A DNA stretch of 64,000 nt. Source: Candidatus Iainarchaeum sp. (GTDB taxonomy: Archaea; Iainarchaeota; Iainarchaeia; Iainarchaeales; VGJJ01). The notes under the pieces were generated by a model. The model was not told where the DNA came from. It searched no databases and saw only the letters and a list, made by a program, of their open reading frames with translations. The position numbers and the translations under genes were made by a program. This document shows positions 1-64,000 of the stretch, one piece after another. The DNA is taken from positions 267,035 to 331,034 of the forward strand of contig JAUYHT010000006.1 of the NCBI GenBank assembly GCA_030688545.1, in the 5' to 3' direction. Within the stretch, counting starts at the first letter, position 1, and every line of letters starts with the position of its first letter.

Positions 1-7
1 TTTACGC

Positions 8-589
8 ATGGATTTGTCAGGTTATGGTGAGAGCGAAGGAAATCGGTTTGAGATTACCCCAACGCTCCATGTTCAGGACGTGGTGGATATTTATACTCAA
101 CTAAAACCGAATTATTCTTCTTTCTATGCAGCCGGATTTTCATGGGGTGCGTACATAGCATTAATTACTTCACTGCATGTTCCCTTTCACCTTCAATTCA
201 TTTTTTCTCCCGCAATATTTTATGAAAATAGGGAAATCAATCATGCATTTAATCGCGCGTGGAAAAGGAATGGGTGGTTGCCGGATTATAATGTATTTGT
301 GAAAAATGGGAGCATCCGACCGCAGAAAGAGAAACACCAACTAAATTATGCATTTTTGACCTCCCTCCGACGATATACGATTGATAACGTGAGCCGCACT
401 CGTGTTCCAACGATATTAGGATGCGGAAAAAAAGAAAAACTATTTGTAAAACAAATAAATCAACTTAAAGAAAAAATTCATGCCCCCGTTCAAAAAAACC
501 TTTTTTCAGGAGTTGGCCATGAAAGTCGAAATCCACTATATTATGAAAAGGCCCTCAAACTTATCAATGACAACTTGCCTACTATTTGA
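8..589 (+). CDS. alpha/beta-hydrolase fold protein (5'-truncated by window edge)
   Basis: GFSWGAY matches the GxSxG nucleophile-elbow motif; ORF runs to the window start; AT-rich. Confidence 0.45.
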   Translation: MDLSGYGESEGNRFEITPTLHVQDVVDIYTQLKPNYSSFYAAGFSWGAYIALITSLHVPFHLQFIFSPAIFYENREINHAFNRAWKRNGWLPDYNVFVKNGSIRPQKEKHQLNYAFLTSLRRYTIDNVSRTRVPTILGCGKKEKLFVKQINQLKEKIHAPVQKNLFSGVGHESRNPLYYEKALKLINDNLPTI

Positions 590-699
590 TTTCAAACCAC
601 ACCCTAACTAATGCCACAATTTCTTCCAAATCTAGTTCGCCATCCATTTCGGGGGACGTGCACCCTTTTCAGCTTTTGGATTTGAACTGGTTGCCTGAG

Positions 700-771
700 A
701 GCCCTCGGTGGGATTCGAACCCACGACCTGCGGTTTACAAAACCGCTGCTCTACCACTGAGCCACGAGGGC
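700..771 (-). tRNA. tRNA-Thr (anticodon UGU)
   Basis: Hand-folded cloverleaf on minus strand: acceptor gccctcg/cgagggc, D gctc/gagc, anticodon loop tTTGTAa, T arm gtggg-ttcgaat-cccac; no encoded CCA. Confidence 0.85.
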
Positions 772-855
772 GGAATGCGATTTGGGAATGGAATGGCATT
801 CTGACGCATGGCTATTCTGGAGCGGGAATCCATATAAATTCGGTCTCCAGACCAG

Positions 856-886
856 AAGAAAAAGGGGCGGTCTCCGGTTGACCGCC
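856..886 (-). terminator. hairpin + T-run terminator-like element downstream of basic-protein gene
   Basis: minus strand: ggcggtc-aaccgga-gaccgcc stem-loop followed by cccTTTTTcttc. Confidence 0.4.
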
Positions 887-914
887 AGGGGTAGGAAGCC
901 TTATTCAGGCACCC

Positions 915-1106
915 TTATTTCCGGCGCTTTCGAACAATACGCTTTCGCGTAGAGCGGGCGCGCACGGTGCGCGTCTTCCGCGCGGGCTTTCGAACGGTTT
1001 TCACCGTTGTTCGGCCGCGTGTTTTCCGCACACTTTTTCGAACCGTTTTGGGACGGGTCGTTTTACGGGTTGTCTTGCGAACAACTCGTTTTGTTTTGCG
1101 TTGCAC
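915..1106 (-). CDS. small (63 aa) extremely basic K/R/T-repeat protein, putative nucleic-acid binding
   Basis: GTG start 8 nt after GGAGGT; ~45% K+R with recurring TVRK/TTRK units; terminator hairpin downstream; no recognised family. Confidence 0.45.
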   Translation of the reverse strand: MQRKTKRVVRKTTRKTTRPKTVRKSVRKTRGRTTVKTVRKPARKTRTVRARSTRKRIVRKRRK

Positions 1107-1297
1107 GTGGTTTACCTCCGACGTGTTTATGTAGACTAATTATGTCTGCATTTGTTATTTAAATGTTTGGAATGCATCTTTTGTCGTACAAATGCATGTT
1201 TGGCGCCAAAATGTTGGTGCAACGTGCAACAAGTTACAAAATAATGTGAAACACACGCCCAATGTTCGTGCGCAAGAAATATTATTTATCTTTTTGA

Positions 1298-2011
1298 ATG
1301 AACAAACGGAAAAAAAGAAATATGATTACAAAAAAACCCAGCGAAAGAATCAGCGTGTGCCAAACCTGCGGCGAATGCTGCAAGCGGTATCCCATTTCCA
1401 TCTTGCCACACGAGCGTTCCGCGCAAGCGAGGTTCATGGGAGTCAGCGAAGAGGAATTCACGCGCACACATACCCGGCTGCTCGTGCAATTGGTACCTTT
1501 TCCCTCCTCCGATCATCCATTGGCGATCGCCACGGCGATGTTGCCCAAAACATTGGTGCAAATACTTGAATCCAATGGATTGGATTCTCCGTATGTCATG
1601 ATCCTCCCCATGGTGGGTTTGAGAAAAGAGGAATATTGCATCTTTTTCGATGCGGATACTTTCGGATGCACCACCCATCCCGTGAAACCCGCGCAGTGCC
1701 GGCTATTTCCTTTCACGAGCCTAAAGGAGAATGAGGATTATGCCACCCTCTATGATTTCTGCGGGTTGGCTACTATCAGTTCCCCGACACAGCATACCTT
1801 CGACCATCAACGAGCGCAGAAGGAGCGTATGCATGCCTATTTCGATGCCGTGGCCAAAGAAGGATTGGGTGGCGTCTGGGGAACCCTCCCCCTCAAGGGA
1901 AACATCCTTTTCAGGGGAAAAGAGGTTTCCACCATCAGAATGGACGAACTGAATGAATGGCTGTCATTATCCCGAAGCAAAACCCCCCATTTTGACAATC
2001 ATCGAAAATAG
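1298..2011 (+). CDS. YkgJ-family putative Fe-S/zinc-chelating protein (CxxCxxCC)
   Basis: CQTCGECCKRYP and CIFFDADTFGCTTHPVKPAQCRLFPF cysteine pattern typical of the UPF0153/YkgJ domain; start may be M9 (1322). Confidence 0.55.
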   Translation: MNKRKKRNMITKKPSERISVCQTCGECCKRYPISILPHERSAQARFMGVSEEEFTRTHTRLLVQLVPFPSSDHPLAIATAMLPKTLVQILESNGLDSPYVMILPMVGLRKEEYCIFFDADTFGCTTHPVKPAQCRLFPFTSLKENEDYATLYDFCGLATISSPTQHTFDHQRAQKERMHAYFDAVAKEGLGGVWGTLPLKGNILFRGKEVSTIRMDELNEWLSLSRSKTPHFDNHRK

Positions 2012-2084
2012 ATTCGTCTATCGTAGACTTTGGGAAGCTTTCAGGTAAAAATGTTCATAAACTCCCACCTCCCTCCTCTCTTTC

Positions 2085-2849
2085 ATGAAAGCCACCTCTC
2101 ATCCAAGAATCGGATGGGGTCTCCTTGCCGGATTGGTTTTGCTGTTATTGCTCGCCGGCTGTGCCCAACCCCCATCCTCAGGAAACAATATTCCCCCAGC
2201 CCCTAATCCTCCTCCCACCACCCAGGATGGACGATTAGTTTATGCCATCACCGATGCGGCCGCGGATCTGTCTTCCATTTCAAGGATCGACATGACCATC
2301 GACCGCGTGGAAACCCATTCGACAACGTCGGGTTGGACCACCGTTGCTTTCACCCCTCAAACATTCAACCTATTGGATCTCAGGGACCAGGATAAAGCCA
2401 TGGTGCTCGCCGACGCCGAATTGAATGCCGGTTCATATGACCAGACAAGATTGCACGTGTCCTCTATTCTCATTACGGATATCGAGAACCAGACCCGGGA
2501 GGCTTTCCTCCCTTCAGGAGAGCTCCGATTTTCTTCCACCATGAACGTGGATGGGGGGAGCGTGAATACCATTCTCCTGGATGTCCTCGCGGATGTGTCA
2601 TTGCATCAGACGGGGAATGGCCAATACATTTTTGCCCCCGTCATCCAGGTTGAAACCCGGGAAGATGCGGATGTGACCATCCAGAATGACGACACCATTG
2701 TAATAACCTCCGGGAACATCACCTCATCCACGCGTGTGGGCATGGATGTTCAGGGGAACGTGGGGGTGAATGTGCAGATCCCCGCGGACGCGAATGTGGT
2801 CATCGAGAATGGGATCGTGGTCATCCGAGGAAGCCTTCTCGTGACCTGA
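2085..2849 (+). CDS. secreted lipoprotein (lipobox LAGC), unknown function
   Basis: N-terminal signal + LLLAGCAQP lipobox, Pro-rich linker, beta-rich body. Confidence 0.5.
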   Translation: MKATSHPRIGWGLLAGLVLLLLLAGCAQPPSSGNNIPPAPNPPPTTQDGRLVYAITDAAADLSSISRIDMTIDRVETHSTTSGWTTVAFTPQTFNLLDLRDQDKAMVLADAELNAGSYDQTRLHVSSILITDIENQTREAFLPSGELRFSSTMNVDGGSVNTILLDVLADVSLHQTGNGQYIFAPVIQVETREDADVTIQNDDTIVITSGNITSSTRVGMDVQGNVGVNVQIPADANVVIENGIVVIRGSLLVT

Positions 2850-2920
2850 ATAATGGATTTGAAACAGGAAATGGGGGATGTCCTATTTTTTGTCCCCCTC
2901 TTTTTTTTTATCTAAAAATG

Positions 2921-3349
2921 TCATTCTCGAATGCCCATTAATCCGTTGGCGGGCATATTCGGGTCAATGGGTTGGGTGAATTCAAGGGTCAATTGGAACC
3001 CATTGTGCGCAATTCCTTTGGTCAGTGTCCCATCCCACATCTGCATCCCCAGCATGAATCCCACGTGCAAGTCCCCATAAATCCCATCCTTGAGGTTCAT
3101 GAAATGCCCTGACACCGAGACGATGCGCCCATTCCGCAGTTCCTGCGAGACGAAGCGGTTGTGATTGAAGTATTGCACCGTGGCTTCCTTCAGAAGTCCG
3201 TCGGCCGTGATCGCCGTGGTTTCTCTGATTCCGTGTTCGCGGATGGCTTGCCGCAACCCTTGGAGCACGTCATCCCCATCCTCGAACGCCAGGACGAGAT
3301 TCTTCTTCGTGCTCCTTCCGGTGTAAATAGTCGAATCGAATTGGCTCAT
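2921..3349 (-). CDS. PPC/DUF296-domain protein
   Basis: VLAFEDGDDVLQGLRQAIREHGIRETTAITADG...GHFMNL pattern resembles DUF296 (PPC) proteins. Confidence 0.45.
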   Translation of the reverse strand: MSQFDSTIYTGRSTKKNLVLAFEDGDDVLQGLRQAIREHGIRETTAITADGLLKEATVQYFNHNRFVSQELRNGRIVSVSGHFMNLKDGIYGDLHVGFMLGMQMWDGTLTKGIAHNGFQLTLEFTQPIDPNMPANGLMGIRE

Positions 3350-3449
3350 GCCTATTCCCCCTCTCTGCCATACATATCCTTTCCCGGTTTATTAGCCTAT
3401 TCGATTGTGTAGCAATTACCTTTTTGTAGGGGTATCTCCTTCATCTTAC

Positions 3450-4016
3450 ATGGATACCCTTTCTTCCTTGGCCGCAGAGGCCCATACCTGCACCCGTTGC
3501 CCGCTGTCCCGCTCCCGCACCCTCGCGGTACCGGGAGAAGGGCCGTCGAACGCGACCATCCTTCTAATTGGAGAAGCCCCGGGGCGGAATGAAGACCTTC
3601 ATGGGCGGCCTTTTGTGGGCGCGGCGGGAAAGAAGCTGGAGGGGCTCCTGGCTCAAGCGGGGTTGGCGCGGGAAGACGTATTCATTACTTCCGTCGTAAA
3701 ATGCCGCCCCCCTGAAAACAGGGTGCCTACTTTTGAGGAGGCCACCACCTGCAAGATTAAATTCCTCCAACCCCAAATCCACCTCATTCGACCCGCGCTT
3801 ATTGGCCTCATGGGACGGACGGCGATTTCCCACGTGTTGGGAGAGAAAATAGACCTGGAAACCATGCACGGGAAGGTACTGGAAAGGAATGGCCAGAGGT
3901 ACATGATCCTCTACCATCCGGCCGCCATGATCTATAACCAGAACTTAAAGGCAGTCATGGAAAAGGATTTTAGGGAATTAACTCCTCATGGGGGGGAGAA
4001 ACATGCCTTTCGTTAA
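3450..4016 (+). CDS. uracil-DNA glycosylase family 4 (Fe-S type)
   Basis: CTRCPLS, GEGP, LLIGEAPG, GRPFVGAAG, VVKCRPPENRVP, YHP motifs; start moved to MDTLSS. Confidence 0.85.
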   Translation: MDTLSSLAAEAHTCTRCPLSRSRTLAVPGEGPSNATILLIGEAPGRNEDLHGRPFVGAAGKKLEGLLAQAGLAREDVFITSVVKCRPPENRVPTFEEATTCKIKFLQPQIHLIRPALIGLMGRTAISHVLGEKIDLETMHGKVLERNGQRYMILYHPAAMIYNQNLKAVMEKDFRELTPHGGEKHAFR

Positions 4017-4542
4017 ACGAACACGTACTCCTCGCAAACCCCGGATGACCTCAAGCAGGGAACGGGCACTTCTTTCGCGGGTAGAATTGCGCCATGAAAA
4101 AAGGGTATCCGAGCTGAAAGATATTCGTTATGCTTTCGACCAAAAAGAGGAAGTGCGGCTCGCCCGGAAACGAGTTTGGGGTATTCTGCTGGGGGAAGAA
4201 AAAGCATCCACCATCTATGCCGCCTTGGTTCCCCTGCTGGGTTTCAAGCTGGATTATTTGGATGCCGCCTACAACCATGTTGTGATTGCCCTCGATAATA
4301 CGGAACGTATCCTCCGGCGGAAGGACGTGCCTCCCGGCCTTCGCCGCGCCATCGAACGCCATGCGGAAACCCTCCGAGAGTTGCAGGATCGCTACTTGGA
4401 AGATATTGCTCATTTTTCGAATATCCAGACATTGTATAAGCGAACCGCCAAACGGGTCAAGGAAGAAGGGATCGACCCTCAGGAGGTTCAGAAAACATTT
4501 TCCCTTTTGCAGAAAGAAACGGATTATTATTACATTCTCTGA
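4003..4542 (+). CDS. hypothetical basic/helical protein
   Basis: ORF with GGGGGAGA SD before MPFVK start; overlaps UDG stop by 14 nt; no recognised domain. Confidence 0.4.
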   Translation: MPFVKRTRTPRKPRMTSSRERALLSRVELRHEKRVSELKDIRYAFDQKEEVRLARKRVWGILLGEEKASTIYAALVPLLGFKLDYLDAAYNHVVIALDNTERILRRKDVPPGLRRAIERHAETLRELQDRYLEDIAHFSNIQTLYKRTAKRVKEEGIDPQEVQKTFSLLQKETDYYYIL

Positions 4543-4577
4543 AAAGGATAAAGCAACCGGAAAAAAAAGTAGGTATC

Positions 4578-4751
4578 TCACTTCTTCCCCAAGAACTTAG
4601 CGTGCTGTTTGCTCCACACCTTGTTGGGGGTTTTTTTCAGCCACTCCGCGTAATGTTCCACGAATGCCATCCGCTGTTCCGAATTCCGGCGTTTCTCCTC
4701 TTCCATCTCCTTCCAGTCTTTCTCGGTCAATGTGGGAAGTCTTTTTTCCAT
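4578..4751 (-). CDS. hypothetical small protein (57 aa)
   Basis: MEKRLPTLTEKDWKEMEEEKRR... ORF below the 60-aa cutoff, found by manual translation; overlaps the end of the upstream ORF by 25 nt. Confidence 0.25.
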   Translation of the reverse strand: MEKRLPTLTEKDWKEMEEEKRRNSEQRMAFVEHYAEWLKKTPNKVWSKQHAKFLGKK

Positions 4752-5119
4752 AGAGTGTGCTCTGCCTGCTTTTCGACGCCCAATTCGCGTATATGATGGG
4801 ATAACAACCCCGTATTTAACTTATCGGGGAATATTTTATACAAATGCCGCGCGTCCTCGAAATCCTTCTCCGTGCCCAAATACCATTTGTAGGCAATCTG
4901 TAGTTCAATCTCCGACGTGTATAGCAATCGCCCCTTCAGCCAGATCGGGATTCTCTTTTCCAAAGAATAGCCTGCATATTTCGACGTGGCATAATTCACT
5001 TCGAAGTTGGGTTCTGGTTTTCCATTCAACGAGAAACGGGGGGCGATTCCTTCCTCCAACACCTCCAACGTATCCATCAGGGAGAAAGCGTTAATGCATT
5101 CAAACCCTTCCTCTTCCAA
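4727..5119 (-). CDS. hypothetical protein, possibly the C-terminal remnant of a disrupted gene
   Basis: TTG-initiated ORF; the same frame continues upstream (…IDVDMFIERLDEKKMEEW) through an in-frame TAG at 5120-5122 (see findings). Confidence 0.3.
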   Translation of the reverse strand: MEEEGFECINAFSLMDTLEVLEEGIAPRFSLNGKPEPNFEVNYATSKYAGYSLEKRIPIWLKGRLLYTSEIELQIAYKWYLGTEKDFEDARHLYKIFPDKLNTGLLSHHIRELGVEKQAEHTLWKKDFPH

Positions 5120-5271
5120 TATCTTCTACCATTCCTCCATTTTTTTCTCGTCCAACCTTTCGATGAACATATCCACATCAATAGTATTTCGCGCTCAACG
5201 ATTTTTCACTCATGAAAGGAAGTCGTTTTCATTTATACTTTGGCGTATGGATCCTCCCTCGCTCCGGCAGG

Positions 5272-5763
5272 CTAAAAAACTGGATTTAGAAACAAAATAG
5301 CGAGATTGAGCAGCGCGGCGAAGCCGACCCAGAGGAGGTAGGGGTAGAGCAGATAGGCGGCCCTGGCGGAAATGGGTTTGAACGCACGGATGGTTTTCCA
5401 TATGGCCCACCCCAGCAATAGGATGACAACGAACCCCAGCGCAGGCGATCGGAGGCCGAAGAAGGAGATGCTCCACAGCAAGTTCAATCCCAACTGGAGG
5501 CCGAACACCTTCAAGGCAGGAATGACCTTCTTCTGCTTGGATCCCCGCTCCTGCCAAACCAGATAGAGGGATATTCCCATCAGCAGGTACAAAAGGCCCC
5601 ACGCCGGCCCGAACACCCAGGATGGAGGGGTGAAAAAGGGTTTCTCCAATGCCGCGTACCATATTGGGATGGCGGGCGTGGTGAACAGTGCACCCGCAAT
5701 TCCTGCGAGCTGGCAAACTCCTATTGAGAGGATAAATCGGATTCCATTGAATGGTTTAGGCAT
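5272..5763 (-). CDS. tspO: TspO/MBR tryptophan-rich sensory protein
   Basis: 5-TM; conserved W/P/Y-rich motifs (AIPIWYAALEKPFFTPPSWVFGPAWGLLYLLMG). Confidence 0.8.
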   Translation of the reverse strand: MPKPFNGIRFILSIGVCQLAGIAGALFTTPAIPIWYAALEKPFFTPPSWVFGPAWGLLYLLMGISLYLVWQERGSKQKKVIPALKVFGLQLGLNLLWSISFFGLRSPALGFVVILLLGWAIWKTIRAFKPISARAAYLLYPYLLWVGFAALLNLAILFLNPVF

Positions 5764-6077
5764 ACATTTTATTCCGGACCGGATACGATTTCATGACCCT
5801 ATTCCAGGGCAGTGACAAGCGCTTGCTCCTCGGCCGTATTCGATGCACCGAAACAATTTTTTATTTATAAGCCTATTGAAGGCATTCGGGGCGAGAATTC
5901 TTCTTACCCCAAGGATATGTTATTCGACACAATTATAGCAATAGGAACCGGATTCCCTCATGAATGAATGTGAAACTGACCAGGGCAATTGCCGCGAGCA
6001 CGAATTTCCTGAATGCTGCTAGACCCTCCACCACTAAAAGAGATGTTTTATAGACCAAAATAGGTATATTCGTTCAT

Positions 6078-7457
6078 TTGGGAGTATTTACCACCATGAA
6101 AAAAAAGACCTCAATGGTAGATGTGATTGTTATTGGCACGGGTTCGGCCGGTTCAATCATCGCGTTTGCATGTCGTAAAGCGGGAAAAAAAGTTGCCATA
6201 ATCGATGATAGAAAAGTAGGTGGAACGTGCGCGTTACGCGGATGCGATCCAAAAAAAGTACTAGTTGGTGCGGCTGATTTGATCGAGTGGAATTACCATA
6301 TGCATGCTCAAAAAATTATTCATCCAGTTCCAAGAATAAATTGGAATGCGTTAATGCAGTTCAAACGAACCTTTACGGATCCCGTTCCTCTTTCGCTTGA
6401 AAAAGAATTAGCGGGTGCGGGCATTGCCTTATTCAAGGGACGCGCCATTTTCGTGGATGAACAAACCATTCAAGTAGGGGGAGAAATCCTCCTCAAGGGG
6501 AAAAAAATAGTGATTGCCACAGGGGCCGTTCCAAATGTCCCCCCCATTCCGGGTTCGAACCATTTCATTACGAGCGACGAATTTTTGGAATTAGAAAAAC
6601 TTCCAAAGGACATTACATTCATCGGCGGAGGATACATTTCATTCGAGTTTGCGCACATCGCCGCTCGCGCCGGTTCACGCGTGCGGATTATTCACCGAAG
6701 CTCCCACGTATTGAAGGAATTTGATCCCGATTTGGTCAAAATGTTGGTTGAATATTCCAACGAAATAGGAATCGATATTCTGCTGGATTCAACCCCCACT
6801 AAAATTGAAAAGAAAAAAGATACCTATTACTTGACGGTTAAGGGGAAGTCCAAAAAAACCATTAAAACAGATTTAGTAGTGATTGGCTCAGGAAGAAAAC
6901 CGGCGTTGGAAAAACTAAACCTGGAGAAAGCACATATTAAGTGGGATGGAAAAAAACTGTTACTGAATGCATACCTGCAAAGTATTTCCAATCCGCGCGT
7001 ATTTGCAGCCGGCGATGCAGCGTCGAAAGGTCCACCCCTCTCTCCTGTGGCGGGGATCGATGGAAATGCGGTCGCCTACAACATGCTTAAGGCAAACAAA
7101 ACAAAGCCCAATTATGCAGGAGTAGCATCCGTCGTTTTTTCCATTCCTCCGTTAGCCAAAGTGGGTTTAACGGTGACAGAAGCCCGAAAAAAGGGATTGC
7201 ATTTCCATGTTAAATTCAAGAAAACCCACGAATGGTATTCGTCGCGACGCCTTAATGAAAGATGCTCCGGATTCAAAGTACTTGTAGAAAAAGAAACGGG
7301 AAAAATTCTTGGTGCCCATATTTTGGGGGAAAATGCGGAAGAACTAATCAATATCTTCGCACTCGCCATTCGATTAAACCTTTCCATGCATCAATTGAAA
7401 ACGACTCCATTTGCTTACCCTTCTCATGGTTCAAATGTCCATTCCATGTTCCCTTAA
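6078..7457 (+). CDS. class I pyridine nucleotide-disulfide oxidoreductase (flavoprotein disulfide reductase family)
   Basis: VIVIGTGSAG FAD fold, redox-active GGTCALRGCDPKK (CxxxxC), NAD GxGxxG, C-terminal dimerisation domain; true start probably 6096 or 6114; TATA-like ttttatag ~30 bp upstream. Confidence 0.75.
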   Translation: MGVFTTMKKKTSMVDVIVIGTGSAGSIIAFACRKAGKKVAIIDDRKVGGTCALRGCDPKKVLVGAADLIEWNYHMHAQKIIHPVPRINWNALMQFKRTFTDPVPLSLEKELAGAGIALFKGRAIFVDEQTIQVGGEILLKGKKIVIATGAVPNVPPIPGSNHFITSDEFLELEKLPKDITFIGGGYISFEFAHIAARAGSRVRIIHRSSHVLKEFDPDLVKMLVEYSNEIGIDILLDSTPTKIEKKKDTYYLTVKGKSKKTIKTDLVVIGSGRKPALEKLNLEKAHIKWDGKKLLLNAYLQSISNPRVFAAGDAASKGPPLSPVAGIDGNAVAYNMLKANKTKPNYAGVASVVFSIPPLAKVGLTVTEARKKGLHFHVKFKKTHEWYSSRRLNERCSGFKVLVEKETGKILGAHILGENAEELINIFALAIRLNLSMHQLKTTPFAYPSHGSNVHSMFP

Positions 7458-7541
7458 TTGGTGAGGGGGCCGACCGGAGCACGCTAATTCCTTTATGTTA
7501 CCGATTGATAGTTTTATATTCAATGATTTAGCCATTGGACT

Positions 7542-8744
7542 ATGATTCCTAAACCATTGATTCTGCTCGTCGTTTTGATGCTTGGGTGTATTCAGCCTGA
7601 GATTCCAGTAGAAGAAAACACCGTTCCCGCTACCCCTCCCGCACTTCAAAATGAGCTAATGGGAAATGAAACCAATGAGGAAGAAACAGAAATGGTTTCC
7701 CCCGATGAGATTTATTGGAAAGAGCGCGTGGAAGCAGCATTTGCTCCAGTAGAGTGTCCATCCCCTCCCCTAATAGATTATCCTGATTCCTATTACCAAG
7801 GTCCGCTCATCGATAATCACATTCACATTTCGTCTATTTTTGATGGAGGGCCTGGAAGCGAGCCCGAAAAAACTGATCATCCCGCATTAGGCGTCACTTC
7901 CCATATTACGGATTATATGTGTACCCTTCGCTACGATGGATCAATGCAAGCATTGACCTTTTTTCCAGTGTGGGATCCCATTGCCGATCAGTATTTGGAT
8001 ATTGCCAAGCGCACAATGAAAGAGTATCCCGATCTTTTTATCCCCTTTATTATGCCACCGGATGATGACGGGAATCCAAATGGTTTTCCCACCGTGGATG
8101 CGAAAAAGTTGGATGAATTTTTGAGCAGGCATCCGGGTTTATTTCGCGGCTATGGGGAAATAGGATTGTATGCGCGACCAGGAGGTGCTCCCGCACTTTT
8201 CCCGAATAGCCCGCGATTGAAGGAAATCTATCCCATTGTGCGAAAGCATAATCTTGTCGTGTACTTCCATTTAGGGGAAGGCCAGCAAGAGGCTTTTGAA
8301 GAAATTCTCTCGGAAAACCCGGATATTACCTTCATTTTTCACGGCGACCAACTCATTTCCTACCAGCAGGATGGAACGCAGTATTTGAGCGCAATTGAGG
8401 AAATCTTGGAAAACCATTCCAATGTGTATTATGAGGTGGATGAATTGTGGGGGGACGTTTGGTTATTGAAACCCGGCGCGTCCAAAGAGGATTTTCTAGC
8501 GCATTTTGAGGATTATGGGCCTTTGCTCGAAAAGGATGTGGCAACCTGGAAGCCCTTTATTGAACGTTTTCCCGACCAGGTTCTCTGGGGAAGCGATCGT
8601 GGAGTTTCTACATTGTGGGATTTGGATCGCGACGTGGCGTTCCAATTGCAGGATTACGTGCGCGCATTCATTGGAAAACTCGATCCGTCTGTGCAGGAAA
8701 AGTATGCCTACAAAAATTCAGAACGAATATTTGCAAAAAAATGA
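7542..8744 (+). CDS. secreted/lipoprotein metal-dependent amidohydrolase (TIM-barrel)
   Basis: signal + LGC lipobox; IDNHIHI HxH motif, GYGEIG, FHLGEG, LWGSDRG. Confidence 0.6.
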   Translation: MIPKPLILLVVLMLGCIQPEIPVEENTVPATPPALQNELMGNETNEEETEMVSPDEIYWKERVEAAFAPVECPSPPLIDYPDSYYQGPLIDNHIHISSIFDGGPGSEPEKTDHPALGVTSHITDYMCTLRYDGSMQALTFFPVWDPIADQYLDIAKRTMKEYPDLFIPFIMPPDDDGNPNGFPTVDAKKLDEFLSRHPGLFRGYGEIGLYARPGGAPALFPNSPRLKEIYPIVRKHNLVVYFHLGEGQQEAFEEILSENPDITFIFHGDQLISYQQDGTQYLSAIEEILENHSNVYYEVDELWGDVWLLKPGASKEDFLAHFEDYGPLLEKDVATWKPFIERFPDQVLWGSDRGVSTLWDLDRDVAFQLQDYVRAFIGKLDPSVQEKYAYKNSERIFAKK

Positions 8745-8766
8745 CCTCCTCCCCCACGTGAACTAC

Positions 8767-8784
8767 GGGGCACTAAAGTGCCCC
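8767..8784. terminator. GC-stem/UAAA-loop hairpin 3' of amidohydrolase
   Basis: ggggcac-taaa-gtgcccc, 7-bp perfect stem. Confidence 0.3.
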
Positions 8785-8921
8785 GCGTCCTTCTCAACAC
8801 GAAAAGAGAAAGGCGAAAAAATATTTCCGCGGGCGGGATTCATCCACCCACCAATGTGGGATAGGGTTCTCCCGAAAATGACCTAAAAAGAAAATGAGTG
8901 CACCTTGACTTTACAGGAAAA

Positions 8922-8996
8922 TGCCCCGAGCGGGATTCGAACCCGCGTCCCCACCGTGAGAGGGTGATATCCTTGACCGGGCTAGACGATCGGGGC
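8922..8996 (-). tRNA. tRNA-Glu (anticodon CUC)
   Basis: Hand-folded: acceptor gccccga/tcggggc, anticodon arm tcacc-ctCTCac-ggtgg, T arm gcggg-ttcgaat-cccgc. Confidence 0.8.
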
Positions 8997-9181
8997 ATCA
9001 GTTCTATTCCAAATGATTGGCCTACGGGGGGATTAAAAATCCCGCGACGGTTTCGATCGGGAGGGCTGGCCAGTACCCTGAAATGACCAGGTGACCGTTA
9101 TTTCATTTGGGGGGCCCACTATTCCAAAAGAACCAGGGTGGTCCTTTTTAGGTACTTTTCACCCCATGAGAATGATAATCC

Positions 9182-9769
9182 ATGTCCCCCCACCAATTCC
9201 TCCGCCTATTTTACACCCCCACCCAAGTGCTCCGCCAACAGCGGGATAAGGCCTCCCTGCCCGTCGCAATGATTAATCTCTTTCTCACGGGAGCCAACGC
9301 CGGGGTCGTGGGAATCCTTTATGTCACCCTCCTCCTGGATTCGTTTGGCACGCACCCCCCGGGAAAGGCTTTGGAACAGATTGGGGGTTATATTTTAGGG
9401 GAAGGGTTCCACGTGCTACTGTACCTTCCCTTCATCTCGGCGGTGGGGGCCGTTATTTTTCTGACTTTATTCATGGCTCTCGTTTGGATGATCGCCACCC
9501 AATTGGGGGGTCATGGGAGGTGGGTGGTGAATGTGTATTTGCTTTCCATCCTTTTCCTCCCGATCGCTATAGGCACCTTTCTCGTGAACCTCGCGCTCAT
9601 CTTTCCTTTGGTGGGGGGACTTCTAGCCGTGGGATGGGGAATATACATCCTTTATTTGGTTATCCAAACCGTGTCGATTGCTAATGGTATTTCTCCATCT
9701 AAAAGTATTCTCGCATTGGTTTTCCCCGTCGCGCTGGCAGTAGGATTAATCCGCACCTTCACTGGGTGA
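9182..9769 (+). CDS. multi-pass membrane protein (Yip1-like topology)
   Basis: 5 predicted TM helices, cytosolic basic N-terminus; no motif. Confidence 0.4.
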   Translation: MSPHQFLRLFYTPTQVLRQQRDKASLPVAMINLFLTGANAGVVGILYVTLLLDSFGTHPPGKALEQIGGYILGEGFHVLLYLPFISAVGAVIFLTLFMALVWMIATQLGGHGRWVVNVYLLSILFLPIAIGTFLVNLALIFPLVGGLLAVGWGIYILYLVIQTVSIANGISPSKSILALVFPVALAVGLIRTFTG

Positions 9770-9819
9770 ATCGGCTATTTTGAAAATAGGAAGAGGGAGG
9801 GAATGCCCTCCCACTCATT

Positions 9820-10248
9820 TCAGATGCAACGTCCGGCTGAACAGGTTTTGTTCAAGTCTCCACAATCGTATTTGAAGGCATAGGCATGGTTGACCCGAGC
9901 CCCGTCATTGTTCACGTTCACATCCTTCCCACACGCATATTCGAGGAGCGTCTGGGTATTCACACATCCGTCCACGTACTGGATGGGCAATGGATGGTTT
10001 GGGAACCTAGCATTGAGGTCGCCCGACGTGGTGGGGTTAAACCCTCCGTCGGTGTCCAGGCAGGAAATGACGTCATTCGCGTCCCCGACCATGAGAGCAT
10101 TATACAGCGGCCCCCCATTAACATTCCTCACCGTCACTGGAGTAACTGGGATGCGGGTGATATGCGCCCACACCAATGGAGCGATGACCAACACCACCAA
10201 TAGGGCGATAACACCCAAGGCGATACTTCCTTTATGAAAATCCATCAT
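9820..10248 (-). CDS. secreted six-cysteine small protein, paralog 1 of tandem family
   Basis: Sec signal peptide (APLVWA/HI), 6 conserved Cys, C-terminal YAFKYDCGDLNKTCSAGRCI; GGAGG SD; first 90 nt plus upstream region identical to paralog 2. Confidence 0.6.
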   Translation of the reverse strand: MMDFHKGSIALGVIALLVVLVIAPLVWAHITRIPVTPVTVRNVNGGPLYNALMVGDANDVISCLDTDGGFNPTTSGDLNARFPNHPLPIQYVDGCVNTQTLLEYACGKDVNVNNDGARVNHAYAFKYDCGDLNKTCSAGRCI

Positions 10249-10296
10249 TCATTCCTCCTTCCCAAAAATGGGGTAGAACAATCTTCGAATCCCGAG

Positions 10297-10306
10297 TTAT
10301 ATAAAT
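10297..10306 (-). promoter_or_regulatory. TATA box (TTTATATAA on minus) ~50 bp upstream of paralog 1
   Basis: catTTATATAAct on the coding strand. Confidence 0.35.
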
Positions 10307-10364
10307 GTATGGAAGGTCGCCCATCCGCTTGGAAATAAAGCAATCACCCCAAAGAATTCCAACC

Positions 10365-10441
10365 ACCACGCACCAACCCATGAAACAGGTCTTGTTGATG
10401 TCTGCACAATTGAATTTGAAGGCATAGACATGATTGAGCAA
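10365..10441 (-). pseudogene. 3'-terminal fragment of a fourth family paralog (last ~25 codons only)
   Basis: encodes HVYAFKFNCADINKTCFMGWCV; ~90% nt identity to 10998-11075; no start, fused directly to the paralog 2 stop. Confidence 0.55.
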
Positions 10442-10444
10442 ACC

Positions 10445-10882
10445 TTAAACGCACCATGCGAGGAAGCAGAATTTGTTGAGATCCCGGCAGTTGAATTTGT
10501 AGGCGTACACCTTGTTGGGTTGGAATCCGGTTCCATTATGGTTGACATCGCTCCCGCATGCGAATTCCAGCTTGTAATCCCCGATAGGGGAACCTAAGCA
10601 ATTCTCGTAGTAAACCAATTCCGCATTCCGGTCAGCCGATCGCATGCGCAACACGCTTCGGAATTCGGGATTAAATCCACTGAAGTGTTCGGTACAGGAT
10701 ATGGCATCCGAGGCTTCTCCCATTTGTATGGCGGAATAGGCGATGGCGTGATCCGGGTTGAATATCGTGACATTCGTGGGTTGTATTCGTTCAATGTGAG
10801 CCCACACCAATGGAGCGATGACCAACACCACCAATAGGGCGATAACACCCAAGGCGATACTTCCTTTATGAAAATCCATCAT
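10445..10882 (-). CDS. secreted six-cysteine small protein, paralog 2
   Basis: same architecture; ends YAYKFNCRDLNKFCFLAWCV. Confidence 0.6.
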   Translation of the reverse strand: MMDFHKGSIALGVIALLVVLVIAPLVWAHIERIQPTNVTIFNPDHAIAYSAIQMGEASDAISCTEHFSGFNPEFRSVLRMRSADRNAELVYYENCLGSPIGDYKLEFACGSDVNHNGTGFQPNKVYAYKFNCRDLNKFCFLAWCV

Positions 10883-10930
10883 TCATTCCTCCTTCCCAGA
10901 AATGGGGCAGTACTACCATCAATTCAGGAG

Positions 10931-10940
10931 TTATAAAAAT
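10931..10940 (-). promoter_or_regulatory. TATA box (TTTTTATAA on minus) upstream of paralog 2
   Basis: positionally equivalent to 10297-10306. Confidence 0.35.
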
Positions 10941-10997
10941 GTACTGAGGACTCACTCATCCATTTGGAAAAAGAGCGACACCCTCACAGAGTCCTAA

Positions 10998-11426
10998 TCA
11001 CACGCACCAACCAATGAAACAGGTCTTGTTGATGTCCGCGCAATTAAATTTATAGGCGTAGACATAATTGGTGATGAGCCCGTTTCCATTGTGGTTTACA
11101 TCTTTCCCGCATGCGAATTCCGTTTTAGTGGTGTTGTCAAGGCACCGCTCGAAATAGACTAAATCCCCATTCCGGTCGGCGGATTGCATGTGCAGGGTGC
11201 CCATGAGGTGGGGTTTGAACCCTCCATCCGAGTCGAAGCAATACAGCGCATCATGGGTCTCTCCCACTTGTTTCGCGTGGTACGCATAGGTATCTCCCCG
11301 GTTTACTACAATCGCCCCCACGGCCTTCATCCGTTCCAAATGCGCCATCACGAGGGGCGCGATGAGCAATAGGCCCAATAGGGCCAGCCCGGCCCCCAGC
11401 ATAAATGTCCGATTACTAGTCATCAA
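10998..11426 (-). CDS. secreted six-cysteine small protein, paralog 3
   Basis: signal APLVMA/HL; shares SADRNxxLVYxExCL, FACGKDVNHNGNG, YAYKFNCADINKTCFIGWCV; AGGAGG SD. Confidence 0.6.
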   Translation of the reverse strand: MMTSNRTFMLGAGLALLGLLLIAPLVMAHLERMKAVGAIVVNRGDTYAYHAKQVGETHDALYCFDSDGGFKPHLMGTLHMQSADRNGDLVYFERCLDNTTKTEFACGKDVNHNGNGLITNYVYAYKFNCADINKTCFIGWCV

Positions 11427-11538
11427 ATTGCCTCCTTAATTGGGGTGGATGGAGTACTTGGGGTCGGCAAGGAATAAAAGGATAGGTTGTGTCACCTAGC
11501 CCAAAATAGATTAATGACGACTAAAATATTTCGTCCAC

Positions 11539-12006
11539 CTATCTATCGAGCATTACCTTCTTCATGATCACGGGTTCCAATGGCGCGTCATTCCTTCCAG
11601 TGGGGGTTTTCCCAATGGCCTGCACCACCTCCATCCCCTCGATGACCTTTCCAAAGATGGCGTGCTTTCCATCCAGCCAGGGAGTGGGAACAAGAGTCAC
11701 GAAAAACTGGCTGCCTCCTGTGTTAGGTCCCGCGTTCGCCATCGAAAGAATCCCGGGGGCGTTGTGTTTCAATCCTTCTCCAAATTCGTCCGGGATAGTA
11801 TACCCCGGGCCCCCCGTTCCATTACCAGTGGGGTCGCCTCCCTGCAGCATGAAGCCCGCAATCACCCGGTGAAAAATCAACCCGTCATAGAATCCTTTAG
11901 TGACCAGGTCGAGGAAATTTTGGCTCGTCCGGGGGGCTTTATCCTGGAATAGTTCGGCCCTAAATCGGCCAAGAGTGGTTTCAAATGAGATGATGGGATT
12001 GGGCAT
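11539..12006 (-). CDS. peptidyl-prolyl cis-trans isomerase, cyclophilin type
   Basis: [15 protein letters not shown]...GGPGY...[17 protein letters not shown]; start set at MPNPIIS after GGAGG. Confidence 0.85.
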
Positions 12007-12193
12007 GATGGGTTCCTCCGGGATCAATGCACTATCCGTGGGCGCTAATGCATAAAAATGGAGATAGATGAGAAGCCCGTTGATCCCCATTTCCGGGAGA
12101 GAAAACTCCTCCATTTTCCTGGAAAAGCATCTTTTTTAACTCCATTTCCACGGTTTCCCCATGCGCCGTCCCTTGAAATATTTTCCCTGCAAA

Positions 12194-12823
12194 ATGCCGG
12201 CTTTCCGCGGGACCCTCCGGGTTTTGATACTGAATGGTTCACTAAAGCACGGATCCGAAAAATCCAATACGCAGGCATTAGTGGAAATCGTATTGCGGTT
12301 CATGCGCACCCACGCAAAAATCAAAGTGGAAAGCATTCGGCTTTCCGATCGCCATATTGAAGTAGGATTGGGTTTCAAAGAAAGCGAGCAGGATAAATGG
12401 CCTGAGATAGCCAAAAAGATTCGCGGAAGCGACATCATCCTTTTTGCCACCCCCATTTGGTGGGGCAACCGTTCCAGTTTAATGCAGCGGGTGATTGAGC
12501 GGTTAGATGCGTTTGACGAGGAACGTATGAAGGAAGGGCGGTCTTCCTTGTACAATAAAGTCGCCGGCATCGTAATCACCGGCAGCGAGGACGGGGCGCA
12601 GCAAACCATGGGGAGCCTCATGGAAGTGCTGAGCTGGATGGGCTTTACTTTACCCCCCGAATGCGCGGCCTATTGGGTGGGGGAAGTGGGTCAGAATCCA
12701 GCGAATGACAAGAAAAAAATGCTCAAGAATGCCGCGGCCAAATACATGGCCAAAACACTCGCACGGAATATGGCATACTATGCTAAATTGTTGAAAGTAT
12801 ATCCGTTGGAACCCCGGAAATGA
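12194..12823 (+). CDS. NAD(P)H-dependent FMN reductase / flavodoxin-like fold protein
   Basis: LILNGSLK and ILFATPIWWG motifs. Confidence 0.6.
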   Translation: MPAFRGTLRVLILNGSLKHGSEKSNTQALVEIVLRFMRTHAKIKVESIRLSDRHIEVGLGFKESEQDKWPEIAKKIRGSDIILFATPIWWGNRSSLMQRVIERLDAFDEERMKEGRSSLYNKVAGIVITGSEDGAQQTMGSLMEVLSWMGFTLPPECAAYWVGEVGQNPANDKKKMLKNAAAKYMAKTLARNMAYYAKLLKVYPLEPRK

Positions 12824-12841
12824 TTTTTTGGAATACAAGAC

Positions 12842-13318
12842 CTATTGGGGTTTGGGATAGCGATAATTCACCAACCACTGAATGCTGAATTGATCCTGGA
12901 GCGACCCATAATAATCCCCCCAGGGTTGGTCGGCGATGGGCATTTCTATCTTTCCGCCTTGGGAGAGCGCATGGAATAGGCGGTCAGCTTCTTCTTTACT
13001 GTCAGGATGAATGGAAAGGTGAATGTTATTTCCTTTGATTAATTTCTGTCCTAGGGATTCCAAGACATCGGTGGCCATCAGCATGTGACCTTGTCCAATA
13101 GACAGTCCCACATGCATCACCTTGTTTTCATCCTCTTTTGAAATAGTCACTCCCTCCATGGGCATATCCTTGAATCGCACAACAGGGGTTAATTCCCCCC
13201 CAAAAACGGATTGGTAGAAACGGAAGGCGTCTTCCGTATTCCCCGCAAAATTGAGATACGCGTTTACTTGAATCATGGCTCTCACCTCGTTGTTGTTTTG
13301 ATCAGGGGTTCCCATCAT
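12842..13318 (-). CDS. VOC/glyoxalase-superfamily protein, PhnB-like
   Basis: YLNFAGNTEDAFRFYQSVFGGEL signature of COG2764/PhnB. Confidence 0.6.
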   Translation of the reverse strand: MMGTPDQNNNEVRAMIQVNAYLNFAGNTEDAFRFYQSVFGGELTPVVRFKDMPMEGVTISKEDENKVMHVGLSIGQGHMLMATDVLESLGQKLIKGNNIHLSIHPDSKEEADRLFHALSQGGKIEMPIADQPWGDYYGSLQDQFSIQWLVNYRYPKPQ

Positions 13319-14225
13319 AGGCTTTTTTCAACCCCCCAATATCGAATTTCTTCATTTTTAGAAATGCCTGCGTGACCCGTTTCTTTTTCTCAGGATCATT
13401 TGTTTGCATCATTTCATTCATCGCCTTCGGAACAATTTGCCAGGAAACCCCGAATTTGTCTTTCAACCATCCGCATTGTTCGGCTTCAGGTACCGCCGAG
13501 AGCTTATCCCAGTAATAGTCGATCTCCCCCTGCGTCTCGCATTCGACGATGAGGGAGACTCCCTCGTTAAACCCAAAGGCATGGGGATAAGCGCTGTCCA
13601 TGGCGGCGAACCATTGGTTTTCGAGCATAAAATCGGCAAACATAATGGTCCCTTCTTTGTCGTATTCGGCCCCTGCCGGATAACGGGCGGTTTGACCGCG
13701 TCGGGCATCCTTGAAAACGCTCACGTAGAAGTCGATGGCTTCCTCGGCCTGGCCCGCATGGTCCTTGGTGAATAGCAGCGAGGGTACGAGAGCCGTCCGC
13801 GATTCCCCTTCCGGATGGGTCAAAATAAGTTGCCAGGACACGCCGTACTTATCCTGCACCCACCCGTACCACTCGCTGAAGGGGTATTTCTGCAAGGGCA
13901 TGAGTATTGTTCCCCCCGGCGTCAATTTTTCCCACAGTGCATCCAAATTTTTCCGCGCATGCGGGTCATTAGATGGATCAAAATTTACAAAAAACGAAAT
14001 GGAAGGGTTAATTTTGAACAGGGGGCCCGCACTGATTGCCATGAAATCAAGTCCCGCAATGGAATATGAAACGATATCGCAGTCCCCGGAGGGCGTGTCA
14101 TGAATTTGCGTCACATATATGATTTTCGAGTCGGGAAACACAGAAGTATAAAATTCCGCGGCCTCTTTTGCTTCTTTGTCAAACCATAGGTGGGGGGCGA
14201 TATTTGACATGAATACAATAAGCAC
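13302..14225 (-). CDS. two-domain VOC/PhnB-like protein
   Basis: duplicated PhnB-like halves (WFDKEAKEAAEFYTSVF...; GWLKDKFGVSWQIV). Confidence 0.6.
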   Translation of the reverse strand: MLIVFMSNIAPHLWFDKEAKEAAEFYTSVFPDSKIIYVTQIHDTPSGDCDIVSYSIAGLDFMAISAGPLFKINPSISFFVNFDPSNDPHARKNLDALWEKLTPGGTILMPLQKYPFSEWYGWVQDKYGVSWQLILTHPEGESRTALVPSLLFTKDHAGQAEEAIDFYVSVFKDARRGQTARYPAGAEYDKEGTIMFADFMLENQWFAAMDSAYPHAFGFNEGVSLIVECETQGEIDYYWDKLSAVPEAEQCGWLKDKFGVSWQIVPKAMNEMMQTNDPEKKKRVTQAFLKMKKFDIGGLKKAYDGNP

Positions 14226-14343
14226 CTAAACCGTTTAATATGAAATGGTCAAAAGAAAAAAAGATCCAAGTCAAGTGGATTATTTGGTCTCACAGATTCA
14301 GTGCGGTCTGGACCACAAACCAAACCCCAATCAATGACTTCTT

Positions 14344-14363
14344 CCCCGGCCTAAAGGCCGGGG
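14344..14363. repeat. GC hairpin with UAAA loop
   Basis: ccccggcc-taaa-ggccgggg. Confidence 0.3.
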
Positions 14364-14406
14364 TATCCGATATGGGAAGGATGTCACCTACTCGCGTGAT
14401 CGCTCG

Positions 14407-14444
14407 CCAAAAAATGGGCGACTCACGGTCGCCCTAAAGGGCGA
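14407..14444 (-). terminator. intrinsic-terminator-like hairpin + T6 (minus strand) with adjacent UAAA-loop hairpin
   Basis: minus: gggcgac-cgtga-gtcgccc then aTTTTTTgg; plus tcgccc-taaa-gggcga. Confidence 0.4.
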
Positions 14445-14462
14445 GGTATAAACCTTTTTGAT

Positions 14463-14485
14463 GAAACTTTTTTCTAAAAAGTTTC
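14463..14485. repeat. AT palindrome family member (GAAACTTTTTT-ct-AAAAAGTTTC), 3' of MCO gene
   Basis: inverted repeat; family members listed in findings. Confidence 0.45.
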
Positions 14486-14515
14486 AATAAGATTTATTGC
14501 CAGCTCGGCGATTCA

Positions 14516-16012
14516 TCATTCAACATGGATATTCGTCATCATTCCAGATTCCAAGTGTTCTGCAGTATGACAATGAAGCATCCATTCGCCTGGATTTGAG
14601 AACTCCACCGCAATATCGATTGTGCTGCCCGATGGAATGAGCACGGTGTCTTTCCAGGAGGCATTTTCTACAGGTTTTCCATCAATGGTTAACACAACAA
14701 ATCGTTGTCCGTGTAAATGAATAGGGTGTTGCATGGGGTGCATACTGTCTTTCAAATTCTTTAGTCGAATGACCTTCCATGAATCCATTGAAGCGGTCTG
14801 CATAATGTCCATATTTTCATTTCCAGTCACGGGGTCACGGAGAATCCACGTGACATCCTCGCTGGAAGTGCCAGCGTTCATCATGAACATAGAATCTTCC
14901 CATTCCACTCCATCGCTGCTTGTCCCCCCATGCATCGTATGTCCACCCCCCATCATGGATTCCATAGACGGCCAATCAAGCGCAATGTCATATTCCCAAT
15001 CCGGTTCGATTCCCTTCAACATTTCAAGTTTCTCTATGGGGGGTAAATCAGCGGAATCTGGCACCCATTCCGGTATATCCGATAATGCAATGGATGATGA
15101 GCCTACTTCTATCGTTCCAAAAACTGCTTTTCCGATGGGCGTTTGATTCAGCACTTCATACACCCCGGGTTGTGAAAATTGAACCTCCACGATGGCACGT
15201 TCGGAGGGGGCTAAGATAACTGCATCTGTTTCAACTGGCTCGGGCAAAAAACCTCCATCCATTGCCCGCACATATAACGTTTGTTCATCAATGGCAAAGC
15301 GCATGGGACGTGCATTTGAGACATTTACGAGCAAGAACCGAACCCACTCGCCCGTTTGAGTTTGTACACGTGCATCCGATTGACCGTTTACCAAGAGCTG
15401 ATTCCCGTACCGTCCCATGAGTGCGAACAACGTTTTGTCTCCTGAAACTTGGATTTTATTTTTTGAAAGTTGTATATCATCCAACGCCCACGTAAATTCT
15501 TTCATGACTGGCAATGGATTTTGAGGTTCGACCCAGATGAGTCCATACATTCCCAAGTCCTGCTGCCGGTCCTCTCGGACATGAGGATGGTACCAATATA
15601 ATCCAGCGTCGGGAAAGATCAAATCATATTGATATGTCTTTCCCGATGCCACCTCCTTCTGAGTACTGCCCGGGACACCATCATCTTTGTTGGCCACGCG
15701 AATTCCGTGCCAGTGTACGGTAGTAGGTTCGGGCAATTGATTAACAAAATTTATTTTGGCGTGCGAACCCTGCTTGACTTTAAGGAAGGGACCTGGAATG
15801 CTTTCGTTATACGCGTATCCATTTTGTGAAATCCCTTCGAGCGTCCATCGCACGGGTGAGGCGGTTAATGTGAATGTTTCATTATCAGGTAAATTAATGA
15901 CGAGGGATTCTTTCGTAGTCGGCAGAACGCTTGCAAAGGGAGTATTGTTTTCTACACAACCGGCGAGCGATGCTATAACAACAACTCCAAGAAGGACGAG
16001 TGAAAGATTCAT
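14516..16012 (-). CDS. multicopper oxidase (laccase/CueO-like), secreted lipoprotein
   Basis: signal + LAGC lipobox; HWHGIRV, HPHV, HPIHLHGQRF, HCHTAEHLESGMM copper-ligand motifs. Confidence 0.85.
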   Translation of the reverse strand: MNLSLVLLGVVVIASLAGCVENNTPFASVLPTTKESLVINLPDNETFTLTASPVRWTLEGISQNGYAYNESIPGPFLKVKQGSHAKINFVNQLPEPTTVHWHGIRVANKDDGVPGSTQKEVASGKTYQYDLIFPDAGLYWYHPHVREDRQQDLGMYGLIWVEPQNPLPVMKEFTWALDDIQLSKNKIQVSGDKTLFALMGRYGNQLLVNGQSDARVQTQTGEWVRFLLVNVSNARPMRFAIDEQTLYVRAMDGGFLPEPVETDAVILAPSERAIVEVQFSQPGVYEVLNQTPIGKAVFGTIEVGSSSIALSDIPEWVPDSADLPPIEKLEMLKGIEPDWEYDIALDWPSMESMMGGGHTMHGGTSSDGVEWEDSMFMMNAGTSSEDVTWILRDPVTGNENMDIMQTASMDSWKVIRLKNLKDSMHPMQHPIHLHGQRFVVLTIDGKPVENASWKDTVLIPSGSTIDIAVEFSNPGEWMLHCHTAEHLESGMMTNIHVE

Positions 16013-16619
16013 GTGTAATGAATTATTAACAGTTCTTTAAATTAAGATGGTATTGGGATAAGCACTTATTTTTTGAAAAAATGACTTCAGAATAGAATAT
16101 GAATGAAAAAAAATAACCCAATGGGTGGAAATTGGAATTGTGAATATACCCCATAAAAAACAAGTGGCTTTCAGTTTGGGCGAAACTGCCGATAGTATTA
16201 TGCTATTTGGTCGCTCCCTCTTTTGATAGGCGCCGGAACTCGGCTATGAGTTGCAGCATCGCAAATGACGTAAGTTTTCAACCTAGACGATGTACCTCGG
16301 GGGAGGTCTTAACCGCCCAGTGCAACATGCTTACTGATTCAAACTCTTTGGATACTGGCTTAATGCATAGCGACTATTTATTCATTGGCTCGAAAAAGGA
16401 AATTGTCCTATTTGGAATAAACATGGCGATCCAAACCGTCCCACAGTGTAGACAGCCGTGGCGAACGCGCCCAATCAAAAGAAAACCAAGGGGTCGCGTT
16501 ACCACTCTGTATCGCAGCGGCCTGGCAAAGTGAACCAGTGTCTCAGAGGCGAATTTTTGTGGCAGTTTTGTGCTATGCCTTTTTTAGAATCTACAAACAT
16601 AACTGAAAATTGTTCTTAT

Positions 16620-17282
16620 TTAAAATCGTTTCCGGGAGATCACACGATGTTTTGATTGCCCATTTTTAGTGTATTTTTCAACCAGGACTATTTCTTTTGG
16701 GACATAGTCAAAGCGAAGAGAACTTCGATTGACTTTTTCACTCAAATCGCGGAGTTGATCGCTATCCATCTCTTTAGCAAGCGTGACATGAGGTGTATAA
16801 TCAAACCTTTTTTGGGGCCATAATTCATATAACCATTTATTTAATTCTTTCAAAAAGCTGTTTGGATCGCGTACACGGGCAAATAAGATATTCGGAGACT
16901 GAAATGTTCCAACTGGCTTTTTTCCACCAATTTGAATCATGGCAGCAGATGGAAGTATTGTTTTTTGAAATCGTTCAATTAGTTTGTTCAGTTCACTTGG
17001 TGTCATATTCCCAACAAAGTGTAGCGTGATATGCAGTTTTTCAGGGTGTTGTATTTTAATATTCCTCTTTCCAGAAAGACGATTAAGCCAATGTCGTTGA
17101 ACTTGTTTTTGTTGTGCAGGCGTTAATCGAACTGCAAAGAATACACGACGCACATTAGAATGGGAGGAGTGTGCTATTCTCCTCGGAAATAAACGCCCTT
17201 TTTCCGACTTGAAACGTGTACGCCCTAATTTCGATGTGACACCTAACGCACGCGGCTTTTTTCCCCTTAACAAAGAATGCAT
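16620..17282 (-). CDS. thpR: RNA 2',3'-cyclic phosphodiesterase / 2'-5' RNA ligase (LigT/ThpR, 2H family)
   Basis: two HxT/Sx motifs (HITLHF, HVTLAK); N-terminal ~40 aa of the ORF is probably not translated. Confidence 0.7.
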   Translation of the reverse strand: MHSLLRGKKPRALGVTSKLGRTRFKSEKGRLFPRRIAHSSHSNVRRVFFAVRLTPAQQKQVQRHWLNRLSGKRNIKIQHPEKLHITLHFVGNMTPSELNKLIERFQKTILPSAAMIQIGGKKPVGTFQSPNILFARVRDPNSFLKELNKWLYELWPQKRFDYTPHVTLAKEMDSDQLRDLSEKVNRSSLRFDYVPKEIVLVEKYTKNGQSKHRVISRKRF

Positions 17283-17314
17283 GAATCCGAATAGATCACG
17301 AAATTATTAAATCA

Positions 17315-17388
17315 TGCCTCGGGGGAGACTTGAACTCCCGACCTCCGGGTTATGAATCCGGCGCTCTAGCCAACTGAGCTACCAAGGC
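17315..17388 (-). tRNA. tRNA-Met elongator (anticodon CAU)
   Basis: acceptor gccttgg/ccgaggc (G1-C72), anticodon loop ttCATaa, T arm gggag-ttcaagt-ctccc. Confidence 0.8.
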
Positions 17389-17424
17389 AGGGTTTCGCCC
17401 CTGCGCGACGAGGGACTACGTTAG

Positions 17425-17446
17425 CAGGATTGCAAGCAATCCTGCA
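17425..17446. promoter_or_regulatory. perfect 10-bp inverted repeat gcaggattgc-aa-gcaatcctgc upstream of tRNA-Met
   Basis: 22-nt palindrome ~40 bp 5' of the tRNA. Confidence 0.3.
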
Positions 17447-17546
17447 GTAGGCCTAACTCAATCATTTCGGTTTCACAAGGCTTAAAAATGGGCCGAGATG
17501 AGCGCGTTAAACGATACCCAATCCAGCAATCGCACCCTAAAACAGT

Positions 17547-18269
17547 TCATACGTGAGGGTCCGGAAGTTGCACAGTGAAGCTGACCTTATTCTTCTTCAC
17601 GTGCCACTCAGGATGCTCCCGTTTGAGCCGAGTATATACTTTTTCCCATTGAACATCTAGACCAATTTCATCATTCACAATAATTCGATCGTGCGTTCCC
17701 AAAACAATTATACCCCCTGGCTTGAGTAGCGTGGCAAGTTTTTCGACATATGTATACGCGGTTTCGAACCCTGGCGACGTAGGTGAAACTAATTTAGGTA
17801 AAGGGTCCTTCATCAGGTATATTGTTCCCATGTTTGAATAAATTAAATCAAACCGGAGATGAGCGCGTTTGGTATAACGAAATAAATCCATGTCCACCCC
17901 GTGAATGAATATTACCCCCTCTTCCCTTCTCCATTCGGGGTATGAGTGTTTGGAGTACCCTATCATCTGAATGTGTGGACCAAACTCCCGTTGCAATTCA
18001 CCCATAGCCAATCCTGCACCGCACCCCCAATCCAGTACGTTCAGACGGGACGATTTTTTCATTCGATGCCGCAGCCATCCAGCAATATCAAAGCGCAATT
18101 CCCCCGCCACAATGCGCAAGGAGGAGTGATCAAACGTATAATCAAAAGGAGAACGAGAATAGATTCGTTTTCCCTTCTGAGAGGCCACTCGTTCCACCCG
18201 AATCACACGAAGGGGCACGGGTTTTCCTTTTGGTTTGCTAGAGCGATAAACGGGCATGCATCCCCTCAC
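17547..18269 (-). CDS. class I SAM-dependent methyltransferase
   Basis: VLDWGCGAGL motif I, acidic motif II (IFIHGVDMD). Confidence 0.7.
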   Translation of the reverse strand: MRGCMPVYRSSKPKGKPVPLRVIRVERVASQKGKRIYSRSPFDYTFDHSSLRIVAGELRFDIAGWLRHRMKKSSRLNVLDWGCGAGLAMGELQREFGPHIQMIGYSKHSYPEWRREEGVIFIHGVDMDLFRYTKRAHLRFDLIYSNMGTIYLMKDPLPKLVSPTSPGFETAYTYVEKLATLLKPGGIIVLGTHDRIIVNDEIGLDVQWEKVYTRLKREHPEWHVKKNKVSFTVQLPDPHV

Positions 18270-18937
18270 TCAAACGTCAGCCGGCTTTTCACCCTTATTT
18301 CAGTTTCCCCCACTAATACAAGTCGATCGGCCATTCCGAGGAAGAGGCCGGTTTCGAGTACGCCCGGGATGAGACGGGATTGGGAATCAATTTCCTCTAA
18401 AGTCAGTTTGTCGTCGATCGTGGCTTCTACCAGATAGTGGCCGGACTCCGAGAGGGGGGGTTCTTTCTCGTATTTTGAATAATCCACTCGTCCGATTTGC
18501 TCGAGCAGGAGCAGGGTGCGTTTCCACCCGAAGGTGCTGATCTCGAAGGGCACGTCCCCGTGGATTTTGTCATACATCTCCTGGCTCGGGAGGATGGCGA
18601 TCATCTCTCCCGCGGATTGGGCGATCATCTTGTCTCGAACCAGGGAGTAGGTGATGCGTTTGGTGAAATTGTAGTCCGAATCCGCCTGAGAGACGAATTC
18701 GAAGGCGATATCCACCTCCCGCTCATTGAGCGTGGTTAAAGGCAGATGGAATTGTTGGGCCGTGTGCACCTGGCTCGTGGACGTGGGAATGAGGGGGATT
18801 TCCCAGTGGTTCTGCTCGCAGAGCAGACCCAGCTTCTTGAGGAAGAGGTCTCCCAATTGGTTGGTGCCTATGGCGATGACCTTCCCGTCCTTGACGTATT
18901 TGGCCAGGAACGCGTCCACGTGATCTTCCGAGAGCAT
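18266..18937 (-). CDS. ribose-5-phosphate isomerase A-like protein (divergent; canonical catalytic motifs substituted)
   Basis: alignable to RpiA over full length (…YVKDGKVIAIGT…IPTS…IPGVLETGLF…VLVG) but GTGST, DGADE and KGGGG motifs are replaced. Confidence 0.5.
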   Translation of the reverse strand: MLSEDHVDAFLAKYVKDGKVIAIGTNQLGDLFLKKLGLLCEQNHWEIPLIPTSTSQVHTAQQFHLPLTTLNEREVDIAFEFVSQADSDYNFTKRITYSLVRDKMIAQSAGEMIAILPSQEMYDKIHGDVPFEISTFGWKRTLLLLEQIGRVDYSKYEKEPPLSESGHYLVEATIDDKLTLEEIDSQSRLIPGVLETGLFLGMADRLVLVGETEIRVKSRLTFE

Positions 18938-19030
18938 GCGGGAGAATGAGATTAGGGGGATATAAGGATTAGGGAGAAAAAGGAAGGAAGCCCGGGAAAC
19001 TCCCGGGCGTTAATTTTAATGCCGATCCCG

Positions 19031-19126
19031 TTAGCGGCGGGCGCGGGGGCGCGAGCTTGCGGGGCTTCGGCGGGCTGAAGCGGCTGGGCTTCGGGCTCTC
19101 GAAGAGGCTCTTCGTGCAGCGGCCAT
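19031..19126 (-). CDS. tiny R/S/A-rich ORF (31 aa) with strong SD
   Basis: AAAGGAGGG 8 nt upstream of ATG; MAAARRASSRARSPAASARRSPASSRPRARR. Confidence 0.25.
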   Translation of the reverse strand: MAAARRASSRARSPAASARRSPASSRPRARR

Positions 19127-19173
19127 GGTGGTGTTCCCTCCTTTTTGGTGATTAATGGATTTGGAAAGGAGTA

Positions 19174-19239
19174 TTACCTCTTCTTTCCTCTCTTCCCCTT
19201 CTTGGCGGGGGTGACTTTTTTAGCCTTCTTTTTGGGCAT
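19174..19239 (-). CDS. tiny Lys-rich ORF (21 aa) with SD
   Basis: AGGAGA 10 nt upstream; MPKKKAKKVTPAKKGKRGKKR. Confidence 0.25.
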   Translation of the reverse strand: MPKKKAKKVTPAKKGKRGKKR

Positions 19240-19464
19240 TTTTTACATTCTCCTTTGAACGATTTTCTTAAAAAAAATCGTCGCATGGTGTGCAGTCTTC
19301 TGGTATTTAAACGTGTATCTTTTTTGGGGCGGTTTGGCGCGCGGGAACGACCGCCTCTCCTAATTTCGAAGGATGGAACACCCGTGCGCGTTTTCAAAAC
19401 GGCGCCCTGAATGATGCAGAAATAGACTGTTTTTCGCCATTTTTTCAAATGGCCGAAGGAGGTG

Positions 19465-19929
19465 TCACCGCTTTCGGTCATAGCGCCCAATGAGTTGAGC
19501 GTCCTGGAGGATGCGGCCCACCATGGCATCCTCGACTTCTTTCTTGGAGACCCCTTCCCATAAATCCAATTTCCGGTCCAGGGCATAGAGCCGGAAGACA
19601 TACCGGTGTTCCCTATCCGAGGGGCAGGGGCCGGTGTAGGCATTCTCCCCCTGCGTGTTCCGCCCCACCACTCCTTCGGGATTCGTTCCTTCTGGGATAG
19701 AAGCCGTGGAGGTGGGAATATCTATTACCACCCAATGGTCCCAGGAGGTGATTTTTTTGGTCATCCGCACTGATTCCGGGATGTCCGGGTCGTCCATGAG
19801 CAGGACGAGCGAGCGGGCATGCCCGGGCACTCCGGTGATGGTGAGGGGTGGGGATATGTTTTCCCCGTCACAGGTGTACTTTTGGGGAATTTTTTCTCCA
19901 TGCGCGAATGCGGGGGATAGGAGTTTCAT
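19465..19929 (-). CDS. PEBP/YbhB-YbcL family protein
   Basis: MKLLSPAFAHGEKIPQKYTCDGENISPPL...DDPD...WDHWVV...GRNTQGENAYTGPCP...HRYVFRLYALD. Confidence 0.75.
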   Translation of the reverse strand: MKLLSPAFAHGEKIPQKYTCDGENISPPLTITGVPGHARSLVLLMDDPDIPESVRMTKKITSWDHWVVIDIPTSTASIPEGTNPEGVVGRNTQGENAYTGPCPSDREHRYVFRLYALDRKLDLWEGVSKKEVEDAMVGRILQDAQLIGRYDRKR

Positions 19930-20137
19930 TCGGGCTACCTTCATAAGAGGACTATTTGGAAAATTATAAGGATACTTTTCAGGATGCATTAGAAAAGGGA
20001 ATCCAAAATGGTTTGAAAAGGGGGCCCAGACTGGCGGGGGGGAATGGTATGTTCCCCTTCTTGGGTCCGAGGCCTCTGGGGAATAACGGTCAAAACGGCC
20101 ACTGGGCAACTTTTTTTGAATAGGCTTTTGCCAAATA

Positions 20138-20209
20138 AGCCTCTGGCGAGAGTTGAACTCGCGACCTCCACATTACCAATGTGGCGCTCTACCACTGAGC
20201 TACAGAGGC
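20138..20209 (-). tRNA. tRNA-Thr (anticodon GGU)
   Basis: acceptor gcctctg/cagaggc, anticodon loop ttGGTaa, T arm gcgag-ttcaact-ctcgc; TTTAAAT TATA-like ~27 bp upstream. Confidence 0.85.
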
Positions 20210-20265
20210 CGTTTTCCTAAAGAGCACGCGGGGGAATCCATTTAAAGTGGGTGGCGGAGCATAGG

Positions 20266-20484
20266 TTATAGCGTTTTAAGATGAAGGGGAAAGTACTTTT
20301 CAGTATGAAAAATGACCCAAATGTCACCCTTTTTCATGAGCGGCGTTCCAATCCGACGAGACTCCCCCGAAAAAATTTCCTTTCCTTTTCCACTAAAAAA
20401 AACCCCATCCTCAAATAGAGGCGCATGAGGGAAGGCGTAAGCGTCGCTTCCGTCCGCTCCCGCATCCAGAATCGTTTCGGTCAT
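20266..20484 (-). CDS. hypothetical small protein
   Basis: 72-aa ORF, protein-like composition; no SD. Confidence 0.3.
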   Translation of the reverse strand: MTETILDAGADGSDAYAFPHAPLFEDGVFFSGKGKEIFSGESRRIGTPLMKKGDIWVIFHTEKYFPLHLKTL

Positions 20485-20516
20485 CGGACGCGTTTACATC
20501 TATCAAGTCGGAGTGG

Positions 20517-20780
20517 TTGGAAGAAGTGAAAGAGGAAGTGGAGCGGAAGATCGCCATCGAATGGGATAGGATGAAGGAATATGCACCTTCTTTCACCCGA
20601 AAGATGATCGCCAGAGATTTCGCGCAAGGCAGTGGGAATGATGATGACATGTTCCGTCGGGCCCGGATTTTCATGGGAGGAGAAGAGGACAAGACCCTCT
20701 ATTTCATTTTTTATGATCCCGTGAAGCAACGGTTCTGGTGTCATTCCACCCGGCGCATGGAGGATAACTTTCGGGATTAA
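20517..20780 (+). CDS. hypothetical small acidic protein (TTG start)
   Basis: 87-aa ORF convergent with hisS; mutually exclusive with antisense ORFs 20411-20744. Confidence 0.3.
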   Translation: MEEVKEEVERKIAIEWDRMKEYAPSFTRKMIARDFAQGSGNDDDMFRRARIFMGGEEDKTLYFIFYDPVKQRFWCHSTRRMEDNFRD

Positions 20781-20781
20781 C

Positions 20782-22092
20782 TCATTTCAGGATTCGGCGC
20801 TCTATTTCTTTCTCCAGTTTCCCTTTCTCATCGAGGGGGATGAGTGTTTCTTCTCCGCTCGTCATATCACGGAGGGTAATTCCTCCATTTGCCGTTTCAT
20901 CTTCACCCAGGATGAGCACCACTGGTATCCCCTGGGAATTGGCATAATTCATGTTTTTGCTTATTCCGCGGCGCATGAGGTCAATTTCCACACGTAATCC
21001 ATAGGCGCGCAGCCGGTCAATGACATTCAGACAGGTAGGGAGGGTATCCCCAATGGGGATGACATAAACTTCCACCCGCGTCTCCTCGAATGTTTCAGCG
21101 AGAATATCCACCAGTCGATCCACTCCGAAAGAAATACCCACCGCGGGAAGCGAGGGACCCCCGAAATATTGGATGAGCGTGTCGTATCTCCCCCCACCCC
21201 CCACGGATGCCGTGATCCCGGCTTGGATCTCGAACACGCTTCCCGTGTAATAGTCCATTCCCCGCACGAGGGAAGGGTCATATGTCACGTATTCGTCTTT
21301 GCCTTGCGCCCCAAGCAGCGCCATTATCGTTTCAAGGGCCATAATCCCTTGCGTCGCGATGGCACTCGTCTTGACGTCATTCTTGGTCTTCTCGAGAGCG
21401 TCGTTCAAGTAGGTGAGGATGGTGATGGGCAGTTCGGCGGCCTGCAGTTCCTTCCGTACCCCTTCCTGTCCCAATTTATCCCACTTGTCCAGGATGCGCA
21501 TGGCCTCCGTAGTACGAGAGGGGGGAATGCCATTCATGCTCATGAGTTCATTCATGATGCGTCGATCATTCAGTCGGATGGAAAAATCCTCGAATCCCAA
21601 TGCCCGCATCGTGTCGATGGCAAATGAGAGGCATTCCGCATCGGCCTCCGGAAAAGGGGAACCGATGATGTCCACATCCCCCTGCGTGAATTCCCGGTAG
21701 CGGAAGGCTTGAGGGTTTTCATAGCGGTACACCGTTCCCAGGTTGAATGATTTAATGGGTTTAGGGAGATCAGGATTTCCTATGACTACGCGTGCGAGGG
21801 AGGTGGTGAATTCGAACCGTAATCCCAATTGGCGCTTGGATTGGTCCTCGAGACGAAACATCTCTTTCTGCACCGCGTCCCCCGCGCCCCCTTTGGCGGC
21901 GAGGAGATCATAGTATTCAATCACCGGCACCTGCATGGGTTCAAACCCATATTGGAGGGCTTTTTGGTAAATAATCTGTTCCACCCATCGTTTGACGCGC
22001 GCGGGTTTTCCAAGGATGTCGCGCATCCCCTTTACGGGTTGAAGGGGAATCCCTGGTTTCTCGTCATCCATACGTGAATTGGATTCGGCCAT
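20782..22092 (-). CDS. hisS: histidyl-tRNA synthetase
   Basis: class II aaRS motifs, HisRS-specific RGMDYYTGSVFE and GGGRYD, C-terminal anticodon-binding domain. Confidence 0.9.
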   Translation of the reverse strand: MAESNSRMDDEKPGIPLQPVKGMRDILGKPARVKRWVEQIIYQKALQYGFEPMQVPVIEYYDLLAAKGGAGDAVQKEMFRLEDQSKRQLGLRFEFTTSLARVVIGNPDLPKPIKSFNLGTVYRYENPQAFRYREFTQGDVDIIGSPFPEADAECLSFAIDTMRALGFEDFSIRLNDRRIMNELMSMNGIPPSRTTEAMRILDKWDKLGQEGVRKELQAAELPITILTYLNDALEKTKNDVKTSAIATQGIMALETIMALLGAQGKDEYVTYDPSLVRGMDYYTGSVFEIQAGITASVGGGGRYDTLIQYFGGPSLPAVGISFGVDRLVDILAETFEETRVEVYVIPIGDTLPTCLNVIDRLRAYGLRVEIDLMRRGISKNMNYANSQGIPVVLILGEDETANGGITLRDMTSGEETLIPLDEKGKLEKEIERRILK

Positions 22093-22140
22093 AACGTAGT
22101 CCCTTCCCCGATGCTATAAAAAAGGGGTGGGAAAGGGGGC

Positions 22141-22995
22141 TTATTCCCCTTTCTGCTTCCACCAGAGGGATTGGATGAATGCCCCCGCGGCGAGCACGGT
22201 GAATAGTCGTCCTGCCCAGGAGTAGGCATCTCCCGGCCCGGTGGATAGGAGGAAATCGGTGGCAATCAGAGCGAGCGTCCCCATCCCAATGAGGTGCCAC
22301 TGCGCGGACTGCGAGGTCTTTCCCCGGTTGAGCAAGGCATACCGGATGGAGGCCAATACGAATAGGACTTGGACTATTGTCACCAGCTGCTGGCGCCAGA
22401 GCGAAGGAACCCCATCCGCGATGAATAATGATGGGAGGGTCGCGTGGAGTTGGTATAGACCCACCAGGAACACGATGAGGAGGGCCAGGGACACCATGAC
22501 GATGTGGGGAGCCGCATGCAGCTTGCCCTGGCGGGGGGCGAATAAGAAGAATATCCCTGACAGCCCTAATCCGAATACGAGGAGGTAGTAGCCGAGGCTC
22601 GCATTGTCTTGGGCGAGCAGGCCGAATAATCCTGCCAATCCTAATCCGATGAACAGGAAGGTGACGCTCAGCATGCAAAGGGCAATCCCCTGGAAGAGGT
22701 CGAATTGGCTGCGCTCGGATACCGCGTGACGGAAGGATTCGGCGGCCACCAGGAGGATGAGGCCTCCGCTCAGCAAGTACAGAATGGCGCCCCCCCATTC
22801 CCATTCGGAGAAAGAGAAATTAGCCGAAAATATTTGGAGAGCGAAATGCACCACCAGCATGAGCACAATGAGCACCGGCATGGTGATGCGCGAAGGGAGC
22901 AACCATCGAGTGTGCCCTTCATAGTCATAGCGAGCCAGGATCATGCCGGGATGAAACCCATCGCCCTTTTTAATGGGCGCATCCGGGTTAGGCAA
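22141..22995 (-). CDS. polytopic membrane protein, unknown function
   Basis: ~8 TM helices. Confidence 0.5.
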   Translation of the reverse strand: MPNPDAPIKKGDGFHPGMILARYDYEGHTRWLLPSRITMPVLIVLMLVVHFALQIFSANFSFSEWEWGGAILYLLSGGLILLVAAESFRHAVSERSQFDLFQGIALCMLSVTFLFIGLGLAGLFGLLAQDNASLGYYLLVFGLGLSGIFFLFAPRQGKLHAAPHIVMVSLALLIVFLVGLYQLHATLPSLFIADGVPSLWRQQLVTIVQVLFVLASIRYALLNRGKTSQSAQWHLIGMGTLALIATDFLLSTGPGDAYSWAGRLFTVLAAGAFIQSLWWKQKGE

Positions 22996-23098
22996 TAAAA
23001 CCCATGCTCTTTTTCACGAGGGATTTTCCATTTCCAGGGAAAAAGCGGCCCATAAAAAGGGCTTTTCATAAACCTTTTCCTTCGAATTCCATTGGAAT

Positions 23099-23170
23099 GG
23101 CCCGTGCGGTGTGACGGTCGCATCCCAGCCTGTGGAGCTGGTGGAGGGGGTTCGACTCCCCCCATGGGCA
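23099..23170 (+). tRNA. tRNA-His (anticodon GUG) with encoded G-1
   Basis: g-1 + gcccgtg/catgggc acceptor, anticodon loop ctGTGga, T arm ggggg-ttcgact-ccccc. Confidence 0.8.
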
Positions 23171-23219
23171 CTCATTTGGTAACAGTTTGAGGGGAAATTA
23201 TCCTCTTTTCAACAAATTA

Positions 23220-23855
23220 TCATACGCCGAACCCGATCGAACTGAAAATGGCGAAAACCAGAATTGGAATAAGTACTATAAGCAAACCAAATAGGATGAC
23301 CAATAATATCATCCGGGCAATGAACGCTTGCCACACCTTTATTCTATTTGCGACGGCACTCGCGAGAATGGACAAGTAAAAGCTATAGAACAACATGATA
23401 ACCAAAAGAATCATGATTATCCAAGCGATTACGGGAACAACGCTCGCGATGATACTCATGAGTATTAAGATTATCATCGTTGGGATATCAACTACCGATT
23501 GCAGGTAGACGTTTTGGGCATAGGTCCCATTGGATTTGAAAAGTTTGGAGAATAGTTTGTCCATTCCAGACGTAAAGCCGAAGTAGAGAAACATGGCCAC
23601 TGAAAAGAAGATTGAAATAAAAAGTAGGGCCATCAGCACGGCCCCTGCCACTTCCAATCCTGAGGTGCCTTCAGGAACCATCGGTAGTTCATCGACGAAA
23701 ACAGCCAGGATCGATAAAACAAGACCCACTATGAACCCCCATACCAGGAAGCGCTTGGCCGCGAGACGGGAGTCCGCGAATGAAAGCTCGCGCTTAAGGA
23801 TTTCCCTGGGTTTGAGGAGCACACCAAAGTTAAGGTCGAATATCCTTTCGGTCAT
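23220..23855 (-). CDS. multi-pass membrane protein (Yip1-like topology)
   Basis: cytosolic N-terminus then 5 TM. Confidence 0.45.
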   Translation of the reverse strand: MTERIFDLNFGVLLKPREILKRELSFADSRLAAKRFLVWGFIVGLVLSILAVFVDELPMVPEGTSGLEVAGAVLMALLFISIFFSVAMFLYFGFTSGMDKLFSKLFKSNGTYAQNVYLQSVVDIPTMIILILMSIIASVVPVIAWIIMILLVIMLFYSFYLSILASAVANRIKVWQAFIARMILLVILFGLLIVLIPILVFAIFSSIGFGV

Positions 23856-23998
23856 GGCAAGGGCAATGATTCAAGATATTTAAACTTTTAGGGGATGGTT
23901 GTTTCGCCAGGAAGAGAGGGGGTTGGCTTATAATCTTGTATCAGAGAGAATGTGGTGTCGACCTGTAGTATTGTGAACAGGTTTTGTCAATGAATAAA

Positions 23999-24072
23999 GC
24001 CCGTGTGGTGTAGTCTGGACAGCATAAAAGCTTGCGGAGCTTTAGACCTGGGTTCAAATCCCAGCACGGGTG
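23999..24072 (+). tRNA. tRNA-Arg (anticodon GCG)
   Basis: acceptor gcccgtg/cacgggt (G1-U72 wobble), anticodon arm aaagc-ttGCGga-gcttt, T arm ctggg-ttcaaat-cccag. Confidence 0.7.
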
Positions 24073-24249
24073 TTGGTGGGGATTCGTACAATCCCTCCAT
24101 TTTATTTTCGTCTTTGGTTTTAAAAAAAAAAATGAGTCGCCTCAATCACTTTTTTCAAAATGTGACGGTTGCCAGGATTTGTTTCCCGCGCCCCCAAACA
24201 AGCGCAATCATACTAAAGGGTGTAACGACTCAAATACGTATTCGGAATT

Positions 24250-25440
24250 TCAGCTCGACCCGGGAGGATAAGGGTTGGGTGCGGGAGCGGGGATGGGGGC
24301 GGGAGGAGCATCCGCGGGAGGCTCTTCCACGTGCTCGTACGTGGGGGTGCTGACATCGTCAGTGGTGGGAGGGGGCGAATAGGACCAGGAGGAGGGAGAG
24401 CTGGGGGTTTCGGGCACCGGTTCGGGGGCGTCTTGGCGCACGTCCTGCTCCCACCCCGCGATAGGAGAAGTTGGGATATAGGTTTCTTTGGGGATGTAGT
24501 TCGAGGCGATTGTTCCAAACACCGTGGCCATGGGTTGAATAATGAAGGTGGCGGCGAGAAAGTAGAGCAGCGAGCCCAACAGCGCGGCGAAAACCCAATA
24601 GTTTTCCCTCACGAAGGTGAAGCCGGGAACCTTGTCTTGCACCTGCGCCACAATAGCTTGCGGATCGAGTTGGCTTTGTTGTTCCCGCACTTGCGCCAGG
24701 ATGGCGGCGCGATAGGATGGATCATCCAGGCTGGCGAGAGTGAGGTCGATGAGTTGGACGAAGGATTGGGCATCCGGGTCACTGCTGCCCCGGAGGTTCT
24801 GGAAATCAACGGAGGTGGTGATTTGGGTTAGGGTGTTGCGCTGGGATTGGATGAGGAAATCCGCTGTCACCTGATCCACGTCCAATTGAGAAAGGATGCG
24901 TCCTCCGAAGAGGGAGGCCTCGAAATCATGGTAGAGGGCGTCCCCCTGCGGCGCGGCGAATAAAGCCAGCGTCACCAGTACCCCGACCCCTAAAATCTGG
25001 AGTCCACGTTGCGCCCCATTGAAGCTACTGCGGAAAACGGGGAAGTTCTTGAGTTCCATTCGCTTGATGCGCGTGGTTTCAAGCATGAGGGGGATGCTTC
25101 CTAAGTAGAAGAGGGACAATGGATACCATTGGGCGAAATTCCCCCAAACCACAGCGGCAATGGCCAGGGCCAGAATCGTTGGAATGAGGGTCGCGATGTA
25201 CACCCTGCCCCTTTCGTCCTTGTCCGAGTAGGCGGTGAACAATCCGATAGTGAGAGAGAAGAATACTGCGAATAATACAAATGTTCCGCTGATCAACACA
25301 CTCAGAGCGTCCACATTTCCGATGGCCGTGAGCAATTGGTCAGGGGTCAGGCGGAGTTCATTGAGGAAAAAGGCCCACGCGAGCGTGGTCAGGAACACGA
25401 GTGCGCCGATTATGAGCGGCTTGTGCACATCCTCATTCAT
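24250..25440 (-). CDS. membrane protein with C-terminal proline-rich tail
   Basis: start set at MNEDVHKPL, overlapping the MetAP stop by 4 nt; 6-7 TM; C-terminus PEPVPETPSSPSS...PAPIPAPAPNPYPPGSS. Confidence 0.5.
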   Translation of the reverse strand: MNEDVHKPLIIGALVFLTTLAWAFFLNELRLTPDQLLTAIGNVDALSVLISGTFVLFAVFFSLTIGLFTAYSDKDERGRVYIATLIPTILALAIAAVVWGNFAQWYPLSLFYLGSIPLMLETTRIKRMELKNFPVFRSSFNGAQRGLQILGVGVLVTLALFAAPQGDALYHDFEASLFGGRILSQLDVDQVTADFLIQSQRNTLTQITTSVDFQNLRGSSDPDAQSFVQLIDLTLASLDDPSYRAAILAQVREQQSQLDPQAIVAQVQDKVPGFTFVRENYWVFAALLGSLLYFLAATFIIQPMATVFGTIASNYIPKETYIPTSPIAGWEQDVRQDAPEPVPETPSSPSSWSYSPPPTTDDVSTPTYEHVEEPPADAPPAPIPAPAPNPYPPGSS

Positions 25441-26342
25441 ACCAGGCGCTTGACTGAATCCTGGTTTATTAACATGGTAGTCTCGAATTGGGCCACGATG
25501 GCCCCCTTCTTCTCCCGCAACACTGGATGAGGGGTGATGGCACCAAATTTCACCAGGTCGCGCAGCGCGGTCTTTCGGGAGAAATCCGACATATCCAAAT
25601 CGCGGGCGAGCCATCGTTCCGCGAAGGGCAATCCTTCATAGTGTTCGAGGCAGAAATCAACCATGCGGCGCGCATGGGGATTGCGAACGGGCACCTTTTC
25701 ATGCACTTCGAAAATTTCTATTTGGGGGGCCTCGAAAATTTCTCCATTTCCCCGGATGGAAGCGAAGGGTTCCATGGCGTAGGCATGTCCCTCTTCAATG
25801 GGGGATGGGTCGTCATTGGCAATATTTGGAATGGTAGGGGAACAGTGAGCCGTGTAGGCGTCGAGTCCGTGGCCGGACAAGTTGAGAATGGGATCCACCC
25901 CATATTTTTTCAGGGTGCCCCCGATGGCGGCTCCAAGAACTCGTACTTCCACTCCCATTTTGACTTCCTTGAACCCCGCTTCCAGAGCGGCTTGCGTGGC
26001 GGTGACCAAGTTGGCCACTTCCGCGTCGCCAGAGAAATCAAGTGTGAAGGCCGCGTCGACAATGTACCCGTCATGGTGCACCCCGATGTCCACTTTCAAC
26101 ACATCCCCTTTTTTCACCAGCGTCTCGTCCCCGGCGGATGGAGTATAGTGGGCGGCGATGTCATTCAGGGATAAGTTGATGGGAAAGGCGATGCCGCACC
26201 CGTTTTTTTTTGTCAAGGCCTCAATCTCTTCCGCGATATCCAATAGTTTCACTCCCGGCTGGATCATATCCCGCGCTTTCTGGCGGCAGAGCGCATGCAC
26301 TTTAGCGGCGGTCTCGTAATGGGCAACAATGAGGGGGTCCAT
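25437..26342 (-). CDS. map: methionine aminopeptidase, type 2
   Basis: VDIGVHHDGYIVDAAFT, GHG, EPF metal-ligand motifs. Confidence 0.9.
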   Translation of the reverse strand: MDPLIVAHYETAAKVHALCRQKARDMIQPGVKLLDIAEEIEALTKKNGCGIAFPINLSLNDIAAHYTPSAGDETLVKKGDVLKVDIGVHHDGYIVDAAFTLDFSGDAEVANLVTATQAALEAGFKEVKMGVEVRVLGAAIGGTLKKYGVDPILNLSGHGLDAYTAHCSPTIPNIANDDPSPIEEGHAYAMEPFASIRGNGEIFEAPQIEIFEVHEKVPVRNPHARRMVDFCLEHYEGLPFAERWLARDLDMSDFSRKTALRDLVKFGAITPHPVLREKKGAIVAQFETTMLINQDSVKRLV

Positions 26343-26479
26343 ACCTTTACTCGGAGGGTAATATTGTTAAACGATGGCCTTTGAACCAATGCTTTTCAGG
26401 GGTTCAGTGAACACCCCCTTCTTCCTTGGTTAAGGTCGGATCAAAAGACCCAGCCGCAAGCGGAAGTAGCAATAAAGAT

Positions 26480-27301
26480 CTAAATTGAAATGGGTTCCAG
26501 GAAGCGGGCGTGTGGGAAACTTAAGCGAGTGGATTCAATCTTTTTGATTTCATCAATATAGATTTTCCTTATGGCATCCTTTACTTTATCATTTAGCACC
26601 ACATTTCGAGCCTTTGCAATTTCACCTTTCTTAGCCAATGATATAACTGATTTCTTATTGCCACCATACTTTATGAATAGAACTTCAGGAAGACGATTAT
26701 TTCCAGATAAAAAATCGCCAAATGGTTCGTGATGTTTTTCGAAGTAATCTTGAATGTCGTCATTAATTTGTCGAATTATTCCTATAGAATGAGCAATTTT
26801 TTCTAATTTTTTACTCGGTTTTTTATTTGCTAACAATTGTCCCACATTAAATCCCGTAGAAACATGCCCACCCGTGAATAAACGAACAGCTAGAAAATAG
26901 TTTTCAAAACTACTTGACTTGTTTGAGGAGGAGATTAAAATCTCACCACGATATAAGTCAAATAAATAACCATGAATAGCTTGAAATAATTCAATCTTAA
27001 ATGAATCCTTTGTTTTTAATAAATTAGAAATCTTTGTCATTTTTCGAATGGATTCAAACCGCAGTTTTTCTGCTTTGATTATAGTAAATGGAATTCCTTC
27101 TTGAACATAAATACAAGCTTTTCCGTTACGCGTTTTTGAGGCATCAATAATATCATCAAGCATCATTACAGAATCATCAAGACCATTAGATATTTCTCTA
27201 AGCAATTTTTCATGGTTGGATGGAAACTTTTTTGCAGTTGCAAACTCATATCCTGCTTTCACATATACTGCAAAACTTTTTTCGAATTTTTGCAATGCCA
27301 T
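26480..27301 (-). CDS. polyprenyl (trans-isoprenyl) diphosphate synthase family
   Basis: first (MLDDIIDAS) and second (QINDDIQDY) DDxxD motifs; gene is strongly AT-rich. Confidence 0.75.
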   Translation of the reverse strand: MALQKFEKSFAVYVKAGYEFATAKKFPSNHEKLLREISNGLDDSVMMLDDIIDASKTRNGKACIYVQEGIPFTIIKAEKLRFESIRKMTKISNLLKTKDSFKIELFQAIHGYLFDLYRGEILISSSNKSSSFENYFLAVRLFTGGHVSTGFNVGQLLANKKPSKKLEKIAHSIGIIRQINDDIQDYFEKHHEPFGDFLSGNNRLPEVLFIKYGGNKKSVISLAKKGEIAKARNVVLNDKVKDAIRKIYIDEIKKIESTRLSFPHARFLEPISI

Positions 27302-27414
27302 GATAATCCTATAAAAGTACTAAATAAAAACCAGCAGAGATAAAATTATGTAGTCATAATACTTTCTCTGCTTAAATCGTTTTTGAACAAACTATTTTAG
27401 AAAAAAAGTTTCTT

Positions 27415-29829
27415 TTAGTTAAACGCCCCCAGCCCGGTCTGTTTTCCTTGATTGCGCAAATCATGGGGGTCGTATCCCAGTTCCACGAGAATACGTTCGA
27501 TGGCGGGTACAACTTGGTGGAGAATGTAGTATTCGGCGTCGTAGTCCCCTTCTTTCACGAATTCCTCGAGTTCGGCTTTCTCTGAAATGGTTTTTCCTTT
27601 GGTAGTTATGATGAACCCCAGCATGGCCCCCACTCGGATGTCTTTCCCCCGCTTCATGGCCTTGAGCGCGGCGGAGACATGGGGGGTTGTTGTAGCGTAG
27701 GATGAGGGACGGCGCTGCATCTGGGTGTGTACTACTAAATCCTTATTGGGAATTTTCCCTTCGCGGAGACGGGAAATAGTCAGTTGGACGGCTCTCAGCG
27801 CGGCCTCGGGATTCCCATTCACGAGGACTTCCTGGAGCACGGTCTTCTGCGTCTCCCGCGCAACCTTGGACCAGTCGCGCCGCACATACTCGAATCCAAC
27901 GATCGTGAGTTGGTTGTCATAGTCCGCGAGGGCGTATCGTTTCTTGGCCGCGTGCCCCTCTTTCCTGGTGACAAAAAGCCCGCGCTTGTAGAGGCCTTCG
28001 AATTCCAGTTCCATAATGCCGGGCAGAGTTTTGTTTATTTTCTTCACGAGCGCGTGCATATCCTTTTCGTTTTTATCTGGTGGCAACAACAAAAATGCCG
28101 AATCTGTATCTGTGTAAATGGCAGTATATCCTTCTTTTTCAACATCCACAAGTGTCTTCTGAATATAGTGCCGCGCCCACGCAGTAATAGCCCGGGCGGA
28201 TTCGCGGGAGTACCAGCGGAAGCGTGGAAATCCGAGCGTCCCAAAGAAGGAGTTGAGCAGTATCTTCAACGCCTGCTTGCGTGCTTTCAGATTGGGCTGG
28301 CGCGGATCGTCTTTGGAAAGGGTATCCATTTCTTTCTGCACGGCGATGCGCTGGCGGAGGATATCATCCATCACTGAGGCGACCAATCCTTTTTCTTTGG
28401 TGCAGAACCAGTGCCCCGTGGGGGCGCGGTTGGGGCCTTTCTGGCACTCCTTATGCGCACAATCCAGTGTCTCGGGGGAAATGTTGTGCGAGATCATAAT
28501 ACTTGGATACAGGGAGCGGAAGTCCAACACCGCCACGTGCGAATGCAAGCCGGCCGTGGGTTCCTTCACGTAACCCCCTTCGATGGGATTCTGGGTGCGG
28601 GCATTCACCTGTTCGTCCGTGGGGGGACTAGGGATGGGAATGTTTCGTGTTACACATTCGGCGAAAAGCACGGCCTCCACCAATTGGGAGGCGGTGGCGC
28701 GGCACGTATCCGAGACTGACAATCGGACGATTCTGGATATCTCGAGCAGGAGGGGAAGGAATTCCAGGGCGAGACGCTGGGTGAAAATAGTGTCATTGAG
28801 GTTGTAGAGGGCCAATTTTTCTAATCCTTTTTTGGTTTGCCAGATTTCGCGGATCTGAACATGGGTCAGCGTTTTCTCCCCTTCCCCGAAAACGGCCTGC
28901 ATCACACTCCCCAAATCCAATTTCACGGTTTTGAGGGCCTGAAAACGATTCAAGAGGCGGGCGAGTTGCAACACATCCACGTGGGGCATCCCTTTTACCC
29001 GGGCTTCGTGCCCGCTGCCACGTCCCACGAGTTGGGGTTCACCAAATCCAAGGTCCAGGGACACCCCATGTTTCTGGGCGCGCGCCAGGAGAAAAGGAAA
29101 ATCAAACCCATCACCATTGTAGGTGGCAATAATATCCACATTCGCGAGACGAAGGAATGTGATGAATTGTTCGAGAAGATGTTTTTCATCCCGAACCAAA
29201 GTGGTTAGGTCATCCACATGCTGGGGCATGAACACTTTGTTTCCTTCAGGAGTGGTAATGGCAATGGAAATGATTTCATCCGCGTCAGAATTGGGCGAAG
29301 TCCCTAACCCACATGTTTCGATGTCGAAAGAAGCAACTCGCCAAGACGCGGGGGGTGAATCGAGGGAAGAAATTGAATGGATATCTCCTGTTTGGTTTAG
29401 CGTCAATTCAATTTTCTGATTGGGAATGAGTTTTTTATCCAGGAGATAACGCCGGGTGTAGGGGATGTTATACTCATGCATCTCCTTCACATGAGGATAG
29501 CGGAGAATCAGCTCCCTCACCCCTAATAGGTCGGGAATGCGGTGGAAATCCAAGCGGATAAATACCTGGTTGGCTCGGGTGACTTTTTGGACGTGAGCAA
29601 GGCGGATACCTCCAGGGAACGTCTCATTTTCAAGGCTGGAAATCATTTCGGGAATGGGGAACCGGGAATCACATGTTATGTAGAAGTAAGGGGGGAATGT
29701 TCTATCCAGGAACAATTTCACCCCTCCCGGGGTGCGGACATATACCTCCACGACGCTCTTTCCCTGGTCTTCGTGCATCTGCACATCTAACAGCCACCCC
29801 TCCCCTGTTTCCTTGCTGCGCGAGGCCAT
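27415..29829 (-). CDS. polB: DNA polymerase family B
   Basis: exo FDIET; pol motifs SLYPSIMISHNISPET, K..NS.FG, IYTDTDS. Confidence 0.9.
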   Translation of the reverse strand: MASRSKETGEGWLLDVQMHEDQGKSVVEVYVRTPGGVKLFLDRTFPPYFYITCDSRFPIPEMISSLENETFPGGIRLAHVQKVTRANQVFIRLDFHRIPDLLGVRELILRYPHVKEMHEYNIPYTRRYLLDKKLIPNQKIELTLNQTGDIHSISSLDSPPASWRVASFDIETCGLGTSPNSDADEIISIAITTPEGNKVFMPQHVDDLTTLVRDEKHLLEQFITFLRLANVDIIATYNGDGFDFPFLLARAQKHGVSLDLGFGEPQLVGRGSGHEARVKGMPHVDVLQLARLLNRFQALKTVKLDLGSVMQAVFGEGEKTLTHVQIREIWQTKKGLEKLALYNLNDTIFTQRLALEFLPLLLEISRIVRLSVSDTCRATASQLVEAVLFAECVTRNIPIPSPPTDEQVNARTQNPIEGGYVKEPTAGLHSHVAVLDFRSLYPSIMISHNISPETLDCAHKECQKGPNRAPTGHWFCTKEKGLVASVMDDILRQRIAVQKEMDTLSKDDPRQPNLKARKQALKILLNSFFGTLGFPRFRWYSRESARAITAWARHYIQKTLVDVEKEGYTAIYTDTDSAFLLLPPDKNEKDMHALVKKINKTLPGIMELEFEGLYKRGLFVTRKEGHAAKKRYALADYDNQLTIVGFEYVRRDWSKVARETQKTVLQEVLVNGNPEAALRAVQLTISRLREGKIPNKDLVVHTQMQRRPSSYATTTPHVSAALKAMKRGKDIRVGAMLGFIITTKGKTISEKAELEEFVKEGDYDAEYYILHQVVPAIERILVELGYDPHDLRNQGKQTGLGAFN

Positions 29830-29864
29830 ACCTCTTTTTTAAGCCCCGACCGGTCTTTTAATCC

Positions 29865-30332
29865 ATGCCCGACCCCCTCCCAGCCGGTTACCCGGCGCCT
29901 CCCCGCCCCCAAGGAGGGACGGATTACCTCTACACCCTCAACCGGGACCTCAAAGCCCTCAACGCCTCCGTCCTGGTCATCACCCAGAAGATCAAGTACC
30001 TCGTCCGCAACGAGAAAATACTCGGAAGAAATCTCATCATCATCAACAAGCGGGTCAAGGAACTCTCCACCTCCCTCGCCCAGACGCAAGGGGAAGGGAT
30101 GTCCGATGAAACTAAACAACTCGTCTCTGACCTATCCCGCCAGGCGAGCGCCTTATCCTCCCAGCTCGTCCAACTGGAATCAAGGCTCGACACCCTCTCC
30201 CGCTCCGCCGCCAAGCAGGACGAGGTGAAAGAACTCAAATATATCATCGATGGGATGAACCCCTTGCATTACGTCACCCGCGAGCAAGTGGAAGAACTGA
30301 TTGATAAGCGGTTGGGCGAACGGAAAAAATAA
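29865..30332 (+). CDS. coiled-coil protein, unknown function
   Basis: heptad-rich helical sequence with Pro-rich N-terminus. Confidence 0.45.
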   Translation: MPDPLPAGYPAPPRPQGGTDYLYTLNRDLKALNASVLVITQKIKYLVRNEKILGRNLIIINKRVKELSTSLAQTQGEGMSDETKQLVSDLSRQASALSSQLVQLESRLDTLSRSAAKQDEVKELKYIIDGMNPLHYVTREQVEELIDKRLGERKK

Positions 30333-30335
30333 ATC

Positions 30336-30501
30336 CTTTTTCCTAAAAAGCGTTCGTTTTTTTGATCAAACTTCATCGTAAACACTATTTTCCGCCAACG
30401 CTTTTTCCAGCGGAAAAAGGGTTGTTACGATGCTCGCAAAACATAGTTTTGCTTGGTTTCCTAAAAAGTTTCTTTTGATGAAACTTTTTTTTAAAAAGTT
30501 C
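30336..30501. repeat. cluster of AT palindromes (CTTTTTCC-N-GGAAAAAG type) and TTTGATCAAA between convergent genes
   Basis: ctttttcctaaaaag (30336-50), tttgatcaaa (30361-70), ctttttccagcggaaaaag (30401-19), gaaactttttttttaaaaagttc (30477-501). Confidence 0.5.
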
Positions 30502-30502
30502 G

Positions 30503-32044
30503 TTATGAGAACAAGAAGTCTCCCACCACGCGCTGGGAGTAGGTGTCTCTCAGGGTGACGCGGTAGTTTTTGCGGCCCACCAAAGCCACTCCGGCCTGGC
30601 GTCCGCCGATGACGGAGATTTGGGCGTCGCAGAGGTTGCGGACATTCTGCGGGAGATCGATGCCGTGGGCTGAAGAGAGGATAAACCCCACGTCCTGGGT
30701 GTTGCTCTCGCTCAACAGCCGTTCCAGTTCCCGGTGCAAGGCGGGTTCCCGGCGGGGGTCGAATAGGGGCATGGCCTCTGGAATGACAATGAGGGATTTC
30801 ATTCTATCGGATACTCCTTTCCGGGTGTACCAGGAATAGATCCCCTTCATGATGGTGTACACCAGGAGGTTGCGCAGGCGCGGGGGGGTATGAGGCAGAC
30901 GCACAACTCCTATTCGTCCGATGGATTGGAACCAGCTCTTGGATATCTCCTCAATAGGATTGGTCCCGTCGAATAGTTTGGGGAATGTTTGGTCCAATAG
31001 GGTAAGGAGTCGTATGAGGCTGTTGATCTGGAAGGAGGAGAATGTGTCCGAGGGGGGGAGTTGTCTCAAAATGCGCACCCCTTCGTCAATGGAGGTCACG
31101 GAATGCTCGCGCAGAAATCGAGCGAGGTGCAATCCCAATTCATGATGCTCCAATCCCAGTATTTCCACCATGGCCTCAGGAGGAACAGTTGAGAGTTCGA
31201 TCTTCAAATTTTCGAAAGGCAGGAATTCCTTCAGGGGAAAACCAATGGGGTCCCCTTCAATCTTTTGCATGTGCAACGTGTCCGCGCTCGCGTTGGGATT
31301 GCGCATGACCGAGAATGTGTTGTTCCAGTCCATTATGACCACGGGGATGTTGGAGAATAAGGCCCCTTCCGCGATGACCTGAAGCACGTGTTCCCGGTGC
31401 TCTTTCCGCCCCCCTTCCACAAGGGTTTTCTTGAAGAAGAGAATGGGTTCCTTCACTAGCAATCCTGCTTGGGTCGTTCCCAATATGAATTCCCCGGGAA
31501 GCGCCCCGCTATGCGCTTGCGGCGTGCGAATAGTCTGATCCCCCTCGCGGGAATAGTGGGCACTCGTGGCGAGCATGGGAATGAGCATGGGCGCGCTGAA
31601 GAAGGCATTCCGCACCTTCTCATTGGTCTGGGCTAATGGGGTCATCTGGATGTCATAGGCCCGTGCCACTTCTTTCAGCAGGGAGTTCCCCACCTCTATT
31701 TTCTTGAGAAGTATATCCGTCTGCTCGAGCACGATGCCCTCCTCCCACGCCACCGACACGGGGTCGCTGCCCAATATGAGAAAGGTATGCGTCTCGTCCA
31801 CGCTGTGTTTAGTCCATACCAATAAGTCCCGTGGCAGGGTTTGAACAAACCCCCGGACATCTCCAGTGGCCTCGTACACCTGGTAGAATTCGCACGTGGC
31901 TTGGGTGAATGTTCCCCCTTCCGGGTGCAGGGTTTGGATGTAGATCCATTTTTCGGGGCTCGTGTACACCTCGAGTGACTGATCCTGGATATTCCCTTTC
32001 AGGAGCAGCGACCAGGGTCCTTGGGCGATCTTGAACAACGGCAT
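30503..32044 (-). CDS. large conserved hypothetical protein (513 aa), no recognisable catalytic motif
   Basis: long unambiguous ORF; no Walker A; one hhhhxPEA segment (LIVIPEAMPLF). Confidence 0.5.
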   Translation of the reverse strand: MPLFKIAQGPWSLLLKGNIQDQSLEVYTSPEKWIYIQTLHPEGGTFTQATCEFYQVYEATGDVRGFVQTLPRDLLVWTKHSVDETHTFLILGSDPVSVAWEEGIVLEQTDILLKKIEVGNSLLKEVARAYDIQMTPLAQTNEKVRNAFFSAPMLIPMLATSAHYSREGDQTIRTPQAHSGALPGEFILGTTQAGLLVKEPILFFKKTLVEGGRKEHREHVLQVIAEGALFSNIPVVIMDWNNTFSVMRNPNASADTLHMQKIEGDPIGFPLKEFLPFENLKIELSTVPPEAMVEILGLEHHELGLHLARFLREHSVTSIDEGVRILRQLPPSDTFSSFQINSLIRLLTLLDQTFPKLFDGTNPIEEISKSWFQSIGRIGVVRLPHTPPRLRNLLVYTIMKGIYSWYTRKGVSDRMKSLIVIPEAMPLFDPRREPALHRELERLLSESNTQDVGFILSSAHGIDLPQNVRNLCDAQISVIGGRQAGVALVGRKNYRVTLRDTYSQRVVGDFLFS

Positions 32045-32113
32045 GGGGATTCCAACGGAAGAGGTTTTTTATAGCAGGGTTGGTTCCTATTTAAAGCGCA
32101 CGCGAGGCTGGCC

Positions 32114-32719
32114 ATGGTCAATGACGAAATCATCCTCAACACCATTCGCAAGATGCAGGACGCGGGTCTCTCGGATAACATCATCCGTTCTACTCTTTCT
32201 GACCTGGGGTTGGGCAACGAGCAGGTCCAATCCTTCCTCTCCCGCGCGGGAATAAAAGACTCATCCCAAGGTCTTTCCTTTCCGGCCTCCCCCCCTCCTC
32301 CCTTATCTGAAAAACCCAATACGGCTTCCAGGGGAGAATCCAACCCTTCCTTGTCAGAAGCCGACCACGAGGCCATCGCTTCCCGCACGAGCGAAGTGTT
32401 GCAGCAGCAGATGGCCCATCGGGAACAGTCCATACAAAATGAGCATTCCCTGCGTGACAGCATCACCCATTTGGCACTGGAACAGCACGGCGAACAATTG
32501 AAGGACACCCACTCCGCGGTGGTCGAGCTCCATGACCGGCTGGACGGGATGAATATCGATACCCTTTCTTCCCGCCTCGCTGGATTAGGCACGCGCACGG
32601 ATGTCATCGCCAATGACGTATCCGAAATTAAATCCCGCATGGGGGCTTTGAATGCCCTGATGCAGAAAGTCCTTGAGACGGAACAGAAACTCTTGTTCGG
32701 GAGCAAGGACAAGAAATAG
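32114..32719 (+). CDS. coiled-coil protein with small N-terminal helical domain
   Basis: N-terminus IILNTIRKMQDAGLSDNIIRSTLSDLGL, Pro/Ser linker, then coiled coil; resembles 29865-30332 in style. Confidence 0.45.
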   Translation: MVNDEIILNTIRKMQDAGLSDNIIRSTLSDLGLGNEQVQSFLSRAGIKDSSQGLSFPASPPPPLSEKPNTASRGESNPSLSEADHEAIASRTSEVLQQQMAHREQSIQNEHSLRDSITHLALEQHGEQLKDTHSAVVELHDRLDGMNIDTLSSRLAGLGTRTDVIANDVSEIKSRMGALNALMQKVLETEQKLLFGSKDKK

Positions 32720-32810
32720 CCTTTAGTCATTTGCCCCCGATGTTCTTTTCGACAGAATATTTTTCTAAACCGTTTTCTTGTAAATTTTTTCTAGGTCGTT
32801 TTTGATCGCC

Positions 32811-32917
32811 CTTTTTTCTAAAAGGAGGGTTTTTGATCAAACTTTTTCCCAAAAAGTTTGATGAGGAAGCTTTTTTCTGAGTCGATTTTTTGATAAAACT
32901 TTTTCCTAAAAAGTTTT
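32811..32917. repeat. AT palindrome cluster (TCAAACTTTTT-ccc-AAAAAGTTTGA and relatives) between convergent genes
   Basis: perfect 11-bp arms at 32837-32861; second copy 32895-32917. Confidence 0.5.
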
Positions 32918-32927
32918 TAAAAAAGTT

Positions 32928-33332
32928 TCATTTGAAGAGCTTGTGTAGCCCGTCCCAGAATTGTTCCGCCATGGTGGCGAGGGCGTGCATGGGTTGGGGG
33001 ATGTTCCATTGGTAATTGTATGCGTCCTTATAGGATTTGGCTCCTTTGGGGAGGATGGTTTCTTGGGTCTTCTCCGAGAGGGCTTTTCCTATGTTTTCGA
33101 ATGTCCCTTTGGGATGGCTTCCTTTCGCCGCTTCCATGGCGTGGTATTCCTCCTCGTATATTTTTTTGGCCTTTTCAATCCCTTTTTTGGCCCCTCGGGT
33201 AATCGTCCGAGTGGAATAGAAAACCATGTACACGAGAAATAGCAGGCCGCCTGCGATTAGCCAGAATAGGTTTCCCGTCGCCGCGAGCGCCACGAGAATG
33301 ACTAATAGCAGAATCCATCCTCCCTCACTCAT
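32928..33332 (-). CDS. small membrane protein (2 TM + amphipathic tail)
   Basis: hydropathy. Confidence 0.4.
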   Translation of the reverse strand: MSEGGWILLLVILVALAATGNLFWLIAGGLLFLVYMVFYSTRTITRGAKKGIEKAKKIYEEEYHAMEAAKGSHPKGTFENIGKALSEKTQETILPKGAKSYKDAYNYQWNIPQPMHALATMAEQFWDGLHKLFK

Positions 33333-33697
33333 TAGTGGCCGCCCCCCATGCCTCCAAATCCACCCATTCCTCCTCCCATGCCGCCGCCCATACCCCCATC
33401 CATTCCCTGGAGCATCGCCAGCATGTCGGGGGACATCGCGGCCTGTTCCTCCGAAGGCTTCACTCCCACAAAATAGGCCAATCCCACGAGCGCCACGACG
33501 ACATAGAGTAATTCTCCTTTCAGCGCCCCCCCGAAGATGAAAAATACGACCCCTGTCACGAGCGTGAGCAATATTCCCGGAATTGAGCGTAGGCTGATGA
33601 GCAAAAATACGAGGATGGCGAGGCTCAGCCAGATCTGGCTGTATTGCATGGTGAAGGCCAGCAGGAACACCGCCACCGCGTACGTGAAGGAGTCCAT
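33332..33697 (-). CDS. small membrane protein with C-terminal Gly/Met repeat (GGMGGGMGGGMGGFGGMGGGH)
   Basis: 3-4 TM then (GGMG)n tail. Confidence 0.45.
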   Translation of the reverse strand: MDSFTYAVAVFLLAFTMQYSQIWLSLAILVFLLISLRSIPGILLTLVTGVVFFIFGGALKGELLYVVVALVGLAYFVGVKPSEEQAAMSPDMLAMLQGMDGGMGGGMGGGMGGFGGMGGGH

Positions 33698-33704
33698 GCG
33701 TCGT

Positions 33705-33947
33705 TCACTTCCCGAAGACGTTCACTTTGGTGAAAACGTCTTTTCCGAATGTAGCGAAAGCCCATAAAAAAACGAGCCCCCACACGAGCTCGGGAAACTG
33801 GTAAAACGTGAGGAACATGATTACAAGGGCCGTGACGAAAGCGAGCTTGGTGCTCCCCACATTTCCTTTGGCCCAGTTGTAGATCCAGATGAATAGGAAT
33901 ATGGTGATGGCCAATTGGACGTTTTCCGTGAGGGATTGGAGGAGCAT
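33705..33947 (-). CDS. small membrane protein (2-3 TM)
   Basis: hydropathy. Confidence 0.4.
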   Translation of the reverse strand: MLLQSLTENVQLAITIFLFIWIYNWAKGNVGSTKLAFVTALVIMFLTFYQFPELVWGLVFLWAFATFGKDVFTKVNVFGK

Positions 33948-34005
33948 GCGCTCCTATTTTGGACGAAATCCCCTTATTTAAGGGAATGGTCATTTTGGAG
34001 AAAAG

Positions 34006-34746
34006 TTATCCGGAGGCGGCCTCGTCGTAGCGGGAAAAACGTCCTCTCCCTCGTCCCCCATTCCCACCCATGCGGGGTCGGCGTTTGCGCGCACCATCGT
34101 CATCCCCTTCCCGCACCGGGTGTTCGAACTCTTCGGGCGTCCTGGTAAAGGATTCTTCATCCGCGATCTTTCCCGTTCCGATTAAATAGCCCCGGGCCAG
34201 GAGCCAATAGATGAGGGCCAGGGATTTGCGCCCTTTATTGTTCACGGGAAGAACCACATCGATGTTTCTGAGTTCATTGTTCGTTGATGCTAATGCCACT
34301 ACAGCTGCCCGGGCGAGGGAGGCTTCTTGGATGGCTTGCACATCGGACTCTGGTTCGGTGATGATGACCACTTTGGGTTGTAAAAATTCCTTCCCTTCGG
34401 GATTGGTAAATGTTCCGGGCACGAATCGTCCGGTGAGCGCGCGGCATCCGATGGTCGCGGCGAATTCTTCAACCGGTGTTTTCCCATACATCTTTCGGCT
34501 GACCACAATAATTTCATGCGGGGCATACCGGGAGAGGAATTGTCCCACGTGCTTGACGCGTTGGTCAATCATCTGGATATCCAGCACTTTTAGCCCGTCC
34601 CGACGCTGTTTGTAGATGTACTTTCCCATATCCCCTGATTTGAATCGGGCGCCGATGTGGGCACCGGAAGTAAGGTATTTCTCCATGAGGGGATTAGTCC
34701 CGACGGGGGTGTTCTGGATATCATCTTGTTTGTCAGTCATCGGCAA
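34006..34746 (-). CDS. rps2: 30S ribosomal protein S2 (uS2)
   Basis: archaeal uS2 core; Gly/Arg-rich C-terminal tail. Confidence 0.85.
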   Translation of the reverse strand: MPMTDKQDDIQNTPVGTNPLMEKYLTSGAHIGARFKSGDMGKYIYKQRRDGLKVLDIQMIDQRVKHVGQFLSRYAPHEIIVVSRKMYGKTPVEEFAATIGCRALTGRFVPGTFTNPEGKEFLQPKVVIITEPESDVQAIQEASLARAAVVALASTNNELRNIDVVLPVNNKGRKSLALIYWLLARGYLIGTGKIADEESFTRTPEEFEHPVREGDDDGARKRRPRMGGNGGRGRGRFSRYDEAASG

Positions 34747-34941
34747 TCACACGTTATATCGCATCACGTCATCGATTAATTCGACATGACTGCGGAGCAT
34801 TCGTCGGCAACAATACCTTGTTATCCCCAATTCTTGGAAAATATCTTCCCATTTCTCTCCCTTCTTGACACGGGATTGAATTTCGTCATGGTATCCCGCG
34901 ACGGGTTTTCCGCATGAGAAGCATCGTACTGGCATGATCAT
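34747..34941 (-). CDS. rpoN: DNA-directed RNA polymerase subunit N (Rpo10)
   Basis: MIMPVRCFSCGK...YCCRRM zinc motif, 64 aa. Confidence 0.9.
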   Translation of the reverse strand: MIMPVRCFSCGKPVAGYHDEIQSRVKKGEKWEDIFQELGITRYCCRRMLRSHVELIDDVMRYNV

Positions 34942-34956
34942 ATGGTTCCCTCCGAA

Positions 34957-35373
34957 TCAGCGTTTGGAATGCTGTTTCTTCCTCCGTGCTTTGGGCCCTA
35001 AAGGTTTCTTTGGTTCGGTCCGCCGGGGATCGTCCACGAGGAGCATCCGGTCGTATTGGAGGTATTTCTTTCGCAGGTCATCCCCTAGATGTTCCGCTAA
35101 GGCTTTGGCCAGCGTGGCCCTAACCGCCACCGCTTGGGACATGGGCCCTGATCCCTGCACCCTGACATCAAAATCGAATGCATGGGCCGCTTCCCCCGCC
35201 AGGAGCAATGGTTCCCGGATAAAGGTTTGTACCTCAGGGGGTTCCACGAGATTCAGGTGGCGGGCATTGATCCTCACCACCCCCCTCCCGGGAGAGATGA
35301 TGGTTTTGGCGATAGCCTCTTTCTTCTTGGCCTTGAACATCATTTGCTTTTTCCGTTTCGCCATGTCATTCAC
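34957..35373 (-). CDS. rps9: 30S ribosomal protein S9 (uS9)
   Basis: GRGVVRINARHLNLVEPPEVQTF core; K/R-rich C-terminus. Confidence 0.85.
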   Translation of the reverse strand: MNDMAKRKKQMMFKAKKKEAIAKTIISPGRGVVRINARHLNLVEPPEVQTFIREPLLLAGEAAHAFDFDVRVQGSGPMSQAVAVRATLAKALAEHLGDDLRKKYLQYDRMLLVDDPRRTEPKKPLGPKARRKKQHSKR

Positions 35374-35864
35374 CTGTCTTTCAATCCGGTGTACCCGATG
35401 GATTCGGCTAATTGCAACACGCTAAAAACCCCTTTGGCTCTCTGATTGCGGGCTTTTTCCAGTGGTTCAAATGTTTTTCCTTCATATTGGGTGGGTGTCC
35501 CGATGTAAACCCGCAAACGCCGCAGAGCCTCGCGTCCCCGCATCCGTTTGGAGGGCAACATCCCCTCGATGATCTCTTTGAGGATGCGGTCGGGCATTTT
35601 AGAGAAGCGGGGTCCGAATTCAGGATTTCCTTTGGGACGTAAATCAAGTCGTTTTTGCCAGCGGGTCGAGAGCACGATGGGATTTCCAGTGAAAACGGCC
35701 TTCTCCGCATTCACAATAATCACACGCTTCCCCTTCAGCAAGTCTTGCGCCACGTGAGAAGCCAGACGCCCGACCACGAGATTAGTCGCATCGACATGGT
35801 GTGTCGCATCCCCCCTACTGGGTGGGGAGGAAGCTGGTTTTTTAGTTATAGGGGGGTTGGTCAT
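35370..35864 (-). CDS. rpl13: 50S ribosomal protein L13 (uL13)
   Basis: VDATNLVVGRLASHVA N-terminal signature. Confidence 0.85.
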   Translation of the reverse strand: MTNPPITKKPASSPPSRGDATHHVDATNLVVGRLASHVAQDLLKGKRVIIVNAEKAVFTGNPIVLSTRWQKRLDLRPKGNPEFGPRFSKMPDRILKEIIEGMLPSKRMRGREALRRLRVYIGTPTQYEGKTFEPLEKARNQRAKGVFSVLQLAESIGYTGLKDR

Positions 35865-35865
35865 T

Positions 35866-36234
35866 CTATTTCACCACCATCATCCGAGAGGAAGGAATAT
35901 TGTTTTCAATCAATTGGGCGAGCGTGTAAATCGTTCCTTGCTTCCCCGTGATTTTATCTCTCGCCGCCTGCGAGAACCCCAGGGCGGCCACTTCCATCTT
36001 CTCAGAAACATCCCCTTTCCCCATGACTTTTCCGGGGACGACGAATACCTTGTCCTTGAATCGGATGGCCATCCCATTGAGATGATCCACATTCACTTCC
36101 GCCCGGTTGCGGGTGGAAGTTTGGATGAGCGTGGCGAGCGTGCGGAACACATTCTGCTTGGTCTTTTTTCCCTGCTTGTCCAACTGCACCACGAGTTGTC
36201 GCGTCATTGGATTGGTTGGTCCGCTTCGTTTCAT
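35866..36234 (-). CDS. rpl18e: 50S ribosomal protein L18e (eL18)
   Basis: TNPMTRQLVVQLDKQGKK...RNRAEVNV; start trimmed to MKRSG (AGGTGA SD). Confidence 0.8.
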   Translation of the reverse strand: MKRSGPTNPMTRQLVVQLDKQGKKTKQNVFRTLATLIQTSTRNRAEVNVDHLNGMAIRFKDKVFVVPGKVMGKGDVSEKMEVAALGFSQAARDKITGKQGTIYTLAQLIENNIPSSRMMVVK

Positions 36235-36299
36235 TTTTTTCACCTGATAATATTCTTTTCTTTTTTTGGCCACCGGGAAATTAGAAAAAGGTTGGCGAA

Positions 36300-36365
36300 A
36301 ACCTTTTAGCCGGGAGGTTTCCGAGAAACCTCCCCATGTCCAAACGCCCAAATGGAATTTGGGCA
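36300..36365. terminator. two GC hairpins immediately 3' of tRNA-Leu
   Basis: gggaggttt-ccgag-aaacctccc (36312-36335) and gcccaaat-gga-atttgggc (36346-36364). Confidence 0.3.
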
Positions 36366-36449
36366 TGCACGGGGGAGGATTCGAACCTCCGAAGGCACTA
36401 AGCCACCAGATCTTAAGTCTGGCCCCTTTGACCGCTCGGGAACCCGTGC
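36366..36449 (-). tRNA. tRNA-Leu (anticodon UAA), long variable arm
   Basis: acceptor gcacggg/cccgtgc, anticodon arm ccaga-ctTAAga-tctgg, variable stem ggc/gcc, T arm ggagg-ttcgaat-cctcc. Confidence 0.8.
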
Positions 36450-36451
36450 CA

Positions 36452-36545
36452 CAAACTTTTTGGGAAAAAGTTTGATCAAAAACCTTTCCTCTTGAAAAAA
36501 GTTTGATCAAAAAACCCTTTCCTTTTGGAAAAAGGCTTAATCAAA
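36452..36545. repeat. three tandem AT palindrome/TTTGATCAAA elements between tRNA-Leu and rpoD
   Basis: CAAACTTTTT-ggg-AAAAAGTTTG-atcaaaaa, then two degenerate copies. Confidence 0.5.
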
Positions 36546-36693
36546 CAAACTTTTCATTGTGGAATAATCCCGAAGAATTGGCTATCCCCCCGTTTTCTTT
36601 TTGGGAAATCTGGGGGGTCAAAACCGCTTCCATCTAGGAAAATGGCTCCGAATCGGTTAAAAGGCGCTAGGGGCAGTGGGTGCCTCTGGCTGG

Positions 36694-37467
36694 TCACAAT
36701 CCATCTTTCACCCGGTCGGCGAAGTCTTTTGCTTTGCTTTCCATAATCGAAATGGCCTCTTCTACGAGCTGCCTGGTTGAGAGGGCCCCGGTTCCTTCCA
36801 TCGTCATGACGAACCCGCTTTCATCTGGGTCGACTTGGATGATTCCCGCGCCACCCACTTCCTCGCAATGCCCGCAGAGGGTGCAGTCGCTCGGTTCCGT
36901 GATGCTGATCTTCTTTCCTTTCATTTCAATGATGTTCACGGGACAGCTCTTCACCAGCTTTTCTCCCATTTCGGGGGAAATATTCTCATTAATCGTGAAT
37001 AGGGGTAACATGCGGTAGCCCACGATGGCGGGTTGGTATTTGACATGATCCTTCCCCACCCCCACGACGCATTCCCCTTCCAGCCGAATGTGTTGATCGG
37101 CTTTGAGCTTAGCCAGGGGAATCTTTTTGTCCAGGACTTGGATTCCCTCATCCAGGATCTTGATGTCCCCGCTGTACACCGTGCAGGGTCCTTCTGCTTC
37201 AAGGGTCATTTTCACTTTGTCTCCCAGTTTGTAGGATTTGGGATCCATGGAAATAGGAACCAGTCCCAATCGGTGTCCTATGAATTCGTCGAATAACACC
37301 CCATTGTTTTCATAGATACTCAGTTCCTCAATGGCGAGCGTAGGTACTTCAGACATGATGATGCGGCGCAAGGCGTTCATCGTCGCCAGATTTGTCCCTT
37401 TGACCAGGAGTTGGGTTCGGCTCCCTTTCTCCGACAAAACTTTTATCACGTTTCTCGCCATGTTCAT
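36694..37467 (-). CDS. rpoD: DNA-directed RNA polymerase subunit D (Rpo3)
   Basis: alpha-like dimerisation domains; CPVNI...CTLCGHCEE ferredoxin-like Cys cluster. Confidence 0.85.
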   Translation of the reverse strand: MNMARNVIKVLSEKGSRTQLLVKGTNLATMNALRRIIMSEVPTLAIEELSIYENNGVLFDEFIGHRLGLVPISMDPKSYKLGDKVKMTLEAEGPCTVYSGDIKILDEGIQVLDKKIPLAKLKADQHIRLEGECVVGVGKDHVKYQPAIVGYRMLPLFTINENISPEMGEKLVKSCPVNIIEMKGKKISITEPSDCTLCGHCEEVGGAGIIQVDPDESGFVMTMEGTGALSTRQLVEEAISIMESKAKDFADRVKDGL

Positions 37468-37473
37468 TCCCTC

Positions 37474-37863
37474 TTAGACCTTTTTGCTCCGGTGTTTTTT
37501 CTTCTTGCGTGTCCCATCATGGGGAACAGGGGTTACATTCTCGATGGAAATAATCCGCATCCCATTCCGTGTCAAGCTCCGGATGGCGGCTTCGGCTCCC
37601 TGCCCGGGATTGCGGGGTCGGATGCCCCCTTTCGCGCGCACTCTCACGTGGACTTGGTCGATGCCTTTTTCCCGTGCTTTCTGCGCGATGGTTTCGGCGA
37701 TCTTCATGGCGGCATAAGGGCTTCCTTCTTTGTGTTGGGTCTTGATAACCACTCCCCCTGAGCACTTGGCAAGGGTTTCCGCTCCCGTCACATCGGTGAG
37801 GAGCATAATCGTATTGTTGTGCGTCGCGAACACGTGGATCAGTCCTATTTTGTCGTTGGCCAT
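37474..37863 (-). CDS. rps11: 30S ribosomal protein S11 (uS11)
   Basis: GLIHVFATHNNTIMLLTD...GGVVIKT. Confidence 0.9.
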   Translation of the reverse strand: MANDKIGLIHVFATHNNTIMLLTDVTGAETLAKCSGGVVIKTQHKEGSPYAAMKIAETIAQKAREKGIDQVHVRVRAKGGIRPRNPGQGAEAAIRSLTRNGMRIISIENVTPVPHDGTRKKKKHRSKKV

Positions 37864-37869
37864 GGGGGT

Positions 37870-38511
37870 TCACTTCCCTTCCTCGGTGGCGTCGGCTGCT
37901 TCGGGAGATACAGGAGCTTCTCCTTCTTCTCCGACTAATGGGGTTTCAACCCCTTGGGGTTCGCCGCGGGCTTCCGCGAATTCATTCTCCAATTGTTTCC
38001 GGTCCTTCTCTTTCCCATCCGGGGATAGGAGAATCATGGGCTTCCCATAGTAGGCCAGGGCGACCTCTTCATCCTTGGTTACAACATAGGAGGGAATCGT
38101 CACTTTCTTTCCATTCAGGGAAATGTGTCCATGCGTGATGAATTGGCGGGCTTGTTTGGAGGTGTTGGCCAGGCGCTTGCGCCACACCACGGTTTGGAGG
38201 CGTCGTTCGAGGAAGCTGTCAACCGTGAGGGAGAGCACATCATTGAGCGTGGGTTTTCCCCGCATGATGCCCAGTTTAATCATGTTGTCTAAAAGTTCTT
38301 TCTCCCGGGCCGGTCGTTCTTCTAGAGGGAGGGCCAGCACCGCTTTGGCGTTGGCGCGTTTCTTCCGTAATATGGCTTCGACCCGTCGGAGTTCTCGCTT
38401 ATTGGTCAAGCCGTAGGAATCGACCATCTGTCGCTCGTGTTCCAGAATTTTCCGGTCCCACGGTTTCTTGGGGCTCCCATATTTCTTTTTCAAGTGTCGC
38501 GGATCACCCAT
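37870..38511 (-). CDS. rps4: 30S ribosomal protein S4 (uS4), acidic C-terminal tail
   Basis: MGDPRHLKKKYGSPKKPW N-terminus, S4 domain. Confidence 0.85.
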   Translation of the reverse strand: MGDPRHLKKKYGSPKKPWDRKILEHERQMVDSYGLTNKRELRRVEAILRKKRANAKAVLALPLEERPAREKELLDNMIKLGIMRGKPTLNDVLSLTVDSFLERRLQTVVWRKRLANTSKQARQFITHGHISLNGKKVTIPSYVVTKDEEVALAYYGKPMILLSPDGKEKDRKQLENEFAEARGEPQGVETPLVGEEGEAPVSPEAADATEEGK

Positions 38512-38517
38512 AAAATA

Positions 38518-39003
38518 TCACTTCTTCTCTCCCTTCGTGGCGGGAGCCTCTTTCTTCTTATCCACACCCACCGAGGCGCCTCGTTTTCGTCCACTCGTCT
38601 TGGTGCGTTGCCCGCGTACGGTTAGTCCGAGGGAGTGTCGCACGCCTTTGTAGGAGTGCAATTTCTTCATCGTCTGCAAATCATTCCGGATGGCGAAATC
38701 CAGGTCGTTCATGACGAGATGGCCATCTTTTCCGGCAATGGCTTGGCGGCGATTAACAGCCCACAGGGGCACCTGATGGAGCAGTGGGTTCAGCACGATC
38801 TGTTCGAGGTGGGCATCCATGTCTTCTGGGAGTTCCCCGATCTTAGTCAAGTGGGATACGTGGTGCACCCGTTCGAATTCATAAGCGAGGATGCGTGCCA
38901 TGCGCGTGCCGATCCCCTTGATCTCGGCGAGGGCGTGATAAATAGGTTTGTTCCCATTCAAGTCGCGTCCGGCGATACGCACGATATATCGGTTCTCAGC
39001 CAT
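38518..39003 (-). CDS. rps13: 30S ribosomal protein S13 (uS13)
   Basis: IVRIAGRDLNGNKPIYHALAEIKGIG. Confidence 0.9.
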   Translation of the reverse strand: MAENRYIVRIAGRDLNGNKPIYHALAEIKGIGTRMARILAYEFERVHHVSHLTKIGELPEDMDAHLEQIVLNPLLHQVPLWAVNRRQAIAGKDGHLVMNDLDFAIRNDLQTMKKLHSYKGVRHSLGLTVRGQRTKTSGRKRGASVGVDKKKEAPATKGEKK

Positions 39004-39020
39004 AACTATTCATTTTCCCC

Positions 39021-39245
39021 CTAATTCCCCTTCAACATGTCGGTGATATCTTTATGCGTATAATCGGCGGCCAGTTTTACTTTCTTCTCGGTTGGGATGA
39101 GATGACGCACATTGCATTTCCTTTTGGTCCGCGCTCCTTCCGCTAATACGAATCCATCTTTCAATGCTCCGACGACGACTATTTTTTTCCCCGCGTCTCT
39201 CCCAGAGGATTTGTAACAAACCCGGCCTATTTCAAAAAGGGTCAT
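39021..39245 (-). CDS. rpl14e: 50S ribosomal protein L14e (eL14)
   Basis: EIGRVCYKSSGRDAGKKIVVV...CNVRHLIPT. Confidence 0.8.
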   Translation of the reverse strand: MTLFEIGRVCYKSSGRDAGKKIVVVGALKDGFVLAEGARTKRKCNVRHLIPTEKKVKLAADYTHKDITDMLKGN

Positions 39246-39583
39246 GCGGCTTCCCTCCGGAGGAGGTGATCGACATACGGTTGAAGGGGCAGATCTACAT
39301 CGCCTATGGTTTTCTTTCCCGCGGCCACGAGGGCCATTTCATGCACCACGCGCCTTCGCGCCTTTGTTCCCAGGATGCCTCCAAATGGAACAGAAGGTCG
39401 GCGATGGGTCTTGGCGAGCTTGCTCATCTTTTTAGGATTCGTCCCATGGGGAACGCCATGCAGCACTTCATTGGTGAGGGCAGAGCGGAGTATTTTTCGT
39501 TTTTTATCGCGAACTACCATTCGGGTCCCTTTGGCGGTCTTGCGGAACCCGCGGAGTTTTCGTCGATCGGATTTGTTGGGCAT
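39242..39583 (-). CDS. rpl34e: 50S ribosomal protein L34e (eL34), cysteine-free form
   Basis: LHGVPHG...KLAKTHRRPSVPFGG pattern; conserved position. Confidence 0.65.
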   Translation of the reverse strand: MPNKSDRRKLRGFRKTAKGTRMVVRDKKRKILRSALTNEVLHGVPHGTNPKKMSKLAKTHRRPSVPFGGILGTKARRRVVHEMALVAAGKKTIGDVDLPLQPYVDHLLRREAA

Positions 39584-39589
39584 GGTTTT

Positions 39590-40057
39590 TCACGTTCCAG
39601 ATAATATCTTCTTTTCCGCGCGGTCTTCATATAGGGCGAGCACGCGGTTCACCGTAAAACTGATGATCAAGCTGCAGAGCATATACCACCAGAACCAATC
39701 CGCCTGATCCCACACGAGGGTGAGGGGGAAAAACAGATCGATTTTGGCTTCATGATATATGCTGGTGGCGAATACGAACAGCGGCAGCACGACGAGGATA
39801 GATCCAATCATCATCTTGGGCATGTGTTTCATGCTCTTGGTGGTGAGTTCCATCATCTCGCGTTGGACGCGGTCGATTTCGTCTTTGCTGGCCCCTCCTT
39901 TTTTCAATAGTTCCCGGTGCTCCTGACTCTTGGCTTTCATCTCTTTCTGATTTTTCCTGAATTCCTTCCGGTCGATCAGCACGATTTGCAGGATTTGAGA
40001 TACGAATACGATTGCGCCCGCAATCAACACCAAATCCACGCCCGCATTGATTAACAT
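39590..40057 (-). CDS. DUF106-type membrane protein (putative Oxa1/YidC-superfamily insertase homolog)
   Basis: TM-coiled coil-TM-TM architecture and the conserved position next to secY. Confidence 0.55.
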   Translation of the reverse strand: MLINAGVDLVLIAGAIVFVSQILQIVLIDRKEFRKNQKEMKAKSQEHRELLKKGGASKDEIDRVQREMMELTTKSMKHMPKMMIGSILVVLPLFVFATSIYHEAKIDLFFPLTLVWDQADWFWWYMLCSLIISFTVNRVLALYEDRAEKKILSGT

Positions 40058-40166
40058 CGTGTTTTAGACGAAAAACCCCCTTTTTCCAGGTGAAAAGGCA
40101 GGTCCTCGTCACCTACACCCCCTGGGGAATGTTTTAAAAGGTATCAAGGGTTCCGCGTCGTTCCTC

Positions 40167-41552
40167 CTATTTTTCCCCGAAGAATCCTTTGAGGGCGGGG
40201 TGCAGGTCCATGAGCTGCGCCTTCGCCAGTTCCTCGTATAACCGATACACGATCCCCACGGTCAGCAAAACCCCTGTTCCGGAAACCAGGGAGGCCGTGG
40301 TGATATCCGAGAGGCCCGCGAGGAGTCCTACGAAAATGGACCCCAATATGGTGACGTGGGGGATGTATCGGTCCAACACCTTCTGCATGATTCTTGGATC
40401 CCGTCTGAAACCCGGGATGCTCATCCCACTCCTATCCAGTTGTTCGGAGACCGCTTTGCTTCCCTGTCCCCCTAATTCGATCCAGAATCGTCCAAAAACA
40501 ACACACGCTCCCACGAGGAGGAGAATATAGACTAACGCCTGCAGCACCTCCATTCCCGTAGAAGAAGTAATTCCGAGTGTCAACAGCCCCTCCAGGAGAG
40601 AAAATCCTCCCCCCACTTGGGGGTAGCTGGTGGCCCATGCGAGGCCGGAGGTAATGGTGTTCGCCACCGGGATGCTTTGGGTGATGGCCGCCCATAATTG
40701 GATGTTGGCGAACAGGGCAGCCGCCAGGATAACCGGCATGTTGCTCACATAGAGGAGTTTAACCGGAAATCTTCCTCCCGCCCCGGTTTGCCCCATGGCG
40801 ATGGGAATGTTCACATGCATCCCTTCTGCGAATACGATGACGAGGAATATGAGTAGCACGAATATGATGGGTAGAAAACCCACGAAGGCCTGGTAGGCGT
40901 TTCCTTCCAGCAAAGCCTGGCCGATGGTGAAGATACGTCCTGCGCTCCCGAAGGCGTCCGCGGGCCGGAATACTTGCCAGAAGAATCCTTGCGACACCCC
41001 TCCGGCGATGAACAATCCTATTCCGCTCCCAATCCCCCACTTACTGACTAACTCATCCAAGTACATGAGGATAATGCTCCCCACCGCGATCTGTAGAACA
41101 ACGAAAAGGAACATCCCTGGGGCTGCCGTGAGAAACCCCACTCCCTGCACTCCGAATCCCAAGAAGGCCGCTCCCTCGAAGAAGGATAGGATAATAGCCA
41201 ACAGTTTCTGAGCCGCCGTGAACCGGGCTTTGTTCTCTGGAATGGATAGGTCAATCTTCAAAAATCCGCCGCCCACCAATAGTTGGAGAATGATGGAAGC
41301 CAGGACAATCGGCCCAATCCCCACCGTGATCAGGGATCCAATATCCGAGGCCAGGATGGTCTGCAGGGCTTCCGATTGGACCTCGGATTCTCCCGTCAGC
41401 CCAATGAGGGCTACTTGCCCCATGGCGAAGAATAGGATGAGGGCGAGGGCGCTGTAAATCAGGCGTGTCTTGAGCGTGGGAGTGGTTTCGGGCCGTCGCA
41501 CTTCGGGAAGGAGCTTGAGGATTGGGTCTAATCGTTCGAAGAAGCCGCTCAT
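40167..41552 (-). CDS. secY: preprotein translocase subunit SecY
   Basis: 10-TM SecY/Sec61-alpha. Confidence 0.9.
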   Translation of the reverse strand: MSGFFERLDPILKLLPEVRRPETTPTLKTRLIYSALALILFFAMGQVALIGLTGESEVQSEALQTILASDIGSLITVGIGPIVLASIILQLLVGGGFLKIDLSIPENKARFTAAQKLLAIILSFFEGAAFLGFGVQGVGFLTAAPGMFLFVVLQIAVGSIILMYLDELVSKWGIGSGIGLFIAGGVSQGFFWQVFRPADAFGSAGRIFTIGQALLEGNAYQAFVGFLPIIFVLLIFLVIVFAEGMHVNIPIAMGQTGAGGRFPVKLLYVSNMPVILAAALFANIQLWAAITQSIPVANTITSGLAWATSYPQVGGGFSLLEGLLTLGITSSTGMEVLQALVYILLLVGACVVFGRFWIELGGQGSKAVSEQLDRSGMSIPGFRRDPRIMQKVLDRYIPHVTILGSIFVGLLAGLSDITTASLVSGTGVLLTVGIVYRLYEELAKAQLMDLHPALKGFFGEK

Positions 41553-42034
41553 GGGCTATCTCCTTCCCCCGCCACAGGGTCTGCGACTTTCGTCTCGCCC
41601 GTGCCGGATTCGAATCCTTCTTCTATCTCTCCGTCCGCGCCTTCTATCTTGGTGCGCGCTTTCTCGGATACGCGTATATGTTGAACGTAAATGGGGATAC
41701 CTATTTCTCCTCCCCCGAGTAATTTGGATATTCCCACGCGCCGCCCATCCACGATGAGCATCCCCTCTTCTTCTTTGACCCATCCTTTCTCTTTCCACCC
41801 GGGCAAGGCGGCGGCGACCTGGCCCACGTTCAAAGCTTTCCCTTTGGGTTGGCCTTTCAATCGTACTTTCTGTCCGAATGTCTGCCAGTATTTGGAGAAC
41901 TTGTGCTTTTGGCTTCCCGCTCGTCCTCTTCCACCCCTATTTCCCGCGCCCCGGTTGTTCTTGGTGTTCCCATGTCCATGCGTGCGTTTCCCGAGCTGGG
42001 TGCGGTTTCTCGTTTTTTGGCGGCGTACGACCAT
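41549..42034 (-). CDS. rpl15: 50S ribosomal protein L15 (uL15)
   Basis: RTHGHGNTKNNRGAGNRGGRGRAG. Confidence 0.85.
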   Translation of the reverse strand: MVVRRQKTRNRTQLGKRTHGHGNTKNNRGAGNRGGRGRAGSQKHKFSKYWQTFGQKVRLKGQPKGKALNVGQVAAALPGWKEKGWVKEEEGMLIVDGRRVGISKLLGGGEIGIPIYVQHIRVSEKARTKIEGADGEIEEGFESGTGETKVADPVAGEGDSP

Positions 42035-42044
42035 ATTCTTTCCC

Positions 42045-42506
42045 TCACATCATCGACTGGACCAGAGAATCAATTCCATTCGTATAGGGTCCCAGCGACC
42101 CTCCCACCCGGGTGGATTTTTTAATGCCTTTCCTGGCAAATCCCCCTCGAGGGGCATTCAGCCTGAAAACGGGTTTGATTCCTAAGGCTATGAGCGTGAT
42201 TTTTTCTTCCGCAATGGCTTTCCCCGCTTCCTCGAAGGAGGCAAGGTGATGCTGTTTCAGCCAGTCGTCCGTTACCCGTAAGTCACCTGGCCTTCGACCC
42301 CGTTTGGCAAGCAATTGGGCGATGGTCTCCGGGGCTATTTTCCCATACCCGATGTAATCCTTCACCTTGTGGATCATTCCTTTCGTCACCGGGTTATCGG
42401 GCACCAGCACTAAATGGTTTTTCCGGTCGAGCTGGAGCAAGTCCAATGTCTTTCGTATGTCGTGACGCACGTCCTTCAAACCCCGAATGCGGATGAGGGC
42501 GAGCAT
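42045..42506 (-). CDS. rpl30: 50S ribosomal protein L30 (uL30)
   Basis: MLALIRIRG start, archaeal long-form L30. Confidence 0.85.
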   Translation of the reverse strand: MLALIRIRGLKDVRHDIRKTLDLLQLDRKNHLVLVPDNPVTKGMIHKVKDYIGYGKIAPETIAQLLAKRGRRPGDLRVTDDWLKQHHLASFEEAGKAIAEEKITLIALGIKPVFRLNAPRGGFARKGIKKSTRVGGSLGPYTNGIDSLVQSMM

Positions 42507-43300
42507 CAGGTATTCCCTCCCGTGGCAGCGAATTTTCGTTCTATGTCCGGGGAGATGCGCACGCGATTCAATCGTTCAAGGGCATTATAGGCAGCCCGCA
42601 CGAAGTTGAGTTTGGTGTCGCTCGACCCTCTAGTTTGTCCCCAAACATCCGTTATTCCGGCGAACCTGAAAACATCCTGGATCTGCTGCCCCACCACTAA
42701 ACCGGTGCCCCGGGGGGCGGGGTGCAGGGTGACGCGCACACTTCCCGAACGTCCGGTCACCTTGAATGGAACACTCCGCGTAGTCTTAGAGAAATCCTCC
42801 CAGCTCCCTGAGCCGGTGCGCACGGGCATGAGGTTCATCTTGGCATTCCGCGTGGCTTTCCGAATGGCTGGGAACCTTTCCTTGTCCGAGCCCATGCCCA
42901 ATCCGATATATTTCTTCCCATCCCCCACCAGGACGAAAGCAGAAAAGTTGAACTTCCTTCCAGAAGAACGGACATAGGCTGTTTTTCGGGTGTCAATGAG
43001 CTTGTCCATGAGATCAGGGATGAGGAGGTCCACGATGGGTTCTTCCTTAATGGGGAGGTTGCGGGCCCACAGCTCTTCCATCGTCGAAATATCCCCCTGT
43101 TTCACTAGGCGCCCAGCTTCCGTCTTGGGGTTCCAGTCCAGCAATGCCTGTTGCCGCATCTCCTCTCCCCGGGTCATCGCGGGGGTCGGGGTGTCCCCAT
43201 CCACGGGGGTTTCCCCTCGCCGGGGACTGATTCCACGTCGGGAATCTCCTCCCCCGCGTCGGGGTCCTTTTCCAATAGGTTTTCGTCGATCGTTTCTCAT
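42506..43300 (-). CDS. rps5: 30S ribosomal protein S5 (uS5) with ~60-aa R/G-rich N-terminal extension
   Basis: FSAFVLVGDGKKYIGLGMGSDKE core. Confidence 0.85.
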   Translation of the reverse strand: MRNDRRKPIGKGPRRGGGDSRRGISPRRGETPVDGDTPTPAMTRGEEMRQQALLDWNPKTEAGRLVKQGDISTMEELWARNLPIKEEPIVDLLIPDLMDKLIDTRKTAYVRSSGRKFNFSAFVLVGDGKKYIGLGMGSDKERFPAIRKATRNAKMNLMPVRTGSGSWEDFSKTTRSVPFKVTGRSGSVRVTLHPAPRGTGLVVGQQIQDVFRFAGITDVWGQTRGSSDTKLNFVRAAYNALERLNRVRISPDIERKFAATGGNT

Positions 43301-43881
43301 GACTTCAACCCCATTTCAATCTGCTGCTTGGCCCGTTCCACCATGCGTGAGAATGCGGGCCAATCCCCATTCTTCTTGGCGTATGTGGAGAACTGCACCG
43401 TATGCTTTTTAGACGCCTCGTGTCCCGCGAAGGCTTCGATGTGCTGCCCCTTCAGACGGGATTCGGCGGGGAAAGCGTCCGGGTTAGCGGGAATATTTAT
43501 CCCTGCGTCGCGGAGGCCTTTCACCGTGGCAAATAAACGGGTGCCCCGGATGGGGCGTTGCACCCCAATGTCAATGATGGCGGCCTTCCCTTCTTTCCCC
43601 AGAAATTTCTTTCCCGCGAGATACCCCACCAAGTAAGCGGCGGGAATATTTCCCCCATGCCCCGTGTAGGCATACGTGGATAATTCCCCCGTATGAGCGG
43701 CTGTGATAACATGATCCATTCCCTTTTCGGATCGGACGAATTGTACGCGCACGTGGTTGGTGCTTTTCCGGATGACCGCGCGCACGGCTCCGCTTTTGAG
43801 GAAAGCGAGCCGTTTGGTATAATTGGTGCGCCCTTCCCGTCGCCGTCGGAAGGAGGTTTGGAACGTGCTCGTCTTGGTCAT
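43297..43881 (-). CDS. rpl18: 50S ribosomal protein L18 (uL18)
   Basis: FRRRREGRTNYTKRL. Confidence 0.85.
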   Translation of the reverse strand: MTKTSTFQTSFRRRREGRTNYTKRLAFLKSGAVRAVIRKSTNHVRVQFVRSEKGMDHVITAAHTGELSTYAYTGHGGNIPAAYLVGYLAGKKFLGKEGKAAIIDIGVQRPIRGTRLFATVKGLRDAGINIPANPDAFPAESRLKGQHIEAFAGHEASKKHTVQFSTYAKKNGDWPAFSRMVERAKQQIEMGLKS

Positions 43882-44315
43882 GCCTTTTCCTCCTTGGCAA
43901 TAGTCTCGAGGTGGCGTTTTCCTCGGAACACGTTCCCTTTGACCTGGCGGTAGAGTTTAGCGTAATTTCCTTTCAGCTCGCCACTGGTTCGCATCTCGCG
44001 CAGTTTTTTGCGGAGGGATCGGACGCGGGCGATCCATTGCTTCTTGGGTTGTGTCCGCGCTTTCTTGGTGCCGGTGCGTTTCCCCATGCCTGATTTGCGT
44101 CCTTTCCTTTTCTTGGCGTGCAGGATGCGTGCACCTCCGCGGGAATGATAATGGTCTTTCCGCTTGCGCACGATGCGCTGGGCGACCAGTTTGCGCACGT
44201 CATCCCGGGTCATGGCTTCCGTGGCGGGCTTTATTTCCGTGGGGTTGATCCAGATCTTGCTTTCTCCCACATCCAGGATGTCGGCGGCCATGCGTTTGAG
44301 TTTGCGTGGATTCAT
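43878..44315 (-). CDS. rpl19e: 50S ribosomal protein L19e (eL19)
   Basis: LKRMAADILDVGESKIWINP. Confidence 0.85.
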   Translation of the reverse strand: MNPRKLKRMAADILDVGESKIWINPTEIKPATEAMTRDDVRKLVAQRIVRKRKDHYHSRGGARILHAKKRKGRKSGMGKRTGTKKARTQPKKQWIARVRSLRKKLREMRTSGELKGNYAKLYRQVKGNVFRGKRHLETIAKEEKA

Positions 44316-44328
44316 CAGGCATCCTCCG

Positions 44329-45033
44329 TCAGTTCAATACCTTGATCTTCTTTTCGTTCGCATAGGTGATGAGCTGGATGCGCTTTTTCCGGCCCACCGT
44401 AGCGGCGATGCGGGCCGCTTGAGTCTTTCCCAGGCTATCCAACTCTTTCTTCGTGGCGACCCGCACCTCGTCGTACCCGGAAGGGTGTTTTCCCCGAATG
44501 GTTTTGGGCATCCGATACCCGGTTTGGGGGTAGGCTCCATCATCTTTGCGGCGCAGGATATCAATGCCCCGGGGCTTGCGCCACTTGTCAAATTTAGGAT
44601 TGTTTCGCGTGCGCAGGTTCTTTTTTCCAAACCGTCCCCAGAAAACGGGTTTCCATTTTCCAATGAGATCTCCCTGGATGGCCTTTATCGTATCTTCTGT
44701 GCGCACCTTCTCTTTTTTCACCCATGCGTCCTTTTTCCCTTTTTTCTTGACGGTTTTTTCCACCCCTAATTTCTCGTCCTTTTTTGCCCCTTTCTTCAAT
44801 TCTTTTTTATCATTAAGAGTGGGTTTAGCGGGGTCGGTAGCCGTTTTTGTTCCTTCAGGAATTGCTGTTTTTGTTTCTGATTGGGACATATTCTCACCGA
44901 TAGATTTACTTTTGATGGAAACAGGCTTCGATGTCTTTTGATCCGTTTGGGTTTGGCCGGCTGGCTGATTGGGGCGAGCATTTTTTTCCGGCGCGACAGG
45001 CGAGTTGGCTGGAATATTGGTTTCGTCGGTCAT
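44329..45033 (-). CDS. rpl32e: 50S ribosomal protein L32e (eL32) with ~100-aa low-complexity N-terminal extension
   Basis: core KWKPVFWGRFGKKNLRTRNNPKFDKWRKPRGIDIL...GYRMPK; N-terminus T/K/P/E-rich. Confidence 0.8.
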   Translation of the reverse strand: MTDETNIPANSPVAPEKNARPNQPAGQTQTDQKTSKPVSIKSKSIGENMSQSETKTAIPEGTKTATDPAKPTLNDKKELKKGAKKDEKLGVEKTVKKKGKKDAWVKKEKVRTEDTIKAIQGDLIGKWKPVFWGRFGKKNLRTRNNPKFDKWRKPRGIDILRRKDDGAYPQTGYRMPKTIRGKHPSGYDEVRVATKKELDSLGKTQAARIAATVGRKKRIQLITYANEKKIKVLN

Positions 45034-45581
45034 GCGGGGGTCCCTTTGCTCGTGATGTAAATCCCATCCTGGAATACGCGTTGGTCTTTTTTCGTGTTGC
45101 GGCAGGCATTCTCGATGTTGGCGGCGGTCTGGGAGACCGCTTCCACATTGTTGCCAGTGATGGTGATTAATTTTCCCTTCACATCCACTTTAGTATTATC
45201 CCCCACGATCCGGGCGAAGCGGGGGTTTTTCTCTCCCAGATAATTAGCTATTTCAAGCGTCCGTTCCTTCACCTTCACATTCATGGGGAAGTGGGAGTGG
45301 ACAATGGCCAGGGTGTACACATAGGGGGTTTGCAACCCGTGGATGAGATTCTTGATATGCGATTCATACGTTCGGAGGATGGCCAGGGTCTTCCGTTTGG
45401 TGTTGAGGGGGGTGAGGATAATGGCTTCTCCTTCCACTTTCACCTCAACCGATGGCTCGCGCAGGATCTTGAGGGTGGAGGTATTTCCTTTGGTAAAGGT
45501 AAGCGTTCCCCCCTCGTAGTGGGCGGTGGTGCCTGCGGGCAGCCGGGTGGTGATGATCTGTTCTCCCATATAATTATCCAT
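45030..45581 (-). CDS. rpl6: 50S ribosomal protein L6 (uL6)
   Basis: two-domain L6. Confidence 0.85.
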   Translation of the reverse strand: MDNYMGEQIITTRLPAGTTAHYEGGTLTFTKGNTSTLKILREPSVEVKVEGEAIILTPLNTKRKTLAILRTYESHIKNLIHGLQTPYVYTLAIVHSHFPMNVKVKERTLEIANYLGEKNPRFARIVGDNTKVDVKGKLITITGNNVEAVSQTAANIENACRNTKKDQRVFQDGIYITSKGTPA

Positions 45582-45598
45582 CCTGTTCGGAAACCTTT

Positions 45599-45991
45599 TT
45601 AGTAGACGTAGGCCAGGAGCCTCCCCCCGATAGCCTTAGCTTTAGTCTCATCGTGCGCCAACACCCCTTGGGAGGTGGACACGATGATCGTGCCCATGTC
45701 CTTGGCGGGCAGGTATCTTTTCTCAAACCGTTCGAAGTCATTCCGTTTCACCGCATACCGGGGCTTGATCGCGGCCACTTGATTGATGCGTCCGATGAGT
45801 TCAATTCGGTAGAGGCGTTTGTTTCCTTCCTCGACTGGTTCGAAATGACCCACGTACCCTTTCGCCTGGAGGACGCGTAATATTTCTCCCAGGAGGCGGG
45901 ACGCTGGTTTGAGGAGGATTGTTTTTTTGGAGGCGTTTTCGCTGTTTCGGATGTGCGTCAGCGCGTCGGCCAGGGTGTCCATTTGTGTCAT
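45599..45991 (-). CDS. rps8: 30S ribosomal protein S8 (uS8)
   Basis: MDTLADALTHIRNSE; start trimmed. Confidence 0.85.
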   Translation of the reverse strand: MTQMDTLADALTHIRNSENASKKTILLKPASRLLGEILRVLQAKGYVGHFEPVEEGNKRLYRIELIGRINQVAAIKPRYAVKRNDFERFEKRYLPAKDMGTIIVSTSQGVLAHDETKAKAIGGRLLAYVY

Positions 45992-46005
45992 GTTCCGTCT
46001 CCTCC

Positions 46006-46173
46006 TCACTCGTACTTCTTGAATCCCATCATGGGGGCGAACTCTTTGAAGCATCGTCGGCATAAGTCAACCCCATATTTGCGGATCAGGCCCTTGTTGT
46101 TTTTGCAGTTTTTGCAGAAGGGTCGCGGCCGCTTTTTTTTCTCTTGCTTCATCCGTTGTTTGGCCTCATTCAT
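46006..46173 (-). CDS. rps14: 30S ribosomal protein S14 type Z (uS14, zinc)
   Basis: CKNCKN...CRRCF zinc ribbon; start trimmed to avoid L5 overlap. Confidence 0.8.
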
Positions 46174-46174
46174 C

Positions 46175-46690
46175 TCAAACCACCTTTGCCCCGAATGTTT
46201 CATTCATGAACGTCATGGCATCCTCTTTGGTGATGCGGTGATGTTTTCCCACTTTCCCGGGTCGAAGGGCGCGGCGTTTGATGCGGTATCCTTTCCGTTC
46301 CAGGGTCACCAGGACATCGAAACCCCGGATTCCCATCTTGGGATCATATTTGATTCCGGGGAGATCGATATATTCCCTGATCCCAAACCCAAGGTTCCCA
46401 TTTTTGTCGAAATTGCGTTTGGTGAGTGTGTTCTCTTTGGCGACGAGGGCGTTTTTGAGGAATGCTTCCGCTGTTTTCTTGCGAAGCGTGGTTTTCACCC
46501 CGATGGGAAGGCCTTCCCTTATTCCCCACGCGGGAATCTTCACTTTGGATTTGGTCTGCACCACTTTCATACCCGTTATCTTGTGCAGAATTTCTCCTGC
46601 TTTCTTGAGGGGTTCCCCTGTTTCCCCCACCCCCATGTTGACGGTGACCTTTTCGATGCGTATCCCCCGCATGGGATTATCTGTTTTCAT
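46175..46690 (-). CDS. rpl5: 50S ribosomal protein L5 (uL5)
   Basis: [17 protein letters not shown]. Confidence 0.9.
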
Positions 46691-47454
46691 GGCGCTTCCT
46701 CCTCAGAGGAAATAGGGATGAGGGGGTTCGTTTCCTGTATCCATCCCGCCGTCGTCTCATCGATGACCATGATATTGCGTATCGTCGTCTGGAATTTCTC
46801 TTTTCCCTCGGCCAGATTCACTAATTTCTTCCGTTTCATCGTGCCGGGCACTATTTCCTCCACTTTCGCCACTTCCCCGACGTGGGTCCCCCCAATGATA
46901 AACACGCGACTCCCTTTCTGTAGGGGGAGATGTTCCCCCATCACGTGTCCGTCTTTCATCTGGACAATAACCGAATCGTCCACTTTCATGAGAACGTCAT
47001 TATTCGGCGAATAGACATACCCATCCTGCGTCTGGACAAGGATTTTGTTCCCTTTCACCCTAGTTTTTCTAACGATTTTCACTGGCTTCTGGCCCGCTCG
47101 ATCAGCCGGGGTTTCACGGGTCATTAACCTCCCTTTCCCGTCCAGGAGGAGGGTGTATTGCTTCTTCACGGTGGGGATGGAAATGATGTCAAACAACCCC
47201 ACGGGATACCGATATTCCTTCCGGGGGATAGTGTCCACGTGGATGTTTCCCGCGGATATAATTTGGCGGGCCTCCCGGAGCGTGCGGGCTATTTTCAGCA
47301 GATCGCGCACCACGAATCCCAGGGGCACGCTGGTTTCCCGGGTATATCCTCCCGAATTCTGTCGGATGGCCCACACGTGTCTCTTCCTCTGGAGATGACG
47401 GATGGGGGCGACGGCGAGGCGCTTCTGTTTGGTGGGGTTTCCTTTCTTAGCCAT
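46687..47454 (-). CDS. rps4e: 30S ribosomal protein S4e (eS4)
   Basis: KQKRLAVAP...KOW-like domain. Confidence 0.85.
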   Translation of the reverse strand: MAKKGNPTKQKRLAVAPIRHLQRKRHVWAIRQNSGGYTRETSVPLGFVVRDLLKIARTLREARQIISAGNIHVDTIPRKEYRYPVGLFDIISIPTVKKQYTLLLDGKGRLMTRETPADRAGQKPVKIVRKTRVKGNKILVQTQDGYVYSPNNDVLMKVDDSVIVQMKDGHVMGEHLPLQKGSRVFIIGGTHVGEVAKVEEIVPGTMKRKKLVNLAEGKEKFQTTIRNIMVIDETTAGWIQETNPLIPISSEEEAP

Positions 47455-47461
47455 ATTTTCT

Positions 47462-47947
47462 TCACTCCCTTTTTCCTTCCGTGATCAGGGGATTCGGTAT
47501 CATCGTCCTGCTCTCATCCTTATTTGGAACGGAGGGTTTTTCCTTCTTGTTTATGGAAGAAATTCCTTTCCCTTTGGTTTCCGTCGCTGGGGCTTTTCCT
47601 CGCTTGGCATGGGAGAGGCGACGTTTATCCTTCCCATCCATCCCGGTAACAAGGAGATTACTAGGTTTGAATCCAACGAAGGCCTCTTTCCCATCGGTCT
47701 TCTTGTGAGTGAATCCCTGCAAAAACACCTTGTTCCTTTTGGAGTCAACCTGCGTCACATTCCCTGTTTTTCCTTTGTAGTCCCCGCGCGCCACCTTCAC
47801 CGTGTCGCCCACTCGAAGGGGGAGGGCGCGCGTCTTATGCTTCTGCCTCAGTTCCTTGGAGAGGGGGGCGGCCATCATACGGTGGTGCGTGCGTTGGTCG
47901 GCCTCATACCAGATTAGGCGTTGTTTGCGGGGGTTGATCGATGCCAT
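47462..47947 (-). CDS. rpl24: 50S ribosomal protein L24 (uL24) with K-rich C-terminal extension
   Basis: RVGDTVKVARGDYKGKTGNV KOW motif. Confidence 0.85.
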   Translation of the reverse strand: MASINPRKQRLIWYEADQRTHHRMMAAPLSKELRQKHKTRALPLRVGDTVKVARGDYKGKTGNVTQVDSKRNKVFLQGFTHKKTDGKEAFVGFKPSNLLVTGMDGKDKRRLSHAKRGKAPATETKGKGISSINKKEKPSVPNKDESRTMIPNPLITEGKRE

Positions 47948-47957
47948 GTTGCTTCAC

Positions 47958-48356
47958 CTACACGATTCCTGCTGAGATTCCAGCTATTTTGGGGTAGCGT
48001 TCCCCCACTTCCTTGGCCACAACCCCCTTGATCTCGGAGGCTTTGGGCAACCCTTTGTCGTCTACGAGAACAACGGCATTATCTTCAAACTTGATCCGCG
48101 TGCCATCCGGGCGGCGGCATTCTTTTTTTGTCCGCACGATCACCGCGCGTTCAACCTTGCTGCGAATCTGGGGTTTACCCGTTTTCACCACTACATTAAC
48201 TAAATCCCCTAATCCTGCCGATGGCTGCATACGTTTACGGGCAGTGTGGCGGAACACCGATATGATCTCCACCTCTTTCGCTCCCGAGTTGTCGGTGCAG
48301 ATGCATCGGGATTTCTTGGTTAATCCTTTGGTGATGGAGGCGCTCAGGGCTTTCAT
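47958..48356 (-). CDS. rpl14: 50S ribosomal protein L14 (uL14)
   Basis: CTDNSGAKEVEII. Confidence 0.9.
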   Translation of the reverse strand: MKALSASITKGLTKKSRCICTDNSGAKEVEIISVFRHTARKRMQPSAGLGDLVNVVVKTGKPQIRSKVERAVIVRTKKECRRPDGTRIKFEDNAVVLVDDKGLPKASEIKGVVAKEVGERYPKIAGISAGIV

Positions 48357-48751
48357 TCTTTTTCCTCCGGCTTTTCCTTTTCCATTTGCTTAGCGCGCAC
48401 GTGCATCCCTTCCGTCATATCCTCATGGATGATTTCCCCGCGCGTGTGACCTATAATCTCGGTGACCAGGAAATTCTTGGTCTTGCTGATCTTCCGCGTT
48501 TCACCTATGCGAACGATATCATTCTCCTTGGCGTTGATCCATTCTGGATTGTGGGCGTGGATCTTGGATTTGACCTTCTTGTACCGTTCAAACTTCCGGC
48601 TGTAGGCCACGGATTCCCTCAATATGGTAACGGTTTGGGGGGTCTTAGCCGCGATCACGCGCCCTACGAATTCGCTTCCGCGGACACGCAGATTGGCGGC
48701 CTTGCCGGTTCGCAGGGGACTCTTTTTCTTAGGCATCAGCGGTTCCCCCAT
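48353..48751 (-). CDS. rps17: 30S ribosomal protein S17 (uS17) with short extensions
   Basis: VGRVIAAKTPQTVTILRE...NDIVRIGETRKISKTKNF. Confidence 0.85.
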   Translation of the reverse strand: MGEPLMPKKKSPLRTGKAANLRVRGSEFVGRVIAAKTPQTVTILRESVAYSRKFERYKKVKSKIHAHNPEWINAKENDIVRIGETRKISKTKNFLVTEIIGHTRGEIIHEDMTEGMHVRAKQMEKEKPEEKE

Positions 48752-49032
48752 AGTGCTTTCAATCGTCCCACCGGGGAATACAATAGGTTTTTCCCTTCCA
48801 GTATCACCTGTTCATCTCCCAGGTTGAAGGCAAATATGCTTTCATTCTTGGGAACCATTTTGATCCCTTTCTCCGTTTCCACAGTGAACGTGCGTTGGGT
48901 TTCGTCCACGATTTTCCCTTCTATCTTCCCTTTATTCGGGTCGCGGCTGGTGACCACATGAACGTTTATTCCAATGAGTTCGTGGACCGGAAGGCGTTCC
49001 GGGGTGATGATGTATTTTTTCCCTTTAATCAT
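48736..49032 (-). CDS. rnp1: RNase P protein component 1 (Rpp29/Pop4)
   Basis: HELIGINVHVVTSRDPNKGKIEGKIVDETQRTFTV Sm-like fold signature; canonical position. Confidence 0.85.
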   Translation of the reverse strand: MIKGKKYIITPERLPVHELIGINVHVVTSRDPNKGKIEGKIVDETQRTFTVETEKGIKMVPKNESIFAFNLGDEQVILEGKNLLYSPVGRLKALWGNR

Positions 49033-49324
49033 ATATTGAACTCTCCTTGAATCCTTCTGCTAGCAATACCTTTTTCACTTCTTTCCTATGGTTCCCCTGC
49101 AATTCGATGCGGGTCTTGTCCAATGTTCCCCCGCACGCGAGTTTGCTTTTGAGCACTTTCACCATTTCCTTGGCGACCTCGGGTTCCAAACCTTCCACAA
49201 TAGTAATGTATTTCCGGAACCGGCGTTGTTCCAGACGGATGGTTATTTTTTGGCTTTCCTTGGCGATTTGTCCGCAGACACAGATGTTTTTGGGCAATCC
49301 GCACGTGGCACATATGCTTTCCAT
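49025..49324 (-). CDS. translation initiation factor aSUI1 (eIF1 homolog)
   Basis: N-terminal zinc ribbon CATCGLPKNICVCG plus SUI1 domain. Confidence 0.85.
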   Translation of the reverse strand: MESICATCGLPKNICVCGQIAKESQKITIRLEQRRFRKYITIVEGLEPEVAKEMVKVLKSKLACGGTLDKTRIELQGNHRKEVKKVLLAEGFKESSIYD

Positions 49325-49326
49325 GC

Positions 49327-49557
49327 TCAGGTCTTCACCTCGTTCCCCGAAGACGGGGTTTTCATCCCCTTCTCCTTCTGGATGGTTAGTATTCGCGCAA
49401 TCTGCACCCGGATGGTGCGGGCTTTCCCGGGGTTCTCCGGGCGCGTGTTGGTTGACTTAACCGCCTGTTCCTTGGCGAGGGCGTTGCGCAGCTCCTTCAA
49501 TTTGAGAGCCGCCTCATCCTTCCCCATGGCGCGGAGGTCATTGAGGCGCTTATTCAT
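49327..49557 (-). CDS. rpl29: 50S ribosomal protein L29 (uL29)
   Basis: PENPGKARTIRVQIARILTIQKEK. Confidence 0.85.
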   Translation of the reverse strand: MNKRLNDLRAMGKDEAALKLKELRNALAKEQAVKSTNTRPENPGKARTIRVQIARILTIQKEKGMKTPSSGNEVKT

Positions 49558-50585
49558 GCCGCATCCTCCTTTTTCTCTTCCGGCGTATGAGTTTCCTCGA
49601 TGGTCTTGGGTGGAATAGGGGGTTCCGTAGTTTCAGGAGTTGGGGTGCTCACATCAACGTCCGCAATAGCAGGGGTCGTTTTCTCTTCAGAGGGGGGTGG
49701 TTCACTTATGATGGAAATATTTTGGTTCGTCACGGACTCTTTTTCTCCCGTTTCCTCGGTTGGGGGTTGAGATGGGGAATTGTCTTTCTTCTTTCGGGGC
49801 TTGCGGGCTTTGGTTTCCACCTTGGGGTTTGGTGATGGAAGGGCCTGTGATTCCGCCACTCCTTTTATCGGAACGGATTCATTTTCAGGAGTGGGAGAGG
49901 TGGTTTCCGGGGTAGGCGTGTCTTCCCCTTGTGGAGGGGTTTCCACAGATGTTCCTTCGGGGGCGGCGGCAAGGGTTTTCCGCGCGGCAAGGAGCGGACG
50001 AATGTCCACTTTGTCAGGAAAATAGGTTCCAGGGGCGATGATGCGAACCGTCAGTCCGATGGCACCAACCTTGGGATACATGGTGACTTTGGCTTCGTCC
50101 ACACGGAAGCGTTGTTCGCCCACTTTTTTCATGTAGCCCTTGGCAAATCGTACTTGTCGTTTCCGTCCTCCTTTCCCAGCCAGCTTTCCGGATAAAACGA
50201 TTTCCACTCCCTCGGCGCCCGCGCGTTCAATATCCGAGAGGGTGCGGAAAGCAACACTTCTCCAGGTGAATCCGCGTTCGATGGAGTTCTTCACGCGATC
50301 CGCCACACTCTTGGCGTCCAGATCGGGGTTGGCGATTTCCCGTATTTCAAGCTGGGGGTTGTCTACTCCATAATTCTTCTGGATGGCATCGGTGAGGGAG
50401 CGGATGTTCTGTCCCCCTTTTCCTATTGCTAATCCCGGTCGCGAGACATTTACGATGATGCGAGTTACCAAGGGTGTTTTCACCATCTCAAAACCCGTGA
50501 ACCCGGCGCGGCCGAGCTCGCTCTTGAGGTACTGGTGGAGTTGCACCTTCTTCAGTCCCTGTTTGACGAATGTCTTTTCGATCAT
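49554..50585 (-). CDS. rps3: 30S ribosomal protein S3 (uS3) with ~135-aa P/T/E-rich C-terminal tail
   Basis: KH domain (IGKGGQNIRSLTDAI) plus S3 C-domain; residues ~210-343 are low-complexity. Confidence 0.85.
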   Translation of the reverse strand: MIEKTFVKQGLKKVQLHQYLKSELGRAGFTGFEMVKTPLVTRIIVNVSRPGLAIGKGGQNIRSLTDAIQKNYGVDNPQLEIREIANPDLDAKSVADRVKNSIERGFTWRSVAFRTLSDIERAGAEGVEIVLSGKLAGKGGRKRQVRFAKGYMKKVGEQRFRVDEAKVTMYPKVGAIGLTVRIIAPGTYFPDKVDIRPLLAARKTLAAAPEGTSVETPPQGEDTPTPETTSPTPENESVPIKGVAESQALPSPNPKVETKARKPRKKKDNSPSQPPTEETGEKESVTNQNISIISEPPPSEEKTTPAIADVDVSTPTPETTEPPIPPKTIEETHTPEEKKEDAA

Positions 50586-51058
50586 GCCTTCACCTCGGCC
50601 ACCACGATTTCAATATGCGTGCTTTTTTCCTTTCGGTTCTTTCCTGAAATCCGTCCTTGGGATTGGCTGGACTGCCTCCGGAACCCGATGCACGCCGTAG
50701 CATGGATGATTTTCAACTTGTCGCGATCCAATCCCTTCACGTCCGCATTATGCCGGACGCTCCCTAAGAGTTTCAGCCAGGCCATACTGGCCCTCACCGG
50801 ATACCGCCCCCCTTTCGTCCCCTCCATGGCATTCCCTTTCCGGTGGGGGACTTTTTTGTGGTAGATATGTAGAGGCAAGGGGGTCTGCTGTTCCGCCACC
50901 CGGTCCAAGAGCTGCAGGGCATTCCCGATCATTCTCCCCTTGATGGTTCGGCTGATCTCGAGGCTGTATTTCATGCTGATGGGAACGTTCGTGGAATAGG
51001 CCCGGGCCATGCGGGTGGGGTCGTAGGTTCCAGCATAGTTGTAGGTGCGTTTGGTCAT
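50582..51058 (-). CDS. rpl22: 50S ribosomal protein L22 (uL22)
   Basis: start at MTKRTYNY. Confidence 0.85.
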   Translation of the reverse strand: MTKRTYNYAGTYDPTRMARAYSTNVPISMKYSLEISRTIKGRMIGNALQLLDRVAEQQTPLPLHIYHKKVPHRKGNAMEGTKGGRYPVRASMAWLKLLGSVRHNADVKGLDRDKLKIIHATACIGFRRQSSQSQGRISGKNRKEKSTHIEIVVAEVKA

Positions 51059-51068
51059 TGTTTCTTCC

Positions 51069-51467
51069 TCACTTCGATACCGCCGAGCTGGATTTCGTGG
51101 AACCCAACCCTGCCTTTCCATGGGTGATTCGTTTGCGTGTCAGGACATATTCCCCGAGGCGATGGCCCACCATCTCGGGTTGGATCTCGACGATGTCGAA
51201 TGCATTTCCCTTGTGCACGGCAAACTTCAACCCTACCATCTGGGGGAGGATGACAAATTGTCTTTGGTGCGTCCGCAATGGTTTGATGGGGGGTTTCCCT
51301 TGCAGGGTCAATTCCCGTGCTTTCATTATTTTTTTGACGAACAGTTGGTCCATTCCCCGGGTAATTGAGCGTCGCGCACGGGATGGCACGATTTTGGCAA
51401 ATTCGTCGATGGGCATCGCCTGCATCTCTTCAACGGTTTTTCCTCGGTATAGTATCTCTTTGGCCAT
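51069..51467 (-). CDS. rps19: 30S ribosomal protein S19 (uS19)
   Basis: MAKEILYRGKTVEEMQAMPIDEF; trimmed start. Confidence 0.85.
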   Translation of the reverse strand: MAKEILYRGKTVEEMQAMPIDEFAKIVPSRARRSITRGMDQLFVKKIMKARELTLQGKPPIKPLRTHQRQFVILPQMVGLKFAVHKGNAFDIVEIQPEMVGHRLGEYVLTRKRITHGKAGLGSTKSSSAVSK

Positions 51468-51483
51468 AAGTGTGCGTTCACCT

Positions 51484-52209
51484 TCAGTTCTTCTTTCTCC
51501 GTCCCGTCCGTCTGGATGCAATGGCCCCCACTTTTCGTCCGGCCGGCGCTCCGCGAGCCGTCGACTTGGACTTCCCCGGGTGGTGCTGGCTTCCCCCGAA
51601 GGGATGGGCATTTGGATTCATGGCGACTCCGCGGACGATGGCGTGTCGCTTTCGCTTGGCCTTACGCTCATGGTGTTTCTTCCCCGCTTTCATAAATGGT
51701 TTTTCGGTTCGGGTGGCGCAGGACACCATGCCAATGGTCGCTCGGGCATCCGGATGCACGTGGATGGTTTTCCCACTGGGGAGTTTCACGAGCACGTGTT
51801 TGGCTTCCTTCGTCACAACGACGGCATACCCCCCCGACCCCCTCACCAGTTTTCCCCCATCGCCAGGGCGTATCTCCACATTGCAGATAGGGGCCCCTTC
51901 CGGAACGAAGCGGAGGGGGAGGATGTTGCCTATTTCCACTCCCGCGTCTTTCCCGTATTCGATTCGCTGTCCCTGCATCAGCCCTTCAGGGGCAATGATA
52001 TAAGTTTGAATGCGACCGGGTAATAGTATTTCTCCCAGCACCGCAGTTTTAGTGGGATCGTCCACGAGATCCATAACTTGTCCCACTACCTTTCCGGTGC
52101 GCTGGTCGTCAGTGTAAGGAACATACCGCACCCCCGCAACCCCATGGAAGCTGGCGCGAAAGGTGGTGCCGCCTTTCCCGCGGCGCTGGTGAATGAGGCG
52201 CTTCCCCAT
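51484..52209 (-). CDS. rpl2: 50S ribosomal protein L2 (uL2)
   Basis: GGGSQHHPG-type C-terminus, GRNAHG-like motifs. Confidence 0.9.
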   Translation of the reverse strand: MGKRLIHQRRGKGGTTFRASFHGVAGVRYVPYTDDQRTGKVVGQVMDLVDDPTKTAVLGEILLPGRIQTYIIAPEGLMQGQRIEYGKDAGVEIGNILPLRFVPEGAPICNVEIRPGDGGKLVRGSGGYAVVVTKEAKHVLVKLPSGKTIHVHPDARATIGMVSCATRTEKPFMKAGKKHHERKAKRKRHAIVRGVAMNPNAHPFGGSQHHPGKSKSTARGAPAGRKVGAIASRRTGRRKKN

Positions 52210-52210
52210 A

Positions 52211-52603
52211 TCAGATGACCCCCAGCTTGGCCGCGAGTTCTTCGGCCTTGTTTTTTTTGTCGAGTTTCACGGTAACTTTTTTCCGACCCTTCATGTCATT
52301 AACCACATTCACTTTTTCCACCCGCACCCCATATACTTTTTCAATGAGCTTCTTCACGTCAGTACGCGTGGCTTTTTGGTGGGCAACAAAGGAAATTTTG
52401 TTCTCTTTTTCGATGAGCGTAATGGCTTTTTCCGTCATGAGGGGGTATTTCAAATAACCAAAATCTTCCAGTTCGAAAGCGAATCCTTTCGCGGGGGTGG
52501 GAACCTTGGCCTTGGCCTCGGGTGGCGCCTTCTTGGCTTCCTGGGCGTGGGCCTTCATCTTTTCTTCCTGTTTGGCGTCCAGGACAGCGGCGCGGTCGAC
52601 CAT
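52211..52603 (-). CDS. rpl23: 50S ribosomal protein L23 (uL23) with A/K/E-rich N-terminal extension
   Basis: LKYPLMTEKAITLIEKENKISFVA core. Confidence 0.8.
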   Translation of the reverse strand: MVDRAAVLDAKQEEKMKAHAQEAKKAPPEAKAKVPTPAKGFAFELEDFGYLKYPLMTEKAITLIEKENKISFVAHQKATRTDVKKLIEKVYGVRVEKVNVVNDMKGRKKVTVKLDKKNKAEELAAKLGVI

Positions 52604-52604
52604 G

Positions 52605-53417
52605 TCAAGCCCCTCCTTGCTTGGTCATCAAACCCGCGAGGGCGCTTTCAGTCCAGATGGTTAGTCTTCCCGCATGGGTTCCAGGGGCCAAATGCGCGGC
52701 GTTGAGCGTGCGCATCGACACCACGTCCACTCCCGCTAGATTGCGGGCGGCGCGGGCGATTTTGGGTTGGCCTTCCACAACAATGAGGATGGATTTCTTC
52801 TGCTTGTAGGGTTTTCCCCGGTTTTTCATCTTGCCTGCGCGGTTTTTCCTCTGTTTCTTGGCATGGGTGACATCCTCCAGCACATGAAGGGCTTGTAACG
52901 CCTCCCTCACATCCTTGGTTTTGGTCAATGCTTCAAATGAATGGTCCACGAGGAGGGGAAAAATGTTTTCATCAAACCGGTGGCCGCGGCGCTTGACCAT
53001 ATCCCTATTCACCGATGCCGCGATGGCGCTCGCAATGGCTTTCTTTCGTTCCTTGGCGTTGATGTATTCTTCCCGCTTGGCCTCCACTTTAGGAGGGTGG
53101 GCCATGGGTCCCCCACGGGCTTGTGGTACGGAGGCCACCTTTCCATAGAGGATGCCTCGCCGGTTGCGCATGCGGGGCAGGCGGGCGCGGCCCACATTGA
53201 TCGTGCGGTACATCGTGGGTTTTCCCCGCACCCCAATGTATTCCGCGGTATTGTTTCGTCCCGAACCCGGTTTCTTTCCCATGGGTTGTAACCGCGAGGA
53301 TTCCACCGCCAGAACGGCGCGCTTGATGAGGTGCGGCCAGTAGGGGGTGTGAAAAACGGCTGGGAGTTCCAGGTCCTTAGCCTTCTCTCCCTTGTTGGAA
53401 TAGAGCGCGGGCATCAC
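52605..53417 (-). CDS. rpl4: 50S ribosomal protein L4 (uL4)
   Basis: archaeal L4/L1e family. Confidence 0.85.
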   Translation of the reverse strand: MMPALYSNKGEKAKDLELPAVFHTPYWPHLIKRAVLAVESSRLQPMGKKPGSGRNNTAEYIGVRGKPTMYRTINVGRARLPRMRNRRGILYGKVASVPQARGGPMAHPPKVEAKREEYINAKERKKAIASAIAASVNRDMVKRRGHRFDENIFPLLVDHSFEALTKTKDVREALQALHVLEDVTHAKKQRKNRAGKMKNRGKPYKQKKSILIVVEGQPKIARAARNLAGVDVVSMRTLNAAHLAPGTHAGRLTIWTESALAGLMTKQGGA

Positions 53418-54451
53418 ACGGCCCCCGCAGTAGAGGAGGTAATCGTGATGTTCCCTATCCGATAATCATTCCGGGGTTGGGGCCGAACACACGTGCGCAG
53501 TCCGATCAACCGTTTCACGGGTCCGGGAACGCTTCCCGCGAGGAGCATGTATTCATTCTGGATAACCCCATAATGCATGAATCCTGACTTGGGGTTTATT
53601 TTTTTGGCATCGTCTGATATTGTGAGGATGCGTTTGTTGAATTCGGTGCGGTTATGATACCCCAATTGTCCCGGTCGGGCCACGGTGAACATGACTGTTT
53701 TTGGTCGGAGCGGGGAAATGCTTCCCACCGCCCGGATGTATTTGGCTTTTGGTCGGAATGTTTTAACCCCAAACCGAGCTACCACCCCTCCGAATCCGAA
53801 TCCGCGGGTCACCGCTCGGACATCCACGTCCTCATTCGCCTCGAATATTTCGCTGACGGCGATGGTTTTCCCCATCTTTTCCTTGGCGTAGGCCAGTTGT
53901 TCCTCCACCGTTCCGGATAGGGCTACCTCGGCGATCTCGGCCTTCTTCTTTCCGAATCCCACTTTTTCGGGGTGGGTGTGCACGAGTAGTCGGAGGCAGT
54001 GGAGGGCCTCCTTTTGGGTGTCCAATTGTTCAAAAGTGAGTTTTTCTCTAGAAACCGTTTTTTTTTCTGTGTTCCGTTTGTGCGGATATTTTTTCTTGAA
54101 TGAGGGGATGCGTTTCTGCGCCCCCTTTTCCAGCTTATCAACCGTTAGTTCGCCGTGCGCATGGAGGCCATACGCATTCTTGGTGTAGGCACGGACCCCC
54201 CACACCTGTAGGGGAGGGCATTCGATCACCGTGGTGGGAATCTGAATGTCCATGTTCTGTCGTCTTCCTTTGGGATGCTGGCTCTGCGCGAGGACATGGA
54301 CCATCCCCGCTTTGTAGCCGAAAAAGTTGAGTGGCTTAGTGGGCCCTTCTCCTATTGGAAAGGAGCGGAAGCTCGGCGTTTGTTTGCGTGCACGGACGCG
54401 GGGGCGGTAGGCGATGCTCCCCTTCCTTGGGTTGTGCCGGGCTCGGACCAT
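53414..54451 (-). CDS. rpl3: 50S ribosomal protein L3 (uL3)
   Basis: MVRARHNPRKGSIAYRPRVRA N-terminus; ORF extension to 54577 trimmed. Confidence 0.85.
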   Translation of the reverse strand: MVRARHNPRKGSIAYRPRVRARKQTPSFRSFPIGEGPTKPLNFFGYKAGMVHVLAQSQHPKGRRQNMDIQIPTTVIECPPLQVWGVRAYTKNAYGLHAHGELTVDKLEKGAQKRIPSFKKKYPHKRNTEKKTVSREKLTFEQLDTQKEALHCLRLLVHTHPEKVGFGKKKAEIAEVALSGTVEEQLAYAKEKMGKTIAVSEIFEANEDVDVRAVTRGFGFGGVVARFGVKTFRPKAKYIRAVGSISPLRPKTVMFTVARPGQLGYHNRTEFNKRILTISDDAKKINPKSGFMHYGVIQNEYMLLAGSVPGPVKRLIGLRTCVRPQPRNDYRIGNITITSSTAGAV

Positions 54452-54577
54452 GGGATATCTCTCTATGGATTGGACGCGGAAAATACACCCTAAAAACAGC
54501 CTTTGCAGGCGGTATTTACCCCCTTTTGGGAGGGGGCAGTGTACCTTCCCCGATACCCAATTCCCCTTGGCAATCAT

Positions 54578-54585
54578 TTATATAG
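54578..54585. promoter_or_regulatory. palindromic TATA element between divergent rpl3 operon and 54665 gene
   Basis: cattTATATAgg. Confidence 0.25.
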
Positions 54586-54664
54586 GTGATGGCCAAGGAC
54601 CCATTCCGTATCTCTCCAGGCGTGGGCCAAACAAATAAATAGCGTCCCCCCTCCTGGGGAGGGC

Positions 54665-55210
54665 ATGCCTACCCGAAATGCGTTCAAACGGTTCGTTCAA
54701 AAGATGAGACATAGACGAATCTTGGGTGAAATATTGGATGAAAATAGAGGAAGACGCCCGACCGATATCCCATCCGAAGAGTTGATGCGCATCGGAGGAG
54801 CTACATCAAGGAGCCGAAAAAGGCCAGCTGAAGTTGCCGTCGGCCGATCAATGGCTGACTTTAAACAATGGATCGAAAAGATCGCAATCTATGAAACAGG
54901 AAAGGCAATCGCAATTGAAAAAGGGACGAAAATAGTTAGAAAAGGTGCACAAAAAAAATTGAACAAATCCCGCCCACGCGGAAAGCGCTCGCCCTACAAA
55001 CTGACGGGTTTGGGAAACTCAGATGCCCGCGCAACATTGAAATGGAACCAAGAAATTAGGAAACGATTGGCAGACATGTCTATTTTCCGGAGTCCCGAAG
55101 CCGGCCGGTTTTTGGCGGAACGAGCGATGGCCGAGCAATGGGAACGCTTGCCGGACGCCCGAAAAAAAGAAATGCTCGCATGGATGAAAAAGAACGGGCG
55201 CGCTAAATAG
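54665..55210 (+). CDS. hypothetical basic protein
   Basis: 181-aa K/R-rich ORF divergent from the r-protein operon; no family recognised. Confidence 0.4.
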   Translation: MPTRNAFKRFVQKMRHRRILGEILDENRGRRPTDIPSEELMRIGGATSRSRKRPAEVAVGRSMADFKQWIEKIAIYETGKAIAIEKGTKIVRKGAQKKLNKSRPRGKRSPYKLTGLGNSDARATLKWNQEIRKRLADMSIFRSPEAGRFLAERAMAEQWERLPDARKKEMLAWMKKNGRAK

Positions 55211-55281
55211 CCCGGCTATTTCATTATTTTTTCCCGAGTCCCCCAAAAGGGACAATGGAATGATCCACACGAAACCCGCGT

Positions 55282-57504
55282 TTACTTCTTCCGCGGCGCC
55301 ACCCATACTTCATCGGGCCATTCCTCTTCGGTGACGCGGGGGGCCCAGGCTTGTGCGGGAAAAAACCGGGAGCGGATCCAGAACCAGGCTCCCGCAAGGA
55401 TGAGGAGCACTAATATTCCCAACCAAAAACCCCTGGCGCCGCTCACGAATGCAGTGGCTTGCGCCACGGAGTTGGTGCTGGGCTTCAGGATGAGGGTGTG
55501 CGGCGCGGATTGGGTGGCGAATCCCACGAATTGGATAGGGATATTCCGCGGTTGCATCAACCAGGCGTCGGGCGAAATGGTATAGGTCACCCGTTTGGTT
55601 TCCATGGGAGCCAATGCAATGGGGGTTTCCCCTTCTATTTTCCAACCAGTGGGAACCGTGATCAGGATATTCCCTTCATGAGACTGATTGGTCGTATTTT
55701 GGATGAGCACATCCACCGTGTACGCGTTGCGCGTCACGGGTTCCTCCACCACTTCCGGGGTGATGCGCACCTTTTCCTCGAATACGATGTTATACATGTG
55801 CGTCACGATGTACCCCTCGCTCGCCACCTGCAGAATGAGTTGGCTCCCATTCTGCAAAAGGGACACCGGAAGAAGGATAATAGGTTCATCAAATCCCCCC
55901 ACGCGAACGATTTTTTCGAATGTCTGGCCGGTAGGTTTCACGGTTAGTGTGAGAGTGGCATCGTGGGAATAGAAGCTCGTGTTCATCAGAGGAATGGCGA
56001 ATGTGGATGCGTTTCCGATGACAATTTCGGATGGGGGGTTATTCAATTGGATGGGAGCTTGCGTGACGCTCGAGAAGAACAATGGGCGATCTTCCCCCTC
56101 CAAAGCGCATCCTTCGATGAGGGGTTGAAGATGAAGAGTATTCACTTGGGAATTGGTCTCGACGCGTACCGCGTGAATGACGTGGGAAAGGGGGGGTACA
56201 GCGATGACAGATGGGATGATGATTCCGTCTTCCAGGGTTAGCGCGACGCGAGCCGTTTGAGTGAGAGGGTTTATCAGTTCGATGGGGATGGTTTGCCCTT
56301 CCTTCACTAATCCCCCATCGAGAATGATCTTGAAGTCGGCGCATTGTTCCCCTTGTGTCCCATGGAAAGTGAATGGGATGCGCATGTTGGGAATGGCGCA
56401 CGCCGTGGTATCGGTGAAATGTCCTTGGATGGTGATGAACGCACTCCCGTCGAATGACACATCATTCCTGAATCCGGTGGATTGCAGGGAGAATTCCCCA
56501 GTCTTAGTTGAGCGAATGGTTTGGGGAGTGGCCAACAGGGAATAGTCAAGTTGGTAATTGACATCCTGTATCTGGAAGTGGTCCACATGGAAGGTTTGAT
56601 CGGAGTTGTTCTGCAAGAATAGGGAATGGGTATTGTTTTCTCCTGCGCGCACGTCGAAATGGGCGGGTAGCACACGCAGTTCGGTGCAGGCGAAGACATT
56701 GGTGAATGTGTTTTCCACTGTCACCTCGAATGCCCCGTCGATGTCCCCGAATGAACAGTCCTGGCCATTTGAAAAAGCCCCTCGGGTTTCCAGGAATACA
56801 TGATCCACGACATCCTCGCTTACCCGTTGCGTGCGGATTTCAATGCGCACGGGTTGGCGAGTATGCCGCGGGATGCTTTTTATAAAATCCGCATCATTGA
56901 ATCCGGGGTTCAATCGCGTGCTGAACTCGGGAGAATCATCAAAGACATTGAATCCTTGCAGGGTGAAATCCTCAGAGGAATCGTTGCGCAGGAAAACCGT
57001 GTGGATGATTGTGACATCCTCGGCCACCGAAACATCCGTGGTCTCGAATGAAATGGCTTTGCATACGTCCGCCGAATCCTGGATAGTGACATCGATGGTG
57101 AAAGTGAGGTCAGCCAATGAACAAGAAGGGGTATTGTCGAATGCCCCCCGCAGGGAAACGTTGAATGAGGTGGTTTGGTCTCCATTCACATCTTGAGTAG
57201 TGTATCGTAGGACCAGGTTCCCACTCCCATTTTCCTGGATCTCGTCGGGAAACGAATCTACCGTGATATCAATTCGCGAATCATCCTCTTCCACCCGGAC
57301 ATCATCCAAATCAAAGGAATCATTCCCCTCATTCTCAATCCGAAGGGTCAGCACACGATTAATCCTGCTTTCGGATAAAACAACCGAATCAGGAGTGACG
57401 GTGATGTCATTGCAGGTGGCGGCAAAGGCCGGGGTGGCCAGCAAGAACAAACAAACTCCCAATATGCCTAGGAAACGGCGCATATACCCAATGAGAAGCC
57501 CCAC
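55282..57504 (-). CDS. cell-surface (S-layer-like) glycoprotein candidate with three internal RGAF/Cys repeats and C-terminal TM anchor
   Basis: signal peptide, >15 N-x-S/T sequons, repeats LRGAFDNTPSC.., TRGAFSNGQDC.., IQGHFTDTTAC.., C-terminal TM + WFWIRSRFF. Confidence 0.45.
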   Translation of the reverse strand: MGLLIGYMRRFLGILGVCLFLLATPAFAATCNDITVTPDSVVLSESRINRVLTLRIENEGNDSFDLDDVRVEEDDSRIDITVDSFPDEIQENGSGNLVLRYTTQDVNGDQTTSFNVSLRGAFDNTPSCSLADLTFTIDVTIQDSADVCKAISFETTDVSVAEDVTIIHTVFLRNDSSEDFTLQGFNVFDDSPEFSTRLNPGFNDADFIKSIPRHTRQPVRIEIRTQRVSEDVVDHVFLETRGAFSNGQDCSFGDIDGAFEVTVENTFTNVFACTELRVLPAHFDVRAGENNTHSLFLQNNSDQTFHVDHFQIQDVNYQLDYSLLATPQTIRSTKTGEFSLQSTGFRNDVSFDGSAFITIQGHFTDTTACAIPNMRIPFTFHGTQGEQCADFKIILDGGLVKEGQTIPIELINPLTQTARVALTLEDGIIIPSVIAVPPLSHVIHAVRVETNSQVNTLHLQPLIEGCALEGEDRPLFFSSVTQAPIQLNNPPSEIVIGNASTFAIPLMNTSFYSHDATLTLTVKPTGQTFEKIVRVGGFDEPIILLPVSLLQNGSQLILQVASEGYIVTHMYNIVFEEKVRITPEVVEEPVTRNAYTVDVLIQNTTNQSHEGNILITVPTGWKIEGETPIALAPMETKRVTYTISPDAWLMQPRNIPIQFVGFATQSAPHTLILKPSTNSVAQATAFVSGARGFWLGILVLLILAGAWFWIRSRFFPAQAWAPRVTEEEWPDEVWVAPRKK

Positions 57505-57541
57505 CTTTAAATATCATTACTTTAACCCGTGAATCAGTTAC

Positions 57542-57566
57542 TCGAACTTTTTAGGAAAAAGTTCGA
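57542..57566. repeat. AT palindrome family member TCGAACTTTTT-agg-AAAAAGTTCGA
   Basis: perfect 11-bp arms. Confidence 0.5.
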
Positions 57567-57648
57567 TCAAAAAACGACTATTTTAAAGAAAAAATCAATC
57601 CAAAAACGACTATTTCTAAGAAAAAAAGGTCAATCAAAAACGACCAGC
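57567..57648. repeat. ~30-bp direct repeat x3 (tcaaNNaaaaacgactatttYtaaRgaaaaaa)
   Basis: three tandem copies, the last truncated at the stop of the 57648 gene. Confidence 0.45.
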
Positions 57649-59552
57649 TATGGGCCGTGCTCTTCCTCAATCATTTTCTTCAATCGACGTAATATTTCTT
57701 TTTTGGGGTCGTCGACTGGTTCCTCCGGCACGGCTTGGGCCACTTGTTTTTCCTGTCGAGTGAGGGTTTGATTCAGGGCATCTATTGAAGCCTGCTCCTT
57801 CTCCTCCTGCTCGTGTTCCTTCTCTTTCTGTTCAAGATATGCCCAGTCCGCGGGGGTGAGATTTTCCTGATCCTCTTCGTCCGCTTGGGAAGGGATTTGG
57901 GTTTCCTTTGGTTGAAGAGGAGAGAGTGGAGATTTGGTTTCGGGAGGCGCGGAAGAAATGGGTCGTGGTTCGTCATCCATTCCTTTGGGGGCCAGGGGAG
58001 GTATCGCCACTTCTCCGGATTCCTTATTCGGGCGCGCGGGAGGAGGGGTAATTTCGGGGGTGTTTAACCTTTCTCGGGGGACCGACCAGGGAGGAACATA
58101 GGGGCGGGGGCCACGCGGGGCTGATTCGAGAGGAGTATGAGACGGATCTCGAAGCCCCTTGGGTTGAATTGGGAATTTTTCTTGGGAGCTATCCATTTCG
58201 GATTTGTATGGCAATGGAGCTGTTTCCGGGACAGGAGGATTGGGGGCTATCGTGGGCGCCTCTTCTTGGCGTTGGGCATCGATGTGTTGCAAATAGGATG
58301 TTGGTTTTGCTTGACCTGTTTCCATGTTGGGTGTCACTGTTTGAGGGACTGGCGAATTCCCTTCGTTTCGCGTGGATGGGGTGTTTTCCACCCTCCTCCC
58401 CGATGGGGGAAACGTTTCCTGCGTCGGAAGGTGTGCCTCTTTCAAAGGGGGTGGGGCCATGGGGTCCGTCCTTTTTTCAGGGGAAACCGATATTTTTTCT
58501 TCACGGGGACGCGGTATTTCGACTTGGAGGGAGGGGATGTCAGCGTACTTTTTTCCCTCTTCTTGCATTTCATAGGGAGTGGGATTCCCCTGCGGGGCGA
58601 TGATGGGTTCCGCCGATCCGAATCCTTCCCACTTGGACGTATTATTGGTCGTCGTCCCCCGCGCATCCTTTTTCCAAGGTGGAGCAAAAGATGGGGGTGC
58701 GGCGTCTTTCCCAGGAAGTGAACGAATATCCTTGGATGGGGTAACCACCTGGTTGGTTGATGGTGGTTTCAAATGTGGAGACGCCGGGGCTGAGGGTGGG
58801 GGAAAGGGTGATGTAAAAGAAGGAGGGGTCGTGGGGGTGGGGGTGGGAATCCCAACCCTCGTCGGTTGCAACACGATATCTTTTTCGGTGCTCGGAGGCA
58901 TCGGTGCACGTTCGGGGATGATCGGCACAGAGGATGAGGGAGTAGAAGAAAGGGGGAAATCCTTTTTTTGTCCAGGAAGGATGGCTCGGGTTGGGCTGAC
59001 GGTTCCTCGTGGGGCCATTTCCTGTTTGGGTCGCATGAAGGGGAGCATTTGGGCGAATGTGAATGGTTTTTTGGGTGGCGTGTTTAATGGCTTTGGATTC
59101 GATGCGATGGCGCGTTGGAGGGGGGTGGGCGGCTGTGCAGGTATAGTCGGCAATGGAGAAGCAGGGAGGAGAGATGGTCCCTGCGTCCGAATGGGAGAAT
59201 AGAGTGGCGCATTTCCCGGTGATAAATTTTTTTGGGTCGATGAGAGACGGGGGGAAATGGACATGTTCTTGTTGGCGAATGGGCGCGCAGGAGTTATCGT
59301 TCCATGGGCACTCCCCTGCATCATGGTGGCTAACTGCTGGCGCATTTGACCTTGGGCGTTGGAGCTGGCGCGCGTGGGTTGGGAGGTAATCAAGGGTTGT
59401 CGTCTGGGTTTTGGTTTTCCGAATATCGCTTGGGCAACGCGCTGTCCCAATCCGGGTTGCGGTAATTTGGGAACGAGTTCTCCGTGGGAAATCTTTTCCC
59501 GACGTTGCTTGAGGAATTCGTCGATCTCATCCACATCCTCTGAAACGGGCAT
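57648..59552 (-). CDS. 634-aa proline/serine/threonine-rich intrinsically disordered protein with acidic coiled-coil C-terminus
   Basis: long ORF; polyproline motifs (PPPLKEA, FPPPSAPASP); C-terminus EEDQENLTPADWAYLEQKEKEHEQEEKEQ; no signal peptide or TM. Confidence 0.45.
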   Translation of the reverse strand: MPVSEDVDEIDEFLKQRREKISHGELVPKLPQPGLGQRVAQAIFGKPKPRRQPLITSQPTRASSNAQGQMRQQLATMMQGSAHGTITPARPFANKNMSISPRLSSTQKNLSPGNAPLYSPIRTQGPSLLPASPLPTIPAQPPTPLQRAIASNPKPLNTPPKKPFTFAQMLPFMRPKQEMAPRGTVSPTRAILPGQKKDFPLSSTPSSSVPIIPERAPMPPSTEKDIVLQPTRVGIPTPTPTTPPSFTSPFPPPSAPASPHLKPPSTNQVVTPSKDIRSLPGKDAAPPSFAPPWKKDARGTTTNNTSKWEGFGSAEPIIAPQGNPTPYEMQEEGKKYADIPSLQVEIPRPREEKISVSPEKRTDPMAPPPLKEAHLPTQETFPPSGRRVENTPSTRNEGNSPVPQTVTPNMETGQAKPTSYLQHIDAQRQEEAPTIAPNPPVPETAPLPYKSEMDSSQEKFPIQPKGLRDPSHTPLESAPRGPRPYVPPWSVPRERLNTPEITPPPARPNKESGEVAIPPLAPKGMDDEPRPISSAPPETKSPLSPLQPKETQIPSQADEEDQENLTPADWAYLEQKEKEHEQEEKEQASIDALNQTLTRQEKQVAQAVPEEPVDDPKKEILRRLKKMIEEEHGP

Positions 59553-59760
59553 AGCTACCCAGACTTTTCCGACTATAAAAAAGAACGCTCATGCGCCAAC
59601 CAAAAATCCCCAGCGGGATCCCCACGACTCCCAATGCAATCTCGGTAGGATCGGGTTCAGCCGCATTCATGAACGGAGGAGCTGTCGATCAAAAGAATTT
59701 CTCTTGCGGGAAAAATCAGTCTATTAAAAAAGGGCACCGCCTATTGGAGTAAGTGGTCTC

Positions 59761-60258
59761 ATGCGCCAAAAATTCATCGACTGGTTTTTTTATGATCCCT
59801 TGTTCAAAAAGTTGAACGTGCGGACCGTATTAGATGTGGGATCGGAAAATGGTAAGATGATTAAATATTTCTCCAGACGGGGAGCTAAAGTCACGGCGAT
59901 CGACCTGGAGCCCACGCGACCCGAAATCAAAAAGATGGACTTTTTGAATAATGTTTTCGCGGACGGACAGTTTGATTTGGTGTACAGTGCGCACACCATT
60001 GAACACATTCCCACCCCGGAAAAATTTTCTTTGGAAATGCTGCGTGTATCAAAACAATACGTGTGTCTTGTAGCTCCCTTACCGGGCAAGCAATTCTGGG
60101 ATCAGCCCGATCATATTCGACCGTACACAAAAGAAACATTAAAACGCATTTTTCACTTGAATAAGTGGATCATCTGCAAAGAAATACGTTTTCCCGGGTT
60201 TGAGCCCATCGCTCTCGTGTTGTTTGACAAGAAGGATTCACGCCTCGTTCGAAATTGA
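59761..60258 (+). CDS. class I SAM-dependent methyltransferase (Methyltransf_11-like)
   Basis: VLDVGSENGKM motif I, FDLVYSAHTIEHI. Confidence 0.65.
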   Translation: MRQKFIDWFFYDPLFKKLNVRTVLDVGSENGKMIKYFSRRGAKVTAIDLEPTRPEIKKMDFLNNVFADGQFDLVYSAHTIEHIPTPEKFSLEMLRVSKQYVCLVAPLPGKQFWDQPDHIRPYTKETLKRIFHLNKWIICKEIRFPGFEPIALVLFDKKDSRLVRN

Positions 60259-60742
60259 AGCGAATCATTGCTTCATAATCTTTCGCAAGGATCTGAAAGT
60301 ATACCCATTTTCCACGCTTCCTGAAACGACACGCTTCTTAGGAATCGCGGATACGTATGGTGCGATATACCCGCGGAACACCGCCTCCAATTTTGCATTT
60401 ATGGGATTTCGGCGTTTTTCCCTTCATGGTTCGACATTCGCGTTCCACAATTTTGATAGCTGGTTCAACGCGGGTTTTTGTGCACACAGGAAGCTCTGGT
60501 GCTATTGATACTGTTTGAATGTCGCCGCATACTGAGCCAGCATGCGATTAGGTTTTATAGGAGCGAGTTCATGCGGGTAGAAAAGAAGGAACAATTTCCT
60601 GTCCCCAAAAAGTCCTCTCCCAACCTCTTTCTTTTCTCCGAATGCGGGTGCGCGCATTTTTGATCGAACTTCCGGGTAAAACCAAAAAGGTTTTGCGGGC
60701 CTCGCAGAACAACGTTCTGCAAGGTTTTTCAAAAAGTTCGTT

Positions 60743-61684
60743 TTACTTGCGGCGCTGCGAATAGGCCAACAGCAATCCCGCGAGGACAAGGACGATTCCC
60801 AGTCCAATCACAGGATTGGTAATGAAACCCAAGAGTCCGGTGGCGGGCGAACCAGCATTCGGGACCTCGTTCGCGATGGGTAAAATACTCCCGCGCGGAA
60901 TGCCCGCTTCGCCCAATGCGATTTCTGTGGGATTGGGTTCCACCGTGTTCACGAACGTGGGGGCTGATGTCAAGGGGGTATTCGTTCCATCTCCTGACGC
61001 GGGTGGGGACAAAGAAAGATTGTTCCCTTGCCATAAAGGATTGAATGAGAACAGGGGCACAGGGCCGCTTGATCCATCGTCATCATCATCCGTGGACGAT
61101 TGCGTGCTGGGGCCTTCACAATTATCCCCTTCGCAGATCGTGGGATTAGTGTTCTGCCCATTCGTCGGAGTGCATCCGATGGTGCCGACGGCGCAGGGCG
61201 CTGGCTGGCAATTAATGGTTCCCTCTACTGGACAGGGGTCCTTGGGAGGGCAATTGGAATCGCCGTTTAACTCACAAGGATTAGGTTGATTGCAATCCGG
61301 TTCATTCACCGGACATGGATCCGTTACTTCTTTATCGCGTATCCGGCGGCCGCTAGAGCCAGGTCCGCTGGGTCCTTGAGGCGCGGGGGCCGCATCGATG
61401 CTCTGGGCCGATGTATTTCCTGTAGAAGGTGAAGATGATTCGGTGTTACTGGCAGGTGGCGCGGGTGCGGAATTGTTTCCCCCATCATTGCTTGAGGTTG
61501 TGCGCGTTGATTCATTTGTTGGCGTGGTGGGTGCCGGAGCCGATTCCGTGGCACCGGTGCCTGAAGATCCCGAATCATTTGTCGTCGCCGGAGCGTCGGG
61601 CGCGCTGTCGGCGAATCCAAAGGGTGACAGCATCAGGCTCATCACGATGAGGACCATTCCCAGTTTCATTCCGTTCATTCTCAA
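60743..61684 (-). CDS. secreted Ser/Thr- and Cys-rich repeat protein with C-terminal TM anchor (PGF-CTERM-like)
   Basis: signal peptide, S/T/P-rich linker, CPxxxPxC repeats, C-terminus GLLGFITNPVIGLGIVLVLAGLLLAYSQRRK. Confidence 0.45.
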   Translation of the reverse strand: MRMNGMKLGMVLIVMSLMLSPFGFADSAPDAPATTNDSGSSGTGATESAPAPTTPTNESTRTTSSNDGGNNSAPAPPASNTESSSPSTGNTSAQSIDAAPAPQGPSGPGSSGRRIRDKEVTDPCPVNEPDCNQPNPCELNGDSNCPPKDPCPVEGTINCQPAPCAVGTIGCTPTNGQNTNPTICEGDNCEGPSTQSSTDDDDDGSSGPVPLFSFNPLWQGNNLSLSPPASGDGTNTPLTSAPTFVNTVEPNPTEIALGEAGIPRGSILPIANEVPNAGSPATGLLGFITNPVIGLGIVLVLAGLLLAYSQRRK

Positions 61685-61784
61685 TCAGCTCCTTCCAATT
61701 AGATGATGGTGATTTCAATCTTTTAATGTATACGTTTTAAATGAAATTGCGTTAACGACCTCAATTCATACGGCGATTGTAGAA

Positions 61785-62720
61785 TTAAAACCTTCCTCCG
61801 AACCCTCCGCCCCCCGTGCTTCCTCCCCCAAATCCCCCAAATCCCCCACCGCCTCGTCCGAAGCCGCTCCCGATATACCCCCCTCCGATGCCCCTTCCCC
61901 TCCCAAGCGAAGGAGAGTTACCGGAATGAGATAAGTCCGTGGGGAGGGGTTGAAAGAGCGCCACGTACAGGAAATAGAGGCTCGTGAGTAATGCCCCATG
62001 AAACACATTGAGAGTGAGGGCAGTGAATATTCCCCCGATGCTGAAGAAAAGGAGCCCGGTGAAAAAATAGAGGATGACATTGGCAGCCCGCATTTTTTTC
62101 TTTTGGGGATCTCCTGCACTATTTTTCCAAATTTTGAATAGGATTATTGCAAAAAGACCCAGTGCGATTACCGTCGACCATCTTTCGGTTTCAGGAAAGG
62201 CGACGGAAAAAGAATCCGCTTGCGCAATGACATCCGGATCCCCCCGCACGTACCCTTCCATCGTTATCACCCCTGCTTCCAACCCACCCGCAAAATCCCC
62301 TTCTTGGAAGAATGGGACCATTTTTCCTTCGGCGATCTGCCGGAGACGCGCATCCGGGAGCATCCCTTCCAATCCATATCCTGTTTCGATGAAGTAGGAC
62401 CGTTCCTGCAGGGCGATGACGATCAGCAAACCTGTGTCCTTCTGGGCCTCCCCAATTTTCCATGCCTCAAACACGCGCGTAGTGAATTCGAAAATATCCC
62501 CTCCTTCCAAAGTGGGAATGGTGAGCACCACCATCTCCACCCCAGTCTCCTCATCCAATGTTTTCAGCCGGGTTTCAAGTAACCCTTGTTGATCTGGAGG
62601 AATGATGTTGGCGGTGTCCGTGATGTATCCTTGCGGCAACGGCACGGCCTGGGCCGCGACGGTGGCTCCCAGAACGAGGAGAAAAATCAATACCCCTATT
62701 TTCATTTTCCACATGATCAT
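61785..62720 (-). CDS. TPM-domain protein (TLP18.3/Psb32 family) with C-terminal TM and Gly-rich tail
   Basis: signal + GYITDTANIIPPDQQGLLETRLKTLDEETGVEMVVLTIP...LLIVIALQERSYFIETGYGLEGMLPDAR. Confidence 0.75.
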   Translation of the reverse strand: MIMWKMKIGVLIFLLVLGATVAAQAVPLPQGYITDTANIIPPDQQGLLETRLKTLDEETGVEMVVLTIPTLEGGDIFEFTTRVFEAWKIGEAQKDTGLLIVIALQERSYFIETGYGLEGMLPDARLRQIAEGKMVPFFQEGDFAGGLEAGVITMEGYVRGDPDVIAQADSFSVAFPETERWSTVIALGLFAIILFKIWKNSAGDPQKKKMRAANVILYFFTGLLFFSIGGIFTALTLNVFHGALLTSLYFLYVALFQPLPTDLSHSGNSPSLGRGRGIGGGYIGSGFGRGGGGFGGFGGGSTGGGGFGGRF

Positions 62721-62729
62721 GATATCTCA

Positions 62730-63311
62730 TCACGTGAAATCAGTAGGAACAATGGGCGCGTTCTCAGCCCCGGCCACGGATTCGAAGAAGGGCTTGGCCT
62801 CTCTATCTCCCACGAAAAATGAGTTGGGGATGAGACGGATGTAGGTGTTGTATTCCCGCACCGCATCATTATACCGCTTACGGGACACACTGATGCGGTT
62901 CTCCGTTCCTTCGAGTTGCGCCATCAAATCGCGAAAGGCTTGGGTGGCCGTCAGCTCGGGATAGTTTTCAAATGTCAATATGATTTTCGACAGGGTGCTT
63001 TCCAGTTGGTTGGCGGTTTGAACTTGTGAGTCCACAGTGCCCCCTTGCTGCCATTGGGTGCGAAGTTGGGTTATCTCCGTCAGCGTTTCCTGCTCGAATC
63101 CCGCGACTCCTTTCACGGTGTTCACCAAATTAGGGATAAGGTCCACCCGGCGCTGGTAATCCGCCTGCACATTGGCCCACTCCCCATCGACCGCTAAATC
63201 GCGTTGCGTGGCCCCATTGTATATCCCCATGACCCATAGCCCGAGGAAGAGAACCAATACCACGGCAATGCCCACTGGGGCGACCCAATTGGGTAATCCT
63301 TTTTCGGCCAT
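62730..63311 (-). CDS. lemA: LemA family protein
   Basis: N-terminal TM; RYNDAVREYNTYIRLIPNSFF signature. Confidence 0.8.
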   Translation of the reverse strand: MAEKGLPNWVAPVGIAVVLVLFLGLWVMGIYNGATQRDLAVDGEWANVQADYQRRVDLIPNLVNTVKGVAGFEQETLTEITQLRTQWQQGGTVDSQVQTANQLESTLSKIILTFENYPELTATQAFRDLMAQLEGTENRISVSRKRYNDAVREYNTYIRLIPNSFFVGDREAKPFFESVAGAENAPIVPTDFT

Positions 63312-63415
63312 GCTTTTCCCTCCAGAATGTAATCCTGAAACCCCAATGAGAATAAAAGAGGAAGAGAAAAGGAGATTAAAAAAGGAAAAAGGGGGGATAG
63401 CCCCCCCCGGTCTAC

Positions 63416-63757
63416 CTAGTGATTGCTGGCCAGGTTCCAGACGGCTTTAATCCCCACGATCACGGCAGCGGGTGCCATGAGGGCGGCGATGTAGGCGAAT
63501 ATGCTTCCCAGCGGGGGTCCCACGATGGGGATCAGGGTCCAATTGACGGCTCCCGCCACCAACAGGGCGATGACCGCTACCAGGAAGGATGTAATCTCTT
63601 TATCGCTGATGTTCAGCAGTCCGATGATGGCACCCAAGATCACGAAGATCAATGGTAACCAGTTCGCGGCCTCGCCGAAGCTTTGCCCCAGGATTCCAGC
63701 GATGATGGCGAGAACCACCCCGATGATGAATGCCCAGGATCCAATCTTCTGCTCCAT
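63416..63757 (-). CDS. small membrane protein (3-4 TM)
   Basis: hydropathy. Confidence 0.4.
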   Translation of the reverse strand: MEQKIGSWAFIIGVVLAIIAGILGQSFGEAANWLPLIFVILGAIIGLLNISDKEITSFLVAVIALLVAGAVNWTLIPIVGPPLGSIFAYIAALMAPAAVIVGIKAVWNLASNH

Positions 63758-64000
63758 TGATGAAACACCTCCTCAGTGTTTCCCTGCAGACCATAAGCCC
63801 GCGGGGGTTCATCTACTCCACTTCCTGAATTATGTCCTTTTAATAAACATTCTTTTTTGGAGCCGTATTTGCGGCAAAGAGCGAAAATAAAGCGGGTAAT
63901 CTGAATTCTTGGAAAAAAGAAAGAGGGAGCACGGTTTCTATTCTAATTGGACTTGGATGTTCGCCAATACCTGGCGCAATAATACCCATAACCCTCTCAT

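What the first reader, a model, noticed from the sequence alone, without database searches (positions are those of the whole stretch)
9820..11426. Tandem array of paralogous secreted six-cysteine small proteins with a truncated fourth copy and signs of gene conversion
Three ~142-aa genes on the minus strand (9820-10248, 10445-10882, 10998-11426) encode Sec-signal proteins with conserved cores. Shared elements are D(A/V)xSC..GGF(N/K)P, SADRNxxLVY(Y/F)ExCL, (Y/F)ACG(K/S)DVNHNG and a terminal YAYKFNCxDxNKxCFxxWCV, six cysteines in all. The first ~90 nt of paralogs 1 and 2 plus their SD and upstream region (10167-10264 vs 10801-10898) are nucleotide-identical. The rest of these two genes has diverged. 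Each copy has its own TATA box and GGAGG SD. Between paralogs 2 and 1 sits a 77-nt remnant (10365-10441). It encodes only the last ~25 codons of a P3-like copy and is fused straight onto the paralog 2 stop codon. This looks like unequal crossing-over or a deletion. Birth-and-death plus conversion in a secreted disulfide-rich family is typical of toxin, bacteriocin or surface-recognition proteins. I do not recognise the fold.
Basis: seen in the sequence. Interest (0 to 1): 0.75.

Follow-up and report, generated by a model that had tools for sequence, protein, structure and literature searches.

The report
Tandem secreted six-cysteine proteins, DPANN archaeon
Three neighbouring genes in an uncultured DPANN archaeon encode small secreted proteins built on an uncatalogued six-cysteine beta domain with no structural match in the libraries searched; one gene recently took over its neighbour's promoter and signal peptide, and what the proteins do is unknown, most likely extracellular binding.

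Summary
Three minus-strand genes (P1 9820-10248, P2 10445-10882, P3 10998-11426) are paralogues. Each has a Sec-type signal and six conserved cysteines. A 70-75 nt P3-like tail fragment sits just after the P2 stop, and P1 and P2 share a 99-nt exact repeat covering the SD and signal peptide.

New here: the fragment, the spacer and the identical 5' end form one collinear ~277-nt block at a constant 634-nt offset, so they are not separate events. P1 is a chimera. Its mature part groups with single-copy orthologues in other genomes, and its promoter, SD and signal are P2's.

The same six-Cys module recurs in tandem in large proteins, one with SLH cell-wall-anchor domains (a CPR bacterium) and one with Ig-like domains. 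The best reading is a fast-evolving extracellular disulfide-bonded binding module. Nothing supports a toxin or bacteriocin role. Moderately interesting.

The parts
10998..11426 (-). P3: 142-aa paralogue. It has a signal peptide, a two-strand N-terminal extension and the six-Cys module. Start is TTG 11426 or in-frame ATG 11423. It lies directly downstream of the cyclophilin gene.
   Evidence: ORF. AF2 pLDDT 92.9, all-beta after the signal helix. Family alignment.
10445..10882 (-). P2: 145-aa paralogue and sister of P3. The otherwise near-invariant D-x-D-G-G loop is degenerate (CTEHFSGF).
   Evidence: AF2 pLDDT 91.4 with the same strand order. NJ tree.
9820..10248 (-). P1: 142-aa paralogue. Its mature part groups with the single-copy orthologues of other genomes. 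Its first 28 codons are P2's.
10367..10441 (-). Remnant: the last ~23-25 codons of a P3-like gene. It begins 3-8 nt after the P2 stop and has lost its stop codon. It has no start, SD or signal of its own and is probably a pseudogene fragment.
   Evidence: 62/70 nt to the P3 tail. 63/75 to P3 against 54/75 (P1) and 49/75 (P2).
10794..11070 (-). Duplicated block, copy A: P3 tail, P3-P2 spacer (T-run, TATA-like box, SD) and P2 signal peptide.
   Evidence: blastn 85.3% over 279 columns against copy B, E 3e-84. Constant 634-nt offset.
10160..10436 (-). Duplicated block, copy B: remnant, spacer and P1 signal peptide. Identity to copy A by segment: 89% (remnant), 68% and 73% (spacer), 100% (99-nt core). 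It falls to 52% in the mature region.
10166..10264 (-). 99-nt exact repeat, copy at P1. It covers 16 nt upstream including GGAGG (10254-10258) plus codons 1-27 and two bases of codon 28.
   Evidence: 99/99 identical to 10800-10898.
10800..10898 (-). 99-nt exact repeat, copy at P2. GGAGG lies at 10888-10892.
   Evidence: Logan contig L001 ends 30 nt into it.
10297..10305 (-). TATA-like box TTTATATAA, 57 nt upstream of the P1 start.
   Evidence: Read from the sequence. Function not tested.
10931..10939 (-). TATA-like box TTTTTATAA, 57 nt upstream of the P2 start.
   Evidence: Read from the sequence. Function not tested.
11473..11479 (-). Weaker TATA-like box TTTTATT upstream of P3. SD GGAGG lies at 11431-11435.
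   Evidence: Read from the sequence. Function not tested.
9795..9812 (-). G+C-rich hairpin followed by a T-rich tract, just after the P1 stop. It is terminator-like and marks the end of the array.
11539..12006 (-). Cyclophilin-type PPIase, 155 aa from the internal ATG. It is the synteny anchor found just upstream of, or near, the family gene in related genomes.
   Evidence: Pfam PF00160, E 5.5e-54. Same neighbour in L014, L010 and L002. 74-77% identical across those genomes.

Best explanation
**What it is.** This is a real, lineage-specific three-gene expansion, plus one gene fragment, of a rare archaeal family of small exported proteins. The host is an uncultured archaeon that NCBI names a Candidatus Diapherotrites (DPANN) MAG.

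**The protein.** Each protein has three parts:
- a Sec-type cleavable signal peptide (h-region, then A-P-x-[VA]-x-A, then the cut);
- about 30 residues forming two long beta strands;
- one ~80-residue module with six cysteines: C1-x-D-[ST]-D-G-G ... D-x-C2 ... L-x-E-[FY]-x-C3 ... C4 ... C5-x2-G-x-C6.

I infer that the cysteines form three disulfides, with C1 paired to C3, and that these lock a compact all-beta domain outside the cell.

**Likely role.** Shorter versions of the module (~65-74 aa) are strung in tandem in large proteins, one with SLH cell-wall-anchor domains (a CPR bacterium) and one with Ig-like domains. The most likely role is therefore a stable extracellular binding or adhesion unit, free or loosely attached to the surface. 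It might bind a glycan, an envelope component or a partner-cell ligand, possibly helped by the acidic DxDGG loop. It is probably not an enzyme or a toxin.

**How the array arose (inferred).**
- P1 is the conservative descendant of the single-copy gene that sits near cyclophilin in relatives.
- P2 and P3 are fast-diverging duplicates.
- Later, one ~277-nt segment (P3 tail, spacer with TATA box and SD, P2 signal peptide) was copied in front of the P1 body. One end joined by homology at the signal/mature boundary. The other end joined illegitimately a few bases after the P2 stop.
- This replaced P1's own promoter and signal and left the P3-tail fragment.
- The 99-nt core was then homogenised again, or has been kept identical. 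P1 and P2 therefore probably share the same transcription, translation and export signals but carry mature domains only 39% identical.

**Shown and inferred.** Shown: gene structure, paralogy, the mosaic block, rarity, single copy elsewhere, absence of catalogued relatives, and confident models. Inferred: signal cleavage, disulfides, binding function, and the order of events.

**Confidence.** The single figure of 0.55 blends about 0.85 for the descriptive part with about 0.4 for the binding function.
For: **Genes and paralogy.**

**Host.** NCBI names the source a Candidatus Diapherotrites MAG with a 445,965-bp contig. The window also holds an archaeal ribosomal-protein operon.

**Family size and cysteines.**
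- Only 34 cluster representatives reach E<=1e-3 among 1.84 billion, almost all 103-166 aa.
- The six Cys are invariant in full-length members.
- Cysteine counts are always even, 6 or 2.
- All four 2-Cys variants keep exactly C1 and C3. This argues for paired use, meaning disulfides.

**Signal peptide.** The wider family has classic n-h-c signals ending in small residues at -3/-1, and no conserved pilin-type KG motif. Mature regions carry N-x-S/T sequons: 1-2 here, median 3 in homologues.

**Module reuse.** Thirteen module copies occur in five multi-domain proteins, and all six Cys plus D5, E41 and G77 align (G7 in all but one copy). One of these proteins is an SLH-domain protein of a Candidatus Peribacteraceae bacterium. 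Another carries Big domains and acidic disulfide repeats.

**Structure.** AF2 gives pLDDT 92.9 and pTM 0.79 for P3, and 91.4 and 0.78 for P2, with the same strand order.

**Fast evolution.** The family's mature part is 31-42% identical between genomes whose adjacent cyclophilins are 74-77% identical.

**Mosaic and duplication.**. The NJ tree places P1 with P0004-P0007 and makes P2 and P3 sisters.

**Copy number.** The gene is single-copy in all other loci.

**Independent assemblies.**

**Extracytoplasmic thiol-redox genes.** DsbD_TM plus thioredoxin lie within 1-6 kb of the family gene in three related contexts.
Against: - No experiment or homology ties the module to binding. The argument rests on domain association.
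- P2 has lost the conserved DxDGG loop, so if that loop is the functional site, P2 works differently or not at all.
- The neighbours are housekeeping genes and tell nothing about function.
- The DsbD_TM/thioredoxin pair is absent from this 64-kb window. Its proximity elsewhere may be plain synteny among relatives.
- Signal cleavage was not predicted with a dedicated tool. An uncleaved signal-anchor is possible.
- Extracellular disulfides in a probably anaerobic groundwater archaeon are assumed, not shown.
- The AlphaFold database library was unavailable, so 'no structural relative' covers only the PDB and viral models.
- The order of duplication, recombination and homogenisation cannot be fixed from one genome.
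- The NJ tree has no support values.
Confidence: 0.55

Rival explanations
1. The proteins are secreted antimicrobial proteins or toxins (archaeocin-like). The array reflects an arms race with competitors or hosts.
For: The proteins are small, secreted and disulfide-rich. They evolve fast relative to neighbours and are expanded in one lineage. In one related locus (L013) an ABC-2 transporter pair lies directly downstream.
Against: - No immunity, maturation or dedicated export genes are conserved next to the family.
- No match to any toxin, phage or defence profile and none in plasmids or viral contigs.
- The same module is used as a repeated building block of large multi-domain proteins, one SLH-anchored. 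That is unusual for a toxin warhead.
- The mature proteins are mildly acidic (pI 5.4-6.3), unlike most membrane-active peptides.
Confidence: 0.1
2. The proteins are structural envelope components. They could be small subunits that decorate or polymerise on the S-layer or cell surface, or that stay anchored by an uncleaved N-terminal helix. In this reading they are not ligand-binding proteins.
For: - The N-terminal hydrophobic helix is long, about 22 residues.
- The closest subfamily has a K-G just before the helix, loosely like a class III (pilin-type) signal.
- The module occurs in an SLH-bearing (cell-wall-anchor) protein of a CPR bacterium.
- A ~1000-aa FG-GAP/Big_7 surface protein lies next to the gene in L004 and close by in L013.
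Against: - The K-G is not conserved in the wider family, which instead shows ordinary Sec signals with A-x-A-like cleavage sites.
- There is no C-terminal sorting signal, lipobox or pilin-like conserved N-terminal motif.
- No pilus or archaellum assembly genes lie nearby in the window.
Confidence: 0.2
3. The array, or part of it, is an assembly artefact. It could be a chimera of strain variants joined through the 99-nt repeat, or a collapsed or expanded repeat. In that case the 'gene conversion' is not biological.
For: The source is a short-read MAG. A 99-nt exact repeat is shorter than the reads and comparable to common k-mer sizes. The Logan assembly breaks at the repeat. Read depth could not be checked.
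Against: - The junction from the P2 stop to the remnant has no long k-mer shared with any other place. It must therefore exist in reads (inference from how de Bruijn assemblers work).
- A second deposited assembly carries P2 tail, remnant, P1 and the downstream gene at 100% identity.
- The Logan break lies exactly k-1 (assuming k=31) into the repeat. This means both upstream contexts are in the reads.
- The only linear path through such a graph that uses every segment is the one reported. What stays uncertain is how many times the P2 loop is traversed, and whether a P2-less strain coexists.
Confidence: 0.08
4. The six cysteines bind metal (a Zn or Fe-S type site) and do not form disulfides. 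The protein would then be an extracellular metal-binding or redox protein.
For: There are six invariant cysteines. A multicopper oxidase and redox genes lie in the wider neighbourhood. The habitat is probably low in oxygen.
Against: - The spacing is spread over 80 residues with no CxxC-type knuckles.
- A subfamily keeps only C1 and C3 and drops the other four together. That fits pairs, not a cluster.
- There are no conserved His partners.
- AF2 folds the domain as a compact beta structure with very high confidence without any ligand.
Confidence: 0.07

Closest known systems
Six-Cys 'CxD[ST]DGG' extracellular module, repeated in large proteins of CPR bacteria and uncultured organisms (for example MDD5074736.1, an S-layer-homology-domain protein of a Candidatus Peribacteraceae bacterium). 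No Pfam or NCBIfam model matched it.
   Same: All six cysteines align, as do the D-x-D-G-G loop, the L-x-E-[FY]-x-C motif and the terminal C-x2-G-x-C. The profile built from the window proteins hits these modules at E 4e-8 to 8e-4.
   Different: The window proteins are single-module and free-standing. They have their own signal peptide and an extra two-strand N-terminal extension. The C3-C4 loop is longer and the C4-C5 spacing is 6 residues instead of 3. P2 lacks the DxDGG loop.
Small secreted cysteine-rich protein families in tandem paralogue arrays, as in eukaryotic effector and defensin-like families. This is a general pattern recalled from knowledge of those fields.
   Same: Signal peptide, small size, an invariant cysteine scaffold with a fast-changing surface, local tandem duplication, and a conserved head on diverged mature regions.
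   Different: There is no sequence or fold relationship. Here the host is a DPANN archaeon, and the module is also a building block of large multi-domain proteins. No evidence of positive selection could be obtained because synonymous sites are saturated.
DxDxDG-type calcium-binding loops. This is a structural motif recalled from the literature and was not tested.
   Same: An acidic D-x-D-G-G turn is nearly invariant at the start of the module.
   Different: The motif here is x-x-D-x-D-G-G and lacks the first Asp. No calcium site can be assessed with these tools. P2 has lost it.
[not shown]
   Same: All-beta architecture, with 80 residues superposed.

Membership tests
Any curated protein family (Pfam-A, NCBIfam, PHROGs, PADLOC) | Score above the family's curated cut-off or a significant E-value | tested here: not met
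   No family at E<=0.01 for P1-P3. The best hits were chance-level: Col_cuticle_N at E 0.1 on the signal peptide and PDC-M20A at E 0.012. The multi-module relatives also give no hit over the module.
[not shown]
   [not shown]
Uncatalogued six-Cys CxD[ST]DGG extracellular module | Six cysteines in conserved order and register | tested here: met
   All six align in P1, P2, P3, in all 24 full-length small homologues in the alignment (the three fragments lack only missing parts), and in 13 module copies of 5 large proteins.
Uncatalogued six-Cys CxD[ST]DGG extracellular module | Acidic D-x-D-G-G loop right after C1 | tested here: met
   P1 has CLDTDGG and P3 has CFDSDGG. P2 is the exception with CTEHFSG.
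Uncatalogued six-Cys CxD[ST]DGG extracellular module | L-x-E-[FY]-x-C3 strand with an invariant Glu, and a terminal C5-x2-G-x-C6 | tested here: met
   E103/E106 and the Gly before C6 are invariant or nearly so. P2 has A-W in place of G-x before C6.
Sec/SPase I secreted proteins | n-region with a positive charge, a hydrophobic h-region, small residues at -3/-1, and no lipobox | tested here: inconclusive
   The pattern is visible in all members (for example APLVWA|H, APIVMA|N, PLASS|A). AF2 puts residues 5-27 in a separate helix. No dedicated predictor was available and cleavage is not shown.
Archaeal class III signal / type IV pilin-like proteins | [KR]-[GA] cleavage motif directly before the hydrophobic helix, conserved across the family, usually with pilus assembly genes nearby | tested here: not met
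   K-G occurs only in the closest subfamily and is absent from the wider family. No pilus or archaellum genes lie in the neighbourhood.
Bacteriocin/archaeocin loci | Linked immunity, processing or dedicated export genes, or similarity to a known toxin family | tested here: not met
   The neighbours are cyclophilin, a Yip1-like membrane protein, tRNA-Glu, an amidohydrolase, FMN reductase and glyoxalase. No partner is conserved across related loci except housekeeping synteny.
Non-allelic gene conversion or segmental recombination between tandem paralogues | A tract of (near-)identity with sharp borders inside otherwise saturated paralogues, including silent sites and non-coding flank | tested here: met
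   99/99 nt are identical, including 16 nt upstream. pS is 0.05 in codons 1-28 against 0.81 afterwards. Identity drops to 52% in the next 99 nt.
Three intramolecular disulfides | Cysteines oxidised in pairs in the mature protein | not testable with these tools
   Indirect evidence only: Cys counts are even throughout, the 2-Cys variants keep C1 and C3, and the protein is exported.

The most novel reading that the evidence does not exclude
The six-Cys module is a previously undescribed extracellular fold shared by DPANN archaea and CPR bacteria, the two radiations of ultra-small episymbionts. The free-standing small proteins would be soluble or surface-displayed recognition factors for partner cells or their glycans. 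In this genome the array would then be a diversification of that specificity: one shared promoter/signal cassette driving mature domains only 39% identical.
Probability: 0.2. Interest if true: 0.6.

Novelty: new variant of a known kind. Interest (0 to 1): 0.4.

Why it matters
DPANN archaea and CPR bacteria are thought to live attached to other cells, yet very few of their surface or secreted proteins have an assigned role or structure. This locus gives a compact, confidently modelled, disulfide-scaffolded module that matches no curated family or solved or viral-model structure searched here. The module occurs as a free small protein in DPANN archaea and as tandem repeats in a CPR protein with cell-wall-anchor domains. 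At about 115 residues it is a tractable target for expression, structure determination and ligand screening. The array itself is a clean small example of promoter and signal-peptide swapping between archaeal paralogues. If the module proves to be an ordinary adhesin-like domain, the finding is a routine lineage-specific expansion of a hypothetical protein family.

Tried and rejected
- **Curated libraries.** Pfam, NCBIfam, PHROGs and PADLOC scans of P1-P3 and of the multi-module relatives found nothing over the module.
- **PDB sequence search.** The profile against PDB sequences gave 0 hits.
- **Wider protein searches.** A second and third search with broader alignments (A3, A5) returned almost nothing, 4 proteins and 1 protein, and added no names.
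- **Collection scans.** Genome, metagenome and viral scans and a plasmid tblastn found 4 genome loci and 1 metagenome locus. Two of these duplicate loci already fetched. All are single-copy. There were no viral or plasmid relatives.
- **Literature.** Searches for DPANN or Diapherotrites cysteine-rich secreted proteins found nothing on this module.
- **Pilin-type signal.** Considered because of the K-G in close homologues. Rejected because the wider family lacks it.
- **Other copies in the window.** I looked for more copies, including the 142-aa ORF at 2921-3349. That ORF is a PCC-domain protein and there are no further copies.
- **Thiol-redox and synteny genes.** DsbD_TM/thioredoxin, deoxyhypusine synthase and the FG-GAP surface protein are seen near homologues. 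None is in the window.
- **dN/dS.** Not informative. Synonymous sites are saturated outside the converted tract.
- **Simple duplication models.** A simple 634-nt tandem duplication, or one unequal crossover, was rejected as the whole explanation. The mature bodies of P1 and P2 are far older than the block, and P2 keeps its own intact tail.
Full report

Yes. The ORF listing gives three minus-strand ORFs at 9820-10248 (P1, 142 aa), 10445-10882 (P2, 145 aa) and 10998-11426 (P3, 142 aa). P3 starts at a TTG with an in-frame ATG 3 nt later.

The proteins align end to end. Identity is 51% for P1-P2, 39% for P1-P3 and about 50-52% for P2-P3, with 45 invariant columns that include six cysteines. tblastn and an HMM search of all six frames find no further copy in the 64-kb window, apart from a short fragment.

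That fragment (10367-10436/10441) matches the last 23-25 codons of P3 at 62/70 nt (89%). It is closer to P3 (63/75) than to P1 (54/75) or P2 (49/75). It starts 3-8 nt after the P2 stop and has lost its own stop.

The 5' ends of P1 and P2 share 99 identical bases, 10166-10264 and 10800-10898. These comprise 16 nt upstream with the GGAGG plus 27 and two-thirds codons. Each gene has a GGAGG 4-7 nt before its start and a TATA-like box about 53-57 nt upstream. A hairpin with a T-rich tail follows P1. These signals are read from the sequence and are not shown to work.

**2.

At a constant offset of 634 nt, window 11070-10794 is collinear with 10436-10160. The first stretch holds the P3 tail, the spacer and the P2 head. 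The second holds the remnant, the spacer and the P1 head. blastn gives 85.3% identity over 279 columns, E 3e-84.

Identity is uneven along the block:

| Segment | Identity |
|---|---|
| Remnant | 89% |
| Spacer, distal half | 68% |
| Spacer, proximal half | 73% |
| 99-nt core | 100% |
| Next 99 nt (mature region) | 52% |

By Nei-Gojobori counting, P1 and P2 differ at one synonymous site in codons 1-28 (pS 0.05). In the mature part pS is 0.81 and amino-acid identity is 39%.

An NJ tree of mature regions puts P1 with the single-copy proteins of other genomes (P0004-P0007, 50-56% identical). It makes P2 and P3 long-branched sisters. The tree has no support values.

So P1 is a chimera: an old, orthologue-like body behind a head that is P2's. 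The most economical history, which is inference, runs as follows:
- An ancestral single gene sat next to cyclophilin.
- Duplications gave P3 and P2, which diverged.
- A later copy of a ~277-nt segment was placed in front of the P1 body. It joined by homology at the signal/mature border and illegitimately just after the P2 stop, where only the microhomology GCTCA is visible.
- The 99-nt core was then homogenised further.

A plain 634-nt tandem duplication, or a single unequal crossover, cannot explain two facts. The bodies are far older than the block, and P2 keeps its own tail.

**3. Could it be an assembly artefact?**

Reads cannot be mapped here, but two other assemblies help.

Logan contig L001 (SRR13727534, 3,616 bp) equals window 14484-10869. 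It ends exactly 30 nt into the 99-nt repeat. That is k-1 if the Logan graph used k=31, which is my recollection of that project and not a tool result. A break there is what happens when a repeat is entered from two different upstream contexts, so both contexts are in that read set.

GenBank contig JAXMKB010000251.1 (L005, 2,109 bp, another assembly accession) equals window 10507-8399. It carries P2 tail, remnant, spacer, P1 and the downstream gene.

The P2-stop/remnant junction shares no long word with any other place. A de Bruijn assembler therefore cannot have invented it (inference).

What remains open is how many times the P2 loop occurs, and whether a P2-less strain coexists.

**4. Organism and neighbourhood**

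NCBI names the source a Candidatus Diapherotrites archaeon MAG, with a contig of 445,965 bp. The window has seven tRNAs. It also has an archaeal ribosomal-protein/SecY operon at 34-54 kb, which explains the strong AT skew there.

The array lies between a cyclophilin PPIase (upstream, same strand) and a convergent Yip1-like membrane protein, followed by tRNA-Glu and an amidohydrolase. Further out are FMN reductase, glyoxalase, a multicopper oxidase, UDG and other housekeeping genes. There are no mobile-element, toxin-immunity, transporter or pilus genes.

**5. The family**

A profile of the three proteins finds 9 proteins among 5.8 billion cluster representatives, three of them the window's own. 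It finds 34 proteins at E<=1e-3 among 1.84 billion 50%-identity representatives.

Nearly all are 103-166 aa with the same layout:
- a signal peptide;
- about 30 residues;
- the pattern C1-x-D-[ST]-D-G-G ... D-x-C2 ... L-x-E-[FY]-x-C3 ... C4 ... C5-x2-G-x-C6.

The six Cys are invariant in full-length members. Cysteine counts are always even. The four variants with two Cys keep exactly C1 and C3. This points to a C1-C3 disulfide and to disulfides in general, not a metal site.

The wider family has ordinary Sec-type signals. The K-G seen in the closest homologues is not conserved, which argues against a pilin-type class III signal. Mature parts are mildly acidic and carry N-glycosylation sequons.

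In the loci fetched for homologues (eight distinct places in related genomes), the gene is single-copy. Its recurring neighbours are:
- cyclophilin, immediately upstream in L014 and within about 1.3-3 kb in L010 and L002, as in the window;
- deoxyhypusine synthase downstream, within 50 bp to about 5.5 kb, in L002, L003, L004 and L013;
- DsbD_TM, thioredoxin and DUF8036 within 1-6 kb in L004, L010 and L016-18.

None of deoxyhypusine synthase, DsbD_TM or thioredoxin is in this window. These links may be plain synteny among relatives.

The family evolves much faster than its neighbour. Mature regions are 31-42% identical where the adjacent cyclophilins are 74-77% identical.

**6. The module elsewhere**

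Five longer hits contain 2-4 tandem copies of a 64-74-aa version of the same module, 13 copies in all. All six Cys plus D5, E41 and G77 align, and G7 aligns in all but one copy.

One of these is an S-layer-homology-domain protein of a Candidatus Peribacteraceae (CPR) bacterium. Another has Ig-like domains and acidic double-disulfide repeats.

The module is thus an extracellular building block. No Pfam or NCBIfam model covers it. The literature searches found no description.

**7. Structure**

With the 30-sequence alignment, AlphaFold2 gives P3 a pLDDT of 92.9 and pTM of 0.79. P2 gets 91.4 and 0.78. Both have an N-terminal helix (the signal) followed by eight to nine strands in the same order and one short helix.

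P2 folds confidently even though it has lost the DxDGG loop.

**8. Function**

Nothing here assigns a biochemical activity. I commit to the reading that fits most facts: an exported, disulfide-locked, probably glycosylated binding or adhesion module, free or loosely held at the cell surface.

The facts behind this are:
- reuse of the module as tandem units in large proteins, one carrying cell-wall-anchor (SLH) domains;
- a rigid conserved scaffold with fast-changing surface;
- the lack of any catalytic motif.

My confidence in this function is about 0.4. My confidence in the descriptive part is about 0.85.

The rivals are listed with their tests: a toxin or archaeocin, an envelope structural subunit or signal-anchored protein, an assembly artefact, and a metal-binding protein.

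**9. Novelty and score**

Tandem duplication with conversion of a secreted Cys-rich family is a familiar pattern. The particular family and module match none of the libraries searched here, are very rare, and have no structural match in the libraries I could search. They belong to organisms whose surface biology is poorly known.

I rate it a new variant of a known kind, with interest 0.4.

Noticed in passing
window 14463-14485, 27389-27411, 30473-30500, 32895-32917: A short palindromic intergenic motif (GAAACTTTTTAGAAAAAAGTTTC and variants) recurs at four intergenic sites. A 3-mismatch search recovers three of them, against 0 expected in shuffles. The fourth (30473-30500) comes from a blastn match. 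The Logan contig L001 also ends on one copy. It looks like a shared terminator or regulatory palindrome.
   Followed up: partly
window ~34000-54600, minus strand: An archaeal ribosomal-protein/SecY gene cluster lies here. I recognised it from the translations (SecY, L2, L3, L4, S3, S4e, L19e, L32e and others). It accounts for the strongly negative AT skew of this stretch. It is ordinary, but it confirms an archaeal chromosome.
   Followed up: partly
window 55282-57504, minus strand: A 740-aa ORF has an N-terminal signal-like helix, a C-terminal transmembrane helix and repeated Cys-containing segments. It is a probable large surface protein, unrelated in sequence to the six-Cys module.
   Followed up: no
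window 11539-12114, minus strand: The longest cyclophilin ORF (191 aa) carries a 36-residue N-terminal extension absent from the 155-aa orthologues in L002, L010 and L014. The true start is probably the ATG at 12006.
   Followed up: partly
L004 6902-8602; L010 809-2570; L016 891-2815: A DUF8036 / thioredoxin-like / DsbD_TM (CcdA-like) gene trio lies 1-6 kb from the family gene in three related genomes. It hints at extracytoplasmic thiol-redox machinery in these DPANN archaea. None of the three is in this window.
   Followed up: partly
window 10232-10441 and 10297-10548, minus strand: Two spurious-looking ORFs (69 and 83 aa) run through the remnant and spacer. A gene caller annotated part of the 83-aa ORF in contig L005. 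There is no evidence either is real.
   Followed up: partly
L007 (JAGVNS010000043.1): One family member sits on a contig labelled 'Thaumarchaeota archaeon' (DeMMO3_24). All other named relatives are DPANN or unclassified archaea. This could be a binning or labelling error, or a wider host range.
   Followed up: no

Follow-up and report, generated by a model that had tools for sequence, protein, structure and literature searches.

Several described systems resemble the repeat reported here. Bacterial bidirectional intrinsic terminators consist of a hairpin between an A-tract and a U-tract and lie between convergent genes. The REP/BIME elements of Proteobacteria, which are linked to RAYT transposases, are dispersed palindromes of 20-40 nt at gene 3' ends; they are clustered, occur in both orientations, carry a short, conserved, one-sided flank beside the hairpin (GTAG in REP elements), and have lineage-specific copy numbers and species-specific sequences. 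Formation of mRNA 3' ends in Mimivirus reportedly follows a 'hairpin rule', with palindromes unique to each gene. A T-rich stop signal, TTTTTYT, is said to operate in Sulfolobus, and poxvirus early genes use the stop signal TTTTTNT; each of the two spans 7 nt and lacks both a hairpin and a second conserved block. Archaeal terminators are U-tracts for which a GC-rich hairpin is not obligatory, and two U4-tracts within about 23 nt give the top termination efficacy and the best aCPSF1 binding (PMC8716108).

The element analysed here is a T-rich hairpin sequence of about 31 bases that recurs in a 64 kb stretch (the window) of the genome of Candidatus Iainarchaeum sp., a small DPANN archaeon. Like the archaeal U-tract terminators mapped by Term-seq in Methanococcus, Methanosarcina, Sulfolobus and Haloferax (intrinsic or assisted by FttA/aCPSF1), it places oligo-T just past stop codons, presents two U-tracts within about 20 nt in its strong direction and forms arrays of consecutive signals. 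Those terminators have neither conserved sequence beyond the U-runs nor a conserved hairpin, whereas the element, defined on both strands, has a fixed length of 31 nt, a stem that covaries, and invariant GAT and AAAC/GTTT. As in bacterial bidirectional terminators, one palindrome would serve both strands and convergent spacers are enriched, but the inner stem is built from the T and A runs themselves, which in the bacterial case lie outside a GC-rich stem; the stem is weak (-3 to -9 kcal/mol, with one or two G:C pairs) and the host polymerase is archaeal-type.

The element shares with REP/BIME its dispersal at gene 3' ends, clustering, both orientations, one-sided flank and lineage-specific copy number. 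However, no RAYT-like gene was seen (including HUH/Y1 genes in the annotated parts of the window), and the element sequence is constant across phyla and giant viruses. In giant-virus and polinton-like contigs it is an AT-rich palindrome at or next to the stop codon, in either orientation, as under the Mimivirus rule, but with a single sequence serving at hundreds of places; these element-bearing contigs show no enrichment of AAAATTGA, the canonical early-promoter motif of Mimivirus. The second T-run and loop on the TTTTTGAT strand usually read TTTTT(T)CT, TTTTTCTT or T7-8, fitting both TTTTTYT and TTTTTNT, but the CCT loop (about 13% of viral copies and a comparable archaeal share) does not fit. 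Searches of the literature by sequence strings and by topic found no description of the motif, and the element is apparently undescribed.

Element structure

The element consists of TTTTTGAT followed by N-AAAC-TTTTT / yyy / AAAAA-GTTT-N', the latter forming a 10-bp hairpin. A first-pass annotation of the window had described a plain inverted repeat. The element is instead oriented, with TTTTTGAT on one side of the hairpin and never on both. The loop of all intact copies is 3 nt and pyrimidine-rich on the TTTTTGAT strand, which narrows the 2-3 nt gap given earlier. TTTGATCAAA, previously called self-complementary, joins the flank to the first bases of the stem and has that property only in copies where N is C. 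The presence of T5 or longer runs on both strands was correctly noted.

Among 102 copies, the outer pair N:N' covaries (CG 39, AU 25, GC 17, UA 12), and G:U was found in 0/93. TTTTTGAT and AAAC/GTTT are invariant in archaeal phyla and giant viruses alike, so the earlier view that conservation exceeds what a terminator needs holds. The free positions vary among the copies of the source genome (N is G, C, A or CG, with four different loops). The BRE position upstream of the element is not conserved. Orientation, the covarying stem, copies at promoter or leader positions and the distribution beyond the source genome are features absent from the first-pass annotation.

Copies in the window

We built a covariance model from the 102 copies and searched the window with it without filters. 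The search recovered the repeat family at all seven sites previously proposed, with six intact and about eight decayed copies (Table 1), all outside genes; no copy was found inside a gene. Exact matches to AAACTTTTT-N2-3-AAAAAGTTT number 4, compared with 0 in 100 shuffles, and AACTTTTT occurs 25 times where 4.0 +/- 2.0 are expected, clustered at the same sites. Weaker model matches are confined to the sites of the strong copies and to 27375-27418 and 60652-60701, which correspond to the copy earlier called weak and to the last of the sites then reported.

Table 1. Copies of the element in the window, with covariance-model scores, strong model matches (43-57 bits) and neighbouring features.
Site	Feature	Position	Strand	Sequence and scores	Strong match	Context
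A	Intact copy	14455..14485	+	TTTTTGAT-G-AAAC-TTTTT(T)-CT-AAAAA-GTTT-C; 54.5 bits; dG -8.6, z -2.8	14450-14491(+)	29 nt past stop of multicopper oxidase gene 14516-16012(-), hairpin end toward that stop; GC-rich hairpins at 14400-14450 immediately upstream of T5
G	Decayed copy	27380..27413	+	TTTTTGAACAAACTATTTTAGAAAAAAAGTTTC; 19.6 bits, E 0.055		Hairpin end 1-2 nt from TAA stop of family-B DNA polymerase 27415-29829(-); T7 at +8 on the polymerase gene strand
B	Core-only hairpin	30336..30350	.	CTTTTTCCTAAAAAG		Begins 4 nt past stop of 29865-30332(+)
B	Split/decayed copy	30357..30472	+	Arms TTTTTTTGATCAAACTT (30357-30373) and TTTCCTAAAAAGTTTC (30457-30472); 14.7 bits		About 83 nt between arms, containing more T5/A5 hairpins (30396-30424)
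B	Near-intact copy	30473..30502	+	43.1 bits; outer two stem pairs mismatched	30467-30508(+)	Hairpin end adjoins TAA stop (30503-30505) of convergent gene 30503-32044(-)
C	Decayed copy	32798..32829	+	TTTTTGATCGCCCTTTTTTCTAAAAGGAGGG; 10.5 bits		GC-ended hairpin followed at once by T5 of next copy (hairpin-then-U-run geometry)
C	Intact copy C1	32830..32860	+	TTTTTGAT-C-AAAC-TTTTT-CCC-AAAAA-GTTT-G; 53.7 bits; dG -8.1, z -3.4	32825-32866(+)
C	Intact copy C2 (32886-32917) plus extra right half-arm	32886..32929	+	Half-arm AAAAAAGTTTC; 54.9 bits	32882-32923(+)	TGA stop (32928-32930) of convergent gene 32928-33332(-) overlaps end of half-arm; on that gene's strand T6 at +4 and T5 at +16
D	Intact copy	36452..36482	-	56.6 bits	36446-36487(-)	2 nt upstream of tRNA-Leu(TAA) 36366-36449(-); about 210 nt past rpoD stop
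D	Two decayed tandem copies	36483..36547	-	TTTTTTGATCAAACTTTTTTCAAGAGGAAAGG, GTTTGATTAAGCCTTTTTCCAAAAGGAAAGGG; 17.8 bits; period ~31 nt		Downstream of rpoD 36694-37467(-)
E	Intact copy	57543..57574	-	TTTTTTGAT-CG-AAC-TTTTT-CCT-AAAAA-GTT-CG; 51.2 bits; dG -7.8, z -3.3	57537-57578(-)	74 nt past a stop, 60 nt before ATG (57483) of 733-aa gene; canonical TATA-like ATATTTAAAG between copy and this ATG
E	Two decayed copies	57575..57641	-	12.9 bits		Start 8 nt past stop of 57648-59552(-); with the intact copy, six T5-T7 runs for polymerase from that gene
F	Split copy	60657..60740	+	Arms TTTTTGATCGAACTT (60657-60671) and TTTTTCAAAAAGTTCG (60725-60740); 10.3 bits		53 nt with two inner hairpins between arms; right arm ends 2 nt before TAA stop (60743-60745) of convergent gene 60743-61678(-)

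Tandem arrays in the window comprise 2-3 decaying units with a period of ~31 or 57 nt, in which the decayed copies follow on the TTTTTGAT side of the intact ones; they lack the unique spacers that separate the identical repeats of a CRISPR array, and a CRISPR reading was rejected. ORF 31999-32730(-) proved spurious, the real gene being 32114-32719(+) (43-51% identical to orthologues), and sites B, C and F thus lie between convergent genes. The statement that every copy follows a stop codon applies to five of the seven sites (A, B, C, F and G, with the nearest T5 4-36 nt past the stop) and fails for the intact copies at D and E. Site D is the copy rightly reported between tRNA-Leu and rpoD.

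Searched against Rfam at gathering and permissive thresholds, only the tRNAs of the window reach threshold, with weak hits over the sites (E ~1-4). BLAST of site C against plasmid and phage collections gave no match, probably owing to the low-complexity filter. Sm-sites, box C/D (K-turn), replication-origin boxes (ORB) and dif were set aside on inspection of the consensus against their known features, and a published archaeal rolling-circle Rep family is unrelated to the element.

Distribution in other genomes

Archaeal loci with the motif number >90; their labels comprise about 15 taxon names and range from DPANN to Methanosarcina and ANME-1. Giant-virus and polinton-like contigs carry the motif as well, and it was essentially absent from bacteria. 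A sequencing or assembly artefact can be dismissed because the motif keeps register with tRNA structure and is also found in genomes of isolates, namely Methanosarcina spelaei MC-15 and strain MSH10X1. One assembly contig begins and ends within copies. In Methanosarcina, arrays repeat a whole 83-nt unit, and within one family of related viral genomes, homologous spacers contain a copy in either orientation or none.

From four relatives (61-69% RpoD identity) we retrieved 76 kb in total, of which about 10 kb per relative corresponds to the window segment that holds sites G, B, C and D. None of the 76 kb contains a copy, compared with the four sites of that 10 kb segment. Convergent gene pairs separated by 170-208 nt in the window have spacers of 3-24 nt in the relatives. 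The arrays are therefore dispensable.

Placement relative to genes

In the window, the hairpin end faces the nearest gene boundary. At five sites this boundary is a stop codon, at a distance of 1-36 nt; at the other two it is the tRNA-Leu 5' end at 2 nt and a gene start at 60 nt. On the non-template strand, T5-T7 lies at +4 to +8 past the stop for both genes of site B and at sites C, E, F and G; site A has it at +36. Five to six U-tracts follow rpoD (site D) and 57648-59552 (site E). Among the genes listed, about half of those with T5 or longer within 70 nt past the stop owe the run to element sites. Within window genes, T5 is tolerated on the sense strand, whose runs of T6 or longer are ~3-fold rarer than those of the antisense strand.

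The motif recurs beyond the window in about 290 copies, only 6 of which are inside ORFs. These copies are enriched in convergent intergenic regions (0.21 per region in archaeal and 0.36 in viral loci), intermediate in tandem ones (0.12 and 0.18) and least dense in divergent ones (0.06 and 0.08). The hairpin end is next to stop codons more often than to start codons, by 62:30 in archaeal loci and by 95:61 in viral ones. Overlap between stem and stop codon is frequent (50/95 viral cases at -4..+5 nt, 11/62 archaeal cases at -3..+2 nt). By inspection, about one in four archaeal copies has a GC-rich hairpin that ends 0-3 nt before T5; with dG <= -6 as a strict cut-off, such hairpins precede 18% of copies and 7% of shuffles. 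Two hairpin/T5 junctions in the window were flagged as terminator-like.

Eight copies lie in tRNA introns, all in the orientation with a single U5, and four lie 0-3 nt from tRNA 5' ends. Reading the intron copies as split-tRNA signals or internal promoters was rejected on reasoning, since the 3' exon is too close and the orientation is wrong. The source sequence was extended by 1.7 kb. A further copy lies 12 nt before the EF-1alpha ATG, just outside the window, with only the Shine-Dalgarno sequence in between. Copies also directly precede the Shine-Dalgarno sequence of a putative Eha/Ehb-type subunit gene and of one other gene. At site D, TTTTTGAT occupies -33..-26 of tRNA-Leu, the position of the TATA-like TTCTTAAA in the four relatives. 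Genes downstream of forward-oriented copies are functionally unrelated, and do not suggest a regulon.

Proposed transcription termination and alternative readings

Our best reading, for which we see about equal chances of being right or wrong, is an asymmetric two-way oligo-T terminator that presents two U-tracts in one direction and a single one in the opposite direction. From position and published rules, we infer termination at these sites. The bidirectional terminator proposed in the first-pass annotation accords with the context (T5 on both strands, adjacency to stop codons, three of seven window sites between convergent genes, and higher convergent than divergent density elsewhere), and termination itself is predicted from it. 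The element differs from a bacterial-type intrinsic terminator, in which a stable GC-rich hairpin precedes a U-run, because its stem is weak and its U-tracts are inside or before the stem. No U-run follows the hairpin in single copies; this arrangement occurs only at copy junctions or past a separate upstream GC hairpin.

In the proposed mechanism, the elements would be compact, oriented end signals of transcription units and members of a dispersed hairpin family. The T5 and A5 stem halves would provide an oligo-T signal on both strands from one short sequence. A polymerase arriving from the TTTTTGAT side would encounter two U-tracts 8 nt apart, a U5 and then a U5-U8 (the second reaching this length because the loop is pyrimidine-rich), the first often closely preceded by a GC-rich mini-hairpin or the previous copy. 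From the hairpin side, it would meet a single U5, 4-8 nt past the stop codon. The strong direction, aimed at the adjacent gene, may shield it against incoming, antisense or read-through transcription, and the weaker direction may terminate the adjacent gene's own transcript. The predicted asymmetry is supported by the single-U5 orientation of 8/8 tRNA-intron copies and by the tolerance of sense T5 but rarity of sense T6 or longer in window genes. The flank TTTTTGAT resembles a TATA box, so that a gene with a copy ~30 nt ahead of it could also take its promoter from the element, and the element likely supplies the promoters of tRNA-Leu in the window and of EF-1alpha just outside it. Copies would arise by local tandem duplication followed by decay, with rapid gain and loss between lineages.

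Several observations fit a terminator badly: GAT and AAAC/GTTT are invariant, which termination does not require; copies occur where transcription must pass or start (tRNA introns, tRNA 5' ends, before Shine-Dalgarno sequences); the same positions lack the element in four relatives; and the orientation and presence of copies vary among homologous spacers of related viral genomes. Because of these relatives, the tRNA-intron copies and the copies flush upstream of tRNAs and EF-1alpha, REP-like self-spreading and a role at the RNA level have to be weighed.

The dispersed imperfect palindrome with a short conserved flank, clustered at gene 3' ends, has the form of REP/RAYT repeats. It could be a self-propagating repeat of the REP/BIME kind without required host function, copied by a host or element enzyme that recognises the hairpin and its 5' flank, and persisting where harmless (gene 3' ends and introns). 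We regard this as unlikely. It would accommodate the lineage-specific gain relative to the four relatives, the decaying arrays and split copies, the tRNA-intron copies, the orientation flips and empty sites among related viral genomes, and the contig bounded by copies; a stem of Watson-Crick pairs with no G:U is as expected for a DNA hairpin, and the one-sided flank beside a hairpin is REP-like. However, none of the copies had a visible transposase or RAYT-like gene nearby, REP sequences differ by species whereas the element is constant across phyla and viruses, the differing free positions within the source genome speak against a recent burst, and the single-nucleotide registration to stop codons and tRNA ends looks selected. 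Direct repeats of >=8 nt flank 16% of copies and 3% of controls, but they reflect tandem-array context or local duplications of 15-18 nt and vary in length. The proposed check for target-site duplications thus yielded none of fixed length. Nor is the earlier suggestion of a MITE-like repeat supported: the element is one hairpin with a one-sided flank, without terminal inverted repeats beyond the hairpin, and no transposase-encoding autonomous relative was seen in the window or in the sampled loci, whose copies have housekeeping genes as neighbours. A two-gene unit between inverted copies in Methanosarcina encodes ATP-grasp and hydantoinase-type enzymes and no transposase, and was rejected as a mobile cassette.

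Rather improbable, in our view, is an RNA-level module that protects or processes ends, in which the hairpin would be kept on the gene's RNA 5' or 3' end after an endonuclease cut in the flank (UUUUUGAU, or AUCAAAAA on the other strand). The hairpin end always points toward the functional RNA and the flank away (stop codons, tRNA 5' and 3' ends, the intron 5' splice site), some copies are transcribed, given their location in introns and just before Shine-Dalgarno sequences, and aCPSF1 binds U-tracts and cleaves nearby (PMC8716108). Against such a module, G:U is missing from all 93 covarying outer pairs, the hairpin is weak, no Rfam family matches, and convergent enrichment is explained no better than by termination.

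We attach little probability to a DNA-level site for a conserved protein (a nucleoid protein, a topoisomerase or a DNA-acting termination factor), or to a cruciform relieving supercoils at the ends of transcription units. Sequence invariance past structural need, Watson-Crick-only symmetry, tolerance within transcribed introns, and hosts that share archaeal/eukaryotic-type DNA machinery, with absence from bacteria, would suit such a site, but a dimer on a palindrome needs no N:N' complementarity at the free position, the conserved flank is single-sided, decaying arrays are unusual for binding sites and no candidate protein was identified.

It is very improbable that the element is primarily a promoter, with TTTTTGAT-N-AAA as TATA box and a start near the hairpin 3' end, as suggested by the spacing at tRNA-Leu, an equivalent spacing ahead of three other tRNAs (N' there being taken as nucleotide G1 of the tRNA), the EF-1alpha copy, and TTTTTAAT, one base different and read as the TATA box, upstream of tRNA-Glu in the source genome. 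Against a promoter, density is lowest in divergent spacers, a stop codon is what two thirds of the hairpin ends face, a canonical TATA box separates the element from the ATG of several downstream genes, and the upstream BRE position is not conserved.

Implications

We propose tentatively, and with clear reservation, that TTTTTGAT-N-AAACTTTTT-yyy-AAAAAGTTT-N' is an undescribed sequence-specific cis-element of most archaeal phyla, giant viruses and polinton-like satellites, either a stop/insulator signal or a hairpin repeat that spreads across domains. As a stop/insulator signal, it might be read by a conserved archaeal-type transcription component, inherited or borrowed across domains; FttA/aCPSF1, through its KH domains, and the polymerase itself are candidate readers. 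Alternatively, it might be a tiny hairpin repeat whose spread across domains includes tRNA introns.

To our knowledge, archaeal termination signals are thought to be bare U-runs without conserved sequence or structure. A fixed 31-nt gene-end module would be a handle on how archaeal-type polymerases and FttA recognise stop sites, on the insulation of neighbouring genes in compact genomes and on the spread of such signals; the copies in tRNA introns raise the separate question of how archaeal tRNA introns are gained. In practical terms, short-read assemblies break at the motif, which also shows where transcription units end in archaeal MAGs that lack annotation and exposes giant-virus contigs mis-binned into bacterial MAGs.

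Element anatomy

Read on both strands, the sites give an oriented consensus, TTTTTGAT, N-AAAC-TTTTT, a 3-nt loop and AAAAA-GTTT-N' (as RNA, UUUUUGAU followed by the hairpin). The first-pass annotation described a simple palindrome; the inverted repeat stands, with an orientation added by the flank. The flank always lies on one side of the hairpin and in no copy on both. On the flank strand (the strand reading TTTTTGAT) the loop is rich in pyrimidines, and thus the second T-run is extended to T5-T8 on that strand only. The 102 distinct copies, drawn from the window and other genomes, all have the same eight inner stem pairs, an invariance partly imposed by the search pattern. The two outer pairs, which the pattern left unconstrained, covary, with a score reached by none of 500 shuffles. 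The outermost pair is C:G in 39 copies, A:U in 25, G:C in 17 and U:A in 12, unpaired in 9 and never G:U. It does not covary in viral copies, so the viral stem is 9 bp. Five T's precede GAT in essentially every archaeal match listed, and the genome-scan pattern had left this T5 free. The RNA hairpins of the copies are modest (-3 to -9 kcal/mol, z of about -2 to -3.5).

Two window copies look split (30357-30472 and 60657-60740), with arms 53-83 nt apart and small hairpins between them. Their intact arms are TTTTTGAT-N-AAACTT on the left and TTT-yy-AAAAAGTT.. on the right, and the breakpoint, directly after AACTT, is identical in both.

By inspection, about a quarter of archaeal copies have a GC-rich mini-hairpin whose end lies 0-3 nt ahead of the first T-tract; under a strict cut-off the figure is 18%, against 7% in shuffles. 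The preceding hairpins have a C-GAA-G type loop (e.g., GTACCATCGAAGATGGTAC, GTTTGCGAAGCAAAC). The arrangement of GC hairpin, element and downstream CAACGGACGAAACCGTTG hairpin is conserved in five DPANN-type MAGs (two labelled Methanosarcinales), and at L044 it lies upstream of an exosome rrp4-like gene.

Copies in the window

The window is DNA of a DPANN archaeon whose RpoD matches a protein of a 'Candidatus Diapherotrites archaeon' MAG at 100% identity, and an archaeal ribosomal-protein, SecY and RpoD cluster is present. The motif noticed in the first pass is real: a strict pattern matches four times in the window and not at all in 100 shuffles, and AACTTTTT has 25 window matches versus 4 expected, grouped at the sites first noticed. 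A covariance model trained on the 102 copies and run over the window identified six strong copies (43-57 bits), with weaker element-like matches (10-20 bits) confined to the same seven sites and no copy inside a gene. Other low matches (8-12 bits, E 1.8-8.7) are short partial T/A-core matches.

Gene calls in the window were mended by orthology, and the start of a 733-aa gene is at 57483. The gene at 32114-32719(+) is real (201 aa, with orthologues in relatives at 43-51% identity), which makes the context of site C convergent, not tandem. A longer minus-strand ORF, 31999-32730(-), was rejected as spurious, since the orthologues belong to the plus-strand gene.

At every window site the hairpin end points to the closest gene boundary, and any decayed copies follow on the TTTTTGAT side. 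Of the genes in our list with a T5+ run within 70 nt past the stop, about half owe that run to element sites. Just beyond the window there is a further copy, 12 nt ahead of the EF-1alpha ATG. Both ends of a 29-kb short-read contig whose sequence is identical to the window fall inside copies, indicating that the repeat breaks de Bruijn assemblies.

A different bidirectional terminator-like spacer separates convergent genes at 2849-2921 (a GGGGGA...TCCCCC hairpin with T6 and T9 runs), so the genome also employs ordinary GC hairpin and oligo-T signals. At 34043-34107(-), inside the ribosomal protein S2 gene, a weak hit to sR53, an archaeal family of box C/D sRNAs, is probably due to chance (25 bits, E 0.013, under the gathering score).

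Locations of element copies and associated features (coordinates without a locus name are those of the window; L-numbers are retrieved loci, L124-L243 being IMG/VR contigs)
Feature	Location	Context	Hairpin end to gene boundary
Site A	14455-14485	tandem gene pair, directly past upstream gene's stop	29 nt to stop codon
Site B	30336-30502	between convergent genes	1-2 nt to stop codon
Site C	32798-32929	between convergent genes	stop codon overlapped by extra half-arm
Site D	36452-36547	between rpoD and tRNA-Leu	2 nt to tRNA-Leu 5' end
Site E	57543-57641	between two tandem genes	60 nt to gene start
Site F	60657-60740	between convergent genes	1-2 nt to stop codon
Site G	27380-27413	tandem gene pair, directly past upstream gene's stop	1-2 nt to stop codon
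Contig end	L001 end, window 36455	site D copy	
Contig start	L251 start, ~1.7 kb past window's right end	EF-1alpha copy	
tRNA intron copies	L006:4380-4510; L031:83-254; L046:354-463; L059:3449-3573; L062:6391-6503; L101:5767-5889; L116:816-977; L119:4129-4255	intron	
Copies at tRNA ends	36366-36482; L041:2548-2657; L056:3346-3485; L069:173-282; L007:636-790	tRNA 5' or 3' end	
GC-rich hairpin ahead of element	14420-14454; L023; L033; L044; L045; L051; L060; L061; L081; L085; L105; L114		
Head-to-tail arrays	L021:3921-4276; L029:4275-4524; L097:7815-7898; L204; L222; L232		
(GCTTTACCAAA)GATAAAACTTTTTTCTAAAAAGTTTTAGTGTTRATC variant	L005; L016; L043; L058; L066; L102; L118; L122		

Placement in other genomes

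For the first pass, copies equally common inside coding regions would have spoken against a terminator, and absence of the motif elsewhere in the genome against a repeat family. About 290 copies are listed outside the window, in other genomes, and only six of them lie in ORFs. Across these copies, convergent spacers hold 0.21 copies per spacer at archaeal loci and 0.36 at viral loci, tandem spacers 0.12 and 0.18, and divergent spacers 0.06 and 0.08; the two orientations relative to the upstream gene are about equally frequent. The neighbour at the hairpin end is a stop codon about twice as often as a start codon among the copies listed. The stop frequently overlaps the stem (-4 to +5 nt in 50 of 95 viral cases listed, and -3 to +2 nt in 11 of 62 archaeal cases), and start codons at the hairpin end are 33-66 nt off.

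Among the matches listed are eight intron-containing tRNAs, most of them from Micrarchaeota-type MAGs, with the element inside the intron. These copies begin 1-2 nt past the 5' splice site, and all eight are oriented hairpin then AUCAAAAA, which suggests either an intron family that is shared or transposed, or a repeat inserted into introns. Three tRNAs among the matches listed have a copy 2-7 nt past the 3' end, also reading hairpin then AUCAAAAA, and four (the window's included) have one 0-3 nt before the 5' end, in the opposite orientation to the intron copies. The listed 5'-flush copies occur only at class II tRNAs (Leu or Ser), and in three the outermost stem base N' is the tRNA G1. The order at L007 is tRNA-Leu, a copy, and then 17 nt that duplicate the 3' end of the tRNA. 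Immediately ahead of the Shine-Dalgarno sequence, copies are present at EF-1alpha, at a putative Eha/Ehb-type subunit gene and at one other gene.

Distribution in archaea, bacteria and viruses

The prokaryote scan (one genome per species, pattern without the T5 flank) returned at least 120 rows. At least 93 of the loci among the matches listed have archaeal labels: Methanosarcina isolates, ANME-1/Methanophagales, Syntrophoarchaeum, Methanovirga, Micrarchaeota, Diapherotrites, Woese-, Pace-, Nano-, Nanohalo-, Aenigm-, Alti-, Undin- and Marsarchaeota, and one MAG labelled Thaumarchaeota. Bacterial rows number 27 among the matches listed, of which about 20 are a coding match in Flavobacteriia and related MAGs. 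This match, GAGATGGAACTTTTTGAAAAAAAGTT (L009, L013, L019, L024, L039 and other Flavobacteriia loci), is a conserved stretch of one flavobacterial gene and unrelated to the element. The T5 flank is present in only three of the listed bacterial rows. One of these carries a gene with a DUF5832 domain, which we take to be a giant-virus family, and thus looks like a mis-binned giant-virus contig.

The IMG/VR scan yielded at least 192 copies on very AT-rich contigs. Many of these are giant-virus MAGs (XRN, class I ribonucleotide reductase, PolB, asparagine synthase); a second group of at least 20 contigs, which we take to be polinton-like, shares an A32-type ATPase as well as a conserved block of three genes. 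Viral examples include L135, L151, L156, L158, L161 and L176. In the 988 kb of viral contigs L124-L243, AAACTTTTT occurs 933 times versus 92 expected, and the Mimivirus early-promoter motif AAAATTGA shows no enrichment (283 versus 259 expected). Each gene on these contigs also has a separate conserved ATAAAATAAAATTCTTTAAAA-like box ahead of it.

Head-to-tail arrays with up to six exact units and periods of 31-115 nt occur in Methanosarcina isolates and on some viral contigs; the Methanosarcina unit also includes a TTTAGATAAA box and, as a second T/A hairpin, CAAGCCTTTTTTGAAAAGGCTTG. A variant, (GCTTTACCAAA)GATAAAACTTTTTTCTAAAAAGTTTTAGTGTTRATC, is common to ANME-1 and Syntrophoarchaeum MAGs, with conserved flanks and T5 missing in some, and may represent a single orthologous locus or a gene for a small RNA.

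Turnover and relatives

Four relatives (61-69% RpoD identity, window gene order shared) were compared over 76 kb, with about 10 kb per relative homologous to the stretch holding sites G, B, C and D. Neither a copy nor a T5-N3-A5 core was identified in these 76 kb. Orthologous convergent pairs in the relatives are 3-24 nt apart, versus 170 and 208 nt of element arrays in the window. Their tRNA-Leu has a TATA-like TTCTTAAA at -33 to -26, the exact position of the window's TTTTTGAT. Homologous spacers in a viral family hold a copy that is forward, reversed, head-to-head, decayed or missing. Target-site duplications, a check proposed in the first pass, were not found at any fixed length around the copies, and the few long flanking repeats are local duplications. 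The neighbours of copies are ordinary housekeeping genes.

Interpretation

Position, the strand symmetry of the T-runs and the spacer-class bias point to a signal for transcription-unit ends. The terminator proposed in the first pass fits the context, and the intron copies argue against a pure terminator. Archaeal terminators are U-tracts, and in Methanococcus termination is most effective, and aCPSF1 binds best, with two U4-tracts no more than about 23 nt apart (PMC8716108). The same double U-tract layout is present on the element's flank strand, whereas the other strand has a single U5. T5 is tolerated on the sense strand of window genes, and T6+ runs are about 3-fold rarer there than on the antisense strand (the gene list used is imperfect), which fits a weak and a strong direction, as does the uniform orientation of the intron copies. 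We favour an asymmetric two-way terminator, a reading to which we give about an even chance.

Terminator function does not account for the invariance of GAT and AAAC/GTTT, for copies in introns, for gain that is rapid and lineage-specific, or for an element that is identical in archaea and giant viruses; nor does a pure terminator explain the copies at tRNA ends and before Shine-Dalgarno sequences. The rapid gain would be accounted for by a REP-like self-spreading repeat, a possible explanation that we consider clearly less probable. An RNA end-processing module is doubtful, and a DNA-binding site slightly more so. A primary role as promoter is very unlikely because the element is depleted in divergent spacers.

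The motif was not described, by sequence or topic, in the literature searched, and matches no Rfam family. It is familiar in kind from oligo-T terminators, bidirectional terminator hairpins, REP-like repeats and the Mimivirus hairpin rule; its fixed sequence, orientation rules and cross-domain spread appear undescribed. If the element is an asymmetric two-way terminator, its strong side would shield the adjacent gene, and its TATA-like flank may have been co-opted as a promoter.

What the first reader, a model, noticed from the sequence alone, without database searches (positions are those of the whole stretch)
29865..33947. Convergent cassette of coiled-coil proteins, a 513-aa unknown protein and three tiny membrane proteins, bracketed by palindromic elements
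Between polB and rps2 lies a block with no recognisable housekeeping role. It holds a 155-aa coiled-coil protein (+), a 513-aa protein (-) with no P-loop or other catalytic signature, and a second coiled-coil protein (+). The second one has a small N-terminal three-helix domain and a coiled coil that shares motifs with the first (LESRLDTLS / LHDRLD..LSSRLAGL). Three consecutive small membrane proteins follow (134, 121 and 80 aa). One ends in a (GGMG)n Gly/Met-rich tail. Both convergent junctions (30336-30501 and 32811-32917) are packed with the palindrome family. The layout and lack of annotation make this a candidate undescribed module, perhaps envelope, stress or defence related. The only catalytic hint is an hhhhxPEA segment (LIVIPEAMPLF) that loosely recalls a degenerate Walker B.
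Basis: partly seen in the sequence, partly recalled or inferred. Interest (0 to 1): 0.55.

Follow-up and report, generated by a model that had tools for sequence, protein, structure and literature searches.

The report
Dead HerA-like ATPase gene module
Next to the replicative DNA polymerase of a tiny DPANN archaeon lies a six-gene block kept in the same order in almost every related genome examined; its central protein is a relative of the HerA DNA-pumping ATPase that has lost its ATP-binding loop, so it probably serves as a passive ring scaffold linked to small membrane proteins, though its job is untested.

Summary
The six ORFs and the palindromes are real and lie at the stated coordinates. 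The "513-aa unknown" is a diverged HerA-type protein. Foldseek's top 50 PDB hits are all HerA (4D2I, E=4e-12), and a family profile hits Sulfolobus HerA at E=9e-7. Its Walker A loop is replaced across the family: GATGTGKT becomes GGRKEHRE, with an Arg at the Lys position in 130 of 155 members. Walker B is hhhhPEA. I read it as a pseudo-ATPase.

The family has 334 clusters at 50% identity. Every named member is "hypothetical" or "DUF87 domain-containing", from Diapherotrites/Iainarchaeota.

Synteny is very strong. The order TM80>TM121>TM134> <CC201 HerA-like> <CC155 PolB> holds in all 17 related genomes, with the left end cut off or undetected in two. Searching from CC155 in metagenomes, PolB is adjacent in 56/63 loci, the HerA-like gene in 53/59 and CC201 in 33/36.

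There is no defence, phage or type IV secretion signal. The two coiled-coil proteins are not detectably homologous to each other.

The palindromes are a genome-specific, terminator-like 30-mer that also occurs elsewhere in the window and is absent from orthologous loci, so they are not part of the module.

Best reading: a conserved, membrane-tethered, nucleotide-independent HerA-derived ring complex linked to replication. The process it serves is inferred, not shown.

The parts
27415..29829 (-). Family-B DNA polymerase (PolB).
   Evidence: ORF carries the YTDTDS motif. Orthologs carry Pfam DNA_pol_B_exo1 and DNA_pol_B. It is adjacent and divergent to CC155 in 56 of 63 metagenome loci with enough flank.
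29830..29864 (.). 35-bp divergent promoter region between PolB and CC155. It holds two TATA-like boxes (TTTTTTAAG and, on the other strand, TTAAAAGA), each about 25 nt from a start codon. Leaderless transcription is inferred.
   Evidence: Sequence. The median gap between the PolB and CC155 ORFs is about 40 nt across the loci. The promoter function is inferred from established archaeal promoter geometry.
29865..30332 (+). CC155: a 155-aa helical-hairpin/coiled-coil protein with two conserved motifs, QKIKYLVRNEKILGRNL and ELKY(I/V)ID..NPL..T..Q.
   Evidence: The AF2 model has helices 19-74 and 81-130. The family has at least 557 clusters, all named hypothetical. Invariant residues are listed. 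No Pfam or PDB relative was found beyond generic coiled coils.
30333..30502 (.). Convergent junction between CC155 and the HerA-like gene, with A/T-rich palindromes (30336-30350, 30396-30424, 30463-30489, 30481-30501). Terminator-like.
   Evidence: The hairpins are weak, -1 to -8 kcal/mol.
30503..32044 (-). HerA-like pseudo-ATPase, 513 aa. It has an N-terminal beta-barrel (about residues 12-99), a long helix (102-129), a disordered linker (153-182) and a RecA-like core (185-500) with a helical insert (289-353). The Walker A site is degenerate (G211-G-R-K-E-H-R217-E) and Walker B is LIVIP422E423A.
   Evidence: AF2 pLDDT 82. Foldseek's top 50 PDB hits are all HerA, best 4d2i_A at E=4e-12. The family profile hits 4d2i at E=8.7e-7. 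DUF87 matches 16 of 21 homologs at E<=0.1.
32045..32113 (.). 69-bp divergent promoter region between the HerA-like gene and CC201. TATA-like boxes are TTTTTTATAG (serving the - strand gene) and TATTTAAA (serving CC201), each about 20-30 nt from a start codon.
   Evidence: Sequence. The function is inferred.
32114..32719 (+). CC201, 201 aa. It has a conserved N-terminal small helical domain (residues 1-45, motif TI.KM...G.....I..TL.D.G), a Pro/Ser-rich linker, a coiled coil, and a conserved C-terminal helix ALQ.LMQKILE.NQ.L.
   Evidence: Orthologs occupy the same position and orientation in 33 of 36 loci. Shorter versions of 143-148 aa occur in distant loci L024 and L025. No family match was found.
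32720..32927 (.). Convergent junction between CC201 and TM134. It holds four copies or partial copies of the 30-nt element TTTTTGATCAAACTTTTTCCYAAAAAGTTT (32746, 32799, 32830, 32887). Terminator-like.
   Evidence: Hairpins are -9 to -11 kcal/mol with z-scores of -1.8 to -2.6.
32928..33332 (-). TM134: an N-terminal hairpin of two hydrophobic helices followed by a basic tail of about 90 aa, probably cytoplasmic, with motifs G.YP..F and LGKLF.K.
   Evidence: 16 K+R in the tail. It evolves fast: the HMM detects it in only 7 of 27 metagenome loci but in 15 of the 17 genome loci.
33332..33697 (-). TM121: a protein with about four hydrophobic helices and a Gly/Met-rich C-terminal tail, (GGMG)n.
   Evidence: The Gly-rich tail (with M, Y or F) is present in all orthologs. 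The gene is found within 5 kb in 20 of 27 loci.
33705..33947 (-). TM80: a small protein with three hydrophobic helices and the motif W.Y.WAKG..GS.KLA. It has its own TATA-like box (TTAAATAA) about 30 nt upstream and a GGAG just before the ATG.
   Evidence: The gene is found within 5 kb in 20 of 27 loci. Paralogous copies occur in distant loci.

Best explanation
This is a vertically inherited six-gene module of Iainarchaeota/Diapherotrites (DPANN) archaea.

Shown. The 513-aa protein descends from a HerA-type (FtsK-HerA superfamily) ring ATPase. It keeps the HerA fold, but its Walker A loop has been rewritten across the whole family: no GK[S/T], and Arg at the Lys position. Its Walker B aspartate is replaced by proline.

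Inferred. The protein can no longer bind and hydrolyse Mg-NTP in the canonical way, so it acts as a nucleotide-independent ring or scaffold, a pseudo-ATPase. Two non-homologous coiled-coil proteins, CC155 and CC201, each transcribed divergently or convergently around it, act as adaptors or stalks. Three small integral membrane proteins, TM80, TM121 with its flexible Gly/Met tail and TM134 with its basic cytoplasmic tail, form the membrane anchor. CC155 shares a back-to-back promoter of about 35-40 bp with the replicative PolB, and the PolB-CC155-HerA-like trio is the most persistent part of the synteny. The complex is therefore most likely expressed with replication and handles DNA or the chromosome at the membrane, by tethering, segregation or gating, and does not pump DNA itself.

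The palindromes are ordinary, genome-specific, oligo-T-bearing terminator-like elements at gene 3' ends.

The confidence of 0.4 refers to this functional reading. The descriptive core, a conserved module built around a HerA-derived protein without canonical catalytic motifs, I hold at about 0.9.
For: HerA ancestry: Foldseek's top 50 PDB hits are all HerA. The family profile hits SsoHerA 4d2i at E=8.7e-7, with the alignment running through Walker A and Walker B. DUF87 matches 16 of 21 homologs.

Loss of catalytic motifs: hmmalign against a canonical HerA-like protein pairs GATGTGKT with GGRKEHRE and VLFIDEAH with LIVIPEAM. Across 155 full-length members, the glycine before the Walker A lysine is never G, the Walker A Ser/Thr position is T in only 8, and the Lys position is R in 130. 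No canonical P-loop occurs at that site in any member.

Strong constraint elsewhere, so this is a functional protein and not a decaying gene: E226 155/155, G189 155/155, R345 154/155, R499 154/155, R495 148/155. The family has 334 clusters at 50% identity, nearly all 470-530 aa.

Linkage: gene order and orientation are identical in all 17 GTDB loci (L019 is cut off before the TM genes, and TM121/TM134 are not detected in L020) and in L001-L003. They persist at about 20% identity in L025 and L024. From the CC155 side, PolB is adjacent in 56/63 loci, the HerA-like gene in 53/59, CC201 in 33/36 and TM121/TM80 in 20/27.

Membrane parts: hydrophobic segments and charge distribution.

Not mobile and not defence: GC content matches the flanks, there are no PADLOC or PHROG hits to the core proteins, and no viral contigs were found.

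Separate promoters: TATA-like boxes lie about 25 nt from each start codon.
Against: No physical interaction, expression or phenotype data exist. The complex, its ring form and its link to DNA are inferred from gene order and ancestry only. Conserved order next to PolB could reflect frozen synteny in small genomes and not shared function. In L023 the TM genes and CC201 are not adjacent. In 4-6 loci a CC155-like gene occurs without the HerA-like gene or PolB. An Arg at the Walker A Lys position, together with three invariant arginines, could still bind a nucleotide or another anion, so 'nucleotide-independent' is not proven. The five small proteins have no detectable relatives of known function.
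Confidence: 0.4

Rival explanations
1. Frozen synteny. The six genes are unrelated hypothetical genes that happen to sit between PolB and the ribosomal-protein operon in a lineage with little genome rearrangement. The HerA-like protein works alone or with unlinked partners.
For: The flanking housekeeping genes (S2, RpoN, S9, L13, MetAP) are also syntenic in the same loci. Unrelated genes (methyltransferase, HAD hydrolase, purF-like) are inserted between components in some genomes. L023 has lost adjacency of the TM genes and CC201.
Against: Order and orientation persist to about 20% identity of the core protein, while the surrounding genes change: S2/purF are absent or replaced in L002, L024 and L025. 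Insertions occur between components without dispersing them. The divergent and convergent pairing with very short spacers is kept.
Confidence: 0.2
2. A conjugation/Ced-like or other trans-envelope conduit. The small membrane proteins form a channel or pilus-like structure and the HerA-like ring is its cytoplasmic docking platform. Such a conduit could take up or exchange DNA or other macromolecules with host cells, powered by another ATPase or by the partner cell.
For: FtsK-HerA superfamily proteins combined with small 2-4-TM proteins are the hallmark of type IV secretion and the archaeal Ced/Ted DNA-import systems (my own knowledge of that literature). Large surface proteins or class-III-signal proteins lie next to the module in L002, L023 and L025. 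DPANN archaea commonly depend on hosts.
Against: No Pfam or PDB sequence similarity links the TM proteins to VirB2, CedA1 or TedC pilins, or to VirB3 or VirB6. The module has no polytopic VirB6/CedA-like protein. The structural hits are to HerA proper, with its N-terminal barrel, and not to VirB4. The ATPase site is dead. The adjacent surface proteins are not conserved between loci.
Confidence: 0.15
3. An envelope or membrane-protein quality-control or stress module. The Gly/Met-rich tail of TM121 acts like the flexible GGM tails of chaperonins to hold unfolded segments, and the coiled-coil proteins and the ring form a membrane-associated holdase or remodelling scaffold.
For: The (GGMG)n tail is conserved in composition in all orthologs and resembles the GroEL/thermosome C-terminal GGM repeats (my own knowledge). 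CC155 gives weak sub-threshold hits to PspB and other envelope-stress coiled coils.
Against: All such hits are far below family thresholds and typical of coiled coils. Nothing links HerA-type folds to chaperone function. The tight PolB linkage is unexplained by this reading.
Confidence: 0.08
4. The HerA-like protein is still an NTPase or a nucleotide/anion sensor using a non-canonical site formed by Arg217 at the Walker A Lys position plus invariant R345, R495 and R499. On this reading the module contains a working motor or a ligand-gated switch.
For: The loop length is unchanged. A basic residue is kept at the Lys position in 134 of 155 members. E423 (the catalytic Glu position) is E in 58 and D in 14 of 155. 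Several arginines are invariant.
Against: The glycine before the Walker A lysine and the Mg-coordinating Ser/Thr are both lost, and the Walker B Asp is Pro in 92 of 155. AF2 models the loop as partly helical (helix starts at residue 214). The catalytic Glu position is not conserved across the family.
Confidence: 0.1
5. An anti-phage defence island or an integrated mobile element, as in the HerA-Sir2/Nezha, HerA-DUF4297 or DndH/TdpAB-type systems.
For: The structural neighbours include HerA subunits of several defence complexes.
Against: The core proteins have no PADLOC hits. No effector (Sir2, nuclease) is present. GC content is the same as the flanks. The locus is at a fixed chromosomal position in every related genome. 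No viral contigs were found. The ATPase is dead.
Confidence: 0.02

Closest known systems
Archaeal HerA (for example Sulfolobus solfataricus HerA, PDB 4D2I; HerA-NurA end-resection helicase)
   Same: It is the best structural match (E=4e-12) and the best profile-to-sequence match (E=8.7e-7). The length is similar (about 500 aa), and the layout is the same: N-terminal barrel, RecA-like core and helical insert.
   Different: There is no GxxxxGK[ST]. The Walker B Asp is replaced by Pro. No NurA, Mre11 or Rad50 gene is nearby. The neighbours are coiled-coil and small membrane proteins and PolB. Pfam DUF87 is not reached by the window protein itself.
Bacterial HerA-like NTPases (YjgR / DUF853, Pfam HerA_C; for example P0182 from Taibaiella)
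   Same: The sequences are alignable through the core. The segment after the P-loop is nearly identical (LQVIAE, then VPV..MD), and the Walker B strand aligns. PDB YjgR hits at E=2e-4.
   Different: P0182 has intact GATGTGKT and VLFIDEAH motifs, and the window family does not.
HerA subunits of defence complexes (Sir2-HerA/Nezha, DUF4297-HerA, TdpAB, DndH/DptH C-domain)
   Same: Fold-level similarity, Foldseek E=1e-8 to 1e-10.
   Different: Those are active ATPases paired with an effector and are patchily distributed. Here there is no effector, no PADLOC hit and core-genome synteny.
Degenerate FtsK/HerA-type domains used as non-catalytic docking modules (for example the D2/D3 domains of the type VII secretion ATPase EccC; archaellum FlaH as a RecA-type ATP-binder without hydrolysis). 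This comparison rests on my own knowledge.
   Same: They give a precedent for ring-ATPase folds retained as scaffolds or receptors at a membrane machine. Weak profile hits to EccC (E=0.03-0.04) cover the pre-Walker region.
   Different: Those domains still bind ATP and sit next to an active ATPase domain or partner. No active paralog is encoded in the 64-kb window.
Archaeal Ced/Ted DNA-import and bacterial type IV secretion systems
   Same: The general parts list matches: an FtsK-HerA superfamily protein plus several very small membrane proteins.
   Different: No sequence similarity links the TM proteins to pilins or VirB3/VirB6. There is no polytopic channel protein, the ATPase is dead, and the locus is housekeeping and not UV-inducible or plasmid-borne.

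Membership tests
HerA clade of the FtsK-HerA superfamily | RecA-like P-loop NTPase core fold with HerA-type helical insert and N-terminal (HAS-type) beta-barrel | tested here: met
   AF2 model, pLDDT 82. Foldseek's top 50 PDB hits are all HerA at probability 1.00. The family profile hits 4d2i at E=8.7e-7. That the N-terminal barrel is specifically a HAS barrel is inferred from the full-length alignments and was not checked separately.
HerA clade of the FtsK-HerA superfamily | Walker A motif GxxxxGK[ST] | tested here: not met
   The aligned site reads G-G-R-K-E-H-R-E. Across 155 members, the glycine before the lysine is never G, the Lys position is R in 130, and the Ser/Thr position is T in 8. 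The same holds in 40 further metagenome ORFs.
HerA clade of the FtsK-HerA superfamily | Walker B motif hhhhDE | tested here: not met
   LIVIPEA aligns to VLFIDEAH. The Asp position is P in 92 of 155 and D in 9. The Glu position is E in 58 of 155.
HerA clade of the FtsK-HerA superfamily | Hexameric ring with a central channel and a trans-acting arginine finger | not testable with these tools
   Only monomer prediction was available. R345, R495 and R499 are invariant, but their spatial role could not be mapped.
HerA-NurA DNA end-resection system | Adjacent NurA nuclease, usually with Mre11 and Rad50 | tested here: not met
   No NurA, Mre11 or Rad50 Pfam family appears among the genes called around the orthologs. 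The window neighbours are CC155, CC201, the TM proteins and PolB.
Pfam PF01935 (DUF87, HerA central domain) | Score above the Pfam gathering threshold | tested here: inconclusive
   The window protein has no hit at E<=1. 16 of 21 homologs match at E<=0.1, best 3.4e-6. Some database entries carry a precomputed PF01935 or PF05872 assignment.
Type IV secretion / archaeal Ced-Ted DNA transfer systems | Active VirB4/CedB-type ATPase | tested here: not met
   The catalytic motifs are lost, and the best structural neighbours are HerA, not VirB4.
Type IV secretion / archaeal Ced-Ted DNA transfer systems | VirB2/TrbC/CedA1/TedC-type pilin and a polytopic VirB6/CedA-type channel protein | tested here: not met
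   The three TM families have no Pfam or NCBIfam hits and no PDB sequence hits. The module has no protein with five or more TM segments. These are sequence-level tests only, and fold-level similarity was not tested.
Anti-phage defence systems with HerA (Sir2-HerA, DUF4297-HerA and others) | An effector partner, a match to defence-system models, and patchy or island-like distribution | tested here: not met
   PADLOC gives nothing for 5 of the 6 proteins, and only a coiled-coil-type LmuB hit at E=0.003 for CC155. The locus is fixed across 17 genomes. GC content equals the flanks.
Intrinsic-terminator-like / genome-wide palindromic intergenic repeats (the 'palindrome family') | Recurrent intergenic hairpin with oligo-T tracts placed 3' of genes irrespective of gene function | tested here: met
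   The window holds 5 full 30-mers, all intergenic and 30-210 nt 3' of a stop codon. T5 tracts are present on both strands. The hairpins are -8 to -11 kcal/mol. The element is absent from orthologous junctions in relatives. Termination activity itself was not tested.

The most novel reading that the evidence does not exclude
The module encodes a previously undescribed, DPANN-specific membrane machine. In this reading a HerA-derived ring has lost ATP hydrolysis, and its former nucleotide pocket, now lined by family-invariant arginines (R217 at the Walker A Lys position, plus R345, R495 and R499) and E226, binds DNA or another anionic ligand. The ring is held on a platform of small membrane proteins, one carrying a Gly/Met-rich flexible tail, by two coiled-coil stalks. 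It would couple the replicating chromosome to the membrane, acting as a passive segregation or tethering device or as a gate. That would be a new answer to how these minimal archaea organise or partition their DNA.
Probability: 0.2. Interest if true: 0.8.

Novelty: new variant of a known kind. Interest (0 to 1): 0.55.

Why it matters
DPANN archaea have very small genomes, so a six-gene block with no assigned function that is retained in fixed order next to the replicative polymerase across an entire phylum is likely to serve a core process. The central protein is a clear case of a ring translocase turned pseudo-enzyme. It forms a large family (334 clusters at 50% identity), is under strong constraint, is invisible to Pfam and NCBIfam, and is named only "hypothetical" or "DUF87 domain-containing" in the databases. 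If the predicted complex is real, it gives a concrete, testable candidate for chromosome-membrane coupling or envelope organisation in organisms where such machinery is unknown. It would also give a natural example of how P-loop rings are repurposed after losing catalysis. If it is only frozen synteny, the finding is still a useful annotation: a new inactivated HerA subfamily and five new small-protein families.

Tried and rejected
1. Single-sequence searches with the 513-aa protein against Pfam, NCBIfam and PDB found nothing. Homology appeared only through the family alignment and the structure prediction.

2. Defence or mobile-element origin is rejected: PADLOC, PHROGs and the viral-contig scan were negative.

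3. Homology between the two coiled-coil proteins is rejected: hhalign probability 20%.

4. Paralogy among the three TM families was not detected: hhalign probabilities 0.7-22%.

5. PDB profile searches for all five small proteins gave only coiled-coil noise or nothing. Foldseek with the CC155 model gave no hit.

6. An active HerA paralog nearby was sought and none was found in the 64-kb window.

7. Rosetta-stone fusions were sought in longer family members. Only low-complexity Pro/Ala/Gln/Lys tails were found.

8. The second homolog search, using the diverse alignment A2, returned only the close relatives already known, so it was in effect wasted.

10. Literature searches found no description of this family or module. 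The 'putative secretion system' in Makarova et al. 2015 (PMC5898192) is an unrelated MoxR/vWA system.

11. The palindromes as a module boundary are rejected.

Full report
OBSERVATION. The window is from a DPANN archaeon of the Diapherotrites/Iainarchaeota lineage. The CC155 protein is 100% identical to 'hypothetical protein Q8P05_04475 [Candidatus Diapherotrites archaeon]'. Part of the 513-aa protein is 100% identical to a partial 'MAG archaeon' entry. They are flanked by PolB (27415-29829, -) and ribosomal protein S2 (34006-34746, -). GC content (0.51-0.53) does not differ from the surroundings. Each ORF has clear orthologs in related genomes, so all are real genes.

THE 513-aa PROTEIN IS A P-LOOP-LESS HerA DERIVATIVE. 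On its own it matches no Pfam or NCBIfam family and no PDB sequence. A search of 5.8 billion proteins gave 32 relatives, all unnamed or 'hypothetical'/'DUF87'. Scanned individually, 16 of 21 of them touch Pfam DUF87 (the HerA central domain), best E=3.4e-6. An AlphaFold2 model built on the family alignment (pLDDT 82) has an N-terminal beta-barrel, a long helix, a disordered linker and a RecA-like core with a helical insert. Foldseek's first 50 PDB hits are all HerA proteins: SsoHerA 4d2i at E=4e-12, then HerA-NurA, Sir2-HerA, DUF4297-HerA, TdpAB and DndH-C. The viral library gives HerA-like, FtsK and DnaB folds. A profile of 46 diverse members hits SsoHerA by sequence at E=8.7e-7, aligned through both Walker regions.

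Aligning the window protein with a canonical bacterial HerA-like protein (P0182) on the family HMM pairs ...GLIAGATGTGKTKTLQVIAE... with ...TLVEGGRKEHREHVLQVIAE..., and VLFIDEAH with LIVIPEAM. The loop length is unchanged, but GxxxxGK[ST] is gone. I aligned 155 full-length members drawn from the 334 family clusters at 50% identity. In that alignment the glycine before the Walker A lysine is never Gly, the Mg-binding Ser/Thr position is Thr in only 8, and the Lys position is Arg in 130. The Walker B Asp position is Pro in 92, and the catalytic Glu position is Glu in only 58. By contrast G189 and E226 are invariant (155/155), R345 and R499 are 154/155, R495 is 148/155, and W11 is 146/146 where present. 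This is therefore an old, strongly constrained pseudo-ATPase family and not a decaying gene.

LINKAGE. Gene calls around three homologs show the same layout: small TM genes > <CC201-like, HerA-like> <CC155-like, PolB>. One of these homologs is only 36% identical to the window protein. A scan of 185,579 species genomes gave 17 loci, mostly labelled Iainarchaeum or 'uncultured archaeon'. tblastn with the window proteins finds every detected component in identical order and orientation in all of them, down to 32% identity of the core protein. The left end is cut off in L019, and TM121 and TM134 are not detected in L020. Unrelated genes (methyltransferase, HAD hydrolase, purF-like) are sometimes inserted between components without dispersing them. 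In members only about 20% identical (L024, L025), the pattern is still present: a string of small membrane proteins, a shorter CC201-like protein with the same N-terminal and C-terminal motifs, the HerA-like gene, a CC155-like gene, then PolB and MetAP. In L023 only the HerA-like gene, CC155 and PolB remain together.

As an independent test I searched metagenomes from the CC155 side and scored the 80 loci returned with local HMMs. PolB is divergently adjacent in 56 of 63 loci with enough flank. The HerA-like gene is convergently adjacent in 53 of 59, CC201 is present in 33 of 36, and TM121 and TM80 in 20 of 27. TM134 evolves fast and is detected in only 7 of 27. Four to six loci carry a CC155-like gene in another context. 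In L101 it sits next to an archaeosortase-like membrane protein, rpS8e and Hef. No relative occurs on viral contigs.

THE OTHER FIVE PROTEINS. CC155 is modelled as two long helices (19-74 and 81-130) plus a short C-terminal helix. Its invariant motifs are QK..(Y)..RNEKI.G.N and E.KY..D..NP. It belongs to a family of at least 557 clusters, all 'hypothetical' or given obviously spurious coiled-coil-driven names. CC201 has a conserved N-terminal domain of about 45 aa, a low-complexity linker, a coiled coil and a conserved C-terminal helix. Neither protein has a significant Pfam, NCBIfam, PDB or Foldseek relative, and they are not homologous to each other (hhalign 20%).

TM80 has three hydrophobic helices. 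TM121 has about four, plus a Gly/Met-rich tail that is Gly-rich in every ortholog. TM134 is a two-helix hairpin with a basic 90-aa tail carrying 16 K+R, so it is probably cytoplasmic by the positive-inside rule. None of the three resembles pilins, VirB3/VirB6, ATP-synthase c subunits or anything else at the sequence level, and they are not detectably paralogous.

THE PALINDROMES. The junction repeats are real. They belong to a 30-nt element, TTTTTGATCAAACTTTTTCCYAAAAAGTTT, with five full copies in the window. The other three (14455, 36453, 57544) lie in intergenic DNA just 3' of unrelated genes. The core pattern is almost absent from 25 related loci, including the orthologous junctions. The elements form modest A/U hairpins (-8 to -11 kcal/mol, z-scores -1.2 to -2.6) and carry T5 tracts on both strands. 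Given that oligo-T tracts terminate archaeal transcription, they are most simply bidirectional terminator-like elements specific to this genome. They are concentrated here because this stretch has two convergent junctions, and they are not part of the module. Each of CC155, PolB, the HerA-like gene, CC201 and TM80 has a TATA-like box about 25-30 nt before its start codon. This suggests four short transcription units and a back-to-back PolB/CC155 promoter within 35 bp, which is inference.

HOW IT MOST LIKELY WORKS. Two things are shown: a HerA-fold protein without canonical NTP-binding or hydrolysis motifs, and persistent linkage to two coiled-coil proteins, three small membrane proteins and PolB. 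The rest is inferred. I propose that the HerA-like protein forms a ring or scaffold that no longer burns ATP. The coiled-coil proteins would connect it to a small membrane platform, with the TM134 tail and the TM121 Gly/Met tail facing the cytoplasm. The assembly would be expressed with the replicative polymerase and would tether, organise or gate DNA at the membrane. I put this at about 0.4.

The rivals are as follows. Frozen synteny of unrelated genes: 0.2. A Ced/T4SS-like conduit with a passive docking ring: 0.15, weakened by the lack of any pilin or channel homolog and by the HerA-not-VirB4 affinity. A non-canonical nucleotide or anion-binding switch using the invariant arginines: 0.1. A membrane quality-control module suggested by the chaperonin-like GGM tail: 0.08. 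Defence or mobile element: about 0.02.

COMPARISON AND NOVELTY. By ancestry the protein sits in the HerA clade, but it fails the Walker A, Walker B and NurA-partner tests. I therefore file it as a new inactivated HerA-like subfamily, not as a HerA helicase. Non-catalytic ring-ATPase domains used as docking modules have precedent (EccC D2/D3, FlaH; my own knowledge), but those still bind ATP. Full-text searches found no paper describing this family or module. Makarova et al. [quoted passage not shown] It might correspond to CC155 or CC201, but I could not test this.

Verdict: a real, conserved, unannotated module whose core is a new variant of a known fold, with function unknown but now concretely testable. 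Interest is 0.55.

Noticed in passing
window 14455-14484, 36453-36482 (-), 57544-57573 (-): Three more copies of the 30-nt palindromic element TTTTTGATCAAACTTTTTCCYAAAAAGTTT lie in intergenic DNA 3' of unrelated genes. This looks like a genome-wide terminator-like repeat that is not shared with related genomes.
   Followed up: partly
window 31999-32730 (-): A 243-aa ORF runs antisense across the whole of CC201. CC201 is the conserved frame in all relatives, so the antisense ORF is almost certainly spurious.
   Followed up: partly
window 26001-28000, also 6001-8000 and 16001-18000: There are local GC dips (0.42-0.44 against about 0.52). The first covers a 273-aa ORF (26480-27301, -) with a polyprenyl-synthase-like DDIID motif, between MetAP and PolB. 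This ORF is not present at that position in relatives, which carry different genes there, so it may be a recent acquisition.
   Followed up: no
L002 1-6380: In a relative 36% identical to the window protein, the TM gene string is longer. It has two extra small membrane proteins, one of which (124 aa) ends in a Gly-rich tail (GGGSGGGEQSP...), and is preceded by a giant (at least 2,691-aa) surface protein. In L023 and L025, large Ig-like, laminin-G or class-III-signal proteins also lie next to the module.
   Followed up: partly
L101 4224-4622 (also L072, L099, L104): A CC155-like protein (132 aa, same RNEKILGRN and KYIID.INPLE motifs) occurs without the HerA-like gene or PolB in an AT-rich DPANN genome. 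There it lies beside an archaeosortase-like membrane protein, ribosomal protein S8e and Hef helicase/nuclease genes. The CC155 family is therefore broader than the module.
   Followed up: partly
P0121, P0144, P0186 (distant HerA-like family members; L025 8001-9692): Some family members carry long C-terminal Pro/Ala/Gln/Lys-rich low-complexity extensions of 60-200 aa after the conserved R..LRP end. No informative domain fusions were seen.
   Followed up: yes
window 33332-33697 (TM121 C-terminus): The tail GGMGGGMGGGMGGFGGMGGGH resembles the flexible GGM repeats at the C-termini of GroEL and thermosome subunits (my own knowledge). Distant orthologs replace Met with Tyr or Phe but stay Gly-rich.
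   Followed up: partly
window 34000-54000: A strongly negative AT skew (-0.18 to -0.35) extends across the long minus-strand ribosomal-protein/RNA-polymerase gene array downstream of the module.
   Followed up: no
PMC6393860, Table 1: [quoted passage not shown] It may be the same family as CC155 or CC201.
   Followed up: no
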